Source: Bacteroidales bacterium
GTDB taxonomy: Bacteria > Bacteroidota > Bacteroidia > Bacteroidales > WCHB1-69
Reading direction: 5' to 3'
NCBI GenBank assembly: GCA_045116675.1
Contig: JBGUMF010000063.1
Coordinates: 1-59,764 of the forward strand
Length of the DNA: 59,764 bases
The translations under genes were made by a program, and so were the position numbers. The stretch's first letter is position 1; every line of letters begins with the position of its first letter. Under the pieces are notes generated by a model, which worked only from the letters and a program-made list of their open reading frames with translations, did no database searches and was not told the DNA's origin. Shown in pieces: positions 1-59,764 of this stretch.

Positions 1-204
1 CCCGGCGACAAGATCAAGTTGCTGTTCCATTTCCGCTATGATGCCAAGGAGAACCGCTGGGTGGACGGCGAGATTTACGACCCGGTACACGGCAAGTTCT
101 ACAAGAGCCGGATGTGGTTCGAGAAGGAGAACGTGTTGCGCGTGCGCGGCTATATCGGCGTGCCTGCCTTCGGGCGCACGATGACGTGGAAAAAGATCGG
201 ATAA
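1..204 (+). CDS. DUF2147-family protein, C-terminal part (truncated by window start)
   Basis: Frame is open from base 1; W.DGEIYDP.HGK.Y and L.VRGYIG..AFGRT.TW motifs typical of DUF2147. Confidence 0.8.
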   Translation, partial: PGDKIKLLFHFRYDAKENRWVDGEIYDPVHGKFYKSRMWFEKENVLRVRGYIGVPAFGRTMTWKKIG

Positions 205-207
205 ATC

Positions 208-594
208 ATGGAAAAACTGGATGTCAGAATCGACAAATGGTTATGGATGGTGCGTTTGTTCAAGACGCGCTCCTTAGCTACGGAGGCCTGCAATGCAGGC
301 AAGGTGAAGCTTGACGGCACCAACGTGAAACCTTCGCGCGATGTGCGCACGGAGGAGGTTTATGAGGTGCACATCGGCTCACTCAACAAGACGGTGAAGG
401 TGCTCGGCACGCCCAAGAGCAGGGTGGGGGCGCCATTAGTGCCGCAATATATGGAGGACCTCACCCCGCAGGAGGAATACGACCGCATGAAAACACTCAA
501 AACCGCTGAATACCGTCCGCACGGTCTGGGCCGTCCCACCAAGCGCGACCGCCGGCAACTCGAGTATGTGAAAAGCCGGTACGCGGAGGAGTAG
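208..594 (+). CDS. hslR: Ribosome-associated heat shock protein Hsp15 (S4 RNA-binding domain)
   Basis: VRIDKWLWMVRLFKTRSLATEAC at the N-terminus and GRPTKRDRR at the C-terminus. Confidence 0.92.
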   Translation: MEKLDVRIDKWLWMVRLFKTRSLATEACNAGKVKLDGTNVKPSRDVRTEEVYEVHIGSLNKTVKVLGTPKSRVGAPLVPQYMEDLTPQEEYDRMKTLKTAEYRPHGLGRPTKRDRRQLEYVKSRYAEE

Positions 595-661
595 GAGTTT
601 TAGGGGGTATAGGTTTTAGGGGTTAGGTTATAGTGATCAGTGAACAGTGATCAGTGAACTG
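595..661. repeat. Degenerate short tandem repeats: GTTTTAGG-like units, then TGA(T/A)CAG heptamer x4
   Basis: gttttagg gggtatag gttttagg ggttagg; tgatcag tgaacag tgatcag tgaactg at 634-661. Confidence 0.65.
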
Positions 662-761
662 GGACTGTTTTTTTTATTTCTTAGTTTTTTAACTCCTTAA
701 TTCTCAACTTTTAAACAGTATCCATCAGCCTGTAAGGGCTGTGGGGTTCGCTTGTTTTCCT

Positions 762-920
762 GAACCCCGTAGGGGTTCCCTCTCTGTAGCACATTGCGTC
801 CCGACGATTTCCGCAGAACCCCGTTAGGGGTTCCATCTCGGTAGAAAGAAGATGGTATTGCGTGTTTCCCATATCCCCGTAGGGGATGCAGCTCGATAGC
901 CTGGGATGATTATCCTCGGG
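762..920 (+). repeat. REP-like array A: three units of [CCCC-GTA-GGGG hairpin + ~8 nt + GTAG] plus a terminal hairpin
   Basis: Units at 762-789, 816-844 and 873-899 (period 54-57 bp); 859-919 aligns closely with 41981-42041. Confidence 0.8.
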
Positions 921-1096
921 AAAGATGGCGTGTGCCGCAACGCAAACGCAGGTGTCAGAGATACTACATCTTTTTAACCCCAGATGAGCGTAGCGCGCCA
1001 CCACAGCTACGCACCTTTGCTTTTTTGAACATCAGCCATTGTATTGTCGGCGGGTACGGGGAACATGCACAATTCGTTCAATCCGCGTTCCAGAAC

Positions 1097-2185
1097 CTAA
1101 AATGCTCTTACTGCACGAACAGCCACTTCTTTGTTTTTTTTCTCACCCGATTGTGATCCACCACAGCTGATATTGATTGCCTCACAATAATTATTTTCAG
1201 AACTACTCCAATACCATTCCTTATCAATAGGATCTCCACCGGCATAAACAAGTGCCGCATTCAGCAAACCTTTTTTGTTTGCCTCAAATATCAATAATAA
1301 TTCGCATGAATTAGGAAGATACCATCCTTCACCATGTGATACACACCATTCTGCTGCAGGGGCATCACTTTTGCCTATTTGTCGGATAATAGCAGCAGTA
1401 TTTTTTTGTCCAGCCCCATAGATACACTCATTTTCATCACCATCATTAGGCAATTCCCAAATATCATGACATCCTTTAGCTTGCTTCTCATCCTCCCACT
1501 TGAGACTTGCTTCATCTAACGATACGGCAAGCCCATGATTGTCTTTTCCCGTATAAAAAACTATTCCCATTGTTCCATCAGGAAATGTTTTCACAGGAAA
1601 AGAAGATTGAGAAGATTCTTGTATGTTAGATGGATTCTGCGGACGTGATTGGACTTGTTGCGTAGGAGATGTAGTTGTAACTGAGGCTACATATGATTGA
1701 GGAGATGAAATCCCCAACAACTTATTAGCAAGGACTTCACACCCATGCTGAATGTCTGACGGTGCTGTGCTTGTCAAAGCATTATCTGTTGCTTCCATTT
1801 TGGCAGTTTCAACATTTAAAATTTTTGCAGTAATGAAAATATTTTGTTCATCAACATTTACTGCCTCCGCCACTAGTATATATTGAGCTCCTGTAATTTT
1901 TCCAAGCCTTTTGATATCTTCATCACTAACCATGCCTGTACGTTGAAAAGTCTGCTCATCCGATATCTGCTTCATATCGGTACGATCGTAACCTTCATAC
2001 CCAGGCGTATTGGTAATAACTTTGGCAAGGTTGCTTCGTATCATCAACTTGATGGCATACGACACATTTCCGTTTTTGTCAACGGTTTCCAATATGGCCA
2101 CTTTCTTGGTTTGTGCAAAAGCCGTCATCGATAAGAGTGACAGCAATACAATAAGAATTGATTTGATTTTTGCGTTTTTATTCAT
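1097..2185 (-). CDS. Secreted protein: CsgG/LpoB-like N-terminal domain, S/T/Q linker, DUF1566/Lcl-like C-type-lectin-fold C-terminal domain
   Basis: Signal peptide ending AFAQ; EQTFQRTGMVSDEDIKRLGKITGAQY; WYLPNSCEL, YWSSSE and VRAVRAF motifs. Confidence 0.7.
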   Translation of the reverse strand: MNKNAKIKSILIVLLSLLSMTAFAQTKKVAILETVDKNGNVSYAIKLMIRSNLAKVITNTPGYEGYDRTDMKQISDEQTFQRTGMVSDEDIKRLGKITGAQYILVAEAVNVDEQNIFITAKILNVETAKMEATDNALTSTAPSDIQHGCEVLANKLLGISSPQSYVASVTTTSPTQQVQSRPQNPSNIQESSQSSFPVKTFPDGTMGIVFYTGKDNHGLAVSLDEASLKWEDEKQAKGCHDIWELPNDGDENECIYGAGQKNTAAIIRQIGKSDAPAAEWCVSHGEGWYLPNSCELLLIFEANKKGLLNAALVYAGGDPIDKEWYWSSSENNYCEAINISCGGSQSGEKKNKEVAVRAVRAF

Positions 2186-2222
2186 TATTTTTACAAATTG
2201 TAATTATTATGCGGATTTGTTA

Positions 2223-3302
2223 TCACTGTCCTTGTATCCACGGTTTGATTTCATTCCAAACTTTAGAGGCTGCCAGTTTCAAGGCATTGCGGCCGGCACT
2301 TTCGTACGTTGCCACATCACCATTATTCTTTTCGCTCACCTGACCGTTATAAACCTGTTTTCTCTTATAGTTGCTAAAAACTTCCACCTCCACATCGGCA
2401 TAGGAGAATTTGAAGGTGCCGTCGCCGAAAGCCACATTTCCCTCATGTTGGCGAGTGGTGGCTGTAATCGTGATTTTGAAATCAGCCTCGTCAGGATCCT
2501 CGGCAAAACTGCACTGCTCTTTGGCGAGAATACGTTTCATCTCAGGTTCCAGTATGCGCACTGGTTGCCCGAAATTCGTTTCGGAGCACTGCAAATAGAT
2601 GTAGATACTTTGCTCCAAGCTGGCAAGAGTTTGAAAAAGTTCCTTTTTCAGGCGGAAAAGCTGATGCAATCTCATGCCTGTTGTGTCACCGGGACAAACG
2701 GCGGTGAGCAGGTCTTGAGCGAACTCAATTTTCGCTAATGGTTGTAGTGCGTCTTCACATGCTTTCCGAGCCTTTGCTTTCTGTCTGTCGTTAACGAAAG
2801 TGGCAGACAACGCAAGTGCATTCTCCAATTGCTGGAGTTGCAAGGCAATTTGCGCTCTATAGTAAGTTGCAAGCTCTGTTTTCTTCACATAGGCGAATGC
2901 ATAACCCCATTTCCGTCCTTCGTCATAGTAGGGTTCGGTGTGGATGCTAGCAATGTCGGCCTGCACCGATTGACGAGTATAGTCCTGATAGACAGAGGTG
3001 AACTGAAAATCTTGAACGTAGGTCTCCTGCCGGTCCGTCTTCTCCACCACCGAATGGATGAGGGTTCGAATGCTACCCGCTGCCCCACGTTTGGCATCCG
3101 ACTTCAGCCGATCTAACAAGGCGGAAACGTTCTCATTGGGGCGGAGATTCCCTTCGGTGAACTCCGAGAAGTACGCTGTTGTCGGATATTCCATTTCACG
3201 CACGGCGGGTGAAAGCCACGCGGGAGGTGGCGTTTGTGCCGACAAGCTTAATGGAATGCAACCCATTAACACCAAGATGAATATTTCAATGTTTTTTCTC
3301 AT
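2223..3302 (-). CDS. Secreted LPP20-like hypothetical protein
   Basis: Signal peptide; PAW motif followed by the AK..AA.SI...I.S helix pattern of LPP20-like domains; 359-aa ORF. Confidence 0.55.
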   Translation of the reverse strand: MRKNIEIFILVLMGCIPLSLSAQTPPPAWLSPAVREMEYPTTAYFSEFTEGNLRPNENVSALLDRLKSDAKRGAAGSIRTLIHSVVEKTDRQETYVQDFQFTSVYQDYTRQSVQADIASIHTEPYYDEGRKWGYAFAYVKKTELATYYRAQIALQLQQLENALALSATFVNDRQKAKARKACEDALQPLAKIEFAQDLLTAVCPGDTTGMRLHQLFRLKKELFQTLASLEQSIYIYLQCSETNFGQPVRILEPEMKRILAKEQCSFAEDPDEADFKITITATTRQHEGNVAFGDGTFKFSYADVEVEVFSNYKRKQVYNGQVSEKNNGDVATYESAGRNALKLAASKVWNEIKPWIQGQ

Positions 3303-3371
3303 AATTTGTTTGTTGTTTATCGTTTGCCCGCAGACCTACGGCCTGCGAACGAGACCCGGGTTCCCCATTTG

Positions 3372-3452
3372 CTACCGAGCTGTCGCCCCTAACGGGGCTT
3401 GGGGGCGTGGTGGCGTACCCTGTTCTACCGAGCTGTCGCCCCTTGTGGGGCT
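3372..3452 (-). repeat. REP-like array B: two near-identical units CTACCGAGCTGTCGCCCCT(AAC/TGT)GGGGCT
   Basis: Copies at 3372-3399 and 3425-3452 (period 53); inverted relative to array A. Confidence 0.85.
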
Positions 3453-3510
3453 GGGAGGGGAACGAAATCCTACGGTTTTGCTGTGATTTTCTCCCTGACG
3501 GAGTCTTCGC

Positions 3511-3588
3511 AGTCCGTTAGGACTGCAGGACTCGGTAGGGTGTGGTGTTGTGGGTGGGTGTGTCGCACGCCGTCAGGTGTGCGGGCAT
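3511..3588 (+). repeat. REP-like array C (subfamily 2), reverse-complement homologue of 43677-43751
   Basis: Reverse complement reads ATGCCCGCACACCTGACGGCGTGCG...CTACCGAGTCCTGCAGTCCTAACGGACT. Confidence 0.8.
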
Positions 3589-3600
3589 CCATCCCCTCGG

Positions 3601-5064
3601 TTAGAACCGCAACGACAGCCCCGCACCAAATGTGTTGTTCCCGCCGTAATATGGGGTAACTTGCCAAGAAACGGTGCGCTGGTCGCCGTTGATGTAGTAA
3701 TTGTAGCTTTTCTTCAAAGGATGGTTGAGACAACACAATTGTATCAAACCTGTTACCATCATAGGGAGTCCGGCTACCCAAATTCCTGTCCAATCAGTAT
3801 TATCCTCCCAGAAATCGTATCTATGAAAAGTCACTGTAGTGCCAGATATGTAATAAGAATCAGCTCGTATTGCAGCCTCAAGTGCAAAATCATAATAATA
3901 ATTAGGATGGGAGTGATTTCTACAATAATCTTCAAATGTAGAGTAGGAGAAGTTGTCAAAGTCGTAGTCTGGGAATTCCGCACGTTTGTATACCTTTTCG
4001 TCGTGGCCAGCTATACCTTGCGCTATAATACCACCTATAAAAAATCCAGTTCCAATAGAAAGAATTACAGCTCCCGAAATCATATTTGCCTTATACGACC
4101 GATACTTCTTATACGCCAAACTGTTGATCTCAAGAAATCCTCCTTTTTCCTTGATTACTTTTTTTTTGTAGTCTTTGAATCCATCCTTGAATTCCGAGCT
4201 TGCTTGTTCCTTTTCTGCCCTTGCATCCGTTCTTGCTCTTTCTTTTTCCGCTCTGACTTCGGCTACTGTGAGGTTGCCACTCTGTTGGGAGGACACGTCA
4301 GACCTTTCAGGCTGGGTCGGCACATTAGAGGGAGCCTTTTCAGACTTTGGTGTTGTTTCCGTTTGAGCAGGACTATCAGAAGACAAATCAGATGATTTTG
4401 GTGCTGTTTCACGCTGGATAGTGACATCCGATTTTGGCGATGCCTCCTGCTGGGTCGGAACATCAGAAGTGGTCTTGGCTTGTTTAGGTTTTTCCGAAGG
4501 TATGGTTGGGGTGACAGGTGCCGCCTTCGTTTTTATGGAAGCAGCCATCATATTGTTCAAGGCCCTATCCAACGTTTGTGTCAAAAGGGGGATGTTGTTG
4601 GATTTGTAATTGCTCACTTGTGCATCGCCGGACTCATAGGAGGTTTTAGTAGCCACATCCACAATACGGGTAGCGATATAGAGGTATTTTTCGATAATTG
4701 TTATGCTCACCACACAGATTTTCTGTGCACCCAATCCGGCACCAATTTCGGCAATCTGACCATCGGCCACCTCCCCCGACTGTTGCATAACCTGCTCATT
4801 CTGAATCTGCCGCAAAAACTCGTTAGAACGCTCTATCAACCGATAGTTACCTTCTCCTGTGAGCTTGGTGATGGTCTTGTTCTGCACCACCGTCAACAAG
4901 GAGGTGGATATCGGCTGGTCGTTCTGCAAACCTGTAGCATACACAGCCAGGTTGTAACGCTCGTTGTCGCCCGTGGTTTGGGCGAGGATGGTATTTGTCA
5001 AACTAGCCAAAAAGGAAAGCATCAGAAAGAGCAGCGTTTTTTTTGAAATGATTCTTTTCATCAC
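3601..5064 (-). CDS. Secreted or outer-membrane protein: CsgG/LpoB-like N-terminal domain, Pro/Ser/Thr repeat linker, hydrophobic C-terminal region ending in Phe
   Basis: IERSNEFLRQIQNEQVMQQSGEVADGQIAEIGAGLGAQ motif; C-terminal GAGLSLRF. Confidence 0.65.
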   Translation of the reverse strand: MMKRIISKKTLLFLMLSFLASLTNTILAQTTGDNERYNLAVYATGLQNDQPISTSLLTVVQNKTITKLTGEGNYRLIERSNEFLRQIQNEQVMQQSGEVADGQIAEIGAGLGAQKICVVSITIIEKYLYIATRIVDVATKTSYESGDAQVSNYKSNNIPLLTQTLDRALNNMMAASIKTKAAPVTPTIPSEKPKQAKTTSDVPTQQEASPKSDVTIQRETAPKSSDLSSDSPAQTETTPKSEKAPSNVPTQPERSDVSSQQSGNLTVAEVRAEKERARTDARAEKEQASSEFKDGFKDYKKKVIKEKGGFLEINSLAYKKYRSYKANMISGAVILSIGTGFFIGGIIAQGIAGHDEKVYKRAEFPDYDFDNFSYSTFEDYCRNHSHPNYYYDFALEAAIRADSYYISGTTVTFHRYDFWEDNTDWTGIWVAGLPMMVTGLIQLCCLNHPLKKSYNYYINGDQRTVSWQVTPYYGGNNTFGAGLSLRF

Positions 5065-5105
5065 TAATTACTAACTACTAATTACTAACTACTAATTACT
5101 AATTA
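5064..5105. repeat. Heptamer tandem repeat CTAA(T/C)TA x6 filling the intergenic gap
   Basis: ctaatta ctaacta ctaatta ctaacta ctaatta ctaatta. Confidence 0.9.
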
Positions 5106-5786
5106 TCAGAACCCTAACAACTTATCCAACTCTTTAGATAACTCATCTCCTCTCTTCTCCAACTCCTCCTTCGCAGCCTTCTTGGCGGCTTGGATGGCCA
5201 TCTCGCCGTTGTACATGATCATCACCATCACCTCATAGTTCTTGTTCTTGAGTTCGCGATAACATTCCACCACGGTAATCACGCGGCCGATAGATTGGGC
5301 GATTACCTGCTTGGAAACTTGAACGGAATTGGAGATCGCCACAGCCTCATCCTTGCCCAACTCTTGATTTGCCAGCCGTTCCTCTATGATGGCACCCACC
5401 TCGGTTTGTATGTTGCCGGCGAGCTCTGTCTTCGCGTCCGCCATGGCGTGCATCTTGGCAGCATCATAACTGGAGCTGATGGCCTTGCCATTACCTTTGA
5501 TGTATTTGGGCATATTGTTGTTCATGTCCAACTCATACTGCATCGTATAAGATTTTTCCAACTGCTTTGCAATTGGAAGCGAGCCAACGGTTACTTTCCA
5601 ACCCTCTTTGGCATACTTCTTGGCCATCTTTTTGACCTCTTTAGACACTTTTTCGTCACGTTCTTGCTTCACCAATTTCTGAACGGCCTTGCGCTCTTTG
5701 ATAAAGGCTTTGTAGTCGTCGGCGTTTTGGGCAGAAACCACGCCAGCCATGAGCAGGCTCATGAACATAATTGCTAACTTTTTCAT
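5106..5786 (-). CDS. Conserved Bacteroidales LPP20-like secreted protein
   Basis: Signal peptide; KEGWKV..GSLPI.KQLE and Y.AAK..A...AK.ELAG.I.T.V motifs. Confidence 0.7.
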   Translation of the reverse strand: MKKLAIMFMSLLMAGVVSAQNADDYKAFIKERKAVQKLVKQERDEKVSKEVKKMAKKYAKEGWKVTVGSLPIAKQLEKSYTMQYELDMNNNMPKYIKGNGKAISSSYDAAKMHAMADAKTELAGNIQTEVGAIIEERLANQELGKDEAVAISNSVQVSKQVIAQSIGRVITVVECYRELKNKNYEVMVMIMYNGEMAIQAAKKAAKEELEKRGDELSKELDKLLGF

Positions 5787-5852
5787 TTTTATTCTTTTTT
5801 ATGCCGTTCCGCGGACTCCCTGCGCGGAATCTTTATTGTTGATTGTCAAACC

Positions 5853-6113
5853 ACGACATAAAAAAAGCGCGGGAATCTGAACTCATCTCTCATCCCGCTT
5901 CTGTAGGCCTTCGCATTGCCTTCCAACCGAGAATAAGCAATGCCGAAGCCCACGCTGTATGCATATAAATGGATATACACAAACCAGGGACATTGAACAT
6001 TGCCTTACCGTGCGGTTGGAAATGAATTTGCGAAGTCCACAGAAGCCGCAGATAAGACGTTGACTCAACGCCTTTTTATATGTCGTTTTTCTACAGATAG
6101 ATGTAGAAAAACG
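5853..6113 (-). ncRNA. Candidate long structured 5' leader (cis-regulatory RNA) of the LPP20/CsgG operon
   Basis: Perfect 12-bp hairpin at 6084-6113; long imperfect inverted repeat pairing 5853-5942 with 5998-6086; promoter box directly upstream. Confidence 0.55.
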
Positions 6114-6116
6114 GTG

Positions 6117-6124
6117 CAAAAGTA
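6117..6124 (-). promoter_or_regulatory. Bacteroidota -7 promoter box TACTTTTG
   Basis: Matches the TAnnTTTG consensus, oriented toward the 5106-5786 gene. Confidence 0.7.
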
Positions 6125-6199
6125 CAAAAAATAAAAAATGAATGCAGAAAAAAGTTTTGTCCGCATCAACGTGCAACATGTTACCTTATGGCATTCCCT

Positions 6200-6889
6200 T
6201 CAGAACCGTGTCCCCAGGCCCACATTGAGCAGGCCTTTGTAGCCGTAACCTAACTCCACCGTGCCGTATACCCGCTTGCCGAAGCGTACGCCCAAAATGG
6301 TAAGCTGGAACGCAGGCCCCGCCGTTATGGCGATGGTACCATCGTGTTTGGTGGTCTCCATACGCAGTTTGGCCCCGAGAGAGATGCCGGAATACAGGTC
6401 GGTAATCCCTTTGTGGAAATAGTTAAAGCGAACCGCCCCCAGCATATACAGGTTTGTAGTCAGAAAATATTCGTATGTTTTTCCCTCCCAGGTTTTTTCC
6501 GTTGTACATAATGACATGGTGGAAATCTCTGCCCCGACTTGCAGCCAGCGTAGCACTTGGTTGTAGTAAGCCACCGTCACGGGAAATAAGATCCACTCGT
6601 CCTCATACCCGCTGTACGGACCGCCCAAATAGGGCCGGTAGGTGCCCGCCCAGCTATGGAAGCGCTCTTCCGCCTCCGGGCTGTGGTCCACAAACATCGT
6701 GTTCAGTCCCCAGGCACTGGACAGCGGCTCGCCGACCTGCAACTCTATGTGGTGGCGATATGATGGCGTTGTGGAGGAGGTTTGCGCCACGGACGGCAAG
6801 TATGTAACTGCCAAAAATAGAATGGCAATAAAAATAACGCTTCCCTTATAATGAAACAATCTTTCTATGGTGAAATGTTTTTTCATCAT
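6200..6889 (-). CDS. Small outer-membrane beta-barrel protein
   Basis: Signal-like N-terminus; amphipathic strands; LYSG..LG, FQ....G.RFG and ELGYGYKG motifs; terminal RF; start taken at ATG 6889. Confidence 0.75.
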   Translation of the reverse strand: MMKKHFTIERLFHYKGSVIFIAILFLAVTYLPSVAQTSSTTPSYRHHIELQVGEPLSSAWGLNTMFVDHSPEAEERFHSWAGTYRPYLGGPYSGYEDEWILFPVTVAYYNQVLRWLQVGAEISTMSLCTTEKTWEGKTYEYFLTTNLYMLGAVRFNYFHKGITDLYSGISLGAKLRMETTKHDGTIAITAGPAFQLTILGVRFGKRVYGTVELGYGYKGLLNVGLGTRF

Positions 6890-6962
6890 GATGGCATTAT
6901 TATGATTGTAATCCGTTAATGAACTACCGAGCTTTAGCCTCTGACGGGGCTGGTTCAAGAAC

Positions 6963-7011
6963 AATTATCAATTATTAATTATTAATTATTAATTATTAAT
7001 TATTAATTATA
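6963..7011. repeat. Heptamer tandem repeat (AATTATT) x7
   Basis: Five perfect and two one-mismatch units immediately after the nadA stop codon. Confidence 0.9.
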
Positions 7012-7926
7012 TTAACTCATCTCCAACATCCGCTGTATCGGCACCAGTGCCTGTTTGCGTAGTTCCTCGTCCATCAGCAGCTCGGGCTGTTCGGTGAGCA
7101 GGGCGTTATAAATGTTCTCCAAGTTGTTCTTCTTCATGTTCACGCAGTCGCGTTCCGGTTGGCCGGGGTAGAGGGTGTATAATATCTTGTCGGGATTGCG
7201 GCGCTGCATCTCGTACAGGATGCCACTCTCGGTCACTACGATGAACTCCTTGACTTCGCTTTCGCCAATGAAGTTGAGCATGGCGGCGGTGGAGCCGATG
7301 AAATCGACCTGCTCCAGCATTTCGCGGCGACATTCGGGGTGCGCCACCACCAACGCCTCGGGATGCTCGGCCTTCATCTTCTCCAACTGCTCCACCTCGT
7401 AATGGTCGTGTACGCAGCATGCGCCGTCCCATAACAGCATCTCGCGTCCCGTCATCCGGTTGATGTAGTCGCCCAAGTTGCCGTCGGGCACGAAGATGAT
7501 CTTCTCGTCTTCGGGCAGCTGGTTCACCAACTTCAGCGCGTTGCCGGAGGTGACGATGAGATCGGAGAGGGCCTTCACCGCTGCACTGCAGTTAACGTAT
7601 GACAGCACCTTGTAGCCCGGGTGTTTGGCCTTGTATTCCGCTAATTTCTCCGCCTTGCAGCTGTCTGCTAATGAGCAGCCCGCGCTCATGTCGGGCACCA
7701 GCACCTTCTTGGTGGGGTTGAGGATCTTGGCGGTCTCGGCCATGAAATGCACGCCGGCAAAGAGGATGATGTCGGCGTCCGTTTCGGCAGCCTTGCGCGC
7801 CAGTCCCAGACTGTCGCCCACGAAGTCGGCCACCTCCTGCACTTCCGGCAGGGTGTAGTAATGTGCCAGGATGATGGCGTTCTTTTCTTTCTTTAATGTC
7901 TCAATTTCTTGCTTTAAATTGTTCAT
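7012..7926 (-). CDS. nadA: Quinolinate synthase
   Basis: ILAHYY, GVHFMAETAKILNP, AGCSLA, YVN, AHPEC motifs and three Fe-S cysteines. Confidence 0.97.
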   Translation of the reverse strand: MNNLKQEIETLKKEKNAIILAHYYTLPEVQEVADFVGDSLGLARKAAETDADIILFAGVHFMAETAKILNPTKKVLVPDMSAGCSLADSCKAEKLAEYKAKHPGYKVLSYVNCSAAVKALSDLIVTSGNALKLVNQLPEDEKIIFVPDGNLGDYINRMTGREMLLWDGACCVHDHYEVEQLEKMKAEHPEALVVAHPECRREMLEQVDFIGSTAAMLNFIGESEVKEFIVVTESGILYEMQRRNPDKILYTLYPGQPERDCVNMKKNNLENIYNALLTEQPELLMDEELRKQALVPIQRMLEMS

Positions 7927-7941
7927 AACTATATTTTGTGA

Positions 7942-8997
7942 TTAGTGATTAATGACTTGAGAATAGTGATCGTTCAATTTCTCCGCCACCTTTTCCGCTA
8001 TGTTTCTTCTTCCTCGCTGGTTGTAGTGCTCGGTGACGAACGTTTCAAAGAAGTCCTCCTCGCGCACGGAATATTGGTTGTTTACAACGATCACCCCCAT
8101 TGGCTCATACCGTTGGATGATGTACTGGGCGTTTTCCTGCATCAAGTACTCCAAATCTGGTCCGGCCAAGGTCTTGATTTGGTCCATGTTGTCGGCCAGG
8201 ATGTTGAAAACCAAAGTCCAACCCCGCCGCTGGCACAGCCGTGCGATTTTGTCAAAGTCCTTGATCCGAGGGTTCTTGTCGTCCAGCTGGTAGGCGAAGC
8301 ATTTGATGTAGTGGCACGTCAGCTCGATGGTGTCTTGGGATGCCTGTTGCCCATTGAACAGACGATACTGACTGCTGATGGCACGGTCCCATTCGTTGGC
8401 GTTATAATACGGGAAAGGGTGAGGAAACGTGAAAGTCTGTCGTCGCAGACCCTTTCGCACTATCTTGCTCCGTTCAGTCTCCGACCAATGGACGTATGCC
8501 TTGAAAGCCAAAAGCATACGTTTATAAAGTGCTGGCGCCTTCTTCATCAGAATCTGCTCCTTTTGAAGGGCTTGCTCTAAATTGGAATAGATCCATTCGC
8601 TGCTGAACGAGCGCATGTTGACGGTTACGATGACGGTCTTTACAGGATTTTCGCGGGGTATGTTGCGCAGGATGTCGTAATATATGGCGGCATAGACGGC
8701 CCCCTTGGAGATGCACCCCATCTTATGCCCTGGTATCATTTCCCCGATCATAGTGCCAATGGAGTGGCGGTCTGTGTCAGTGGGACTGCAGGAGAATTCG
8801 GAGGATTCTCCAAGGTAGATAATGTCGGCGGTGTCGCGTATGGGGACTTGCGGAAACTCCAGCAGCGAGCAGTAGCGTTCAAGGTCACGAGGGTAGAGGG
8901 TGAACCGATAGACAAGGTCCATTGCCACTAACAAAAGCAACAGCAAGAGGAGCTTCTTTGCGATTTTGAGGATGATATGTCGGGTCTCGTCGGTCAT
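7942..8997 (-). CDS. Membrane-anchored SGNH/DltD-like partner of the MBOAT acyltransferase
   Basis: N-terminal TM helix, YLGESS motif, C-terminal EHYNQRGR; TAATG overlap with the MBOAT stop. Confidence 0.6.
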   Translation of the reverse strand: MTDETRHIILKIAKKLLLLLLLLVAMDLVYRFTLYPRDLERYCSLLEFPQVPIRDTADIIYLGESSEFSCSPTDTDRHSIGTMIGEMIPGHKMGCISKGAVYAAIYYDILRNIPRENPVKTVIVTVNMRSFSSEWIYSNLEQALQKEQILMKKAPALYKRMLLAFKAYVHWSETERSKIVRKGLRRQTFTFPHPFPYYNANEWDRAISSQYRLFNGQQASQDTIELTCHYIKCFAYQLDDKNPRIKDFDKIARLCQRRGWTLVFNILADNMDQIKTLAGPDLEYLMQENAQYIIQRYEPMGVIVVNNQYSVREEDFFETFVTEHYNQRGRRNIAEKVAEKLNDHYSQVINH

Positions 8998-10418
8998 TAG
9001 AATTGGAAATAGATGAATGGATAATGTTGTACCGATGAGAGGGCGATGACAGCGAAGATCATACCGCCGTAGATGGCCCAGCGCAGATATGGGTTGAGTC
9101 GCCCGCACCAATGGTCAAAGCGTTGCTGTTTGAGGATAAGGTCCAGGATGATGAAGGAGCCCAAAGCTATCCAAGTGACGGCGTCAACGTGTAGTTGGTG
9201 CGGCAGCGAGCCGTTGTGCGTCCATGCGGCGAAGAGGTCATGGAGGTTGGCGAAGGAGGTGGCGCGGAAGATGCTCCACAGCAGGGTGACGATAAGGAAC
9301 GTCTTGCCGATGTTGAGCAAGCTGATGACAGTTTTTCCGGTGGGATTTTCAATCTTGTCAAAAACATGGATGTTACGGAGACCACGTTCCAAAACCAACA
9401 GCAGTCCGTAGGCGAAGCCCCAGATCATGAAGGTCCAGTTGGACCCGTGCCAGATGCCGCATACGGTGAAGACAATGAGCGTGTTGAGTGCCCAGCGCGG
9501 CACAGCTACACGGTTACCTCCCAAGGGTATGTACAGGTAGTCGCGGAACCATGTGGAGAGCGAGATGTGCCAACGCCGCCAGAACTCTTGGATGCTGCCC
9601 GCCTGATAGGGTGCCTTGAAGTTGTCAATCAGGGTGAATCCCATGCAGAGGGCACAACCTAAGGCGATGGTGGAGTATCCGAAGAAATCGCCGTAAATCT
9701 GGAACGAGTAGAAAAGCATGGCGAGGGAGATGTCCATGGTGTTGAAATCCGCCGGGTTGGCATACACCTGATCCACATATTGCCCTAAGTTGTCGGCCAC
9801 GACCATTTTCAGGAAGAGCCCGAAAAGGATGAGGCGCAAGCCGTTGGCGATGTTGTCGTATTGCAGGGCTTTATCCTCATGCAGCTGGCGGAGCAGGTTC
9901 TGCGGACGCTCGATGGGACCGGTGACCAGCTGGGGGTAGAACATCACGTAGAGGGAGTAGTAGCCGAAATGATGCTCGGCCTTCTGCGTGCCGCGATAGA
10001 CTTCGATCACATAGCTCAGACTCTGGAACGTATGGAACGACAGGCCGATGGGCAGGGCTATCTGGAGCACTTTCCCCGGATTCGACCAGCCGAAATGTTG
10101 CGCCAACGCCACATAGTTGGCACTGCAGAAATTCAGGTATTTGAAGATGAACAGTACGGAACAGGTGGAGATGATGCTGATGATGAGGCAAGCCTTTTTC
10201 TTGGACGCATCATCGGCCCATCGTTCGATGAGAATACCGGCTGTATAATCAATGGCGATGGTGATGAGCAGGATGAGGATGTATTTGGGAATGAACCACA
10301 TATAGAAGAAGCAGCTCGCACCCAACAGCATTATCCATCGGTAACGAGATGGCAGAAGATAGAACAGGATTGTTACTATCGGGAAGAAAATAAGAAATTC
10401 AATCGAATTGAATAACAT
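8997..10418 (-). CDS. MBOAT O-acyltransferase (AlgI/DltB family)
   Basis: MLFNS.EF, LPIGLSFHTFQ, FWRRWHISLSTWFRDYLYIPLGG, GIWHG, FIYFQF. Confidence 0.95.
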   Translation of the reverse strand: MLFNSIEFLIFFPIVTILFYLLPSRYRWIMLLGASCFFYMWFIPKYILILLITIAIDYTAGILIERWADDASKKKACLIISIISTCSVLFIFKYLNFCSANYVALAQHFGWSNPGKVLQIALPIGLSFHTFQSLSYVIEVYRGTQKAEHHFGYYSLYVMFYPQLVTGPIERPQNLLRQLHEDKALQYDNIANGLRLILFGLFLKMVVADNLGQYVDQVYANPADFNTMDISLAMLFYSFQIYGDFFGYSTIALGCALCMGFTLIDNFKAPYQAGSIQEFWRRWHISLSTWFRDYLYIPLGGNRVAVPRWALNTLIVFTVCGIWHGSNWTFMIWGFAYGLLLVLERGLRNIHVFDKIENPTGKTVISLLNIGKTFLIVTLLWSIFRATSFANLHDLFAAWTHNGSLPHQLHVDAVTWIALGSFIILDLILKQQRFDHWCGRLNPYLRWAIYGGMIFAVIALSSVQHYPFIYFQF

Positions 10419-10421
10419 TCT

Positions 10422-11813
10422 TTATTTGAAGAAGAATCGTCTGAAATCAAGTCCTAACGCATAGACCATGAGAACGATAAGGAATGCGAACCCGATGGTG
10501 TTGGCGATGCCGAGGAACTTGTCGCTGGGCTTCTTGCCGGTGATCATCTCAATGAGGATGAATAGGATGTATCCGCCGTCCAGTCCGGGGATGGGGATGA
10601 TGTTCATGAAGGCGAGGATGATGCCCAGCAGGGCGGTCATATTCCAGAAGCGGGCCCAGTCCCACACTTTCGGGAAGATACTGCCGATGGTGAGGAAACT
10701 GCCCAATTGGGTGGCACCCTCCTTGGTGAAGACAATCTTGAACTGCTTGACGTAGTCGCCGAGGGTTTGGAAGCCCATGACAATGCCCTTGGGAATGGAC
10801 TGGAAGAAGCCGTACTCTTCTTTCACGGTGCCGAAGAACTGGTAAGGCTGTTTTGGAGCCACACCGATGGTCCCCATGGAATCCAGACACACGGTGGCTT
10901 GCATCAGGTTGCCGTCTCGGTAGAAATGGAGCTGAATCTCTTCGTTTTTGCTGTTGAGAAACAGTTTTTTGAAGTCGAAGAAACAGAACAGGGCGGTGTC
11001 GTTCACGCCCACGAGGCTGTCGCCCTTGTGGAGCCCGGCTTGTGCCGCTGGGGTGCCATTCAGCACGCTGTCGATGACGAACGGGAAACGGTAGTTGCAG
11101 AAGGGTTCGCCTTGCTTGCTGGCACCTACCACCTTGCGGGCCAATGTCTTGGGGATGTTGATTACCACGGGCTGACCGTCGCGCAACACGGTTACCGTTT
11201 TCACGTCGTCCAGAAGCAGGTCGTTGCTGAAGTCGCCCAGGGTTTGCGGGTGAATGCTGTCGATGAAGAGGATATAGTCGCCGTTTTGGAATCCGGCATC
11301 CAGCATCTCTTGTGAGAACTCAAGACCGTAGCGGGCATTCTCCAAGGGGATGTACTCGCGTCCCCAGGTGAAGCAGATGGCGATGTAGATGATGATGGCT
11401 GACAGGAAGTTGACCAGCACGCCTCCGATGATGATGAAGAAGCGCTGCCAGGCCGGTTTGGCGCGGAACTCCCATTCGTGGACCTCTTCGCTAAGGTCGG
11501 AGGCCTTCGTGTTCTCGTCCACCATGCCGTTGATGGCGCAGAAACCACCCAGCGGCAGCCAGCCCAACCCCCATTCGGTGTTCTCCGGATGGTCGGCCCA
11601 CTCTTTGGGGGCGCGACCGGAGAAGAAGCTGAAATGCATCTTGCCGTCGAATTTCTTCATCCGGACAATGGAAAAGCCGGGGTTGAAGAAGAGATAGAAC
11701 TGGTCCACCCGCGTTTTGAAAATCTTGGCGAAGGTGAAATGCCCTAACTCATGGGTGATTATGAGGAATGAGAGGCTGGCAATCAGGCCTAATATTTGAG
11801 TAGCTATGCCCAT
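10422..11813 (-). CDS. rseP: RIP metalloprotease RseP
   Basis: HELGH, PLGG, PDZ regions, NIIPIPGLDGG; start taken at ATG 11813. Confidence 0.95.
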   Translation of the reverse strand: MGIATQILGLIASLSFLIITHELGHFTFAKIFKTRVDQFYLFFNPGFSIVRMKKFDGKMHFSFFSGRAPKEWADHPENTEWGLGWLPLGGFCAINGMVDENTKASDLSEEVHEWEFRAKPAWQRFFIIIGGVLVNFLSAIIIYIAICFTWGREYIPLENARYGLEFSQEMLDAGFQNGDYILFIDSIHPQTLGDFSNDLLLDDVKTVTVLRDGQPVVINIPKTLARKVVGASKQGEPFCNYRFPFVIDSVLNGTPAAQAGLHKGDSLVGVNDTALFCFFDFKKLFLNSKNEEIQLHFYRDGNLMQATVCLDSMGTIGVAPKQPYQFFGTVKEEYGFFQSIPKGIVMGFQTLGDYVKQFKIVFTKEGATQLGSFLTIGSIFPKVWDWARFWNMTALLGIILAFMNIIPIPGLDGGYILFILIEMITGKKPSDKFLGIANTIGFAFLIVLMVYALGLDFRRFFFK

Positions 11814-11837
11814 AGTGTGTTCTTTTTTTATCGGGCG

Positions 11838-11865
11838 CAAAAATAGTGAAATTTTTGTACTTTTG
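11838..11865. promoter_or_regulatory. Back-to-back divergent -7 boxes: TATTTTTG on - (11838-11845) and TACTTTTG on + (11858-11865)
   Basis: Both match TAnnTTTG and point to the flanking genes. Confidence 0.7.
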
Positions 11866-11883
11866 CACTTTCAAATTTTAAAC

Positions 11884-12549
11884 ATGGACACGCCTGATAT
11901 CACGCCAACACCCTCTTCCGGACCGAAAAAGAAGGTTCTGTTCCTCATCGGAATCATTTTCGGCATCCTCCTCGGGGCCTTGCTCACCATGTTCATTACG
12001 GACTGGCTGGATTACCGGCGCCCTACGGAAGTGCGCGTGCTTACGCCTCAACCAAGCGGGAAAGGAGCAGACACAGTGGTCAAATATGTTGTCCATCGGC
12101 ATGAGACAGCCCCGGAAGAACAATTGTACCATGCGGTTGCCGACACGGCGCGGGTGGACACGGCCTTCGCAGACGATTCCTCGCAGGACCTCTATCTGGA
12201 TGAGGATGGGCTGGCTGACGCTGATGACGATGAGGTGGTGGTAACTGAAAAGATGATTGCCCGCCAGATGCTGAAGATTCAGTATCTGGATAACAATAAA
12301 AAGGAGATTCCGGTTCCCGAGAATGCGCCTGCGGAAATCCAATTCCAGCAGTGGGAAACGCCTGTGCGCAATAAACTCTCATACCAGCTTACGGGTAACA
12401 TATTGAAAGTGAAGGGTATGTCAGCCCAAAATGTTAAGATTGTCCATTATAGGGGAAAACTCTATCTTGTGCGCGGACATCAGGCATACCCCCTCACACC
12501 CAACATGCCGTTCGACCGTTTGGTGGAAGATTATGAGGCGGGGCTGTGA
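11884..12549 (+). CDS. Hypothetical single-pass membrane protein
   Basis: N-terminal TM helix after KKK, acidic linker, promoter box upstream. Confidence 0.7.
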   Translation: MDTPDITPTPSSGPKKKVLFLIGIIFGILLGALLTMFITDWLDYRRPTEVRVLTPQPSGKGADTVVKYVVHRHETAPEEQLYHAVADTARVDTAFADDSSQDLYLDEDGLADADDDEVVVTEKMIARQMLKIQYLDNNKKEIPVPENAPAEIQFQQWETPVRNKLSYQLTGNILKVKGMSAQNVKIVHYRGKLYLVRGHQAYPLTPNMPFDRLVEDYEAGL

Positions 12550-12580
12550 TTTTTAGGGTACCTGTTGTTAATAAGAAACT

Positions 12581-13042
12581 TTATTTGCAATTCTCCAGCG
12601 TAATGCCGAAGTCGCTGATACCTTTCACCTTGTCGGTGCGCATACCTTGTGTGACCGTAAAGGTGTAAGTTCCTGTGCGGGGAAAACGGATCTTGGGCTG
12701 GAACAGGAACATGTTGTCCTTGATGCGTCCCTGGCCCTTGCCGGTCCATTTGCCGAACTTGTCGCATACGATGAAGCCAAGCGTGTCCTGCTCGCTGTGC
12801 CCGTCCGGGTATTTTGTCTTCATGAAGACATAGAAATTCTGCGTCTCAAAGTCCGTGGTGTTCCGAAGATGAATATACATATTATAATATGCCATCGAGT
12901 CTGTGATATCTACTTTGAAGACCAACGGTTTCTTTACATCCCATTTTTCGTTGGGGATGGCTTGGATGTTGCTGTAATAACGGCTATGGCAGCCCGAAAA
13001 GCATATTAGCAGCACGATGATGGCGAAAAAGGTTCTTCTCAT
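12581..13042 (-). CDS. gldH: Gliding motility lipoprotein GldH
   Basis: Lipobox FSGC; DTL......GKW.GKG and QGMR...KGISDFGI motifs. Confidence 0.9.
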   Translation of the reverse strand: MRRTFFAIIVLLICFSGCHSRYYSNIQAIPNEKWDVKKPLVFKVDITDSMAYYNMYIHLRNTTDFETQNFYVFMKTKYPDGHSEQDTLGFIVCDKFGKWTGKGQGRIKDNMFLFQPKIRFPRTGTYTFTVTQGMRTDKVKGISDFGITLENCK

Positions 13043-13069
13043 AAGGCCGAAATTGAAAAGGGTGGGGGA

Positions 13070-14356
13070 CTATGAGTCTGCGATGTGTTTGAGTTCGTCC
13101 ATGCTGATGTTGTTGCCCTCTTCCACTTTCTTCTGGTTGACCAGGGCAAACTCTTCCAGCGTTTCCGGAACTTTCCCTTCGTTGTTCATTTTGATGATCA
13201 TCTTCACCTTGTCCAAGGGTAAGGCGAAGATGGTGGACGCATCGTTGGAATAGGAATACCAGACGATTTTCTTGAAGATGTCTATTTTGTTGTAAATACC
13301 TCTACCTTTTTTTGTCTTGAGTTGTACGTTGGGCTGTGGGAATTCTTTCAGTTCCTGAATATAGGTGTCTTGTTCGAAGTTCAGGCAGCATTTGAGCTTG
13401 CCGCACATGCCGGCCAGCTTCTGAGGATTGAGGGAGAGCTGCTGTGTGCGTGCGGTGCTCGTGGAGACGGACTGGAAGTTGGTCAGCCAGGAGGAGCAGC
13501 AGAGCTCGCGCCCGCAGGAACCAAGTCCGCCCAAGCGGGCCGCCTCCTGACGCACGCCGATCTGGCGCATCTCGATGCGGATGTGGAACTGCTCGGCCAG
13601 AATCTTGATGAGCTCGCGGAAGTCCACACGCTCCTCGGCAGAGTAGTAGAAGATGGCCTTCGTGCCGTCGCCCTGGTACTCCACATCATTGACTTTCATC
13701 TTCAAATTAAGGTCCCAAGCCGTGTAACGCGATTTCAACATGGTCTCGTTCTCCAGCCCAACGGTGGCAATCCATTCCTCAATGTCGGCGTAACGTGCCG
13801 TGCGGTAGAGCTTTTTCACCACATCAGAAGCCTTCACATGTTTGTGCTCCATCTGTCGTTTCACCTGCAGGCCTAACATGGAGATGATGCCGATGTCGTG
13901 GCCGGGATTGGCCTCCACCGCCACAATATCCCCCACTTTGAAGACACCGTCGGGCGGTAGCAGGAAGAAATCCTTATGGCTGTTCTTGAACCGCACCTCG
14001 GCGATGGGAAACTCAATGTAGTCCAGCGAAATGTCCAATTTGGAAATCCAGTCGTAGGAGGGCAGCTTGCAGCTGTTGTAGTTGTACTGCCGGCAGTTCA
14101 CCTTCTCCGGCTCCGGAATGTTGTTCAGACCCCTCGTCAGGAAGATGTTCTCGGAGATTTTCTTGGACTCGGGGGAGAGCCCGGTGCGGATGTCCATGTC
14201 CAGATATTGCTCCCAATCTTCCACGGGCGCATGGTCTTTGTCCTCCAGATTGACTTTCTCCTTGGGTTTCCCTTTAGGGGTGTCTTGTTTTTTAATATCT
14301 TGATTTATAGTCTCTTTTTCGGATAATTCAGGTTCCTGCTTCACTTTTTCAGTCAT
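13070..14356 (-). CDS. PSP1/RicT (YaaT) Fe-S regulatory protein
   Basis: RVDFRELIK, RIEMRQIGVRQEA, GSCGRELCC, GMCGKLKCCLNFE; start taken at ATG 14356. Confidence 0.9.
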   Translation of the reverse strand: MTEKVKQEPELSEKETINQDIKKQDTPKGKPKEKVNLEDKDHAPVEDWEQYLDMDIRTGLSPESKKISENIFLTRGLNNIPEPEKVNCRQYNYNSCKLPSYDWISKLDISLDYIEFPIAEVRFKNSHKDFFLLPPDGVFKVGDIVAVEANPGHDIGIISMLGLQVKRQMEHKHVKASDVVKKLYRTARYADIEEWIATVGLENETMLKSRYTAWDLNLKMKVNDVEYQGDGTKAIFYYSAEERVDFRELIKILAEQFHIRIEMRQIGVRQEAARLGGLGSCGRELCCSSWLTNFQSVSTSTARTQQLSLNPQKLAGMCGKLKCCLNFEQDTYIQELKEFPQPNVQLKTKKGRGIYNKIDIFKKIVWYSYSNDASTIFALPLDKVKMIIKMNNEGKVPETLEEFALVNQKKVEEGNNISMDELKHIADS

Positions 14357-14466
14357 AATGTATATTAGGGTTTTAAAATGGGTGCAAAAATACGAAATAA
14401 TGTGCAATTCCCGAGGGTCATGCGGAAGGGCCGGCCATCGCGGCCATTAAAGTTATGGGGATGAAA

Positions 14467-17400
14467 CTATTTGTGCTGTTCATTCTTCTTGCCTTGTTTT
14501 GATTTCTCGACGGTTTCTTTTCCCTGTTTGGGTTTCTTGGCAGTGCCCTTTTGTTTGCGTTTGCTGTTGAAATCCTGCTTGAAAGCCAATGCCACACCTG
14601 CCACATAGTTGATCTGGTTGTCATGCATGTAGAGGTCTTCGTTGCGCTCGCCGATGTTGGTGTAGGCTTTCACTTTCCATGTGCCGGTCTTGTTGAGACT
14701 GTACTGCAGCATAAGGTCGCCGTACATGTTGTTGGCGGCCGAGCGGGTGGCGTCGTCATAGTAGCCGATACTGGTCTCGATGGTCATGCGGTCCTTGAGC
14801 AGACTGGCGTTGGCGGTCAATCCGTATTCGGCGGCACTCGTCTCCGTTTCCTGATTGTAGGTGATGCCGAAGGAGCCTTTTTGATTCTCCATGATGGAAC
14901 TCAGCATGTTGTTGACCATGTTACGGAACAGGTTGGTGATTTGGAATCCGCTGCCGTTTCCGGAGAACAGATCCGATGCCATGAAGTTGTTGGTGATTAG
15001 AAAATAGGCGAACTGCTTGGTGGTGTTCTCCTTGTTGGATGTGTCGATGGCCGTATAAAACAGGTTGCGGAACTCTTCGCTGCTGTTGGGGAGCTCGAAG
15101 CTGAATGTAGGTTCCAACTGCTTCATGATAGGACCGTTCAGATGCATATAGGCGTTGACGGGAACGGCATTGCCGGAATAGCCCTCCGGGATGATGTTGG
15201 TGAGGGAGGTCTTGGATGTCTTGAATGCACTGATGTTGACGACCATATCCTCCAGCGGACCGTCGAAGTGGATGGTGCCGCCCGGTACCAAGGTCAGACG
15301 CGAGTTGAGCAGGTTGTACAAGGCGATTTTGAAGTCGCCGGAATGGAGCGACAGGTTGCCGTAAAGCCCTAAGTCGTTCTGCTGCATGTCGTAGGTTAAC
15401 TGGAAAAGTCCGTCGGCACGGGCGTTCATGGTGCCGCCGATGGATTCCAGAATCAGGACGATATTGGCATCGTTCTTCACATCAAACGTGAAATCCAACA
15501 GGATGTTGGTCTTTGAGTCTGATTCTATGATGGTGGATGACAAGTCTTCGTTCTTGTCGGAGGCCTTCGGCTTGAACTGGATGATGTCGGACTGGGATGC
15601 CGAGTTGGCGGAACTCACCTGTAAGGTGATCTTGGTGCCGGTCAGAGTCTGCAAATTGTCCCCTTTGATGAGGATTTTCTCACCATCGCCTGTGATGTTC
15701 ACGATACCGGAAGCATAGCCGGTGCCGTAAAAGATGGAGGTGGCATCCTTCGGCGTGTTCAGAACTTGAAGCCGGTTTGTCCGGATGTTCAGGTCCAGGG
15801 TCATGTCGCGGAAGAAGTTGTGGTGGATGTGCCCGTTCATGTAGGCCACGTTGCCGTCACGGTCGGTGATGCGCATGTTGTCGAAGTGGATGCCCTTGGC
15901 GTCGAATCCGATGTCCTGATCCTTGACGTTATAGTTGGTGCCGATGGACGAGATGTCCATGTTGGCGTCCACCACGTGGACTGTGCCGTCAAAGTAGGAG
16001 GCTTTCGGGGTGGAGTAGAAGGAGAGCTTGCCGGAGGCTTTCCCATTGATGTAATTGCTGAAGCTGGAGAGGAACGGGGTGAGGAATCCGGCACTGAGGG
16101 AGTCGAAGCTGGTATGGATGGCCAAATCCTTTTTTTCAGGATAATAATGCCCTCGGATTTCGGCGGTCTTGTCCTGCGCCTGTATGAATTGCCGCACATC
16201 GAAAGAGGCAAGGTCCTTGGCCATCAGAGGTTTGCTTTCTTGGAAGATTCCGCCGGTGAAGATGATTTGTCCCACGGTGTCCAAGGCGGCCAAGGCAAAC
16301 ACATCGCCGATGGAGTCCTGATTGAACTTGAAATCACTGATTAAGGCTTTGCCGAATGTTATCATCTTCTTGTCGCGGTTCAGGACGGTGAAGTCGGCGG
16401 ACAACAGCCCGTCAAATTCCATGTTGTTGACCACAGAATTCACCATCGACACGTTCATGTCGTTGACTTTCAGCTTCAGCTCGCCGTTCTTTTTCTTGGA
16501 GAATAAACCGTCGGCGCTGATGCCTCGGGTTTGGTCGTCGGTGAAGACGAGGTTTTGGATAAGAATACCGTCCGGTTGGATGCGCACGGAGTTGTTATCA
16601 ATGAATCCCCAACGGTGGTCGTTGATGTAAATGCCGGATTCGGAAATGTTGACGGCTATGTCCTTCAAATCATCCAGGCTGACCATACCAGCCATCTGGG
16701 AGTTAGGCGTGGTTTTGCTGTTGAAACGGTTCTGCCAGCGGAGGTCGTAGCGAATGGTGTCGTCCTGTGTGCGTGTGCCAAGGGAAATATTGTCGAATGG
16801 AATCCGTGTGTTTGTCAGAATAGCGATAACGGAGTCGGATTTGAAGTTCAAATCCAAGGTCCTGTGGTCTTCACTGCTGCCGTTGACCGTAAGATTATAA
16901 ACGGCTACCTTACGTCGTATGCCGATGAAGGGCACGGAAGCGGAAATCACATCGTCGTTGGCAGAAGAACTGATCTCCACATCCAAATTGCAGTTGGGCG
17001 CAATAAAGATGTCGGGATTAAACAGCCGGACCAGATTGTAGGTGTTGTAGGTGGCGACGTGCGCCTTGATGTAGCCATCCTGCCGACTGTAATGGGTCGG
17101 ATTTTCAACACCCGATTCCTCCCTTTTTTTGCCGGAATTTTTTAAAAGATCAGGGAAATAGTTGAAGGCCAATGTTTTTAGCGAATCCAGCATGGTGGCG
17201 GTCGGGTACGAACTCTCCAAAGTGGCGTTCACCATACTGGAACTGAGGATGAATTTGTGGAAGTCTTCCCTGTTGATGGCCGTCAGACGGAGGCGCTTGT
17301 TTGACATCTCCCCCTGATCGTTCTGATACCGGATGTTGTCACACCCTAAATATCCGTTCAGGTTGTCCAGACAATTGCCCTTGAAGGCAATCATAAAGTT

Positions 17401-19140
17401 GTCGAATGCCAGCTGTACATCTTCGCTCTGTTGGGCAAGGTAAATGGCTTTTTGTATGCCTTTGGCACTAGCGGAATCCACGGTCGGAAGCCGGTCGGCC
17501 ACGCGGCTGATGTCGAACTGCTCCAGCGAGATGTTCCCCTGCAGGGTGGGGAGCTTCTCTGTGATGTCGAACTGGCCGAGAATGTTGCCCTTCAGAAGCG
17601 GGTCATGGATTTCTACAGATCCGTTGTACAAACGGTTCTGATAGTCGGCGGAGACGTTCACATTCCGAAGGGGATAGTGGTAAAGATCCAGCCGTTGGAT
17701 GGTCCCGTCCAAATGGGCGGTCAGCGTCTTGAGGTTCTCCGCATCCAATCCGGAAGAGGCCATGTCTCCTTCTATATCGGCTGAGAAGCTGCTCATTCCA
17801 AGGAGGTTGTGGTTTCCTGTGAGGGCGGCCAGATTCAGGTCCGGCGACATCACTTTACCTGTCAGATGTGTGCTGCCGTCGCGGTCCACAAGGGAGGAGA
17901 AGACGACATCTGCAGACCCCAACGCACAGGCCAGCGCCGTCTCGGCATCGAAGTTGGAGGTGGTGCCCGTGAAGGCAAGCTTCAGCTTGGTGTTACCCAT
18001 CTTTGACACGGTCTTGGGGATGGGCAGCGTGCGTCCCCCAGGAATGGTGAAGTTGGCTAACTCCGGCACGCTGACGGTGGATGAGTCCAGCTGCAGGTTG
18101 AAATGCGCGTGGCGGAAGTCGGTGATGTTCCGCAGGGCAACATCTCCCCGCAGGCGCGTGAACAAACCCCATCCGGCATTTAATCCGATGATGCTGAAGT
18201 CATTAACCGTTCCTTGCACGCGATCGGCCTTTAGGAGGAAGGTCTCATCCATGCCCTTGATGGCGGGTGCGAATGCGGCCACATCCTGCATGGCCAAACG
18301 GGTGGGCCGGAGGTCTGACGTGATCCGTACCGAATCGATGAAATCACCGAGCTGACCCCATTCACAATAGCTGAAACGCAAATCAAGATTGGCGTTGCTG
18401 TTGGGCGTTCTGATGTGTAATTTGTTGAAAACTAATGCCGTGTCACAAATGGAGAAATCACCGCTGCCATCCAGCATCTCAAAGCCGCTGTATTGTGTGA
18501 ATGCTAAATGATTGAAATTGGCAGCCACTTGAGTGAATTTCATACTCCTCACTTTGAAATCGTCCGCATTCCAGTTGATATTGTCCAACTCAAAATAGCC
18601 GTAGTCGATGTCCGGATGCCCTTCAGTGTTGTACACTACCCGTTTGTCGTCGTTTATCAGTACGAAGCGTGAGTTGGAGAGAATGAGGTTCTTGGCCGTC
18701 AGCAGGAAAAGCTTCGGGTCCTCGTGATGGGGGAATTTTTTCGCCCAAATGGCGATGTTAACCGCATCCTCACCCGCATACTGGCGGATGACAACATTAG
18801 CCTTGTCAAGATGCACTTTCCCGAATTTTAGTTTCAACGGCTTGATGGAGAACGAATTGAGCCGCCCCTTTACGGTCCCCACATAGATCATGTCGTTGTG
18901 GTGTGCGTCGTGGATGCGGAAGTCGTGGGCCACGAGTTGCAGGGTGGGGGTTACATGGACGTCTTTCATGGAGATCTCCGACCCCCATTTCTCGGAGATG
19001 GACTGGGTGAGCTTGTTGACGGCAAAGGTCTGGATGGCGGGCACGAAGAGCAATCCCACGATGAGGAGGTCGAGGGCGATGAAGCCCACGAGCACCCAGA
19101 GGATTATCTTCCCGATTTTTTTACTAATTTTGCCGCCCAC
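14467..19140 (-). CDS. tamB: Translocation/assembly module TamB (DUF490 / AsmA-like)
   Basis: N-terminal TM helix then PAIQT, ~1550 aa of beta-rich sequence, DUF490-like C-terminus (GGTIHFDG); start inferred at GTG 19140. Confidence 0.8.
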   Translation of the reverse strand: MGGKISKKIGKIILWVLVGFIALDLLIVGLLFVPAIQTFAVNKLTQSISEKWGSEISMKDVHVTPTLQLVAHDFRIHDAHHNDMIYVGTVKGRLNSFSIKPLKLKFGKVHLDKANVVIRQYAGEDAVNIAIWAKKFPHHEDPKLFLLTAKNLILSNSRFVLINDDKRVVYNTEGHPDIDYGYFELDNINWNADDFKVRSMKFTQVAANFNHLAFTQYSGFEMLDGSGDFSICDTALVFNKLHIRTPNSNANLDLRFSYCEWGQLGDFIDSVRITSDLRPTRLAMQDVAAFAPAIKGMDETFLLKADRVQGTVNDFSIIGLNAGWGLFTRLRGDVALRNITDFRHAHFNLQLDSSTVSVPELANFTIPGGRTLPIPKTVSKMGNTKLKLAFTGTTSNFDAETALACALGSADVVFSSLVDRDGSTHLTGKVMSPDLNLAALTGNHNLLGMSSFSADIEGDMASSGLDAENLKTLTAHLDGTIQRLDLYHYPLRNVNVSADYQNRLYNGSVEIHDPLLKGNILGQFDITEKLPTLQGNISLEQFDISRVADRLPTVDSASAKGIQKAIYLAQQSEDVQLAFDNFMIAFKGNCLDNLNGYLGCDNIRYQNDQGEMSNKRLRLTAINREDFHKFILSSSMVNATLESSYPTATMLDSLKTLAFNYFPDLLKNSGKKREESGVENPTHYSRQDGYIKAHVATYNTYNLVRLFNPDIFIAPNCNLDVEISSSANDDVISASVPFIGIRRKVAVYNLTVNGSSEDHRTLDLNFKSDSVIAILTNTRIPFDNISLGTRTQDDTIRYDLRWQNRFNSKTTPNSQMAGMVSLDDLKDIAVNISESGIYINDHRWGFIDNNSVRIQPDGILIQNLVFTDDQTRGISADGLFSKKKNGELKLKVNDMNVSMVNSVVNNMEFDGLLSADFTVLNRDKKMITFGKALISDFKFNQDSIGDVFALAALDTVGQIIFTGGIFQESKPLMAKDLASFDVRQFIQAQDKTAEIRGHYYPEKKDLAIHTSFDSLSAGFLTPFLSSFSNYINGKASGKLSFYSTPKASYFDGTVHVVDANMDISSIGTNYNVKDQDIGFDAKGIHFDNMRITDRDGNVAYMNGHIHHNFFRDMTLDLNIRTNRLQVLNTPKDATSIFYGTGYASGIVNITGDGEKILIKGDNLQTLTGTKITLQVSSANSASQSDIIQFKPKASDKNEDLSSTIIESDSKTNILLDFTFDVKNDANIVLILESIGGTMNARADGLFQLTYDMQQNDLGLYGNLSLHSGDFKIALYNLLNSRLTLVPGGTIHFDGPLEDMVVNISAFKTSKTSLTNIIPEGYSGNAVPVNAYMHLNGPIMKQLEPTFSFELPNSSEEFRNLFYTAIDTSNKENTTKQFAYFLITNNFMASDLFSGNGSGFQITNLFRNMVNNMLSSIMENQKGSFGITYNQETETSAAEYGLTANASLLKDRMTIETSIGYYDDATRSAANNMYGDLMLQYSLNKTGTWKVKAYTNIGERNEDLYMHDNQINYVAGVALAFKQDFNSKRKQKGTAKKPKQGKETVEKSKQGKKNEQHK

Positions 19141-19152
19141 AATTTTAAGGTT

Positions 19153-20175
19153 ATGTCCGTTTATATTCTTGGTATCGAATCCTCGTGTGACGACACTTCC
19201 GCCGCCGTCATAGAAGATACGACGATTTTGTCCAATGTCATTGCCAGTCAGAAGGTTCACGCTGAATACGGTGGCGTTGTGCCGGAGCTGGCGTCGCGTG
19301 CGCATCAGCAAAATATCATTCCCGTGATTGACACGGCATTAAAGCGCGCAAAGATAAACAAAAATCAGTTATCCGCCATCGCTTTCACAAACGGCCCCGG
19401 ATTGCTGGGTTCGTTGCTGGTGGGAAGCTCCTTTGCAAAGGCTATGGCCTACTCGCTGGACATCCCCTTGATACAGGTGGACCACCTGCAGGCCCATGTG
19501 TTGGCGAATTTTTTGCAAAAAAAGGATGAAACCAAGCCCGTACCCGCATTCCCGTTCCTCTGCCTCACCGTGTCCGGCGGACACACGCTGCTGCTGCAGG
19601 TGAACGACTACTTCGACATGCAACGCATCGGCGGTACCATCGATGATGCGGCGGGCGAAGCCTTCGACAAGGCAGCCAAAATCCTCGGATTGCCCTATCC
19701 GGGCGGTCCCGTTATCGACCGCTATGCAAAAGAGGGTAATCCGCGACGCTTCCAGTTTGCCGTCTCACATCTGCCGGGCCTTGATTACAGTTTCAGCGGA
19801 CTGAAGACATCGTTCCTCTATTTTGTCCGGGATAATTTGAAGGAGAATCCGAATTTTATTGAGGAGAATATCCACGATTTATGCGCATCCATCCAGTATG
19901 CGATTATCAAGTCCTTGACCGACAAATTGGTGAAGGCTTTGAAACAGACTAACTGTCAGGATCTTGTGTTGGCGGGCGGCGTGTCGGCCAACTCCGGCTT
20001 GCGCGATGCGGCTACCGACCTTGCCCGTCGCTACCGCAAGAATGTATTCCTGCCCACGCTTGACCTCACCACCGACAACGCGGCCATGATCGCCGTTTGC
20101 GGCTATTTCAAATTTCTCCAAAAAGATTTTGTGGGTGTGGACATTGTGCCGTATAGCAGTGAACGAGCCCGATAA
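19153..20175 (+). CDS. tsaD: tRNA threonylcarbamoyladenosine transferase TsaD
   Basis: ILGIESSCDDT, GGVVPELASRAH, H..AH, VSGGHT, DDAAGEAFDK, TDNAAMIA. Confidence 0.97.
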   Translation: MSVYILGIESSCDDTSAAVIEDTTILSNVIASQKVHAEYGGVVPELASRAHQQNIIPVIDTALKRAKINKNQLSAIAFTNGPGLLGSLLVGSSFAKAMAYSLDIPLIQVDHLQAHVLANFLQKKDETKPVPAFPFLCLTVSGGHTLLLQVNDYFDMQRIGGTIDDAAGEAFDKAAKILGLPYPGGPVIDRYAKEGNPRRFQFAVSHLPGLDYSFSGLKTSFLYFVRDNLKENPNFIEENIHDLCASIQYAIIKSLTDKLVKALKQTNCQDLVLAGGVSANSGLRDAATDLARRYRKNVFLPTLDLTTDNAAMIAVCGYFKFLQKDFVGVDIVPYSSERAR

Positions 20176-20200
20176 GGGAGTGAACAGGGGTCAGTAGTTA

Positions 20201-22354
20201 CTACCGTACGATTTCAAAGTCCATCTGCCGTTTGATCATGTCCACCGCCACGACGCGCACCTTGATGCTGTCGCCGAAGCGGAGCGAGTGTCCGTGGTGC
20301 AGACCAACCAGCGTATAGTTTTCTTCGTCAATGTAATAGAAATCGTCATCGAAGCTGCGCATGGGAATCATGCCCTCGCATTTCGATTCCACCAATTCCG
20401 CATAGACGCCCCATTTGGAGATGCCAGAGACAGTCGCGTCGAACACTTGTCCGATTTTGTCCACCAAATATTCGGCCTGCTTGTACTTCACGGAGTCGCG
20501 TTCGGCTTGTGTGGCCTGCTGCTCCATTTGCGAACAGTGCTTGCAGTATTCCTCGAATTGGTCTTTGTTAACACTTTCTTTATTAGCTAAATAATGGTCT
20601 AATAAACGATGCACCATCAGGTCGGGATAACGGCGGATGGGGGAGGTGAAATGGGTGTAGTAGGGGAAAGCCAGCCCGTAGTGTCCGATGTTCTCCGTGG
20701 AGTAGCAGGCTCTCGCCATGATGCGGATCGAGAGCTTGCTCAGCATGTCGTAGTCGCCTTTCCCCTTTTCGTCAGCCAGCATCTGGTTCAGCGAACCGCG
20801 GAACGCCTTCGTGGAGGTGGTCTTCAGATCGAATCCCAGCTTCTTGACGAAGGTCTTGAAGGTGTTCAGCTTCTCATCCAGAGGTTTGTCGTGGATACGA
20901 TAGACGAATGTGTTGGGTGTTTTCCCTGTCAGACGCTTGCGCCCGATCTTCTCAGCTACCCGTTTGTTAGCCAGCAACATAAACTCCTCAATCAGCCAGT
21001 TGGCTTCCTTCTGTACTTTCAGATATACGCCGATGGGATGGCTGTTCTCGTCCAGCTTAAATTTAACCTCTTCTGTCTCGAAGTTGATGGCATTATTATC
21101 GAAACGCTGCTTCCGCATGATAGATGCCAAGTCATTGAGTTTTATAATGATATCCGACAAATCGCCATTCTTGGTCTCGATGATTTCCTGCGCCTCTTCG
21201 TAATTGAATCGGCGGTTGGAGTTGATGACGGTGTGCCCGAACCACTCTTTGTGGACCTTGGCTTGGTCGTCAAGGTCGAACACTGCGCTGTAGCAGAGCT
21301 TGTCTGCACCAGGGTTGAGCGAGCAGAGGTTGTTGGACAAGGCCTCCGGCAGCATTGGGATGGTGCGGTCCACCAGATAGACGGAGGTGGCGCGGTCGTA
21401 GGCTTCGGCGTCCAGTGCCGTGCCCGGGCGCACGTAATACGACACGTCCGCAATGTGGATGCCCACGCGGTACAGCCCGTTGTCGAGCACCTCAAACGAA
21501 AGCGCGTCGTCAAAGTCCTTGGCATCTGCAGGGTCGATGGTGAAGGTGGTGGCAGCGCGGAAGTCCCGCCGACGCAGGATCTCTTTTTCCGGGATTTGCG
21601 TGGGGATCGCGGCGGCTTCCTCCTCGACTTTCTTGGGGAAGGTGAGCGGGAAGTCGTTCTCGGCCAGGATGGCCAGCATCTCCACGTTGTTGTTGCCGGG
21701 CTTGCCCAGCACGTGGATGACCTCACCCAGCGGACTGCGCGTGCCCGCCGGCCAGTCCACGATGATCACCACCACCTTGTCGCCGCTCTTGGCCTTTTTC
21801 AGTAAGCGGCCCGGGATGATGATGTCGCGACGGAAGAAGGCGTTGTCGGGAATGAAATAGGCCACACCCTTCTTCACCTGGATGGTGCCCACCAGTTGGC
21901 GTTTGCTCCGTTGGACAACCTCAACCACTTGTCCCTCACGACGTTTGCCCTTCCGGGATGGAAATAAGGATACGCGCACGATGTCGCGGTCGAGGGCGTT
22001 GCCCAGATTGCCGTCGGCAATGAATATGTCCTCTTCCAAAGACTCGTCGTGGGTTTCGTTGCGGTCGTATTGCGGGATGACGAAGGCCATGCCGCTGCGT
22101 TTCATCTCAATCTTGCCCGTTATGATGTTGCGTCCACTTTCTTTGCCTTTCAACTGCTTGTAGTTGAGGCGGTATTTGCCGCGCCCGGCCTTGAGCAGCA
22201 GCTTGGCCTCAATCAGCCGGTCGATATGTTCCTTGACCTTCTCGCGCCCCTTCTTGTCATATACCCCAACCTTGGCGGCAATCTGTTTGTAATTGAGCTT
22301 TTCATTCTTGCCCTGCATGAGGGCGTCGATTATTTTTTTTGATAAATCTTCCAT
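20201..22354 (-). CDS. rnr: Ribonuclease R
   Basis: FTIDPADAKDFDDA, HIADVS, YTHFTSPIRRYPD, C-terminal S1 domain. Confidence 0.96.
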   Translation of the reverse strand: MEDLSKKIIDALMQGKNEKLNYKQIAAKVGVYDKKGREKVKEHIDRLIEAKLLLKAGRGKYRLNYKQLKGKESGRNIITGKIEMKRSGMAFVIPQYDRNETHDESLEEDIFIADGNLGNALDRDIVRVSLFPSRKGKRREGQVVEVVQRSKRQLVGTIQVKKGVAYFIPDNAFFRRDIIIPGRLLKKAKSGDKVVVIIVDWPAGTRSPLGEVIHVLGKPGNNNVEMLAILAENDFPLTFPKKVEEEAAAIPTQIPEKEILRRRDFRAATTFTIDPADAKDFDDALSFEVLDNGLYRVGIHIADVSYYVRPGTALDAEAYDRATSVYLVDRTIPMLPEALSNNLCSLNPGADKLCYSAVFDLDDQAKVHKEWFGHTVINSNRRFNYEEAQEIIETKNGDLSDIIIKLNDLASIMRKQRFDNNAINFETEEVKFKLDENSHPIGVYLKVQKEANWLIEEFMLLANKRVAEKIGRKRLTGKTPNTFVYRIHDKPLDEKLNTFKTFVKKLGFDLKTTSTKAFRGSLNQMLADEKGKGDYDMLSKLSIRIMARACYSTENIGHYGLAFPYYTHFTSPIRRYPDLMVHRLLDHYLANKESVNKDQFEEYCKHCSQMEQQATQAERDSVKYKQAEYLVDKIGQVFDATVSGISKWGVYAELVESKCEGMIPMRSFDDDFYYIDEENYTLVGLHHGHSLRFGDSIKVRVVAVDMIKRQMDFEIVR

Positions 22355-22434
22355 TTTTTTAGTTTGTAGTAATAGATTAAATAATTTTAGTAAGATGTTG
22401 TAAAATAATAGATTAGTAAAATAATTTTTGTTTT

Positions 22435-23406
22435 TTATGGTTTGATGTGATCGGTTTTGTATTTGCCGTTTTCATCGTAAATGAACCACGCTTCCAGTTC
22501 GGGGTGGTTGTGTAGGATTTGGGTGGAACGGTCGCGACCGAGCACCATGAAGGCGGTTGCGAAGGCATCGGCGGTGGTGCAGTCGGGGGCGATGACCGTG
22601 ACGCTGAGCAGGTTGGTCTCTTCCGGTCGTCCCGTCGCCGGATTGAGGATGTGGGTGTAGCGCACGCCGTCGCGTTCGCGGTAGTTGCGGTAATTGCCTG
22701 AGGTGGCTACCGCTCTGTCGGACAGCTCGAATTGTTGGCTGCTCTCCACTGGGCCGTCCGCGCTCTCTGTCGGAATCTGGATGCCCACTTTCCAGGGTTT
22801 CCCGTTCTTGTGTCCTGAGGCCACCACCTCACCGCCAATCTCCACGATGAAGTCCTTGTATCCCAGATGCTTGAACAATGCTGCCACCTTGTCCACGGCG
22901 AATCCCTTAGCGATGGCATTGAAGTTCAGCTGCACGTGCGGGTCCCGCTTAACGAGGCGGTCGCCCTCCAACCCGATCAGCCGATAGTTCACGAACTGCC
23001 GCACAGAATCGACAACTTCCGGACTGGGGGAGGTCGTTGTCTTTTCCCGTCCGAAGCCCCAAAGTTCGATGAGGGGCTGGCAGGTGCAGTCGAAGGCCCC
23101 GTTCGTCAGCTCCGAGACGGAGAGTGCCTTTTGGATGATGTGCTGCAGGTCGGCATCTGGCGCAAGATCTTCACCGCGGTTGATGCGAGACAGCAGCGAA
23201 TTCGTATCGAAGACCGAGAAGGTGGCGTTGACCACTTGGAGCACGGAGTCCACGCGGGCGGGCATGTCCGGGTCATCCGCACCCATGTAGGTGATGTGGT
23301 AAATCGTGCCTAACGCACGCCCTTCGAAGGTGTTGGGATAATCTTGTCGGCATCCGGCAAAGGTGACCAGGATGAAACCGAGGAATAGAATTATGTATGA
23401 TTTCAT
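22435..23406 (-). CDS. apbE: FAD:protein FMN transferase lipoprotein
   Basis: Lipobox FAGC; AIAKGFAVD, EIGGE, ATSGNYRNY, HILNP.TG; the ORF-track extension to 24165 is the antisense of recR. Confidence 0.93.
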   Translation of the reverse strand: MKSYIILFLGFILVTFAGCRQDYPNTFEGRALGTIYHITYMGADDPDMPARVDSVLQVVNATFSVFDTNSLLSRINRGEDLAPDADLQHIIQKALSVSELTNGAFDCTCQPLIELWGFGREKTTTSPSPEVVDSVRQFVNYRLIGLEGDRLVKRDPHVQLNFNAIAKGFAVDKVAALFKHLGYKDFIVEIGGEVVASGHKNGKPWKVGIQIPTESADGPVESSQQFELSDRAVATSGNYRNYRERDGVRYTHILNPATGRPEETNLLSVTVIAPDCTTADAFATAFMVLGRDRSTQILHNHPELEAWFIYDENGKYKTDHIKP

Positions 23407-23493
23407 TGTTTGCATTTTGGCGCGGCAAAAATACGAATTAATTTGGATAAAAGGATTTATTTTGTACTTTTGCCGCTCAAACCATTTGCCGAT

Positions 23494-24120
23494 ATGCTCT
23501 CCGTTTACTCTAAGAATCTGGAAAATGCCGTCAATGAGATTGCCAAGCTTCCCGGCATCGGGCGGCGCACGGCCCTGCGTCTGGCCCTCCATCTGTTGAA
23601 GACCGATGCGGAGGAGGTGGGCCAGCTCACCGACCGCATCAACCGTCTGAAGACCGATGTGTGCCTCTGCCGCAAGTGCTACAACATCTCCGACAGCGAG
23701 GTGTGCGACATCTGCGCGAATCCCAAGCGCGACGAGGCCACCATCTGCGTGGTGCAGGACATCCGTGATGTGATTGCCATCGAGAACACGAACCAATACA
23801 GCGGCTTGTATCATGTGCTGGGCGGTGTCATCTCGCCCATGGACGGCATCGGCATCCACCAGCTGCGTCTGCAGGAATTGTTTGCGCGGGTGGAGATGGG
23901 CGCGGTGAAGGAGCTGATCCTGGCTCTGCCGGCTACCGTGGAAGGCGACACTACCAACTTCTTCATTTACAAGAATGTGAAAGAAAAGGTCCCGAAGATT
24001 TCGACCATCGCCCGCGGCATTGGAGTGGGGGAAGAGCTCGAATACGCCGACGAGGTCACCCTCGGCCGCTCGCTGCTGGCCCGCACCGACTTCGACGTGG
24101 CCTATAGGAAACAGTCGTAG
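23494..24120 (+). CDS. recR: Recombination mediator RecR
   Basis: LPGIGRRTALRLA, C4 zinc finger, YHVLGG.ISPMDG, LEYADEVTL. Confidence 0.97.
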   Translation: MLSVYSKNLENAVNEIAKLPGIGRRTALRLALHLLKTDAEEVGQLTDRINRLKTDVCLCRKCYNISDSEVCDICANPKRDEATICVVQDIRDVIAIENTNQYSGLYHVLGGVISPMDGIGIHQLRLQELFARVEMGAVKELILALPATVEGDTTNFFIYKNVKEKVPKISTIARGIGVGEELEYADEVTLGRSLLARTDFDVAYRKQS

Positions 24121-24150
24121 CTCGTTTTTTTTTTTCTCGGAATAATATTC

Positions 24151-24178
24151 GTAGAGACGTGCCATGGCGCGTCTCTAC
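24151..24178. repeat. GTAG-type REP palindrome GTAGAGACG-N10-CGTCTCTAC
   Basis: Perfect 9-bp arms; second copy at 47899-47926; lies between convergent genes. Confidence 0.85.
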
Positions 24179-24197
24179 ATGCGGTTATATTTGAAAT

Positions 24198-25088
24198 TTA
24201 TGTGTTTAGCGTGGGAATTAGAATTTTCAAACTCCCCGGCACAATCCGTATGTCAAGGGTGGCGGGCATCATCACGGGTTCGCCGTCGATGTTGACAACG
24301 CCCTCTTGGGAACGTTTCACCTGGATGTGTTGGGCTTTGATTTCCGTAAAATAGCGGGAATGGTCCAGTCGTCCGGCCATCATCTTCAGGGCGGTGTCGG
24401 GAGCCTGCAGCAGGGTGGGGCGGTTGAGGATGCAGATGTCGATGAGGCCGTCCTGCAGGGATGCCTGCGGGGCAATGATGGCGTGGTAGCCGAATTGGTT
24501 GGCGTTGGCGAAGGTGATGAGCAAGGGGCTGCACTCCAGAGTTGTCTGCCCGTCGAAGATGAGCGTATAGCGTTCCTCCTTGAAGTGGAGGTAGTTGGCC
24601 AGCGCGTATTGCGAGTAGGGTAGGAAGCCCCGGCGCGGGTCGCGGGAGAAGTCGTAGGCGGTCTGTGCGTCCAACCCGATGCCGGCCACGCTGATGTAGG
24701 GTGTTCCGTTGATGGTGGCGGTGTCAATGCGTTGTATCTCACCATTTTGCAGGAGTGTAAGGGCTTTGTCCGTCCGCAGCGGGAGGTGCAGGCTTCGGGC
24801 GAGGCCGTTGCCAGACCCGTAAGGGATGACCGCCAGCGCCGTCTCTGTGCCGATGAGGCTCCGGGCCACCTCGTTGATGGTGCCGTCGCCACCCACCGCC
24901 GCCACGATGTCATAGCGTCCTACGGCCTCCTCCGCCAGTTCTGTGGCATGGCCCGCGTGTGCGGTGAAGACGATTTCGTAATCGAAATCGGCGGAATCCA
25001 GACAACGGGCTACGCGGTCTGGAAAGTTCTGCTTGGCCTTGTGCCCTGAAATGGGATTGACAATGAATAAAATGCGCTTTTTCGGCAT
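24198..25088 (-). CDS. Diacylglycerol kinase family lipid kinase (YegS/DagK-like)
   Basis: IVNPISG, GGDGTINEV, GSGNGLAR, NIDGE. Confidence 0.92.
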   Translation of the reverse strand: MPKKRILFIVNPISGHKAKQNFPDRVARCLDSADFDYEIVFTAHAGHATELAEEAVGRYDIVAAVGGDGTINEVARSLIGTETALAVIPYGSGNGLARSLHLPLRTDKALTLLQNGEIQRIDTATINGTPYISVAGIGLDAQTAYDFSRDPRRGFLPYSQYALANYLHFKEERYTLIFDGQTTLECSPLLITFANANQFGYHAIIAPQASLQDGLIDICILNRPTLLQAPDTALKMMAGRLDHSRYFTEIKAQHIQVKRSQEGVVNIDGEPVMMPATLDIRIVPGSLKILIPTLNT

Positions 25089-25153
25089 GGGTACAATGAT
25101 TGAGAACGCAAAAATACAAAAAAAGATTACTTTTGCATCCTCAATCCGCATTT

Positions 25154-27091
25154 ATGAAAAAACTCTGGAAGAATGATTTTACGGTCTTGGTAATGAGGAT
25201 TTTACCATTATATATTTGTATTCTCATCACCCAGATCCTTTTTTACTTTTATAATCGTCCGGTAATCGGCGATCTCTTGGGCGTCGAGCTTCCGATGCTC
25301 TTTTGGGGTTCCCTGAAGTTCTCCACGATTTCAATTTTGTATCTGAATGCGCCGTTCATCATGCTCTCCCTGCTGCCGTTGCGTGTGCGTGGCACCAAAG
25401 GCTACCAGCGGATGCTCTTCTGGCTTTATACGATTACGAATTCCATCGGCATAGTCATCCTGAATCTGGCTGATGTGATATACTATCGTTATGCTTTTAA
25501 GCGGATTACATTAGAGGAGATGCACTTTTTTGAGGAGAACGACAATACGTTTGGTATTCTCTTCAAGTCGATGGGGGAAAACTGGTATGTGGTGCTGTTG
25601 GCGGCGTTGTTGATTTTTTTTCTTGTTTATGTTTATAAGAAAATAAAATATCATCCTACGGAAATTGCCAATCCTATAGCGTATTACGTGACAAATACTT
25701 TGATTCTGGCGGTCTCTTTCCTGCTGTGGGTGGCGGGGGTGCGCGGCTCCACGGAGTGGAAGGCTCGCCCGGTGACCATCAGCAATGTGGCTTACTACAC
25801 GCAGTCGCCGCAGAAAGGGGCGGTGGCGTTGAGCAATCCGTTCTGTCTCTTGCGCATGATCGGCATCCACCAGATCGAGGTGCCGCACTATTTCTCCGAG
25901 GACGAAGAAGAAACTCTGTTTACGCCGTATCATTATCCGGCTTTGTCGCAGGCGCCTGTGGCCGCGGGCAAGAATGTCGTCATCTTTGTGCTGGAGAGTT
26001 TCAGCCGCGAGCACTCGCAATACTTGGCTCCCCACCTAAACCCGTGGGGCGGTTACACACCCTTCCTGGATTCGCTGATGCGCGAGGGGCTTGTTTTCCC
26101 GAATGCATACGCCAACGGCATGAAATCGATAGAGGCGCTGCCCTCGATTTTAGCTTCCATACCATCGTATAAAACCTCGTTCGCCTTATTGCCGCAGGCC
26201 TTGTCGCCGTTGGACGGTCTTCCGAGAATATTGTCGGAACAGGGCTACTCAACGCACTTCTTCTGTGGTGCCCGGGCCAACCAGATGGGCTTCGAGGCGT
26301 TTGGCAAGCTGGCTGGCATCAACCGTTTCCACAATCGGGAGGATTATGAGGCCAAACATCCCGGGCCGGGGCAGGCCAACATCTGGGGCGTGTGGGACAT
26401 GCCGTTCCTGCAGTTCGTGGCCGAAGAGCTGGAAGTGATGAAGCCGCCATTTTTCACGGCGGTGTTCACGCTGAGTTCCCATCACCCGTATGACTTGCCC
26501 GATCCGTACGCTGGCAACATGCCGGAGGGCAATACGCCCGTGCAACCCTGCGTGGCCTTCACCGACTTGTCTATCCGAAAGTTTTTTGAGAAGGCGTCCA
26601 AGATGCCGTGGTTCCAGAATACCCTCTTTGTCTTCGTCGCTGACCATGTGTCGCCGCAGATGGCCCACCCCGAGACACGCACGGCCAAGGGCAACACCGC
26701 TATCCTCTACTTCATGTACACGCCGGACCACTCCGTAAAGGGCCGTTACGAGCCGGTGACCCAGCAGCTGGACATTATGCCCACCGTTTTGGGATTGATG
26801 GGCTACGAGAAACCCTATTTCGCCTTCGGGCGCGACATCTTCAATGAGCCGGACCGTGCTCCAATGGTGGTGAACTGCGTGAACCAGACCTATCAATGCC
26901 TGACGGATTCCATCAGCCTCTATTTTGATGGCAGCCGGAGGCTTTACGTGTATAATGCGAACGACACGCTCCAGCAACGCAATGTGCTGGATGCGGGCAG
27001 CATCTTGCAACGGAATCTTGAAACAGATATGAAAGCCCTTCTGCAATCCTACTACAGGCATGTGTCGGAAGGAAAGTTCCGCGTTCCGTAA
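25154..27091 (+). CDS. LTA synthase family membrane sulfatase/phosphotransferase
   Basis: About five N-terminal TM helices; NVVIFVLES, YTPFLDSL, SSHHPY, VADH, QLDIMPT. Confidence 0.92.
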   Translation: MKKLWKNDFTVLVMRILPLYICILITQILFYFYNRPVIGDLLGVELPMLFWGSLKFSTISILYLNAPFIMLSLLPLRVRGTKGYQRMLFWLYTITNSIGIVILNLADVIYYRYAFKRITLEEMHFFEENDNTFGILFKSMGENWYVVLLAALLIFFLVYVYKKIKYHPTEIANPIAYYVTNTLILAVSFLLWVAGVRGSTEWKARPVTISNVAYYTQSPQKGAVALSNPFCLLRMIGIHQIEVPHYFSEDEEETLFTPYHYPALSQAPVAAGKNVVIFVLESFSREHSQYLAPHLNPWGGYTPFLDSLMREGLVFPNAYANGMKSIEALPSILASIPSYKTSFALLPQALSPLDGLPRILSEQGYSTHFFCGARANQMGFEAFGKLAGINRFHNREDYEAKHPGPGQANIWGVWDMPFLQFVAEELEVMKPPFFTAVFTLSSHHPYDLPDPYAGNMPEGNTPVQPCVAFTDLSIRKFFEKASKMPWFQNTLFVFVADHVSPQMAHPETRTAKGNTAILYFMYTPDHSVKGRYEPVTQQLDIMPTVLGLMGYEKPYFAFGRDIFNEPDRAPMVVNCVNQTYQCLTDSISLYFDGSRRLYVYNANDTLQQRNVLDAGSILQRNLETDMKALLQSYYRHVSEGKFRVP

Positions 27092-27160
27092 TTTTTTGTA
27101 TTTTCGCCGCCTTTTATATTTTTATTGTATTCAGTGAATTAATTTAAAAACACAATAGAT

Positions 27161-29548
27161 ATGAAACGTTTCTTACTTGTTTTACTGGCCGTTATGTCCT
27201 TCGGATGGACATTTGCCCAAGAGTTTTCGGAATCTGTTCGGATTAACAAAGCGTTTCCGGATGATTTATTCTATGAGAATCTGGTTCGAAACTATCAGGA
27301 TTTTACTGCTATTCCTATGCCGGAAGTCCAGGTTCCCTATCAGCCGGTGGTGCGTACCGGTGCTCCATATCGTCCTGTGTCGGGGGCGAAACGGATTCTG
27401 GCACCCGGCGAGGCCCTGATCTTTGCTGTGGATGGCAATACGGTGACGGAGGAGACCGAGCATCTCGGAAACACCTTTTCTTCTGACATTGAAAATGCCA
27501 TCAGCCGGGTACCCGAATGGCTCCAGTATGATCTCCGTTTCAAATTCAAGGTGGTGACCAGCACCTCGGTGCGCAACAAGATGGTGACCGTTATTAACAA
27601 TGCTCCCAAGAAGTATCTGGACGAAGTGGCTTACGTGGTCACGTATCTGCCTGTGGAGGTGTTGAGTGGATCGCGCCTGCCCAGCGACTGGAGCTACCTG
27701 ATTGACAACGCCCGCTGGATCTACACCCACGCTGATTCTCTGCAATATGTGCAGATTGTGGAACATGGTGACACCACGACACAGGATTGGTACACCACGA
27801 CACAGTACCGCATCAAACAGGGGTCCAACTATATTTGGCGTGAAGTGGACCGCTATTACTACTATCAGTTCCTCGTGATGCCCAAACTGGAGCAGGAGGT
27901 GCTGGCCATCACGGACAACCTGACCTCTATCAGCAGTTCTCGTACGTGGGGCTATTTTTGGCGCGATTATCTGTGGAATGACTATTCCCATGCCGTCAAT
28001 ACGGCGGATACGGCCTACCGTGGCTATAAAAATGTGAACACATGGGGCTATGTGGCCATCAACTCATCCGGCGCCCGCGATACGGTCCGCATCGATACCA
28101 TTCCCAGATTGGGTGAGATCATGCAGATGCCGGCCTATCTTTGGGATGAGAATCCGACAATCTATTTTTTCAACAGACCCTTCTCTGCTACGCAGAGCGC
28201 GTTGAATGTGCTGGGCAACTGGGCATCCCGCTGTGTCCCGCAGGATGTGACCAGCAGCAGTGACTACCGTCCTTCCGAGCCGAACCATATTGCCTGGAAG
28301 CATGTGGGCAACTGCCATGAGGATGCCTTGCTGGTGGTGGCCGCCGCCCGTACTGCACTGATTCCCTGTATCCATGTGGCTGACTTGTGCGATGACCACG
28401 TGTGGGCCGCCATCCATGATGGCGGTGACTCGATATGGCATCATTTCGAGTTCTTCCGCGGGGGATGTTCTGCTGGCAGACCTTACTATTGGGGTATGAC
28501 GAATATGCAGGCCAACGGAAATTATGGCTGGAATAGCTCTCTGGTACAGGGCTATGTGCCTGATGGACATCTTCTTAACATGTCGGAAACATATTCGGAA
28601 AATACTCCGTGTACACTGAATCTGACGGTCACAGACCAGGATGGCTACCCTGTGGATGGAGCGCGGGTGAATCTCTATTCCACCAACACGCAATATGGTA
28701 CGGAATACAAGCTGTCGGCAGGCAATCTCTGGACGGATGCCCAGGGCAAAATCTCCGTCAAGCTGGGTACGGGTAAAAAGTACTATTTCAAGATCACTCA
28801 TTCCAAGTATGGCTCCTTCCCCGAGACATCTGGCCAGATTTATGTTTTGATTAGCTCGAATACCTCGGCCGGTCAGGTCTATAACAAGACGTTCACGATT
28901 CCGGCTCAGGCACAGTCGGCCCGTTATCAGATAACCTCCACGCAGGAGGCCTATGAGGCCCAAAACAGCCTTCAGATCACCTTGGATGCCCGTAATGTGA
29001 CCTCGGATTCCAATCCGGAAGATGCGCAGTCGTCCACCTTCTACGAGCGCACCGGTGCGTTGGCGGGCCTGCGCACGTATGTGGTGAGCGAGAGCGAGCT
29101 GGCTGCTTTCCGCAACGCCACCCGCACGGGTAACGTGGAGTTCGATTTCGGCTCCCTGTCCGACGGCACTTTCAATATCCCGACACACACGAGTGGCCGT
29201 ACCTATGTGGTGCTGGCCAATCTTAACAATTTCAAGAACTACATCGAGGTGTCGTACGACGCACAGGTGGTGGATGGTGCGGAATTCCCAAGCTCAGGGG
29301 TGACGCAGCATGACAATGCCAAGACCGAATGGCTGCAGGCCTATCCGAATCCTGTCGCCGATGTGCTGAACTTCACCGTGTCGGAGCAAATGCTTGGTTC
29401 GACTGTTCAGTTGGTGGATATGACAGGCCGCGTGGTGTTTGAAAGCAAGATCACCAATCTGGAAGGTTCCATCCCGATGAACCATCTGGATGCCGGTGTG
29501 TATCTGCTTCGTGCCGGTACCCAATGGACGAAGGTTTTGAAAAAATAA
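27161..29548 (+). CDS. T9SS-secreted protein with a transglutaminase-like core
   Basis: Signal peptide; GNCHE...ARTALIPC...DHVW...W.HFE; C-terminal YPNP...DMTGR...AGVYLL...KVLKK sorting domain. Confidence 0.8.
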   Translation: MKRFLLVLLAVMSFGWTFAQEFSESVRINKAFPDDLFYENLVRNYQDFTAIPMPEVQVPYQPVVRTGAPYRPVSGAKRILAPGEALIFAVDGNTVTEETEHLGNTFSSDIENAISRVPEWLQYDLRFKFKVVTSTSVRNKMVTVINNAPKKYLDEVAYVVTYLPVEVLSGSRLPSDWSYLIDNARWIYTHADSLQYVQIVEHGDTTTQDWYTTTQYRIKQGSNYIWREVDRYYYYQFLVMPKLEQEVLAITDNLTSISSSRTWGYFWRDYLWNDYSHAVNTADTAYRGYKNVNTWGYVAINSSGARDTVRIDTIPRLGEIMQMPAYLWDENPTIYFFNRPFSATQSALNVLGNWASRCVPQDVTSSSDYRPSEPNHIAWKHVGNCHEDALLVVAAARTALIPCIHVADLCDDHVWAAIHDGGDSIWHHFEFFRGGCSAGRPYYWGMTNMQANGNYGWNSSLVQGYVPDGHLLNMSETYSENTPCTLNLTVTDQDGYPVDGARVNLYSTNTQYGTEYKLSAGNLWTDAQGKISVKLGTGKKYYFKITHSKYGSFPETSGQIYVLISSNTSAGQVYNKTFTIPAQAQSARYQITSTQEAYEAQNSLQITLDARNVTSDSNPEDAQSSTFYERTGALAGLRTYVVSESELAAFRNATRTGNVEFDFGSLSDGTFNIPTHTSGRTYVVLANLNNFKNYIEVSYDAQVVDGAEFPSSGVTQHDNAKTEWLQAYPNPVADVLNFTVSEQMLGSTVQLVDMTGRVVFESKITNLEGSIPMNHLDAGVYLLRAGTQWTKVLKK

Positions 29549-29577
29549 TCTGTTATAAAAAAAAGAGTGTTGACACT

Positions 29578-30942
29578 ATGAATGTTCATTTTATAGCTAT
29601 CGGCGGTAGTGCTATGCACAATCTGGCCATCGCCCTGCATCTCAAGGGTGACCACGTGACAGGTTCCGATGACGAGATCTTTGAGCCTGCACGTGGACGG
29701 TTGGCCCGCTATGGCCTTCTGCCGGATTCCATCGGCTGGCATCCCGAACGGATAACCCCGGAGTTGGATGCCATTATCCTTGGAATGCATGCCCGTATCG
29801 ACAATCCCGAACTTGTTCGCGCAAAGGAACTCGGTCTCAAAATCTATTCTTATCCGGAATATCTTTATGAACATAGTAAAGATAAAACGCGCATCGTCAT
29901 CGGGGGAAGCCATGGCAAAACGACCATAACCTCCATGATTATCCATGTGTTGCAGCAAAACCATATCGAATGTGACTATATGGTTGGTGCGCAGCTGGAC
30001 GGCTTCGAGGTGATGGTCCGCCTGTCGGACACGGCCCGCGTGATGGTGATTGAGGGGGACGAATACCTGACCTCACCCATCGACCGCCGACCCAAGTTCC
30101 ATGTCTATCAGCCCACCATCGGTATTGTGAGCGGCATCGCTTGGGATCATGTGAACGTCTTCCCGACTTTTGACATCTATGTGGAGCAGTTTGAGATTTT
30201 CGCCAAGATGATACCGGCAGACGGCTGCTTTATCTATTGTGAGGATGACGAGGTGCTGAGGTCGCTGGCTGGAAAGATTACCCAAACGAAGAGACAGCCG
30301 TACGGCGTTCATCCGTATCACATCCGGAATGGTGTGACATATTTGGAAACGGCATACGGGGATATTCCGCTTCATATTTTTGGAAAACATAATCTCACCA
30401 ATCTGAATGCGGCCCGCTATGCGTGTGCCGGGATTGGGGTGGGGGATGAGGCCTTCTATAAGGCAATCTCCTCGTTTAAGGGAGCCTCCAAGCGACTTGA
30501 ACTGGTGGCTAAGAATGACCACTGTGCGGTGTATAAGGACTTTGCCCATTCGCCTTCCAAGTTGAAAGCCACGTTGGCCGCCGTGCGTGAGCAGTATCCG
30601 AACCGCAAGCTGGTGGCCTGCATGGAACTGCACACCTTCAGCAGCCTCACAGAGCAGTTCCTTACCCAGTACAGGGGAACGATGGATTTGGCCGATACAG
30701 CTATGGTCTATTTCTCCCCGGAGGCGGTGGCTCTGAAAAAATTGCCCCCGCTTTCTTCCGAAAATATCTATACCGCCTTCGGACGGGAAGATTTGCAGGT
30801 GTTTGACGATTCAGCGGCTATGATTGATAATTTATTGAAAATCAATGATAAAGAAACTGTTTTCCTGATGATGTCTTCAGGGGATTTTAACGGTGTGGAT
30901 TTGACCGCTTTAGGTGAAAAAATTATATCTTTGCGCGCTTAA
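29578..30942 (+). CDS. Mpl/MurC-like peptidoglycan-recycling ligase
   Basis: VHFIAIGGSAMHNLA, GSHGKTT, EGDEY, DFAHSPSK. Confidence 0.88.
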   Translation: MNVHFIAIGGSAMHNLAIALHLKGDHVTGSDDEIFEPARGRLARYGLLPDSIGWHPERITPELDAIILGMHARIDNPELVRAKELGLKIYSYPEYLYEHSKDKTRIVIGGSHGKTTITSMIIHVLQQNHIECDYMVGAQLDGFEVMVRLSDTARVMVIEGDEYLTSPIDRRPKFHVYQPTIGIVSGIAWDHVNVFPTFDIYVEQFEIFAKMIPADGCFIYCEDDEVLRSLAGKITQTKRQPYGVHPYHIRNGVTYLETAYGDIPLHIFGKHNLTNLNAARYACAGIGVGDEAFYKAISSFKGASKRLELVAKNDHCAVYKDFAHSPSKLKATLAAVREQYPNRKLVACMELHTFSSLTEQFLTQYRGTMDLADTAMVYFSPEAVALKKLPPLSSENIYTAFGREDLQVFDDSAAMIDNLLKINDKETVFLMMSSGDFNGVDLTALGEKIISLRA

Positions 30943-30971
30943 TTTTAAAACCCATTAAAAACCAATAAGAA

Positions 30972-32069
30972 ATGAAAAAGACTTGTTTAACCATGTTGTT
31001 GGCTGTGGCAGCAGTTCTGTGTTTCGCCCAGCCGCAAATTCAGTTCCAAGAGACCACACATGATTTTGGTAAAATCAAGGAAGAGGGTGGAAAGGTTACC
31101 GGACGTTTCATCTTTACCAATGTTGGTACGGAGGATCTTCTCCTGACGAATGTTCGTCCCGGTTGCGGATGCACCGCCGCCAATTACACCAAGGAACCTG
31201 TGGCTCCAGGCCAGCAGGGCTTTATCGATGCCACGTACAATCCCTATAATCGTCCCGGCGGATTCAACAAGAACATCCGTGTGACGACCAACGAGCCTCG
31301 CTTCACAGACGGCAGCAACAGTGCCCCGCACATGATTTTCATCAAGGGCGAGGTCATCAAACGCCCCCCGACAGAGTTTGAGCGTGCTGGTTATACCAAA
31401 GCCAATGGTATGGCCCGTTTTTTCGAGCCCAATGTCAAGCTTGACGTGTTGAACACCCAGAAAGTGAGGGATACGTTCCAGGTGCGCAATTTCTGGACAA
31501 AGCCGGTGAAGTTTGAAATGAATGCTCCCAAAGAGTATCTTACGGAGGTTTATCGTAGCTTCGGCACGGAACTCGCTCCCGGTCAGGAAGGTTTTATTAT
31601 TCTGGAATTTGATGCCGCCAAATGTGGCCAGTTCGGTCAGATTAAGGAGACGGTCACCTATATGACGAACGATTCCATTGAGTCTCGCAAGCTGCTGCAC
31701 TATGCTATCAATGTCAAGGAGGATTTCTCCAAATGGACGGCCAAGCAGCTGAAAAACGCTCCTGTGGCAGAATTGGGTGCTCTGGAGTATGATTTCGGTT
31801 CCGTGGCAAAGAATTCCCAGACACAAGGTGTTGTCACGCTGACCAACAAGGGTAAGACCCCGCTGAAGATCCGCGCTCTTTCATCAAGCACAGGTTATTA
31901 CCGTGCCAGTGCACAGTTGATGGAGATCCCTGCCGGTGCTTCCACGAACATTACGATTACCTTCAGGGCCAACACCCGTCCGGGTTTGCAGAAAGGCACT
32001 CTTGAGGTCATCACGAACGACCCGAACAACCCTGTTCAGGTGGTTAATTTGAATGCACAAATCCAATAG
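30972..32069 (+). CDS. DUF1573 Ig-like domain protein
   Basis: HDFG.IKEEGG, CGCT, repeated Ig-like domains, TNDP. Confidence 0.88.
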   Translation: MKKTCLTMLLAVAAVLCFAQPQIQFQETTHDFGKIKEEGGKVTGRFIFTNVGTEDLLLTNVRPGCGCTAANYTKEPVAPGQQGFIDATYNPYNRPGGFNKNIRVTTNEPRFTDGSNSAPHMIFIKGEVIKRPPTEFERAGYTKANGMARFFEPNVKLDVLNTQKVRDTFQVRNFWTKPVKFEMNAPKEYLTEVYRSFGTELAPGQEGFIILEFDAAKCGQFGQIKETVTYMTNDSIESRKLLHYAINVKEDFSKWTAKQLKNAPVAELGALEYDFGSVAKNSQTQGVVTLTNKGKTPLKIRALSSSTGYYRASAQLMEIPAGASTNITITFRANTRPGLQKGTLEVITNDPNNPVQVVNLNAQIQ

Positions 32070-32095
32070 TCAGCTGATTCAGGCTGGCGGGAATA

Positions 32096-33013
32096 CTACC
32101 AGATGAGCGTGTCCACGGCGGAGGCGAATCCACTCCAGTTGCCGAGGACACGCTCTCCTTTTATGTTAGAGGCGACCGGTGCCGGATTGGTGAAGGGATT
32201 GCTGCCCAGCACTGCCTCGCTGCCACCCGTGATCATAAACCGGTAGGTTCCGTAGTCCATCTGGCTGTGACGCACATATACCGTATCGCCCGGACGGAAG
32301 GTCATGCGCGAGTAGGCTTTGCGCTCCTCTTCCGACATGGCCGAAGCGAACAGCATAGAGACTCCGTAGCGCTCAATCTCATAGTTGAAGGTTAGACCGT
32401 TGAAGGTCTTGTCGTCGAAGGCCACCGGGATGCTGCTCACCCATAGACGATCCTGGAACGCCGGACAGTGCACTTTTACCGAAAAGGCATAGTAGTTGTT
32501 CTCCGCCGGATTGTCAGTCATTTGGATCCGGATCACCCGCATGGAGTCGGAGTTTACAAACTCGGAGGGGTTGTCAAAACGGATGGAATCCAGCGCGAAG
32601 GTGCTCGGGATAGTCGTTTCTGCCGTGTATTGCTCGCCTGCATAATTCACTGTCAAAGTGTAGGTTGTGTTCTCCTTGCCTTTCAGATTCATGCTCTTAA
32701 AGGCGAAGAACAGCGGTGCCTCGGGGCAGAACTGGAAGGTCAGGCGCTCGCTCTCCCCGTCGGAGGAGGTTACGATGACCTCCGCGTCCGTAATCATCAC
32801 ATTGTCGCGCAAATAGTCCAAATCAATTTCTGCCAGATAGGAGATGCTCTTGGACAGCATGACGATAGCAGGCTGCCCGTTCTCAATGGTCCCCTCAATC
32901 ACCAGCTTGGGCTCGTATTCGGGCATCTCCACGTCAATCTCGGTCTGGCATCCCGCCACAATTACTCCAAGAAACAAAAGGATGATTTTAATATGATTAT
33001 AAAAAACACGCAC
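32096..33013 (-). CDS. DUF4249 family lipoprotein (TonB-receptor partner)
   Basis: Lipobox VAGC; LVIEG.I; SNI.G..LG.W.G; downstream of the TonB receptor. Confidence 0.85.
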   Translation of the reverse strand: MRVFYNHIKIILLFLGVIVAGCQTEIDVEMPEYEPKLVIEGTIENGQPAIVMLSKSISYLAEIDLDYLRDNVMITDAEVIVTSSDGESERLTFQFCPEAPLFFAFKSMNLKGKENTTYTLTVNYAGEQYTAETTIPSTFALDSIRFDNPSEFVNSDSMRVIRIQMTDNPAENNYYAFSVKVHCPAFQDRLWVSSIPVAFDDKTFNGLTFNYEIERYGVSMLFASAMSEEERKAYSRMTFRPGDTVYVRHSQMDYGTYRFMITGGSEAVLGSNPFTNPAPVASNIKGERVLGNWSGFASAVDTLIW

Positions 33014-33040
33014 AATATTTAGATCTTAAAAAAAAACGTT

Positions 33041-33180
33041 CAAACTTTAAAACCTTAAAACCTTCCCGCTTTTACACTTTGATACTTTTGATACTTTTAA
33101 TACTTTCCCACTTTAACCCCACAAACATTATAAATATTATAAACTTTATAAACTTTACGAACTTTACGAACATAATAAAC
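33041..33180. repeat. Degenerate nonamer tandem repeats (ACTTTAAA/ACTTTTGAT/ACTTTACGA-like)
   Basis: Visible 9-bp periodicity; shares two 14-mers with the reverse complement of 58861-58900. Confidence 0.7.
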
Positions 33181-33194
33181 TGTATACTCCATTT

Positions 33195-35588
33195 TCAAAA
33201 CTTAAACCACCACATCACCGACGGGATAATCGGGAACAGGCTCATCTGGTAGGCCTTTGTGTCAATGTTGAAATCCAGATTGGTCGGGTCGATGTCGGTA
33301 TGGGTTTCAAAGAAGATGAAGAACGGGTTCTTTCTATTATAAACATTGTATATGGAGAAATTCAGTCCGGTTTCAAAACGCCGGGATTTTTTGATGGTCC
33401 AGTTGACGGCGAGGTCGAGGCGGTGGTACGGTGGCATCCGATAGGCATTGCGGCTGCTGTATTCGGTCATCAGCGAGCCCATGTAGAAATAGTAGCCGAT
33501 GGGGATGGTCATCGTGTTGCCGGTCTGATATACCCAGAGGGCCGACACGGTGAGCTTGTTGCGCAGGATCTCGTAGGCGAGGCTGATGGACACGTCGTGG
33601 CGGCGGTCGTATTTGGCCCAGAAGGGCTCACCGTTGTTCAGGTCGGCGAACTGCTTTCGCGTGAAGCCCAGCGTGTAGCCGATGAAGCCGGTGATCTTGC
33701 CGCGCGATTTCTTGATGAACACCTCGGCACCGCACGACCAGCCCTTGCCGAACACGTACAGCTGGTCGGGATTGATGGTCAATGCGCTGAAATCCAGCCC
33801 GTCACGATATTCCGCCAGATTGTACATCTGTTTATAATAGAGATCAATATAGGTTTCAAACATGTTCTGATGGAAATTGCGGAACACGCCTAACGAGAAC
33901 TGCAGGACGGTTTGCGGTTTCAGGATGTCGGTGGATGGCATCCATACATCGGTGGGCAGCGAGATGGAGGCAATGGATATCTGGTGCAGGAACTGGTAGT
34001 TCAGGGTAGCTGATGCTTTGATGGAGGTGGCGGAGTCGATGAGGAAGCGGAGCGAGAGACGGGGTTCCACTTTGTTGTAAGTCTTGATAAGCTCGCCGGG
34101 CCGGTAGGTGATGGAGTCGCGCACGTTGCCGATCTCGTCCAATTCGTAGCGGGTGAACGGGCCGATGTGGCAGAAGTTGGTGTAGCGCAGACCCATGTTG
34201 AGGAGCCAGCGGCGCGAGATGTCCCACTCGTCATGGGCGTACAGACTCAGCTCGTTGGCGAAGTAGGGCTGCACCTTCGGCAGCGAGAAGTCAAAACCCT
34301 CACCGGCCTGCACGGCGTATTGCCCGGGCAGACACTGGTGCAGCACGTCGTGAACGCCAAAGCGCAGGTTGTGCTTGGGTGTCGGCATCCAGGTGAGCTC
34401 GCTCTTCAGACTGTAGTCACGGATGCCGGAGGTGAGCTTGAACTCGAACACGTCCATGCCCATCTGCGTGCCGAAGTCGTAATAACTGAAAGTGCCGGAG
34501 GTGTTCAGGAATAATTTGTTGCTGATGATGTAGTTCCAGCGGGCGGAGGCTGTTGCGTTGCCCCAGCGGAAGGTGCATTGCGTCTGGCCCGAACTAGACT
34601 TGAATCCATATACGTCGTTGCCGTAGTAAGCCCCGAAATAGAGACGGTGCTTGTCGTTGATGATGACGTTGAATTTGGCGTTCAGGTCGTAGAAATAGAA
34701 GTCCATACCCTTGAGCGGCGACTCCTTCTTCAGGAAAGGCTGGATGAGGATGTCGGCGTAGGTGCGTCGTCCGGAGATGATGAAAGAGGCCTTGTTCTTC
34801 TTGATCGGCCCTTGCACGGTCAGGTGCGAGAAGATGAGGCCCACGCCGCCCTCCACGTTGTAGTTTTTCAAGTTGCCGTCTTTCTGATAGACATTGAGGA
34901 TGGAGGCTGCGCGCCCGCCGTAGTAGGCTGGCATTCCGGACTTTATCATGTCAAGGTTCTTGACGGCATCGGCGTTGAAAATGGAGAAGAAGCCGAACAG
35001 ATGGCCGGCGTTATAGACGGTGGCCTCGTCAAGGAGGATGAGATTCTGGTCGGTGCCGCTCCCGCGCACGTAGTAACCGCTGTTGCCCTCGCCGCCCGAC
35101 TGCACGCCCGGCAGCAGCTGGATGGATTTGATGACGTCGGCCTCGCCCATGAGGGCAGGCATCGCCTTGATGGCTTCGATTTTCATCTCCATGCGCCCCA
35201 CATCCGCACTGGCCACGTTCTGGTCGCTGCGCACACCCTGGATGACAACCTCCTCACCGGCAATGGCATTCGGCACCAGCTCGATGTTGAACGTTTTGTT
35301 CTGCTGGAGGTTGATGTCTGTCTGCAACGTCTGGTAGGAGAGAAAGCTGGCGGTGAGCCGGTAGTTGCCTTTGGGTACGCTGATGGAGTAGAAACCGGCC
35401 TGATTGGTTATGCAACCCAGTTTCTCCTGCGGGCGGGTGGTGTCGGTGAGGATGATGTAGGCGCCCATGAGGCTCTCTCCGTTGGCCTGATCGAGGACTG
35501 TTCCCGACAACGTGACGCGTTGGGCCGTCAGCCAGCAGGGGACCGTCAACAGCAGGAAAATCAGGAAACGGAGTAAACGTTTTGCCAT
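33195..35588 (-). CDS. TonB-dependent receptor with an N-terminal carboxypeptidase-regulatory-like domain
   Basis: GEADVIKSIQLLPGV, VRG...DQNLILLD, YHRLD, YNVYNRKN, terminal Phe. Confidence 0.93.
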   Translation of the reverse strand: MAKRLLRFLIFLLLTVPCWLTAQRVTLSGTVLDQANGESLMGAYIILTDTTRPQEKLGCITNQAGFYSISVPKGNYRLTASFLSYQTLQTDINLQQNKTFNIELVPNAIAGEEVVIQGVRSDQNVASADVGRMEMKIEAIKAMPALMGEADVIKSIQLLPGVQSGGEGNSGYYVRGSGTDQNLILLDEATVYNAGHLFGFFSIFNADAVKNLDMIKSGMPAYYGGRAASILNVYQKDGNLKNYNVEGGVGLIFSHLTVQGPIKKNKASFIISGRRTYADILIQPFLKKESPLKGMDFYFYDLNAKFNVIINDKHRLYFGAYYGNDVYGFKSSSGQTQCTFRWGNATASARWNYIISNKLFLNTSGTFSYYDFGTQMGMDVFEFKLTSGIRDYSLKSELTWMPTPKHNLRFGVHDVLHQCLPGQYAVQAGEGFDFSLPKVQPYFANELSLYAHDEWDISRRWLLNMGLRYTNFCHIGPFTRYELDEIGNVRDSITYRPGELIKTYNKVEPRLSLRFLIDSATSIKASATLNYQFLHQISIASISLPTDVWMPSTDILKPQTVLQFSLGVFRNFHQNMFETYIDLYYKQMYNLAEYRDGLDFSALTINPDQLYVFGKGWSCGAEVFIKKSRGKITGFIGYTLGFTRKQFADLNNGEPFWAKYDRRHDVSISLAYEILRNKLTVSALWVYQTGNTMTIPIGYYFYMGSLMTEYSSRNAYRMPPYHRLDLAVNWTIKKSRRFETGLNFSIYNVYNRKNPFFIFFETHTDIDPTNLDFNIDTKAYQMSLFPIIPSVMWWFKF

Positions 35589-35913
35589 AAGTGTGGGTAG
35601 TTGAAAACATTTTTAACGCGCGTTTGGTTGTTTTAGTATGCTTTTTTTGAGAATGTTTTTTATGTAATAAATCCACACATTGAAGGACAAGATTGAAAGT
35701 TCTCTGTTGGCCGTTTTTTTTGCGTGTGAAAATGAAAACGGTTTCCGAAATTTTACCGGTGAATATCCGGATTTGTTCGTTGAAAAATTCTTTTTGGCTG
35801 GAAAATATCCCTATTTTGTTGTTGAAAAAGTGATGTAATATGTTGAATAAAAGATAATTGCGTTATTTATGCATAAAACGATGGGAGGATTATTAAAAAT
35901 CTCTTTCGGATAA

Positions 35914-35944
35914 CTTGTTCATTATCAAAAAAAATGTATCTTTG
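35914..35944 (+). promoter_or_regulatory. rplS promoter (-33 CTTG, -7 TATCTTTG)
   Basis: 19-nt spacing between the boxes, matching the Bacteroidota sigma70 consensus. Confidence 0.7.
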
Positions 35945-35983
35945 CACCCGCAAAAAAGATAATAACAGAAAAGATATAGAGAG

Positions 35984-36337
35984 ATGAAACAAGAACTGAT
36001 TCAATACGTTGAGGATAATTTCATTCCCAAACAGGAATTCCCGAAATTCAAAGCAGGTGATACGGTTACCGTATCGTACAGAATTGTGGAAGGCTCCAAA
36101 GAGCGTATCCAGCAATTCCAGGGTGTTGTGCTGCAAATCAATGGCAATGGCGCCACCAAGACCTTCACGGTGAGAAAAATCTCCGGAGGTATCGGTGTTG
36201 AGAGAATATTCCCCTTCGCCACCCCGATGATTGCCGGTCTTACGGTGAACAAACGCGGTGTTGTGCGTCGCGCCCGTATTTTCTACCTTCGTAACCTCAC
36301 GGGTAAGAAGGCTCGTATCAAAGAACGCAGAGGTTAA
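35984..36337 (+). CDS. rplS: 50S ribosomal protein L19
   Basis: [32 protein letters not shown]. Confidence 0.98.
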
Positions 36338-36360
36338 TAATTATCAATATTAAGGTTTAT

Positions 36361-36390
36361 AAAACCTCTCTTTCGGGAGAGGTTTTTTTT
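36361..36390 (+). terminator. Intrinsic terminator of rplS, abutting the next gene's TATCTTTG box (36392-36399)
   Basis: AAAACCTCTC-T-TTCG-G-GAGAGGTTTTTTTT. Confidence 0.85.
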
Positions 36391-36420
36391 GTATCTTTGC
36401 AGTCGTAAATTTTATTTGCA

Positions 36421-37212
36421 GTGGCTCTGATAGAATCTTTTGAGAAAACCGGCAACACGCTGTTCAAGTACAGAGGGCAGATCCCCGTGCTGATATTCCT
36501 GCTGTCGCTTCCCATTCTTTTCCTGACCAATGAAACGCTTTACCAGGGCCTCTATGCCGGGAAATACACGCTTGTGCGTCTTATCTGGTCGGTTGTGGCC
36601 GTGCTCATCTCCTTGGCGGGTTTGGCCTTGCGTGCTTACACGGTGAGCACTACGCCCAAGGGCACGTCGGGGCGCAACCGTTCCGGACAGGTGGCCGACA
36701 GCCTTAACACCAAAGGTATCTACTCGGTGGTGCGCCATCCGCTCTACCTGGCCAACTACCTGATATGGGCCGGTGTGTTGGTCTTCTCCCTGAATATTTG
36801 GGCATTCCTCATCGTTTCGCTGGTTTATTGGCTTTACTACGAACGCATCATGTTTACGGAGGAGGCTTTCCTGCGTTCCCGCTTCGGTGCTGACTTTGAG
36901 GATTGGGCCTCCCGCGTGCCCGCCATCATCCCTAACTGGTCCCTGTTTGAGAAAGGCGACATGTCGTTCTCCTTCAAGACGTTCCTCCGCCGCGAATACG
37001 CCACCTTTTTCTCCACAGTCTTCTCGTTCGTGCTGGTGGACTATGCCCTGTTCGTGCTTTCGTTTGTGCAATTCTGCCCCTACCGCCTCACCTGTTCCGA
37101 ATGGGTGCGCCCCTCCCTCTATGTGCTGGCCGCGGCGTTACTGATAACCCTCGTCTTGCGAACCCTTAAACATCATTCATCCATACTGAAAAAAGATGTC
37201 GGAAGAGACTGA
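36421..37212 (+). CDS. Isoprenylcysteine carboxyl methyltransferase/PEMT family protein (LmtA-like lipid A phosphate methyltransferase)
   Basis: LFKYRG, TSGRN, LNTKGIYSVVRHPLY, EEAFL. Confidence 0.8.
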   Translation: MALIESFEKTGNTLFKYRGQIPVLIFLLSLPILFLTNETLYQGLYAGKYTLVRLIWSVVAVLISLAGLALRAYTVSTTPKGTSGRNRSGQVADSLNTKGIYSVVRHPLYLANYLIWAGVLVFSLNIWAFLIVSLVYWLYYERIMFTEEAFLRSRFGADFEDWASRVPAIIPNWSLFEKGDMSFSFKTFLRREYATFFSTVFSFVLVDYALFVLSFVQFCPYRLTCSEWVRPSLYVLAAALLITLVLRTLKHHSSILKKDVGRD

Positions 37213-37300
37213 TTTTTAGAGACTAAGAAACATTAAAAACATTTTAAAAACTTTTCCTCGTTGAAATTTTAAATCTTTAACCTTTATAACTTTTACCGAA

Positions 37301-37711
37301 ATGAACATCACACACATTGAACACATCGCCATCGCGGTGAAGAGCTTGGAAACATCGATTCCGTATTATGAGAACATCCTCGGACTCAAATGCTACAACA
37401 TCGAGGAAGTGGCCGACCAGAAAGTGAAGACGGCTTTTTTCAAGGTGGGGCAGACCAAGATTGAACTTTTGGAGCCCACTTGTGAGGAGAGCACAATTGC
37501 CAAGTTCTTGGAGAACAAGGGCGAGGGCTTGCATCACGTGGCTTTTGCCGTTCCCGACACGGGTGCCGCTTTGAACGAGCTGGCCGAGAAGGAAGTGCGC
37601 CTCATCGACAAGGCTCCGCGCGGTGGTGCGGAAGGTCTGCTGATCGGCTTCGCGCACCCGAAGGCCACGGGTGGCGTGCTGACTGAGTTCTGCTGTCCGA
37701 AACCCGAATAG
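37301..37711 (+). CDS. mce: Methylmalonyl-CoA epimerase
   Basis: IEHIAIAV, KIELLEP, GEGLHHVAF, GAEG..IGF.HPK.TGGVL.E. Confidence 0.95.
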   Translation: MNITHIEHIAIAVKSLETSIPYYENILGLKCYNIEEVADQKVKTAFFKVGQTKIELLEPTCEESTIAKFLENKGEGLHHVAFAVPDTGAALNELAEKEVRLIDKAPRGGAEGLLIGFAHPKATGGVLTEFCCPKPE

Positions 37712-37720
37712 TTTTTCCGT

Positions 37721-38650
37721 ATGATGAATAGAAAGCTGTGGGGCGTCTGCCTGAAATGGGGGCTGGTGCTGGGTGGTGTGCTGGCTGTGCTGGAGGTGGT
37801 CAAAATGGTGGCCCGCCAAGTGGAGTATGGCTCTGCCCAGCTGTTCGACCTTGCCATGATTATCGGCTATATCCTGATTCTCTATGCCGGTATCAAGGAG
37901 TTCAAGGCGTCATATCCCAACCGGCTGTCGTTCCCCAAAGCCTATTTGTGCGGTTTCCTACTCTCTATCATCGGCTCTGTTATTTTCTTTGGCTATAATT
38001 TGATTCATTATCAAGTAGTTGAAAAGGACGGCTTGTCAAGGAAATACAACACGGCCTTGGAGAATTTCCGTAAGGTCATTGACAAGGATACCATTCGGGC
38101 GGATGAGTTGACGTGGTATGTGGATACTGTGCGTGTGCTGGTGGAAGCGGCAGAAAAAGACTATCTGCAGCAGAACCCTCGTACCGATTCCGTGGAAATG
38201 GATGTGCATAAGGGCGTATCGCTGATTAACACATATTTTGCGGAAAAGGTCGAGTCGCGGCGTTCGTCGGATACCACCGACCATTACCGGATGTCTAATT
38301 TTGCTCCATACGCGAAGGGCGTGATGGTGGAGACGTTGCAGCTCTATATTGCCCAGAATGAAAAGCATGTGTCCACTTCGGATGTGAAGGAGATTGTGCA
38401 GCGGGCTATGGTCAACATAGGTCCGGTCAATCCCGCGCAACGTCGTTTCGAGCTGAACAAGTCGCACGTGCCGCACTACGACCATGCGGTCACGTACGCG
38501 TCCGTGGCCGCGCTTATGGACCTGCTGTACGGCATGTTTTTCAGCATCTTTGTGGCCATGTACCATTACCGCTCTAAAGAACCAGCTCCGGAAGAGGAAG
38601 AAGCTGAACCAACGGAACCGAATGAGGCGGAGGAGATTCCTGAACCGTAA
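37721..38650 (+). CDS. DUF4199-like membrane protein with a long soluble insertion
   Basis: Three N-terminal TM helices, LSF.KAY..G, one C-terminal TM helix; sits directly upstream of a GT2. Confidence 0.6.
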   Translation: MMNRKLWGVCLKWGLVLGGVLAVLEVVKMVARQVEYGSAQLFDLAMIIGYILILYAGIKEFKASYPNRLSFPKAYLCGFLLSIIGSVIFFGYNLIHYQVVEKDGLSRKYNTALENFRKVIDKDTIRADELTWYVDTVRVLVEAAEKDYLQQNPRTDSVEMDVHKGVSLINTYFAEKVESRRSSDTTDHYRMSNFAPYAKGVMVETLQLYIAQNEKHVSTSDVKEIVQRAMVNIGPVNPAQRRFELNKSHVPHYDHAVTYASVAALMDLLYGMFFSIFVAMYHYRSKEPAPEEEEAEPTEPNEAEEIPEP

Positions 38651-38674
38651 TTTATTTATTATTAGAATGATAAT

Positions 38675-39637
38675 TTGAATGATATGAATATTTCTGTAAT
38701 TGTCCCCCTTTTGAATGAATCCGAATCCATCCCCGAATTGGTGGCATGGATCAAACGTGTCATGGATGAGCACCAGTACACCTATGAAGTGCTGATGATT
38801 GATGACGGCTCCACCGACAATTCCTGGGCTATCATTGAGGAGCTCCACCAGCAGAATCCGAATGTGAAAGGCATCCGTTTCCGCAGAAACTATGGCAAGT
38901 CGGCGGCGCTCAACACCGGCTTCGAGGCCTGTGAGGGTGATGTGGTCATCACGATGGACGCCGACCTGCAGGACAGCCCCGACGAGATTCCCGAGCTCTA
39001 CCGCATGATTGTGGAGGATGGCTATGATCTGGTTTCCGGCTGGAAGAAGGTGCGCTATGATTCCAAATTGGCGAAAAATATCCCGTCCAAGTTCTTCAAC
39101 TGGACCACTCGGAAGATGTCGGGCATCCAGCTGCACGATTTCAACTGTGGGTTGAAAGCTTACCGCAAGGATGTGGTAAAATCCATTGAGGTGTATAGCG
39201 AGATGCACCGTTACATTCCGGTGATAGCCAAGTGGGCTGGTTTCAGCAAGATAGGGGAGAAGGTGGTGATTCACCAGAAGCGCAAATATGGAGTCACCAA
39301 ATTCGGATGGAACCGTTTTGTCAACGGGTATCTGGACCTGCTCACCATTTCCTTCACCACACGTTTCGGCAAGAAGCCCATGCACGCTTTCGGTGTGTGG
39401 GGCAGTGTGGCCTTTTTAGTGGGCTTGGTGAGTGCCATCTGGCTGATTATCGCCAAATTGGTCCATCAGGCACACGGAATGCCCTTCCGTCAGGTGGCCG
39501 ACCAACCGTTGTTCTTCATCGCTTTGTTGGCTATGGTGTTGGGTTTCATGCTGTTTTTGGCCGGATTCCTTGGCGAGTTGATTGCCCGCAATGGCTCCGA
39601 CCGCAACAAATATCTGATTTCTGACAGAATAGAATAG
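38675..39637 (+). CDS. GT2 polyprenol-phosphate glycosyltransferase (ArnC/GtrB-like)
   Basis: DDGSTD, RNYGKSAAL, TMDADLQDSP, HDFNCG, two C-terminal TM helices. Confidence 0.93.
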   Translation: MNDMNISVIVPLLNESESIPELVAWIKRVMDEHQYTYEVLMIDDGSTDNSWAIIEELHQQNPNVKGIRFRRNYGKSAALNTGFEACEGDVVITMDADLQDSPDEIPELYRMIVEDGYDLVSGWKKVRYDSKLAKNIPSKFFNWTTRKMSGIQLHDFNCGLKAYRKDVVKSIEVYSEMHRYIPVIAKWAGFSKIGEKVVIHQKRKYGVTKFGWNRFVNGYLDLLTISFTTRFGKKPMHAFGVWGSVAFLVGLVSAIWLIIAKLVHQAHGMPFRQVADQPLFFIALLAMVLGFMLFLAGFLGELIARNGSDRNKYLISDRIE

Positions 39638-39654
39638 TTTTAAAAAAGAGATTA

Positions 39655-41496
39655 TCACGGTTCCGCCTGCGTGACGATTCCATTTTCGTAAAAGTACTGG
39701 ATCAACTCCTGATAAAACGGGGTTTGTGAAAGTGTATCGCAGTTGCCCACGATGATGAGTTTCAGTCGGGCGCGGGTGATGGCCACGTTCATGCGCCTTA
39801 AATCCTTCAGGAAGCCGATGTTGCCCTGCTCGTTGTCGCGCACCATGCTGATGAGGATGATGTCACGTTCCTGTCCTTGAAAGCCATCCACAGTATTGAT
39901 GGCCAGGCGGTTTCGTATGGTGGCGAGGGTGCGGCTTTTGGCAGCCATGCGGCGCAGGATGCCCACTTGGGCCTTGTAGGGGGAAATGATGCCGAAGGTG
40001 GTGTTCTCCACCAGATTGCTATCCACGAACAGCTGCCGAACGTATGTCTTCAGGATGTTGAGGAGCAGATGAGCCTCGTCGCGGTTCAGGCGGCTTTGCG
40101 AGGCACTGGTGCGTTCCGAGAACTGGCAGCGGCTGGTGTCAATCCAAACCAAGGGCGCATCCCATGGGGCGAGGGTGCGATGGGCCACTTCCGGCGCGGC
40201 TTTCAGCTTGCCCTCGTAAAACCATCGGGACGAGAAGTTCATGATTTGCTCGTTCATGCGGTATTGGATGTTCAGCAGCGTGACGGCCCCGGGCTTTTCC
40301 TCCACAATCTTCTGCATCAGGGTTTTGCTCAATCCTCCGTTGGCCGCCTCCATGCATTTGATGGTAGGCGGGAGCTGCTGATGGTCGCCGGCGAAGACTA
40401 CGCGGTCGGCTTTGAAGATGGCGGCCCAGCAGGCAGCCTCCAAAGCTTGGCTGGCCTCGTCGATGAATACGGTGCCAAAGTGGCGGGCTGCCAGCACGGG
40501 GTTGGCACTGCCGATGAGGGTGCAGGTGATGACCTCGGCCTCTTGCAGGATATCCTCGCGGATGCGCTCCTCCAGTTCTTCCACACGATGGTGCAGACTT
40601 TGCAGGCGATGATGCTTGTCGGTGGTCTTGGACTGATGGATTTCGCGGATGAGCTTGCGCATAGCCCACAGGTCGCTGTAGTCGGGGTGCACCGAGTATC
40701 GGTATTCGTAGGAACATTCCAGGAGGGGCTTGTTGATGCGCAGCGGGTTGCCCACGCGCAGCACGTTGACGCCCCGGCGGAGCAGCAGCTCGCTGATCCA
40801 GTCCACCGCCGCGTTGCTGGGCGCGCACACCAGCACTTGTCCCTCCCGCAGTACCGTCTCGATGACGGCCTCTACGCATGTGGTGGTCTTGCCGGTGCCT
40901 GGCGGCCCGTGAACGACGGCCACCTCGCGGGCGCGAACAATCCGGTTGACGGCCTCGTTCTGGCTGGCATTGAGATTCGGGAAATGCAGGGCAGGCAGTT
41001 CCCGGAAGGCGGGTTGTGTCTTGCCTGTCAGCGTGTCGCGCAGATGTACCCATTTCTCACCGTCGCGGTCCATGACCCGCTGCAAGGTGGCTTCCATTAC
41101 CTCGTAGGTGGTCTCGTCGATGCCCAGTTGTACGCCCAACTCGTGCTGCTCCGCCAAGCGTGCGAGCAGGGTAGGGAAGGTGATGTCGGGCACCGACACG
41201 ATCATCCGTTTTTGGTCGATGCGCTGGATGAAACAGCTTCCGGGCACCATAGTGAGGCTGTCGCGTTTGTCTTTTCCCGTGTAGAAGAAGGAGACGGACT
41301 TCCCTGGCTCGAAGGCACAATCGATGCTTATGCCGTATCCTCCCGTATATTCGATTTCCATCACCGTCTGGTTGAGGGCGTTATAGAATCCGATGCCTGT
41401 GTGAATGGGGAACCAGCTGCTCTCGGTGTTGTAATGCGAGGCCACCGCCGCCCGCATCGACAGTTCAAAAGTGCGACGGTCGTACTCCCGCTCCAT
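39655..41496 (-). CDS. Superfamily 1 helicase (UPF1/DNA2/IGHMBP2-like)
   Basis: HGPPGTGKTT, APSNAAVD, IDEASQ, GDHQQLPP, QYRM, TVDGFQGQE, RMNVAITRAR. Confidence 0.93.
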   Translation of the reverse strand: MEREYDRRTFELSMRAAVASHYNTESSWFPIHTGIGFYNALNQTVMEIEYTGGYGISIDCAFEPGKSVSFFYTGKDKRDSLTMVPGSCFIQRIDQKRMIVSVPDITFPTLLARLAEQHELGVQLGIDETTYEVMEATLQRVMDRDGEKWVHLRDTLTGKTQPAFRELPALHFPNLNASQNEAVNRIVRAREVAVVHGPPGTGKTTTCVEAVIETVLREGQVLVCAPSNAAVDWISELLLRRGVNVLRVGNPLRINKPLLECSYEYRYSVHPDYSDLWAMRKLIREIHQSKTTDKHHRLQSLHHRVEELEERIREDILQEAEVITCTLIGSANPVLAARHFGTVFIDEASQALEAACWAAIFKADRVVFAGDHQQLPPTIKCMEAANGGLSKTLMQKIVEEKPGAVTLLNIQYRMNEQIMNFSSRWFYEGKLKAAPEVAHRTLAPWDAPLVWIDTSRCQFSERTSASQSRLNRDEAHLLLNILKTYVRQLFVDSNLVENTTFGIISPYKAQVGILRRMAAKSRTLATIRNRLAINTVDGFQGQERDIILISMVRDNEQGNIGFLKDLRRMNVAITRARLKLIIVGNCDTLSQTPFYQELIQYFYENGIVTQAEP

Positions 41497-41888
41497 ACGG
41501 AGCAGACGGAGAAGGTGTAGGAAATGGTTTGTGATGTTAATAATGTTTATAATTTTACAGTGTTGCCGAGTCCAGTTTTAAATTGCTACGTCAGATAATC
41601 AGGTTCTGATTTTGCGGGGCAAAGGTAGTGATTTTTCATAAGGTGGCAATTTTGCAAAAATGATTTTCGGTTTACGATTTTCGATTGGCGATGCCCTGAA
41701 TGTTTTGGGAGATTCCGTTCAACGCTATTGAGTTTCGTGGAATGGTGCGTGTCCGCCATGCCAAGAATGCAGCGGCACAAGACTTTGGATTTCGGGATAG
41801 GCTGTCTGCCGCTGCATGGACAGCAGGTGCGATGTGCACCATTCCGCCGGTGACACCAGGAACGGCGAGATCCCCCTCTCATTCCAAC

Positions 41889-42041
41889 ATCCCGCAGGGA
41901 TAAAAGCCCGGTAGGACGGCGTTGTCCCATGGCCACCATGTCCCGCAGGGACAGAAGCTCGGTAGGAACAGGTGTCACAATGTGTGTTCCAAAATCCCCG
42001 TGAGGGGATGCATATCTGTAGCCGGGGATGACAATCCCCGG
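41889..42041 (+). repeat. REP-like array D: three hairpin+GTAG units plus a terminal hairpin
   Basis: Units at 41889-41914, 41939-41965 and 41994-42021, then CCGGGGAT-GACA-ATCCCCGG; homologous to array A. Confidence 0.82.
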
Positions 42042-42161
42042 TGTTGGATGTCGTGTGCGTATATGGGCGCGGCACGGGTTACGCGTGCGCAGATGACGTG
42101 AACGCGCATGCCGCGCAATGGCACGAGCGCGCGAAGAGGGGGAATATATTGAGATTTGGGG

Positions 42162-42192
42162 TTTGGGTGTTGTTGAAAAAACATTATCTTTG
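42162..42192 (+). promoter_or_regulatory. Consensus promoter of the mini-RHS gene (TTTG-N19-TATCTTTG)
   Basis: TTTG at 42162-42165 and TATCTTTG at 42185-42192, 18 nt before the ATG. Confidence 0.75.
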
Positions 42193-42210
42193 CCCACCGA
42201 ATAATCCGAT

Positions 42211-43023
42211 ATGAATCAGCGCATTACATATACCTGTTCCTCGTCTTCCCGCACCCTTGCGGAGATGTTCACCTTCTCCGCAAAAGAGAAAGACACTGAA
42301 ACGGGTTTTTCTTACTTTGGTTCAAGGTATTACAACAGTGATTTAAGCATCTGGCTCAGCGTCGATCCACAGGCTTCAAAATATCCTTCTTTGAGCCCGT
42401 ATAATTACTGTGCGAATAACCCCATCAAACTGATGGATCCGAATGGGGAAAAAATAATTCCTTTAAAGGCTTTTGTAAATTCAGCTTATAATAAAGTTTT
42501 TCAAAGTTTATCTCAGACGAACACATACCAACAGCTTCTTTCAAAGTATCAGGACAACACTCATGATTTTGTACTTGATTATAGCACAAAATACACATAT
42601 AAAGCAGGGAGCAACTATATGTCGTATAAAATAAAAGATGGTAAGATTACATATACGAAAGCTAATTCGATATATTATCGGCCTGAAGGAATAGAACAAA
42701 GTGAAATAGCTATGGTTCAAACGTTGCTTCACGAAGCGATTCATGCCGCAGATGGATTAACTCAACGTAAAACCCCGTACCATGATGGTTTTGATCAGGC
42801 TTCAGTGTTGGCTGGTCTTATAGAGTATAATTCCACTTTCAATTTGGGGTATTCAAATGAAGATTTAGAGATTTTGTCATGGAGTGGATTGCAGGAATCC
42901 GTGGAGTATTGTGATTTTATAGAACACAGGGCAGAAAAAAACAATCGTACCTTTGACGAAGAGGATAGTTATGTTAAATCAAGAATTACAATTATAACGG
43001 TGGGAGGAGATTTAGATGAATAA
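42211..43023 (+). CDS. Stand-alone RHS repeat-associated core with a C-terminal HExxH (zincin-like) toxin domain
   Basis: FSAKEKD.ETG.SYFGSRYY...WLSVDP...PYNYCANNPI...DPNG, then LLHEAIHA. Confidence 0.85.
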   Translation: MNQRITYTCSSSSRTLAEMFTFSAKEKDTETGFSYFGSRYYNSDLSIWLSVDPQASKYPSLSPYNYCANNPIKLMDPNGEKIIPLKAFVNSAYNKVFQSLSQTNTYQQLLSKYQDNTHDFVLDYSTKYTYKAGSNYMSYKIKDGKITYTKANSIYYRPEGIEQSEIAMVQTLLHEAIHAADGLTQRKTPYHDGFDQASVLAGLIEYNSTFNLGYSNEDLEILSWSGLQESVEYCDFIEHRAEKNNRTFDEEDSYVKSRITIITVGGDLDE

Positions 43024-43606
43024 AATAAAGAGAATAAGGTCAGTTTTATTATTTGTTTATTTGTTTACGTGTTCCGCAGCCTCAAATGCTCAACACTCAT
43101 TGTATTATGAGTTTGAATGCGATTATATAGATAATACATACATTTTCCCCATTCACAAGCATGGGGACTCTGTATTAATAGTGTCTGATTTATTCGAGGG
43201 GGAATTGGCCATTAAGGATGCTGTTGTTTTTAGATTTCAGGATAGTTGTGTGTTTCTAACTATTGATGGACAAGAGGGGCTTTTCTTTGGCAATTCGCAA
43301 AAAGGAAGTTGGATCACAAAAGGAAATGAATACGAGCGCTTTACCATTAGATGGGATAGTTTGTGTTGTTCCGACAATAATGATCCAATATACAAATTTG
43401 TGTTCACACCTTATTACAACGAAGAGAATCCGTATATAACAGATGATGGGACAATGATATTTCATGAGTATAATGATATGACATCCTATTATTGGACTAA
43501 TTCGGATGGCTTGATCGCCATCGAGGGAGATTGGCTTTTTGTAAGGAAGGATCAAGAAGCCCTCAAGCAATGCTTGTTAATGGCCAAACGATGTTCACAA
43601 CGATAA
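43016..43606 (+). CDS. Putative cognate immunity protein (exported)
   Basis: 8-bp overlap with the toxin gene, same AT-rich composition, Sec-type signal peptide ending ASNA-Q. Confidence 0.6.
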   Translation: MNKIKRIRSVLLFVYLFTCSAASNAQHSLYYEFECDYIDNTYIFPIHKHGDSVLIVSDLFEGELAIKDAVVFRFQDSCVFLTIDGQEGLFFGNSQKGSWITKGNEYERFTIRWDSLCCSDNNDPIYKFVFTPYYNEENPYITDDGTMIFHEYNDMTSYYWTNSDGLIAIEGDWLFVRKDQEALKQCLLMAKRCSQR

Positions 43607-43676
43607 TTTTGTAATTTCGCGGCGGAATGGATGAATACACCCGAACATATTGCCTGCAGATCCCGCCAATTTCGCT

Positions 43677-43751
43677 ATGCCCGCACACCTACGGCGTGCG
43701 TGTGTGCTCGCGTGCTGCCTTTGCTACCGAGCCCTGCAGACCTGCGGCCTG
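43677..43751 (-). repeat. REP-like array E (subfamily 2)
   Basis: ATGCCCGCACACCTACGGCGTGCG...CTACCGAGCCCTGCAGACCTGCGGCCTG matches the reverse complement of 3511-3588. Confidence 0.8.
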
Positions 43752-43830
43752 TCTGGGGTGTCTTCGAGACGGAATTAAAGCCAATTGCCAACGGCCAATC
43801 TTCAATCGAAAGTCGTAACCCTTACAAACC

Positions 43831-45015
43831 TTACGAACACTCCACCAGCAGTCCCTTCAGATACTCTCCTTCGGGGTGATAGATGCTGACGGGGTGGTCG
43901 AGGGCGTGCTGCATGTGGTGGATAATCCGGACATCCTTGTGTTCCATAGCGGCTGCAGAAAAGACGATGGTGCGGAAATCATCCTTGCTGATGGCCTGCG
44001 AGCAGGAGAACGTGAAAAGCAGTCCGCCTGGGGTGAGTTTCTGCATGGCCTTGCGGTTGATGTTGCGGTATCCTTTGATGCCCTGTTCCTTCACGCGATG
44101 GTGCTTGGCGAAAGCGGGCGGGTCGAGGACGATAAGGTCGTAGGCATGGTCGGGAAGGTTGTCAAGGAATTTGAACACATCCTCGCAGCAGGCGGTGTGC
44201 CGACGGACGGCCTCCTCTCCCATTAGGGCGATGTTTTGTTCGGTGAGGTCGATGGCCTTGCGGGAAATGTCGACAGAGTCCACGTGCGTGGCTCCTCCGC
44301 GTAACGCATATGCGGAGAATCCGCCGGAATAGCAGAACATATTGAGCACGCGGCGACCCTTGGCCAGTTGCCCTACCATCGCGCGGCTGTCACGCTGGTC
44401 GAGGAAGAAGCCGGTCTTCTGTCCGCCTGGGATGTCAATGTGAAAGCCGATGCCATTTTCCTTGCCCACAATATCTTCGGGCATCGAGCCGAAAAGCAGA
44501 CCTTCTTCCATGGGCTCGCCACCGTCTTCCGACATTGTCAGGCCGCTTTTGTTGTAGATGGATTTCAGGTTGGGCAGTAGTTCTCGGAGGATGCGAACGA
44601 AAGTGTCTTGAAGCAGATACATGCCGTAGGAATGAAACTGGAGCACGGCGTTGCCGTCGTAGATGTCGATGATGAGGCCGGGCAGCCCGTCACCTTCGCC
44701 GTTCACGAGGCGGAACATGGTGGTGTCGGGATTGTCGGCCAAGCCGATATGCTGGCGGAAACGGAGAGCGTTTTCCACTTTGGATTTCCAGAAACCGTAG
44801 TCGGGGGTGACGTGGTTGAAGGTGAAAATGCGGACGGCGATGGAGTTATGGTGGTAGTGGCCCAGGGCGAGGATGTTCCCATCATGATCGCAAACCTCGA
44901 CAATCTCACCGTTGGCGATGTTGCGGTCCGTTTTGCCGATGGCACCCGAGAAGACCCAGGGATGGTAGCGTAAGACAGATTTCTCCTTGCCTTTCTGTAG
45001 GATGATTTTCTTCAT
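43831..45015 (-). CDS. rlmI: 23S rRNA m5C1962 methyltransferase (RlmI-like)
   Basis: PUA-domain HPWVFSGA, EGDGLPGL, GQKTGFFLDQR, LDPPAF, YLKG. Confidence 0.88.
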   Translation of the reverse strand: MKKIILQKGKEKSVLRYHPWVFSGAIGKTDRNIANGEIVEVCDHDGNILALGHYHHNSIAVRIFTFNHVTPDYGFWKSKVENALRFRQHIGLADNPDTTMFRLVNGEGDGLPGLIIDIYDGNAVLQFHSYGMYLLQDTFVRILRELLPNLKSIYNKSGLTMSEDGGEPMEEGLLFGSMPEDIVGKENGIGFHIDIPGGQKTGFFLDQRDSRAMVGQLAKGRRVLNMFCYSGGFSAYALRGGATHVDSVDISRKAIDLTEQNIALMGEEAVRRHTACCEDVFKFLDNLPDHAYDLIVLDPPAFAKHHRVKEQGIKGYRNINRKAMQKLTPGGLLFTFSCSQAISKDDFRTIVFSAAAMEHKDVRIIHHMQHALDHPVSIYHPEGEYLKGLLVECS

Positions 45016-45021
45016 GGGTGG

Positions 45022-46488
45022 TTATTTCTTTTTCTTTACAGGTTCGCAGGTGAGGCCGATACCTAACTTTTTGAATATCTTGTGGTCCACCTCGCTGAGC
45101 ATGACGGTGGTATGTGCTTGGCATCCTTGTAGTTGCGGAAGGCATTCCAGTGCTTTCCGGCACTTTTCGTCATGCAGGCTGAGCATGGAGAGGGCCACCA
45201 GCACCTCGTCGGTATGCAGGCGCGGGTTGTGCCCGTGCAGCAGGTTGACCTTGGTCTTCTGGATGGGCTCTATCATCTCCTGCGGGATCAGTTTCACGCT
45301 GTGGTCAATGCCGGCCAGGTGTTTGGTGGCGTTGAGCAGCAGGGCAGCACTGGGACCCAGCAGCGGGCTGGTCTTTGCCGTAATGATGGAGCCGTCGGCC
45401 AGCTCGATGGCGGAGGAGGCCAGGCCCGTCTCTTCCTTGCGTTGGCGCGCCGCCACGATGGTCTTGCGGTTGTCGGTGGTGACCTGCGCCCGTTTCAGCA
45501 GCAGGGATATCTTGTTGACCTCGTTTTCGGTGGCCTTGCCGTCCACCACATTGCATAAGGCCGTGAAATAGCGGCGGATGATCTCATCCTTGGAGGCCTC
45601 GCAGCACACTTCGTCATCGGAAATGCAGTATCCGGCCATGTTCACCCCCATGTCGGTGGGCGACTTGTACGGGTTTTCGCCGTAGATGCCCTCGAAAATG
45701 GCGTTCAGGACGGGGAATATCTCGATGTCGCGGTTGTAGTTGACCGCCATTTTGTCGTAGGCTTCCAGATGGAAGGGGTCGATCATGTTCACGTCATCCA
45801 GATCGGCGGTGGCGGCTTCGTAGGCGATGTTGACGGGATGTTTCAGCGAAAGGTTCCAGATGGGGAAGGTTTCGAATTTGGCGTAGCCGGCCTTGATGCC
45901 GCGCTGGTTCTCCTGGTAGAGCTGGCTCAGACACACGGCCATCTTGCCGCTGCCGGGGCCGGGAGCCGTGACCACCACGAGCGGTCGGGTGGTCTGCACG
46001 TATTCGTTGCGCCCAAAACCCTCGTCGGAATCAATGAGATCGACGTTGGTGGGGTATCCTTCTATAATATAATGGTAATAGACGCTGATGCCGAGGCGCT
46101 CCAGCCGTTCGCGGTAGGCAATGGCACTGGCCTGCCCGTTGTAGTGGGTGATGACCACGCCGCTGACCAGGAATCCCCGCTCCATGAAGATGTCACGCAG
46201 ACGCAGCACATCTTCATCGTAGGTGATGCCAAGGTCGCCCCGGATTTTGTTCTTCTCGATGTCCACCGCACTGATCACGATGATGATCTCCGCATCGTTC
46301 TGCAATTGCATCAACATCCGCAGCTTACTGTCAGGTTGGAAACCGGGAAGCACACGACTGGCATGGAAGTCATCATACAACTTCCCTCCGAATTCCAGAT
46401 AAAGTTTGTGCCCGAATTGAGCGATGCGCTCCTTGATGTGCTCTGATTGGATTTTCAGATACTTCCCGTTGTCAAAACCTATTTTCAT
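45022..46488 (-). CDS. DUF1846 family protein
   Basis: KLYLEFGGKL.DD.HASRVLPG, APGPGSGKMA, YEAATADL.DVNMIDPFH. Confidence 0.92.
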   Translation of the reverse strand: MKIGFDNGKYLKIQSEHIKERIAQFGHKLYLEFGGKLYDDFHASRVLPGFQPDSKLRMLMQLQNDAEIIIVISAVDIEKNKIRGDLGITYDEDVLRLRDIFMERGFLVSGVVITHYNGQASAIAYRERLERLGISVYYHYIIEGYPTNVDLIDSDEGFGRNEYVQTTRPLVVVTAPGPGSGKMAVCLSQLYQENQRGIKAGYAKFETFPIWNLSLKHPVNIAYEAATADLDDVNMIDPFHLEAYDKMAVNYNRDIEIFPVLNAIFEGIYGENPYKSPTDMGVNMAGYCISDDEVCCEASKDEIIRRYFTALCNVVDGKATENEVNKISLLLKRAQVTTDNRKTIVAARQRKEETGLASSAIELADGSIITAKTSPLLGPSAALLLNATKHLAGIDHSVKLIPQEMIEPIQKTKVNLLHGHNPRLHTDEVLVALSMLSLHDEKCRKALECLPQLQGCQAHTTVMLSEVDHKIFKKLGIGLTCEPVKKKK

Positions 46489-46634
46489 AATAGTGCTGAT
46501 TAATAACGGGGTGCAAATATATGTTTTTTTCTTTCACTCTGCCAACCATTTGGGAAAAAACTGAAAAAATATTTTTGTATTTTTGCAACTCGTAAAAGTG
46601 TTTACTTTTTTATAAAATAATAATTGAAAATCCT

Positions 46635-47849
46635 TTGCTTATGGTGAGTGTTTACCTTATGATTGCCGGATATTTCATCCTGCCGGTTCTAATAATTTTG
46701 CTTTTCAATAAGAAGAAATGGGCCCAGAAGTTCGGGACGGTTATTTTGGCGTATGCGGCGGGTATTGTCATCGCGCTATTGAATACGGCGTTCGGATTCT
46801 TCCCTGCGGAGGGTGAGGCGGGTGCCGAGCTGCTCACGACCGTGCAGAAGAACCTGATGAGCGTTTGCGTGCCCTTGGCCATCCCCCTCATGCTCTTTAA
46901 TTCGGATTTCAAACTCTGGACCAAGTCGCTGCCCAAGACACTGGCAGTGCTCGTGGGTGGCGTCATCTCCGTGGCCATTGCGCTGGTGGCCGGATACTTC
47001 ATCTTCCAGACCCGTGACTTCGGCTCCGCCGAGGAGTTCAAGAAGGCGGCGGTGATGATGACCGGCATCTATACCGGCGGCACCATGAATTTCGCGGCCC
47101 TTGGAGAGATGGTCCATGCCGATCCCAACACGATCAGCATCACGCTGGCCTTCGAGGAAATCATCACCCTGCCGCTCATTATCTTTATCCTCGCCGGCGG
47201 TTACAAGTTTTTCCGCAAACTGCTGCCATTCAAGGATGAAACCTCTCTTACTGAACAGGATGAACATACCGATGTGGCGGAAGGCACCTTCGAGAACTAT
47301 CAGGGAATGCTTAAGGGCAAGACCTTTGGCAAGATGATGCTCGGCCTTTTGCTCTCCATCCTGATGCTTGGTGTGGGAGTGGGTCTCTCTCTGCTGATTG
47401 TTGGTAAAATCAACGAGTTGATTGTTATCCTCACGATTACCACATTGGCGATTATCGCCTCTTTCAGCAAGAAAATCCGTTCATTGCCCAAGACCTTTGA
47501 ATTGGGTATGTTCTTCATCCTCATCTTCAGCGTGGTGGTGGCCTCCATGTTCGACATTACCAAGATAGACCACTCATCCCTGAACATCATGTGGTTCATC
47601 CTGTTTGTGATGGTGACCTCCATTGTGCTGCATTTGCTCTTCTGCCGTCTGTTCAAGGTGAGTGGCGATTTGTTCACAGTGGGACATATCAGTCTGCTTT
47701 GCTCGCCGCCGTTTGTTCCTCCTATCGTAGAGGCTCTCGGCAACCGTAAAGTACTGATCAGCGGTATTGCCATCGGTTTGGTGGGGTATGCCCTCGGCAC
47801 CTACCTGGGCTCGATTTTCGCCACGCTGCTGGGGCTGCCATTGTTTTAG
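46635..47849 (+). CDS. DUF819 family membrane protein
   Basis: About 12 TM helices; PLAIPL.LF, G.YTGGT.NF, CSPPFVP, GYA.G.YLG. Confidence 0.85.
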   Translation: MLMVSVYLMIAGYFILPVLIILLFNKKKWAQKFGTVILAYAAGIVIALLNTAFGFFPAEGEAGAELLTTVQKNLMSVCVPLAIPLMLFNSDFKLWTKSLPKTLAVLVGGVISVAIALVAGYFIFQTRDFGSAEEFKKAAVMMTGIYTGGTMNFAALGEMVHADPNTISITLAFEEIITLPLIIFILAGGYKFFRKLLPFKDETSLTEQDEHTDVAEGTFENYQGMLKGKTFGKMMLGLLLSILMLGVGVGLSLLIVGKINELIVILTITTLAIIASFSKKIRSLPKTFELGMFFILIFSVVVASMFDITKIDHSSLNIMWFILFVMVTSIVLHLLFCRLFKVSGDLFTVGHISLLCSPPFVPPIVEALGNRKVLISGIAIGLVGYALGTYLGSIFATLLGLPLF

Positions 47850-47898
47850 TATGTAGAAATTTTGTAATATTGCCAAAATAGTTGGCGGAAGAAAAAAA

Positions 47899-47926
47899 GT
47901 AGAGACGGAGCGCGCCCCGTCTCTAC
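47899..47926. repeat. GTAG-type REP palindrome, with A/T flanks that could make a bidirectional terminator
   Basis: AAAAA-GTAGAGACGG-N8-CCGTCTCTAC-TTTTT between convergent genes. Confidence 0.85.
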
Positions 47927-48023
47927 TTTTTATAATGAATATTACCAAAAATAAGGTGATGTTATCAAAGAATTAGAAATGTTGGTGTATGACACACTGT
48001 TTTTTGGGGGATAAGACCCCGCC

Positions 48024-48590
48024 TTAAAACCTATGTTCATACCCGACTCGCAGCATGATGGTGTACCTCGGGAAGCCAATGGATAACCGGCCATTGTCGT
48101 TGACCTCTTGCCAGTTACAGAAGAGTGTGCCATGTACGCCTATAGTCAGTTTGTCTTGTTTTGTCAAGCTGATACGGCCTCCCAGACCCAGAGTGCCTCC
48201 AAGGTCCAACATCTCCTTTGCATTGGCAGCGATAGGACTGTCGAAGCAGGCACCGAGCAGGATTCCTCCCTGCACATAGAAATGAGGCAGATGGAATTCC
48301 ATTTCCACCGGGATCATCATGCTATTGATGTGTTGGGGGCCGCCAATAAAGATATGTTCGTAGCGTAGCCCTGTGCGCACGCCCCAGTAGCGATGGAAGT
48401 CATAGCGCATCCCTATGCCAAGGCCAAATCCGGGAAATACATCGTTGACGAGAAATGGCACTCTGTCAATACCGCTACTTACATCGGCAGTGATGTTGTA
48501 TCCTTTTTGAAATTCAGAACTGGGGTTCTGGGCCTCTGCCGGGAGCACAGCCCATAGGCATAAACATAAAAATGGGAGGAATCTTTTCAT
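48024..48590 (-). CDS. Small outer-membrane beta-barrel protein
   Basis: Signal peptide, amphipathic strands, IP motif, terminal GYEHRF. Confidence 0.7.
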   Translation of the reverse strand: MKRFLPFLCLCLWAVLPAEAQNPSSEFQKGYNITADVSSGIDRVPFLVNDVFPGFGLGIGMRYDFHRYWGVRTGLRYEHIFIGGPQHINSMMIPVEMEFHLPHFYVQGGILLGACFDSPIAANAKEMLDLGGTLGLGGRISLTKQDKLTIGVHGTLFCNWQEVNDNGRLSIGFPRYTIMLRVGYEHRF

Positions 48591-48639
48591 TTGATGAGGG
48601 ATATTAAAACCCGTGCAAAAGTATAAAATATTTTCTTTT

Positions 48640-48673
48640 AAAAAAAATAACGCCTCGTTGTGGGAGGCGTTAT
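48640..48673 (-). terminator. Intrinsic terminator after rpsS
   Basis: 10-bp stem ATAACGCCTC/GAGGCGTTAT followed by a U-tract on the minus strand. Confidence 0.85.
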
Positions 48674-48731
48674 GCGTATAGTGTGATAATTGAATATCGA
48701 AGGAAGGAAGCGGGTTCTGAACAGTTTAGTA

Positions 48732-49010
48732 CTATTTGGAACCTTTGTCTTTTTGTCCTGCGTGTCCGCGGAAGATACGGGTGGGGGCAAATTCGCCGAG
48801 TTTGTGGCCGACCATGTTTTCGGTTACATACACGGGGATGAATTTGTTGCCGTTGTGGACAGCGATGGTAAGGCCGACGAAGTCAGGGGAAATCATGGAA
48901 GCGCGGGACCATGTCTTGATGGTGCTCTTCTTGCCGGATTCCTGGGCGGCGATCACACGTTGTTCCAGTTTGTAATGTATATACGGACCTTTTTTTAATG
49001 AACGACTCAT
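48732..49010 (-). CDS. rpsS: 30S ribosomal protein S19
   Basis: [28 protein letters not shown]. Confidence 0.98.
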
Positions 49011-49027
49011 AATGTTAGGATTTTAGA

Positions 49028-49852
49028 TTATTTCTTTCTTCTTTCGATGATGTATTGTGAAGAGTTCTTCTTCGGATGTCTGGTCTTATAACCCTTAGCA
49101 GGCATACCCTTGCGGGAGCGAGGATGACCACCGGAGGCGCGGCCTTCACCACCACCCATGGGGTGATCGACAGGGTTCATGACGACACCACGGTTGCGCG
49201 GACGTCTGCCCAGCCAGCGGCTTCTACCGGCCTTACCGGAGACTTCGAGGCTGTGGTCACCGTTGGACACGATGCCGATGGTGGCCTTGCAGGCGCAGAG
49301 GATCATACGGGTCTCGCCGGAAGGCAGCTTGATGACAGCGTATTTGCCTTCGCGGGACATCAGCTGGGCGTAGGAGCCGGCGCTGCGGGCGATCTTGGCA
49401 CCCTGGCCCGGACGCATCTCGATATTGTGGATGATGGAGCCGAAGGGGATCTCGCCGATGGGCAGACAGTTGCCCAGGTCGGGGGAGACGCCTGCACCGC
49501 TGACGATGACCTGGCCGACCTTCATGCCGTGGGGAGCCACGATGTAGCGTTTCTCGCCGTCTGCGTAGAACACCAACGCGATACGGGCAGAACGGTTGGG
49601 GTCGTATTCAATCGTCTTCACTGTGGCAGGGATACCGTCCTTCTCTCTCTTGAAGTCGATGATACGGTACATCTGCTTGTGGCCGCCACCGCGGTAGCGG
49701 ACCGTCATTTTACCACTGTTGTTTCTTCCGCCTGTCCGGTGTTTCGGACACAACAGGCTCTTTTCCGGCCTGTTGGTGGTAATGTCATCAAATGCGCTTA
49801 TCACTTTGAAGCGCTGACCCGGCGTTACTGGTTTGTACTTTTTTAATGCCAT
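49028..49852 (-). CDS. rplB: 50S ribosomal protein L2
   Basis: [28 protein letters not shown]. Confidence 0.99.
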
Positions 49853-49857
49853 TGCTC

Positions 49858-50148
49858 TTAAATGTTACTGTAAAAATCGATTTTTTGATCCTTGTCCACG
49901 AACACGTAGGCCTTCTTGAAGTTGTTCTTTTGACCTGTTATGACGCCAGCCTTAGTATTACGGTTCGAGACTTTACCGCGTTGGATCAGAGTGTTCACGC
50001 GGACTACTTTAACACCATAAACGGCCTCCACTTCGCGCTTGATTTCGGGTTTGGTAGCCTCGCGGGTCACCATGAAACCGTAGCGGTTGTATTTTTCAGC
50101 CGTCTGCGTCATTTTTTCGCTGATGATGGGTTTTATAATGATACTCAT
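49858..50148 (-). CDS. rplW: 50S ribosomal protein L23
   Basis: [25 protein letters not shown]. Confidence 0.97.
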
Positions 50149-50175
50149 TGTTGTTTCTTTTTAAGGTTTTGAAAA

Positions 50176-50805
50176 TTATTCGCCTAACATTTTCTCCAGC
50201 TCGTGCAGGCTGTTCTCACAGATGATGAGGTGGCCGGCGTTGAGCACATGGTAGGTGTTGGCCTCGATGGCGCGCATCACGCGGGTGCGTTGCAGGTTGC
50301 GGGCGGAAAGCACCACGTTGCGGTTCGTCTCCGGCGTGAGCAGCAGGGTCTTCTGACCTTCCAGGTTGAGGTTCTTGAGCATCTCCTTGTAAGCCTTGGT
50401 CTTGGGGGCGTCGAAGGTGAAGTCCTCCACCACGGTGATCTTGCCTTCCTGCTGTTTGTAGGTGAGGGCGGAGAAACGGGCCACTCTCTTCAGCTTCTTG
50501 TTCAGCTTGAAGGAGTAGTCTCTCGGGTGCGGTCCGAACACGGTGGCACCGCCGCGGATGGTCGGGCTCTTGATGCTACCGGCACGTGCGCCGCCCGTGC
50601 CCTTCTGGCGTTTCAGCTTGCGGGTACTACCGGAAACGGTGGAGCGCTCCAGCGTGTCATGTGTGCCTTGTCTTTGGTTGGCCAAATATTGTTTCACGTC
50701 AAGCCAGATGGCGTGATCGTTGGGTTCCACATTGAAGATCTGATCGTTCAGGGTAACCGTTCTTGCAGTCGAACTGCCGTCTATTTTATATACTGTTAGC
50801 TCCAT
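50176..50805 (-). CDS. rplD: 50S ribosomal protein L4
   Basis: [18 protein letters not shown]...FGP.PRDY. Confidence 0.98.
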
Positions 50806-51425
50806 CTTTCAATAATTAAATAAGATCCGTTGGCTCCGGGTACAGAACCTTTAACTACTAATAAATTCTTTTCCTTGACAATCTTCAGAATCTGAAGGTT
50901 GATGACCTTGACCTTTGCATTACCCATGTGGCCGGCCATACGCATGCCCTTGAACACGCGGGAAGGGTAGGAGGAGGCACCCATGGAACCGGGAGCTCTC
51001 AGACGGTTGTGCTGGCCGTGCGTGGCATCGCCCACACCACCGAATCCGTGACGCTTCACAACGCCCTGGAAACCCTTACCTTTCGAAGTGCCGCTGACAT
51101 CCACGAACTCGCCCTCTTCGAAAACAGTGACGTCCAGAACTTCACCGAAGCTCTTCTTGTGACCTTCCTCGAAACGGGTGAACTCATGTAAGATCTTTTT
51201 CGGCGTGGTGCCCGCCTTGGCGAAATGACCCTTCAAAGGTTTCGTCGTGTTTTTCTCTTTCTTTTCGTCGTAGCCCAATTGGATGGCGCTGTAACCATCG
51301 TTCTCGATGGTCTTGACTTGCGTAACCACGCAAGGACCAGCCTCTATCACTGTGCACGGCACGATCTTGCCGGAGGCATCGTAGATGCTAGTCATACCAA
51401 TTTTTTTTCCTATTAATCCTGACAT
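50796..51425 (-). CDS. rplC: 50S ribosomal protein L3
   Basis: [42 protein letters not shown]. Confidence 0.99.
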
Positions 51426-51545
51426 TTTTAGTTGGTTTGTTAATAAATTGATGTTTTTAGCGCATTTTCGTAAACCATTCTTTCGTGATAACGCCCTGAC
51501 ACAGACGGGGTTATCAGCTCTTTGCGGTTTATTTTAATGAGCCTG

Positions 51546-51553
51546 CAAATATA
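51546..51553 (-). promoter_or_regulatory. -7 box TATATTTG for the rplC operon
   Basis: TAnnTTTG match ~120 nt upstream of rplC; a divergent TATCTTTG box at 51667-51674 serves the macroglobulin gene. Confidence 0.65.
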
Positions 51554-51701
51554 CACTTTTTTTGATATGTAATATGCTAAGACAAAAATATTTATAAAAA
51601 AATTTCCTTCTGCCAATATCTGCAACCATTCGGCTTTTCTGTATCAGAATGATGATAAAAAGTTGTTATCTTTGCACCCTTATTATATTATTGTATAAAA
51701 C

Positions 51702-54700
51702 ATGACCTCCCGTTCTCGAACAATCCAACTGCTTTTCCTGCTTGTGTGCGTGTGCACGGCCGCGTGGACGCAGGCCCAGCCGCGTGCCGACAGCCGCTCC
51801 TTCGGGCATCTGTGGACGCTGTACGACGGCATCCGGCAAAGCTATGTGCGCGACCGGCGGGTGATGCTCGACACCATCCAGTGGAAAGCCGAAGCGGAAC
51901 ATGACGCCTACCAGCTTTTCATCGTGAACCACAAACGGCTGATGCTTGGCCGCCAGCAACAGGACTTAAGCCTGCAGGAGGCGGTGCTTTGGCTCGACTC
52001 GATGCGGCGCGACAATGTGGCCGCCCGCTGGAACGACCCCGACAGCACCATCTACCGTTCCTTGTATCACTATCTTACCGGATTGCTTTTGGCCACAAAC
52101 CGACCATCCAACCCCAAAACGATGACTATCCACCCAGCCACTTTCCGGAATATGGAGGAGTGGTCGGGAGAAAATTTTCGCGAGGAGACAAAAAGAGCGT
52201 ATGCCGCCTGCTTTGCCGGCCTGCCCAAAGCCATCCCCTTGCACACGCACCGGTGGGACTTCCTGCTGGTCACCATTCCGGAAACCCGTCCGCTGCGCCC
52301 AACCCTCAATGATGTGCTGTGCCAGAGCTTTGTCTCTACGTTTGGTGATGAGTATCCTGAGCTTGCCAACGCCTGGGTGGATGAGGCTATGGCTGCCCAC
52401 ACGGAACGCAACATCCTCATTGATTATGAAATACAGCGCTTGCATTATACATTCCCCCATGTGCAGGAAAATGTGGACACCTCTGCCGGCTGGCGGATGC
52501 TCGACTCGCTGGAACAGAAATACGGGCCGGATATCGCTTTCGACTATGAGCGTGGACTGCAGCTCGCCGTGGCCTACCAGCTCACGGATCGGGAGTCGGA
52601 CTACATGGATCGCGCTGTCGGATACTTTGACAAGGTAATCCGGCAGAGTGGAACAGACGAAAGCGGTAATCCCCTGCTGCATCTTTATGGGCAGAATGCC
52701 GCCTACTACTTAGACAAACTCACCCGTCCGAGGCTGACACTCGTCAATGCCTCTTTGGATCTTCCTCTTGGTCACAAATTGCGCATCCCGATACAGTACA
52801 GCAACTTGGAGACGATTTACGTCAGCGTTTACCCGTCCTCGGATATTGTTTCGTATAATAATCATGGTAAAGAAGTTAAGGGATGGAAGATTGAATCTTT
52901 TCAGACCTATTTTAAATGGGATGAATTTTTTGAAAAAAAGATCTGTACCCAGCGTTTTGATTTGGCGGGGGCGGGTCGCTTTGCCACCACGGAATTGTGG
53001 ATGGATTCCCTGCCGGTGGGGAATTACCGTTTTTTCTTTCATACCAAGCCCGAATTGGATGAGGCAGGAGTGCTGATGGAGGCTGATTTCCGGGTAACCC
53101 GACTCAAACTCTCCACGTGGTCCGTGATGAGGAAAAAGGGCGTTATCGCTGTGAATGATCGTCGCACTGGCGAACCGCTGCCCGGAAAATGGGGACGGGG
53201 TGCGAATATGATCCTGTTCCCACATCTGTCCAACCGGTTTGGCGAAATACGCTACGCGAGAGGTTTAGGTTATCGGGACCCATGTTCTGTTTATGATAAA
53301 AAGGTGGCCTATAGCACTACCGACTGGGAACAAGTTGATCCGTTTTCACTTTTTCATCACCATGGATATTCTGTGCGGGCACACTTGTTCACCGATAGGA
53401 CTCTATACCGTCCTGGACAGACCGTCCATTTCAAGTATGTGTTGTCGAAAAAAGGTAAGGCGTTGAGAAATGTGCCGGTGATGGCCATTCTGGAGAATCT
53501 CAGCTCTACTACGTCAGATACGATGCTACTTACCACATCGGAGTACGGAAGTGTTTCTGGGGAGTTCCGACTGCCGTCGGTGGTTGGTAAAAGCCTATTG
53601 CTCGTAGTCCCTGTGTCGAAGAAGACTAAAACGCAGCGCCGGTATTATGCCTTATCAGAAATAAAAAAAATAGAGGTGGCCGAGTACAAGCTGCCCACCT
53701 TCAAGGTCCGTCTCGAATCGGATTCGCAGCAGGTGGCCGCCGGCGACACGTTCACCATCTGCGGCAAGGTTACTGCGCTCAACGGGGTGCCCGTCGGGAA
53801 TGCCGCTGTGGTGTTGAATGTGAAGACGAATTTCACCGAAAAGCAAGAACGGTTAGATGTCGTTACGGAGCAGGACGGACGTTTTGCCTATCGATACCCC
53901 GTAGCTCGGAACACGTATCGCCTGGATGTGGAGGCCATTGTGACAGACCTCAATGGCGAGACCCACAGCGACAACAGCATGGTGATGATTCCCCAAGAAT
54001 TGCTGACCATCAGCCTGTTGGGCGACAAGGATGTGGATTTGGCCTGGAATGATACGGCCCGTTGGCGGGTGACGGCGGTCAACTACCGCGACATTGTCCA
54101 GAATGTGCCGCTGCGCATCACCGTTGTGCGGCTGGACGCCCCGAAAGAGTACCGTGTTCCCGCCTTCGATAAAACACCGGCCTACTGGCGGCCCTTGCAC
54201 AGCGAGGAAGAGTACGCGCGTGAATTTCCGTATCTAACCTTCGATCTTCATGCGAACGATGCTGCCTACTGGCCTGCGTTGGACACCTGTTTCCGAGGAA
54301 TGACAATGTCTTCAGCGGATTCGTTGCTGAAAATAATGGTAAAAGATTGGAAAATCGGGAATTATAAGATGTTGGTAGATGGTCATGACAAGAAAGGGAA
54401 TGATGTTACAAAGACTACATTTTTTACTATTAACAACTCATCTCGAACGGATTTCCTGACATTCCAGCCCATCCGTGCGAAATTTATATCTGTACCCCCA
54501 AAGAAAGGGAAACCGCTGCAAATAAGCGTGGGTAGCAGTCTTGACAAGGCCGTTATGGTCTGCGATGTCTATCAAGGGAAACGTAGGATAAAGACATGGA
54601 GCATCCCGCTCAATCGCGAGCAGAAGACCGTGAAGGTGAGGACGCGCAGCACCGGGAACCGCGGGCTCAGCCTCTGCGCACGCATTGTGCAGAACGGACA

Positions 54701-57700
54701 GCTGCACAGCGTGGTCCGCGATACGTTCATGGAGAGTGACAACAGCACACACCGGAAACTGCTTCGACGTTATAATAAAATGATGATGAATGCCGAGCTG
54801 ACACACTATCGGGACGTGTCTGAACCCGGCAGCGACGAACATTGGGAGATCACGCTCACCGACGGAAAAGGAAAAACCATGCGACAGGCGGAACTGCTGG
54901 CATGGATGATTGACGGCAGCCTGCACGAATTGGGGATGAGGAAAACGGATTATGGAGCCTACTATTATCCAAAACGTGTCAGGATTCCGGATTATTTGAT
55001 TGTCTGGGGAGCTCAAATAGAGTGCCGTGATATTTCCAACTCCTATGCAAATTATTATTGTTACAAAGAAGAGAATAAAACACCCAAGCCCAGACTTTTT
55101 TATGAAAGTGTGATCCGGCCCCAGCAGGACTTCTATTACTCACCTCTTTCAGATGATGTGCAGGCGGTTGTGATTAAGTATGAGCCGCCCGTATTCGATT
55201 CGGACAATACCGTCAGCGAGTCAAATGTGGCAAGGAAATTGGCGAATATGGCAGGCGTTTCTTCATTGGATGGCTCGATGGCTCCCGTGCGGGGCAATCG
55301 CAGTGACGGGAAACAGGTGATTGTGGACGGAGTGAGGGTGAGGAACACCACTCCGATAATGGCCATCCCGCAACCCTCAATGAAGGAACCCTCTCTTCCG
55401 GAATCGCCGCTTCCGCCCGAGGTGAAAGTGCGTAGCCATTTTGTGGAGACGGCTTTCTTCGAGCCGAGCCTGCATCCCGATGACAGCGGGCGAGTGCACA
55501 TACGCTTCACCCTTCCGGACCAATATACCGGATGGGAATTCTATGCGTTTGGGCACAGCAGGGATATGCGCACAAGCCGTATGAATGCGCTGTTGCAGAG
55601 CCGCCGCACGCTGATGTTGCAGACCAATGCGCCGCGCTTCCTCCGCGAGGGCGACACGCTCACCTTACGTGCCAAGATTACCAACTATGGTGAGGAAAAC
55701 CGGCAGGGGAATGTGACGCTGGAGTTTTTCAATGCGGAGGATAACCAGCCCGTGGAAATGATATTCGGTGCTGGGGATGTTTCGGCAAACGGAACCGCAA
55801 CATTCCACGTGGCCGCCGGCACATCCGAGGTGGTCCGATTCCGGATCCGTGTGCCGGAGGGCGTGCCGGCAGTGTCCTACCGGATGGTGGCTCGTGCCGG
55901 CAACTACGGCGACGGCGAGGAGAATATCCTGCCGGTGCTGCCCAACAAGATGCTGGTGACGGAGGCCTGCTCCTTCACGGTGCCTGCGGGCCAGGATGCC
56001 GCCTTCACGTTCCAGCGCTACCGCACGCACACCACACCTACGATGCAACCGCTGAGCTATACCTTGGAGGTGACCACCAATCCCGCGTGGCTCGCCATCC
56101 GTGCGTTGCCTTACCTGATGCGTTATCCATACGAATGTAACGAGCAGATATTCTCCAAAATATTCGCTGCCGCCACCGTGCAGCACGCGCTGGCGCAGAC
56201 TTCGGGTCTTCGCGAGGTGTTCGACAGCTGGCTGAATGACACGGTGAACGATGCGCTGGCTTCTCCATTGCTCAAGAATGTGTCGTTGCAGTGTATGCTT
56301 CTGGAAGAGACTCCTTGGCTTCAAGATGCGCAGAGCGAATCGCGCCAACGGCAGGAGACCGCCAAACTCTTCACCAACGAGAATCTCCAACGGCAGTTGG
56401 ATAAGAATATCAACAAGTTGCTGCATAACCAACTGCTGAACGGCGGTTGGGATTGGTACGGGAAAAGCTATTATTCCCGGTACATCACCAACCATATCGT
56501 GGCGGGCTTCTATAAACTCCGACGTTTGGGCGTGGAAATCGCGCAGGCGGACAAGATGCTGGGGAAAGCCGTTCAGAGGTCCGACGAGGAACAGGAGGAT
56601 CGTTATCAGGCTTATCTTAAACGAAAAGAGAAAGATTCCAAGGCACAATTCTTCTTTTCCGAGGAGGATGTGCACTACCTGTATGCGCGCTCCTTCGCGC
56701 CGTATGATGCTGCTTGGCTGTCAATGCCATTCGTGCGGAATCTGATGGCGTTGATGACAAAAGATCTGAGGAATGCTCCATACACCCGTCAGGCGGAGGT
56801 GGCGTTGGTTTTGTACCGCACGGGCCGTGAGGCGGAGGCGAGGGAGATTATGGAATACATTCGCCAGCAGGCGGTTACGGATCTTGAGAAGGGTATGTAT
56901 TGGCGCAAGGAGTTTGACGGGAGTTTCTATCGCTGGTACGAGGCACCCATAGAGTGCCAGGCGTTGCTGATAGAGGCTTTCACGGAGATTGCGCCGCGTG
57001 CGGACGAGCTGACCGCGATGAAGCATTGGCTCTTGTGTCAGAAGAGAGGCAACAGCTGGCCCAGCACCAAGGCCACCTCGGAGGCCGTATATGCGTTGCT
57101 GCTTGACGCTCCTGCGGACTTGCTGCAGCCATCCGCCACGATTGTTACGGTGGGCGGCGAAACGGTGAAGCCTGTGGAGGATGCTCGTGCCGAGGCAGGC
57201 ACGGGTTTTCAGCGGCGGGTTTGGCATCAGCGGGAGATGACTCCTGAACTGGCGGACATCCGCGTGCGTGCCGACGGGGTGCATCCGGCTTTTGGGGCCT
57301 GCTATTGGCAGTATCTGGAAGTGCCGGATCAGGTGGAGGCCGCCGGCAGCGGGCTCACGGTCCGGCGCACCTTGTATCACCAGCCGGCGGCCGGCGACAG
57401 CTATGCTGCCGAGCCGGTTACTGATGACAACCCCGTGCGCTTGGGCGAGCGCATCACGGTGCGGGTGGTTGTCACCTCCGACCGCGATTTGGAGTACGTG
57501 CAGGTTAAGGACTCGCGGGCGTCGGCTTTTGAGCCGGTCAACATCCATGAGCGCAGCGGGCGGCAGAATGAGGTGTGGTGGGTGGAAAGTCCCCGCGACG
57601 CTTCCACCAACTTCTTCTTCAGTCGTTTCCCGCAGGGCACGGTGGTGCTGGAGTACGATGTTTTCGCCACGCAGACCGGCGACTTCTCCAGCGGTGCCAC

Positions 57701-57776
57701 CACGGTGGAGTGCATGTATGCCCCGGAGTATAGGGCGCAATCTGCCGGCACCAGAATATGGGTGGTGGGTAAATGA
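51702..57776 (+). CDS. Bacterial alpha-2-macroglobulin family protein
   Basis: FTDRTLYRPGQTV, EYKLPTF, RSHF.ETAFF.P, PRFLREGD, thioester motif YPYECNEQ, CMYAPE. Confidence 0.95.
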   Translation: MTSRSRTIQLLFLLVCVCTAAWTQAQPRADSRSFGHLWTLYDGIRQSYVRDRRVMLDTIQWKAEAEHDAYQLFIVNHKRLMLGRQQQDLSLQEAVLWLDSMRRDNVAARWNDPDSTIYRSLYHYLTGLLLATNRPSNPKTMTIHPATFRNMEEWSGENFREETKRAYAACFAGLPKAIPLHTHRWDFLLVTIPETRPLRPTLNDVLCQSFVSTFGDEYPELANAWVDEAMAAHTERNILIDYEIQRLHYTFPHVQENVDTSAGWRMLDSLEQKYGPDIAFDYERGLQLAVAYQLTDRESDYMDRAVGYFDKVIRQSGTDESGNPLLHLYGQNAAYYLDKLTRPRLTLVNASLDLPLGHKLRIPIQYSNLETIYVSVYPSSDIVSYNNHGKEVKGWKIESFQTYFKWDEFFEKKICTQRFDLAGAGRFATTELWMDSLPVGNYRFFFHTKPELDEAGVLMEADFRVTRLKLSTWSVMRKKGVIAVNDRRTGEPLPGKWGRGANMILFPHLSNRFGEIRYARGLGYRDPCSVYDKKVAYSTTDWEQVDPFSLFHHHGYSVRAHLFTDRTLYRPGQTVHFKYVLSKKGKALRNVPVMAILENLSSTTSDTMLLTTSEYGSVSGEFRLPSVVGKSLLLVVPVSKKTKTQRRYYALSEIKKIEVAEYKLPTFKVRLESDSQQVAAGDTFTICGKVTALNGVPVGNAAVVLNVKTNFTEKQERLDVVTEQDGRFAYRYPVARNTYRLDVEAIVTDLNGETHSDNSMVMIPQELLTISLLGDKDVDLAWNDTARWRVTAVNYRDIVQNVPLRITVVRLDAPKEYRVPAFDKTPAYWRPLHSEEEYAREFPYLTFDLHANDAAYWPALDTCFRGMTMSSADSLLKIMVKDWKIGNYKMLVDGHDKKGNDVTKTTFFTINNSSRTDFLTFQPIRAKFISVPPKKGKPLQISVGSSLDKAVMVCDVYQGKRRIKTWSIPLNREQKTVKVRTRSTGNRGLSLCARIVQNGQLHSVVRDTFMESDNSTHRKLLRRYNKMMMNAELTHYRDVSEPGSDEHWEITLTDGKGKTMRQAELLAWMIDGSLHELGMRKTDYGAYYYPKRVRIPDYLIVWGAQIECRDISNSYANYYCYKEENKTPKPRLFYESVIRPQQDFYYSPLSDDVQAVVIKYEPPVFDSDNTVSESNVARKLANMAGVSSLDGSMAPVRGNRSDGKQVIVDGVRVRNTTPIMAIPQPSMKEPSLPESPLPPEVKVRSHFVETAFFEPSLHPDDSGRVHIRFTLPDQYTGWEFYAFGHSRDMRTSRMNALLQSRRTLMLQTNAPRFLREGDTLTLRAKITNYGEENRQGNVTLEFFNAEDNQPVEMIFGAGDVSANGTATFHVAAGTSEVVRFRIRVPEGVPAVSYRMVARAGNYGDGEENILPVLPNKMLVTEACSFTVPAGQDAAFTFQRYRTHTTPTMQPLSYTLEVTTNPAWLAIRALPYLMRYPYECNEQIFSKIFAAATVQHALAQTSGLREVFDSWLNDTVNDALASPLLKNVSLQCMLLEETPWLQDAQSESRQRQETAKLFTNENLQRQLDKNINKLLHNQLLNGGWDWYGKSYYSRYITNHIVAGFYKLRRLGVEIAQADKMLGKAVQRSDEEQEDRYQAYLKRKEKDSKAQFFFSEEDVHYLYARSFAPYDAAWLSMPFVRNLMALMTKDLRNAPYTRQAEVALVLYRTGREAEAREIMEYIRQQAVTDLEKGMYWRKEFDGSFYRWYEAPIECQALLIEAFTEIAPRADELTAMKHWLLCQKRGNSWPSTKATSEAVYALLLDAPADLLQPSATIVTVGGETVKPVEDARAEAGTGFQRRVWHQREMTPELADIRVRADGVHPAFGACYWQYLEVPDQVEAAGSGLTVRRTLYHQPAAGDSYAAEPVTDDNPVRLGERITVRVVVTSDRDLEYVQVKDSRASAFEPVNIHERSGRQNEVWWVESPRDASTNFFFSRFPQGTVVLEYDVFATQTGDFSSGATTVECMYAPEYRAQSAGTRIWVVGK

Positions 57777-57854
57777 TTATAAACGAAATACATGATATGC
57801 CCTAATAGATATTGTCTTTGGGGCTTAAGCTTTTTTTACGGAATGTTTTGGGGA

Positions 57855-57888
57855 TTGGTGAGCTTGGTTATCAGAACAGTTTCACCAA
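57855..57888. terminator. Possible terminator hairpin between the convergent macroglobulin and tRNA genes
   Basis: TTGGTGAG...TTTCACCAA arms. Confidence 0.45.
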
Positions 57889-57898
57889 GTTGTTTTAG

Positions 57899-57982
57899 TA
57901 CCGAAGGTGGGACTTGAACCCACACGCCCGCAATGGGCAAGGGATTTTAAGTCCCTCGTGTCTACCATTCCACCACTTCGGC
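57899..57982 (-). tRNA. tRNA-Leu (anticodon TAA); CCA not encoded
   Basis: Reverse complement GCCGAAG-TGGTGGAATGGTAGACAC-GAGGGA-CTTAAAA-TCCCTT-long variable arm-GTGGGTTCAAGTCCCAC-CTTCGGT-A; -7 box at 58014-58021. Confidence 0.96.
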
Positions 57983-58086
57983 GCGTTCAATGAACGTCTC
58001 ATTTTTGAGGCCGCAAAAATACAAAAAAATACAATATGGCTTCTTCCGGCGTATTTTTTTCTAGACTATAGCCCAACAACCTGCTG

Positions 58087-58803
58087 CTACCGTCCAATCA
58101 GAAAAATGCAGGGTCGCTTGTCCAGCAGGTTGCGCTCGTCCTCGAAATATTTGCCCCATTTGGACACGGACTGTGTTTTCAGCAGGGCGTTTTCGGAGGT
58201 GAGGCCGGCGGCGATGCAGAGGCGCGTGGCGGGCTGGCAAACACTGCAGATGGAGGCTGCCATGCGGCGGTTGCGGTAGGGGGTCTCGATGAACATCTGC
58301 GTCTGGCCCGTCTTGAGGGCGACACTTTCGATAGCTTTCAGTTTCTTCTCCCTCTCGTATTGTTCCACTGGCAGATAACCATGGAAGGTGAAGTTCTGCC
58401 CGTTGAGTCCGCTGCCCATGAGGGCGAGAATGAGCGAGCTGGGTCCGATGAGCGGCACCACCTCAATGCCCAGCTGGTGGGCTTTGGCCACGGCCAGGTT
58501 GCCGGGGTCGGCCACGCAGGGCACGCCCGCCTCCGACATCAGGCCCACGTTGTGGCCCTCCAGGCAGGGCTGCAGGTATTCGTTGAGCTCCACGCCCTGC
58601 GTGTGCTCGTTGAGTTCGAAGAATTGCAGCTCGTCAATCTTCTTTTGGATGCCCGCGTAGCGCAGGAAACGCCGTGCCGTACGCAGCTCTTCGACAATGT
58701 AATAGTCAATCTGGTTAATGATTTCCGCGTTGAACGCCGGGAAGAACTGCCCGAAAGCGCCTTCCGCGATGGGGGTGGGGATGAGGTATAGTTTGCCGGA
58801 CAT
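58087..58803 (-). CDS. RsmI-like SAM-dependent (tetrapyrrole methylase family) methyltransferase
   Basis: LYLIPTPI, MSEAG.PCVADPG, GPSSL.LALM.SG.NGQ.F.FHGYLP, FIETPYRN. Confidence 0.88.
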   Translation of the reverse strand: MSGKLYLIPTPIAEGAFGQFFPAFNAEIINQIDYYIVEELRTARRFLRYAGIQKKIDELQFFELNEHTQGVELNEYLQPCLEGHNVGLMSEAGVPCVADPGNLAVAKAHQLGIEVVPLIGPSSLILALMGSGLNGQNFTFHGYLPVEQYEREKKLKAIESVALKTGQTQMFIETPYRNRRMAASICSVCQPATRLCIAAGLTSENALLKTQSVSKWGKYFEDERNLLDKRPCIFLIGR

Positions 58804-58809
58804 AAAAGG

Positions 58810-58970
58810 TGGTGTGATGGTTTGTAAGGTTTGTATGGTTAAAGGTTTTAATGTATGAAAGTATTAAAAGTGGGAAAGTAATAAGGTTTTAAAGTATAAA
58901 ATGTGTTAATCACAAAGTCCAATTTTCCAATGCCAAAGTCCAACACCAACATCCAACTTCCAAAGTTTAT
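58810..58970. repeat. Nonamer repeats (58810-58900) followed by TTGG-cored ~7-mer repeats on the minus strand (58915-58970)
   Basis: Minus strand: ttggaag ttggatg ttggtg ttggact ttggca ttggaaaa ttggact. Confidence 0.65.
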
Positions 58971-59085
58971 CTCCCAATTCACAACAAACAACAGCGGTTG
59001 CAAAGATAAACAAAAGAATCACACCGTGCATCCTCTTGTTTGGCTGTTCGTTTTTTTTGTACTTTCGCGGGCTTAATAATGATAG

Positions 59086-59764
59086 ATGGACAATATTTAT
59101 AAAGTAGGAATAGATATTGGCTCTACAACAGTCAAGGTTGTGGTGCTGGATGCTAAGGACACGCTCCTGTACGCCGATTACCGTCGGCACAACATGAACA
59201 TACGCGCCACGGTGCGCGAGGCACTGCTCCCTGTGGCTGAAAAGTATCCTGACGCGATGCTCCGCGTGGCCGTCACCGGCTCCGTGGGCATGGGTTATGC
59301 CGAATGTTGGCATCTGCCCTTCGTGCAGGAGGTGATCGCCGCCGCCACGCTCGTGAAACGGCAGTTTCCGCAAACCCGCACCTTCATCGACATCGGCGGC
59401 GAGGACAGCAAGATGATCTTCTTCGAGGAGGGTAGGGTGCCCGACATACGCATGAATGGCAACTGCGCCGGTGGCACGGGTGCCTTCATCGACCAGACCG
59501 CCAGCCTGCTCAATGTGGAGCCCTCGGAACTGAACGCGCTGGCAGAGCAGGCCCAGACCGTCTATCCCATCGCTTCCCGCTGCGGCGTCTTCTCCAAGAC
59601 CGACATCCAAAACCTGCTGGCACGGCATGTCAGCAAGGCGGATGTGGCCCTTTCGGTGTTCCATGCCGTGGCCCTGCAGGTCATCGGCACCCTCTCGCGC
59701 GGCCTTGACGTACAGCCGCCCGTCTTCTTCTGCGGCGGCCCGTTCGCGTTCCTGCCCATGCTGA
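59086..59764 (+). CDS. Acyl-CoA dehydratase activase (BadF/BcrA-type ASKHA ATPase), N-terminal part, runs off the window
   Basis: Translated by hand because it is absent from the ORF track: MDNIYKVGIDIGSTTVK...VTGS.G...IDIGGEDSK...RMNGNCAGGTGAFIDQ...IASRCGVF. Confidence 0.92.
   Translation, partial: MDNIYKVGIDIGSTTVKVVVLDAKDTLLYADYRRHNMNIRATVREALLPVAEKYPDAMLRVAVTGSVGMGYAECWHLPFVQEVIAAATLVKRQFPQTRTFIDIGGEDSKMIFFEEGRVPDIRMNGNCAGGTGAFIDQTASLLNVEPSELNALAEQAQTVYPIASRCGVFSKTDIQNLLARHVSKADVALSVFHAVALQVIGTLSRGLDVQPPVFFCGGPFAFLPML

Follow-up and report, generated by a model that had tools for sequence, protein, structure and literature searches.

The window, a stretch of 59,764 bp from the 2.49-Mb genome of an uncultured gut or rumen Bacteroidales bacterium (G000), contains two loci at which short extragenic repeats accompany cargo genes. 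The first is an island at 595-7011 between hslR (208-594), whose product has an S4 domain, and nadA (7012-7926), the identity of NadA being confirmed by PF02445. Its cargo on the minus strand includes a 362-aa gene of 39% GC (1097-2185), weakly Lcl_C-terminal-like (27.7 bits against a cut-off of 34.9), a 359-aa gene (2223-3302) for which no family was matched, and two genes for putative outer-membrane proteins or lipoproteins (3601-5064 and 5106-5786). For the latter pair we obtained a CsgG-like match that counts as no more than a lead (Atlas score 0.94) and an LPP20-like match of 17.6 bits, below cut-off; a paralogous cluster is present at G000:C6.

Three repeat arrays interrupt this island. 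Array A (760-921, plus strand) consists of units at 760-791, 814-846 and 870-901, the third terminating in ATAG, followed by a terminal hairpin (902-921); its units score 23.1, 44.8 and 25.7 bits with a covariance model. Array B (3329-3455, minus) combines a second-type palindrome (3329-3347) with units at 3370-3402 and 3423-3455 (45.3 and 37.7 bits), and array C (3508-3583, plus) joins one unit (3508-3540) through a GT-rich 23-nt spacer to a palindrome (3564-3583) of the form CGCACGCC-GTCA-GGTGTGCG. A further unit (6922-6954, minus, 40.3 bits) separates a 229-aa gene from the nadA stop codon.

The second locus is the interval between a helicase gene and rlmI. Here a 417-bp composite (41642-42058, plus) is built from a ~210-bp repeat (41663-41880), array D (plus; units 41885-41916, 41936-41967 and 41991-42023) and a terminal hairpin (42024-42041). 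Downstream are an orphan rhs-type toxin gene (42211-43023, plus), with the end of the RHS core at residues 16-79 (TIGR03696, 60.9 bits, cut-off 32.5) and a weakly SprT-like C-terminal domain (24.7 bits, below 25.6), and a 196-aa gene of 36% GC (43016-43606, plus) without family match, whose position makes it the putative cognate immunity gene. Array E (43682-43754, minus) comprises a palindrome (43682-43700), CGCACACC-TAC-GGCGTGCG, and one unit (43722-43754). Orphan rhs C-terminal toxin/immunity modules are accounted for by the C-terminal displacement model, and the window's module resembles them in the order of RHS core end, variable toxin domain and small gene. It differs in that the modules of this genome each start with an ATG of their own behind an AT-rich stretch, and in standing alone between two housekeeping genes, separate from the full-length RHS gene at C64. 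The genome holds ten orphan rhs toxin modules in addition to that gene, and tandem arrays of such modules occur in relatives.

A first-pass annotation of the window had described five arrays, and this observation is confirmed. All five were found where it had placed them, with periods of 51-56 bp and mutually unlike spacers; GTAG ends face inward at A/B and D/E, the final unit and terminal hairpin of array A align with those of array D, and array E aligns as the reverse-complement homologue of array C. Its claim that there were no further units fails at 6922-6954. Across the window the covariance model found no unit beyond this one and the arrays, but it misses the E/C subtype, leaving array E unreported and giving the C1 unit just 13.4 bits.

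The units form a genuine REP family. Each measures 28-33 bp and consists of a GC hairpin whose stem covaries, ~8 nt and then CTCGGTAG; unit coordinates were set from the final G of GTAG with 2 nt added. The curated set comprises 48 units in 26 clusters, and the covariance model gave 49 matches genome-wide at E ≤ 10, 38 of them at E ≤ 0.01. Standard pairs occupy 86.4% of stem cells in 22 aligned units versus 67.1% in shuffles, with 0 of 500 shuffles reaching the observed pairing percentage or covariation score, and sliding the stem partner drops pairing to 30-48%. TAG is invariant in all 35 aligned units. GTAG was found 8 nt past perfect hairpins of 6 bp or longer in 30 cases versus ~10 at neighbouring offsets, and control tetranucleotides after hairpins gave no peak at the 8-nt offset.

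The genome also encodes the cognate gene. The first-pass annotation had proposed from the form of the units that they would be substrates of an HUH Y1-type enzyme, and had suggested a search for a tnpA/RAYT gene accompanied by the same units; the proposal is supported by exactly one Y1_Tnp gene (95.2 bits) at G000:C40:2634-3107, IS200-like Y1/HUH with HVH and YIENQ motifs, directly downstream of five to six REP units. At 25 homologous transposase loci we obtained 167 model matches in the layout (-)n (+)n gene (-)n (+)n. At all 14 close homologous loci the nearest upstream units aim GTAG at the transposase gene, as do the downstream units in the 6 of these that possess them. The brackets around cargo therefore copy the arrangement at the transposase gene. 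Among 41 genomes of the genus, 37 have Y1 homologues and 37 have units, while the four genomes without a Y1 match contain 0, 1, 0 and 0 units (Fisher p = 0.0015, though related genomes are not independent). Three genomes (G017, G018 and G036) carry 39-77 units each, yet their Y1 homologue is only 32-35% identical. Overall, a REP/RAYT ("REPtron") system is present across the genus.

Systems of this kind are known, but the geometry of the unit is unusual here. REP/RAYT (TnpA-REP) systems, reportedly the subject of work by Nunvar in 2010 (PMC2817692), share with it the short GC hairpin with conserved GTAG, dispersed extragenic copies that occur singly or in alternating-sense arrays, a Y1/HUH gene present once per genome with its repeats on either side, and co-occurrence of repeat and gene across genomes. 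Unlike them, the family here has a low copy number (~45-50) and its protein passes the NCBIfam IS200 model (73.1 bits, cut-off 55) and fails the NCBIfam REP-transposase model (28.2 bits, cut-off 80). IS200/IS605 elements and their miniature derivatives use the same transposase family, and the order of hairpin, ~8-10 nt and tetranucleotide presumably resembles the right end of IS200/IS605 elements; the gene here differs in being single-copy, and both it and the cargo are flanked by units in both senses. In canonical REPs, as far as the available text of Quentin 2018 (PMC6006769) describes them, GTAG lies 0-2 nt 5' of the hairpin foot, whereas here it lies ~8 nt 3' of the hairpin and abuts it only at the terminal hairpins of A- and D-type arrays. 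Inverted pairs and regularly spaced clusters, such as (-)(-)(+) at B/C and (-)(-)(-)(+)(+) at C40 and C73, recall the REPINs and BIMEs in the accessible part of Bertels and Rainey 2011 (PMC3116915), from which the many single-sense arrays here (A, D, C47, C98) depart.

REP clusters in this genome favour compositional borders. Fifteen of 21 touch a flank below 45% GC, compared with 18% of 845 intergenic gaps, and the GC step at REP clusters has a median of 0.119 versus 0.042 (p = 3e-5). The lower-GC flank lies on the GTAG side in 18 of 24 usable unit runs (binomial p = 0.023, Wilcoxon p = 0.0016), and inward-facing units bracket at least four low-GC segments: A...B, D...E, C43:2...1022 and C30:1695...3912. 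The bias on the GTAG side and the brackets at C43 and C30, together with the inward GTAG ends, as found around the transposase gene in relatives, and the variability of both loci, speak for the first-pass idea that A...B and D...E are non-autonomous cassettes, in which a RAYT would recognise inverted REP ends and move cargo and arrays in trans. Against it, IS200/IS605 transposition needs both ends on the same strand and in the same sense, which inverted units do not supply. Many arrays are one-sided, and a search for a partner array at the far edge of a low-GC segment found none in 8 places. In G041, a well-assembled congener, units sit in ordinary intergenic DNA and the orientation rule was not seen (30 runs versus 23, p = 0.41). 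The association with GC is weaker there: about one third of runs have a flank of less than 45% GC, a share that stands without a background for comparison. The scatter in G041 comes close to the randomly oriented intergenic pattern that the first-pass annotation had set against its own idea.

In Thauera sp. MZ1T, GTAG-1 REP arrays flank an EPS gene cluster, an arrangement that the authors, in the portion of Di Nocera 2013 (PMC3733652) available to us, read as expression control and not mobility; that case differs in phylum and REP type.

Comparison with relatives shows the hslR-nadA interval to be a variable locus. In the congeners G012 and G014 just 3-5 bp separate the two stop codons, an empty site of the sort that the first-pass annotation had suggested looking for. 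Among 16 metagenome relatives the gap measures 29-59 bp in four (L177, L179, L180, L184), and it has different cargo in L170 and L181-L183. Against the close relative G052, whose core identity to G000 is ~89%, the island is a mosaic: identity is 99.8% at 586-2246, 79-88% at 2247-3200 and ~100% at 3531-3886. The 362-aa cargo protein is 100% identical in G052, and the 359-aa gene is just 79-88% identical to its counterpart. The near-identical tract starts from the stop codon of hslR, some 170 bp before array A, includes that array and stops in the spacer between these two cargo genes, not at array B, both units of which G052 has with altered loops. The 359-aa gene pairs with the next gene (3601-5064) in three other loci, and arrays B and C sit within this conserved pair; they are missing from the three other copies, where the spacer is 100-160 bp versus 298 bp here. 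Unit 6922-6954 is missing at the same place in G052, whereas a similar unit adjoins nadA in L171.

The helicase-rlmI interval is likewise a variable locus, the bay in G052 containing other cargo. Helicase-side homology with G052 stops at 41636. In contigs of runs X5 and X9 exactly 41642-42058 is skipped (41641 joined to 42059), with helicase and leader kept, and the ~210-bp repeat of this composite has 16 matching places in G052. The cassette (42175-43700) recurs with 97.6% identity at a different locus, G052:C2:3054-4582, and four runs, each of a different study, have it at 98-99% identity beside flanks of 90-99%. Its homology with G052 begins ~36 bp 5' of the ATG and stops at the palindrome 43682-43700; arrays D and E fall outside the common stretch. 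No REP unit was found in 14 kb at the G052:C2 site with a model that misses array E's type.

Cargo and arrays thus change independently of each other. At the second of the two loci known for the rhs cassette, the one case of its kind, no unit was detected; the near-identical G052 tract includes A but does not end at B; a conserved gene pair encloses B and C; and D and unit 6922-6954 each form a separate indel. The metagenome loci point the same way, L174 having a REP unit after hslR but no cargo, and L176 and L181-L183 having cargo but no unit reported by the model or by a noisy motif scan. Most of the evidence thus contradicts the cassette idea, which is unproven and which we consider very improbable; the first-pass interpretation as a whole is partly supported.

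Alternatively, REP clusters could be causal exchange borders, serving as portable homology or Y1 break hot spots, so that an inward pair stays and foreign DNA is inserted or swapped between its members. The G052 bay, which has inward-facing units at both its helicase and rlmI borders around cargo unlike that of G000, agrees with this, as do the units that follow hslR on the same side and in the same sense in L169, L170, L174 (where cargo is absent) and L175, or precede nadA in L171. The GC steps at REP clusters also fit, and inward-facing pairs just 70-120 bp apart in G041 would be 'empty bays'. However, the left exchange tract begins outside array A, at the hslR stop codon, and the border arrays are themselves unstable. 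Neither model nor motif scan reported a unit in the cargo-holding gaps of L176 and L181-L183, the motif scan being no better than its reversed control, and the GC association weakens in G041. We regard a causal border role as rather unlikely.

The rhs cassettes might instead move in an integron-like or rAID-like manner, with a Xer-like recombinase acting at the palindrome after the immunity gene and the REP units as bystanders. The Xer-like tyrosine recombinase gene G000:C76:2409-3533 is 245 bp from the first cassette and divergent from it. In G052, the site at C2 sits between orthologues of G000:C76 (including the recombinase) and G000:C61, and the window's cassette is the first beside the recombinase gene. 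The palindrome at which cassette homology stops recurs after cassettes in G001, G052 and G000:C61, and the array E element recurs between cassettes in G001. Bacteroidales rAID-1 arrays, in the available text of bioRxiv 10.1101/471110, combine a XerD-family recombinase with skewed GC and integron-like intergenic repeats. As far as that preprint and the accessible part of PMC12247911 describe rAID-1, G000:C76/C61, though not the window, shares a layout of tyrosine recombinase, short low-GC genes and repetitive intergenic motifs in Bacteroidales, a likeness of layout. The rAID-1 recombinase is co-oriented with its array in the same partial text of bioRxiv 10.1101/471110, whereas ours is divergent, and cassettes here hold toxin plus putative immunity, not immunity alone. 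Moreover, the palindrome also occurs away from cassettes (C6, C32, C102, window 3329 and 3564), the left end of cassette homology is not at a palindrome, and a recombinase is absent near the window's cassette. Such a route is quite improbable as the main one.

We lean towards the reading that REP/RAYT units accumulate at the borders of fast-changing loci, where cargo turns over by other routes. IS200/IS605 TnpA and E. coli TnpA-REP bind a hairpin plus tetranucleotide on single-stranded DNA, cut it and rejoin it. By analogy, we infer that the Y1 enzyme acts in this way on the hairpin and tetranucleotide of the units. One by one or as short arrays, units would be gained, lost and multiplied in non-coding DNA. 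In this genome they have piled up at low-GC, fast-changing borders, namely those of the hslR-nadA surface/secretion island and the helicase-rlmI rhs bay. Cargo would turn over by homologous recombination with other lineages, a route that we infer as well; in rhs cassettes, 5' crossovers may fall in the conserved promoter and RHS-core module and 3' crossovers near the conserved palindrome, and the Xer-like recombinase beside the main cassette array may assist.

Plain colonisation by units does not predict the low-GC bias on the GTAG side (18/24 runs). The inward brackets around at least four low-GC segments and around the transposase gene of relatives also count against this reading, as do the many units of G017, G018 and G036 beside so distant a Y1 homologue. 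Finally, the G052 bay keeps inward border units while its cargo differs, with which a border role in exchange fits as well.

The window spans all of contig C63, in a 51% GC genome assembled as 106 contigs totalling 2.49 Mb. All five arrays of the REP-like hairpin unit are where the first-pass annotation had placed them: A at 760-921 (+), B at 3329-3455 (-), C at 3508-3583 (+), D at 41885-42041 (+) and E at 43682-43754 (-). Each unit is composed of a hairpin of 5-7 pairs with C-G inner pairs and a 3-4 nt loop, mostly G...A, followed by 7-9 bases and then GTAG, commonest within AGCTCGGTAG; the TAG is invariant in 35/35 aligned units. The likeness reported for A and D was recovered, as both close with a unit ending in GCAnnnCTGTAG and a second hairpin directly after it, and C and E are indeed one composite in opposite senses (unit, ~23 nt and the palindrome CGCACGCC-GTnA-GGTGTGCG). 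The claim that the window holds no other units failed on a further one, 6922-6954 (-), which adjoins the stop codon of nadA. Using 22 units with a 4-nt loop and a 7-pair stem, we found 86.4% of stem cells paired versus 67.1% in shuffles, 31 stem cells altered on both sides and four pairs double-changed, each in 4-10 sequences; none of 500 shuffles reached the observed pairing or covariation score, and sliding the 3' partner lowered pairing to 30-48%. The covariation together with the pairing loss on sliding indicates that the hairpin is maintained as a structure: like a REP, the unit is a short GC-rich hairpin under selection. Single-unit DNA folds at -5 to -8 kcal/mol, and the E unit folds weakly (z = -0.69).

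The covariance model of the unit, R1, was trained on 22 of the 35 aligned units, all with 4-nt loops, and replaced an earlier nhmmer iteration that had yielded 37 units. The genome-wide scan that had been proposed returned 49 places at E <= 10 and 38 at E <= 0.01, with 10 inside the window. R1 misses the C/E subtype, so that its 0 matches in 22 relatives' loci and 2 in 16 metagenome loci are undercounts. Curation of the R1 matches, with the E unit and one unit on contig C15 added, gave 48 units in 26 clusters. As in REPs, the copies are many, dispersed and mostly intergenic; a weak match at C41:1291 sits within a long ORF, and the copy number is below the >100 typical of classical REPs. A looser motif scan did not outperform the reversed sequence used as its control (33 vs 40 matches; 2 vs 8) and was used solely as a pointer to sequences then inspected by eye.

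The published definition of a canonical REP places GT[AG]G 0-2 nt 5' of the hairpin foot (PMC6006769), whereas in these units GTAG follows the hairpin on its 3' side after 7-9 nt, which sets them apart; GTAG abuts a following hairpin solely at the ends of A- and D-type arrays. The available text of the same source states atypical flanking structures for Bacteroidetes REP subclasses. Rfam holds no family for the units. We rejected a reading as terminators: the units carry no T-run, and a consensus scan of 41400-44000 gave one terminator-like site, off the arrays. On a map read informally by eye, unit orientation followed no consistent rule relative to the transcription of neighboring genes. An identical stretch of ~85 bp, containing an AACGCC-type unit and a GC-rich second hairpin, terminates four contigs (the end of C14 and the starts of C30, C43 and C67); it is therefore common to two loci and a breakpoint of the assembly.

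A single gene in the genome matches Y1_Tnp (PF01797, 95.2 bits): a 157 aa ORF at C40:2634-3107. HVH and YIENQ motifs are seen in its translation, and the protein can be aligned to the ISDra2 and IS608 TnpA chains of solved structure (E = 9e-5 to 2e-3), consistent with the Y1 HUH fold and motifs of a RAYT. Three minus-sense and two plus-sense units lie directly upstream, in this genome on that side only; the gene is single-copy and flanked by its own REPs, as RAYT genes are. A transposase gene beside the same units, which the annotation had suggested looking for, therefore exists. 'Bacteroidales bacterium' MAGs from rumen and gut encode homologues at 73-95% identity, and R1 gave 167 matches on 25 homologous Y1 loci. 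The nearest upstream units aim GTAG at the Y1 gene in 14/14 close loci; in the 6 of these 14 that have units on both sides, the nearest downstream units likewise aim GTAG at the gene, with outward-facing ones beyond. This layout in relatives corresponds to the REPtron layout in the available text of Quentin et al. (PMC6006769). The protein passed the NCBIfam IS200 model NF033573 (73.1 bits, cut-off 55) and failed REP_Tyr_transpos NF047646 (28.2 bits, cut-off 80). Among 41 genomes of the genus, 37 have a Y1 homologue and 37 have units, and the four without a homologue hold 0, 1, 0 and 0 units. The link is imperfect: G044 combines a homologue of 55% identity with 0 units, and G017, G018 and G036 carry 39-77 units, yet their homologues are only 32-35% identical.

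Arrays D and E flank an rhs cassette in the helicase-rlmI interval. The ORF at 42211-43023 carries the end of an RHS core at residues 16-79 (TIGR03696, 60.9 bits) and then a variable domain; downstream of it is a low-GC gene (43016-43606) whose 196-aa product is, by position, a putative immunity protein. In this make-up the 42211-43606 pair is an orphan rhs toxin module with a putative immunity gene. The genome contains 10 rhs modules, and a full-length RHS gene, encoding no fewer than 2844 aa, lies on C64. Relatives have tandem rhs module arrays in which every module is preceded, at 45-80 bp, by a unit or E-like element oriented oppositely to the cassette. The matches listed in a literature search for RAYT together with Rhs orphans include none naming RAYT.

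In assembled contigs of four runs from four studies the cassette is 98-99%, the helicase 90-97% and rlmI 92-99% identical, and in one run, X2, overlapping contigs lead from the cassette across E and enter rlmI. The stretch 42300-43750 is 98-99% identical in four animal-gut runs, and the neighboring housekeeping genes 90-97% in three. These identities hint at a recent spread of the toxin/immunity cassette. No empty helicase-rlmI site was found in the covered parts of the 4 runs, all of which contain the cassette, or in 30 genomes searched, where relatives matching both genes have them on different contigs. Different cargo, another outcome the annotation had asked after, does occur. In G052, a close relative, two units lie 83 bp past the end of the helicase homology (window 41636) and face a gene with a Fib_succ_major domain and a 494-aa gene. 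Toward rlmI lie a ~210-bp repeat, two inward units and a cassette leader like that on C30, after which the contig ends. In the window this ~210-bp repeat lies upstream of array D at 41663-41880; our genome has 2 copies, the other at C92:13242-13381, and G052 has 16 matches, several adjoining REP units. Repeat, array D and terminal hairpin together form a 417-bp indel, as contigs of runs X5 and X9 join 41641 to 42059. The repeat may be a separate miniature mobile element.

The first-pass annotation had proposed that A...B and D...E are REP-bounded cassettes moved in trans by a Y1 transposase, cargo and arrays together. Such a cassette should be found at two sites with its arrays attached and homology ending at the units. 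The rhs cassette (42175-43700) does occur in G052 at another locus, C2:3054-4582, at 97.6% identity, and its flanks there are orthologues of C76:671-4013 (86%) and C61:1723-10773 (89%); R1, however, found no unit in G052:C2:1-14000. The shared homology sets in ~36 bp ahead of the ATG and tapers off at the palindrome at 43682-43700, leaving array D and the E unit outside. IS200/IS605 transposition also requires both ends on the same strand and in the same sense, a requirement with which the strict cassette model fits poorly.

In the hslR-nadA interval, the second variable locus, hslR (S4 domain) and nadA (PF02445) are convergent, with stop codons 3-5 bp apart in G012 and G014. Among 16 metagenome loci with hslR DNA 86-90% identical, the gap measures 29-59 bp in 4, 225-930 bp in 4 and 1.4-4.2 kb with other genes in 4, so the whole of 595-7011 is accessory, beyond the genes at 1097-3302 alone. 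The expectation of empty or differently filled sites was therefore borne out, with the empty ones known in species only 75-90% identical; relative to these, the extra DNA overshoots array A by ~165 bp and the unit at 6922 by 57 bp. A C/E-type unit follows hslR in L169, L170, L174 and L175 and an R1-type unit precedes nadA in L171, each in the same sense as in the window; L174 has the unit and lacks the cargo. Conversely, L176 and L181-L183 have cargo in the gap with no unit reported by R1, which misses the C/E type, and the looser scan. The genes at 2223-3302 and 3601-5064 are adjacent in the paralogous cluster on C6 and in G018 and G003, with spacers of 100-160 bp; their spacer in the window measures 298 bp because it contains B and C. 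The gene cluster at 3601-5786, with CsgG-like and LPP20-like leads, is duplicated at C6:115-3149 and also present in G002, G003, G017 and G018.

G052, with a core identity of ~89%, carries the same island at the same site. Identity is 99.8% (4 differences) over 586-2246, 79-88% over 2247-3200, 91-94% over B and C, without differences over 3531-3886 and ~100% over 4201-5000 and 5601-6200. The 99.8% tract extends from the hslR stop codon through array A and the gene at 1097-2185, whose product is 100% identical, to the 37-bp spacer before the next gene. The mosaic identity over 586-6800 suggests recent recombination. The unit at 6922 is absent from G052 between the same neighbors. The gene at 2223-3302 is the most diverged part of 586-6800 relative to G052:C25, perhaps through diversifying selection on a surface protein.

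The repeat family and its Y1 gene are established, as is the variability of both loci. Arrays and cargo are gained and lost independently, and the sole cassette seen at two loci moved without detectable arrays; we therefore read the arrays as REP clusters, not cassette ends. REP clusters would gather at long, tolerant non-coding edges of exchanged DNA, cargo would move by recombination with other lineages, and rhs cassettes would recombine via their conserved 5' module and 3' palindrome.

That the arrays themselves act as exchange borders is a less probable reading. In our genome a flank with GC under 45% adjoins 15/21 usable clusters, compared with 18% of 845 gaps between genes (Mann-Whitney p = 5e-7), and the GC step across clusters is 0.119 versus a background of 0.042 (p = 3e-5). 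The lower-GC flank is on the GTAG side in 18/24 usable runs, five runs at contig ends being excluded (binomial p = 0.023), and in 12/17 when rhs-linked loci are removed (p = 0.14). Further inward brackets lie at C43:2...1022, around a gene for 214 aa with 30% GC, and at C30:1695...3912, around an rhs cassette. The near-identical tract shared with G052 over 586-2246 is not bounded by arrays. In 8 places where a low-GC segment has units on one side, no partner unit of the family was found at its other end. In G041 (99% complete, 20 contigs), all 59 R1 matches at E <= 0.01 make 53 runs, of which 30 have higher GC on the hairpin side and 23 lower (p = 0.41; mean difference 0.009), and many lie between two high-GC flanks. 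The orientation bias of our genome was thus not seen in G041, and the orientation rule is not general.

A more specific version appears improbable to us: that inward REP arrays and a Y1 enzyme mark fixed 'cargo bays' between housekeeping genes, where low-GC accessory genes such as rhs cassettes and surface proteins are swapped and the hairpins are break or exchange points, not travelling ends. If true, domesticated RAYTs would take part in the turnover of accessory genes. A Thauera EPS cluster is an earlier case of genes with GTAG-REP arrays on their flanks, an arrangement that its authors read as regulatory (PMC3733652).

What role REPs and their single-copy transposases play in the host is an open question in the field, and the present system offers a small, tractable REP family (~50 copies) with unusual tail geometry in an uncultured gut or rumen Bacteroidales. 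In this one genome, units cluster at the edges of horizontally exchanged DNA, interbacterial toxin cassettes included. Were the border association to extend across the genus, it would tie REP/RAYT systems to the turnover of accessory genes; as the evidence stands, it is specific to this genome and cargo moves without repeats, so the practical value is modest. What the genome provides is a clean Bacteroidales REPtron example, two well-defined variable loci and an rhs cassette that two close relatives carry at different loci.

Recombination of rhs cassettes at their palindromes might alternatively be the work of an Xer-like recombinase, as has been proposed for rAID-1 arrays (10.1101/471110), an option to which we give lower odds. 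A tyrosine recombinase gene lies at C76:2409-3533 (locus L126; PF00589, 81 bits), divergent from and 245 bp away from the first of two or more rhs-type cassettes; the contigs C76 and C61 probably join. The arrangement resembles rAID-1 or an integron. The window contains no tyrosine recombinase. A paralogue of the C76 recombinase, 42% identical, is encoded at C72:42832-43932.

A second palindrome family, CGCAC(A/G)CC-loop-GG(C/T)GTGCG, is often coupled with a REP unit. It occurs in the window at 3329-3347, 3564-3583 and 43682-43700 and elsewhere at C6:4140, C32:21803, C61:1377, C102:14974 and C102:15253; with a weaker variant at C29:14 there are 9 sites in the genome and 0 in a reversed-sequence control. 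Simple-sequence stretches lie near gene ends at 620-720, 5060-5105 and 6960-7010 (e.g., GTGATCAGTGAAC, ACTAATTACTAAC and AATTATT repeats). Many members of the genus have short matches to them at 85-97% identity, and comparable low-complexity runs stand ahead of units on C14, C67, C64 and C4.
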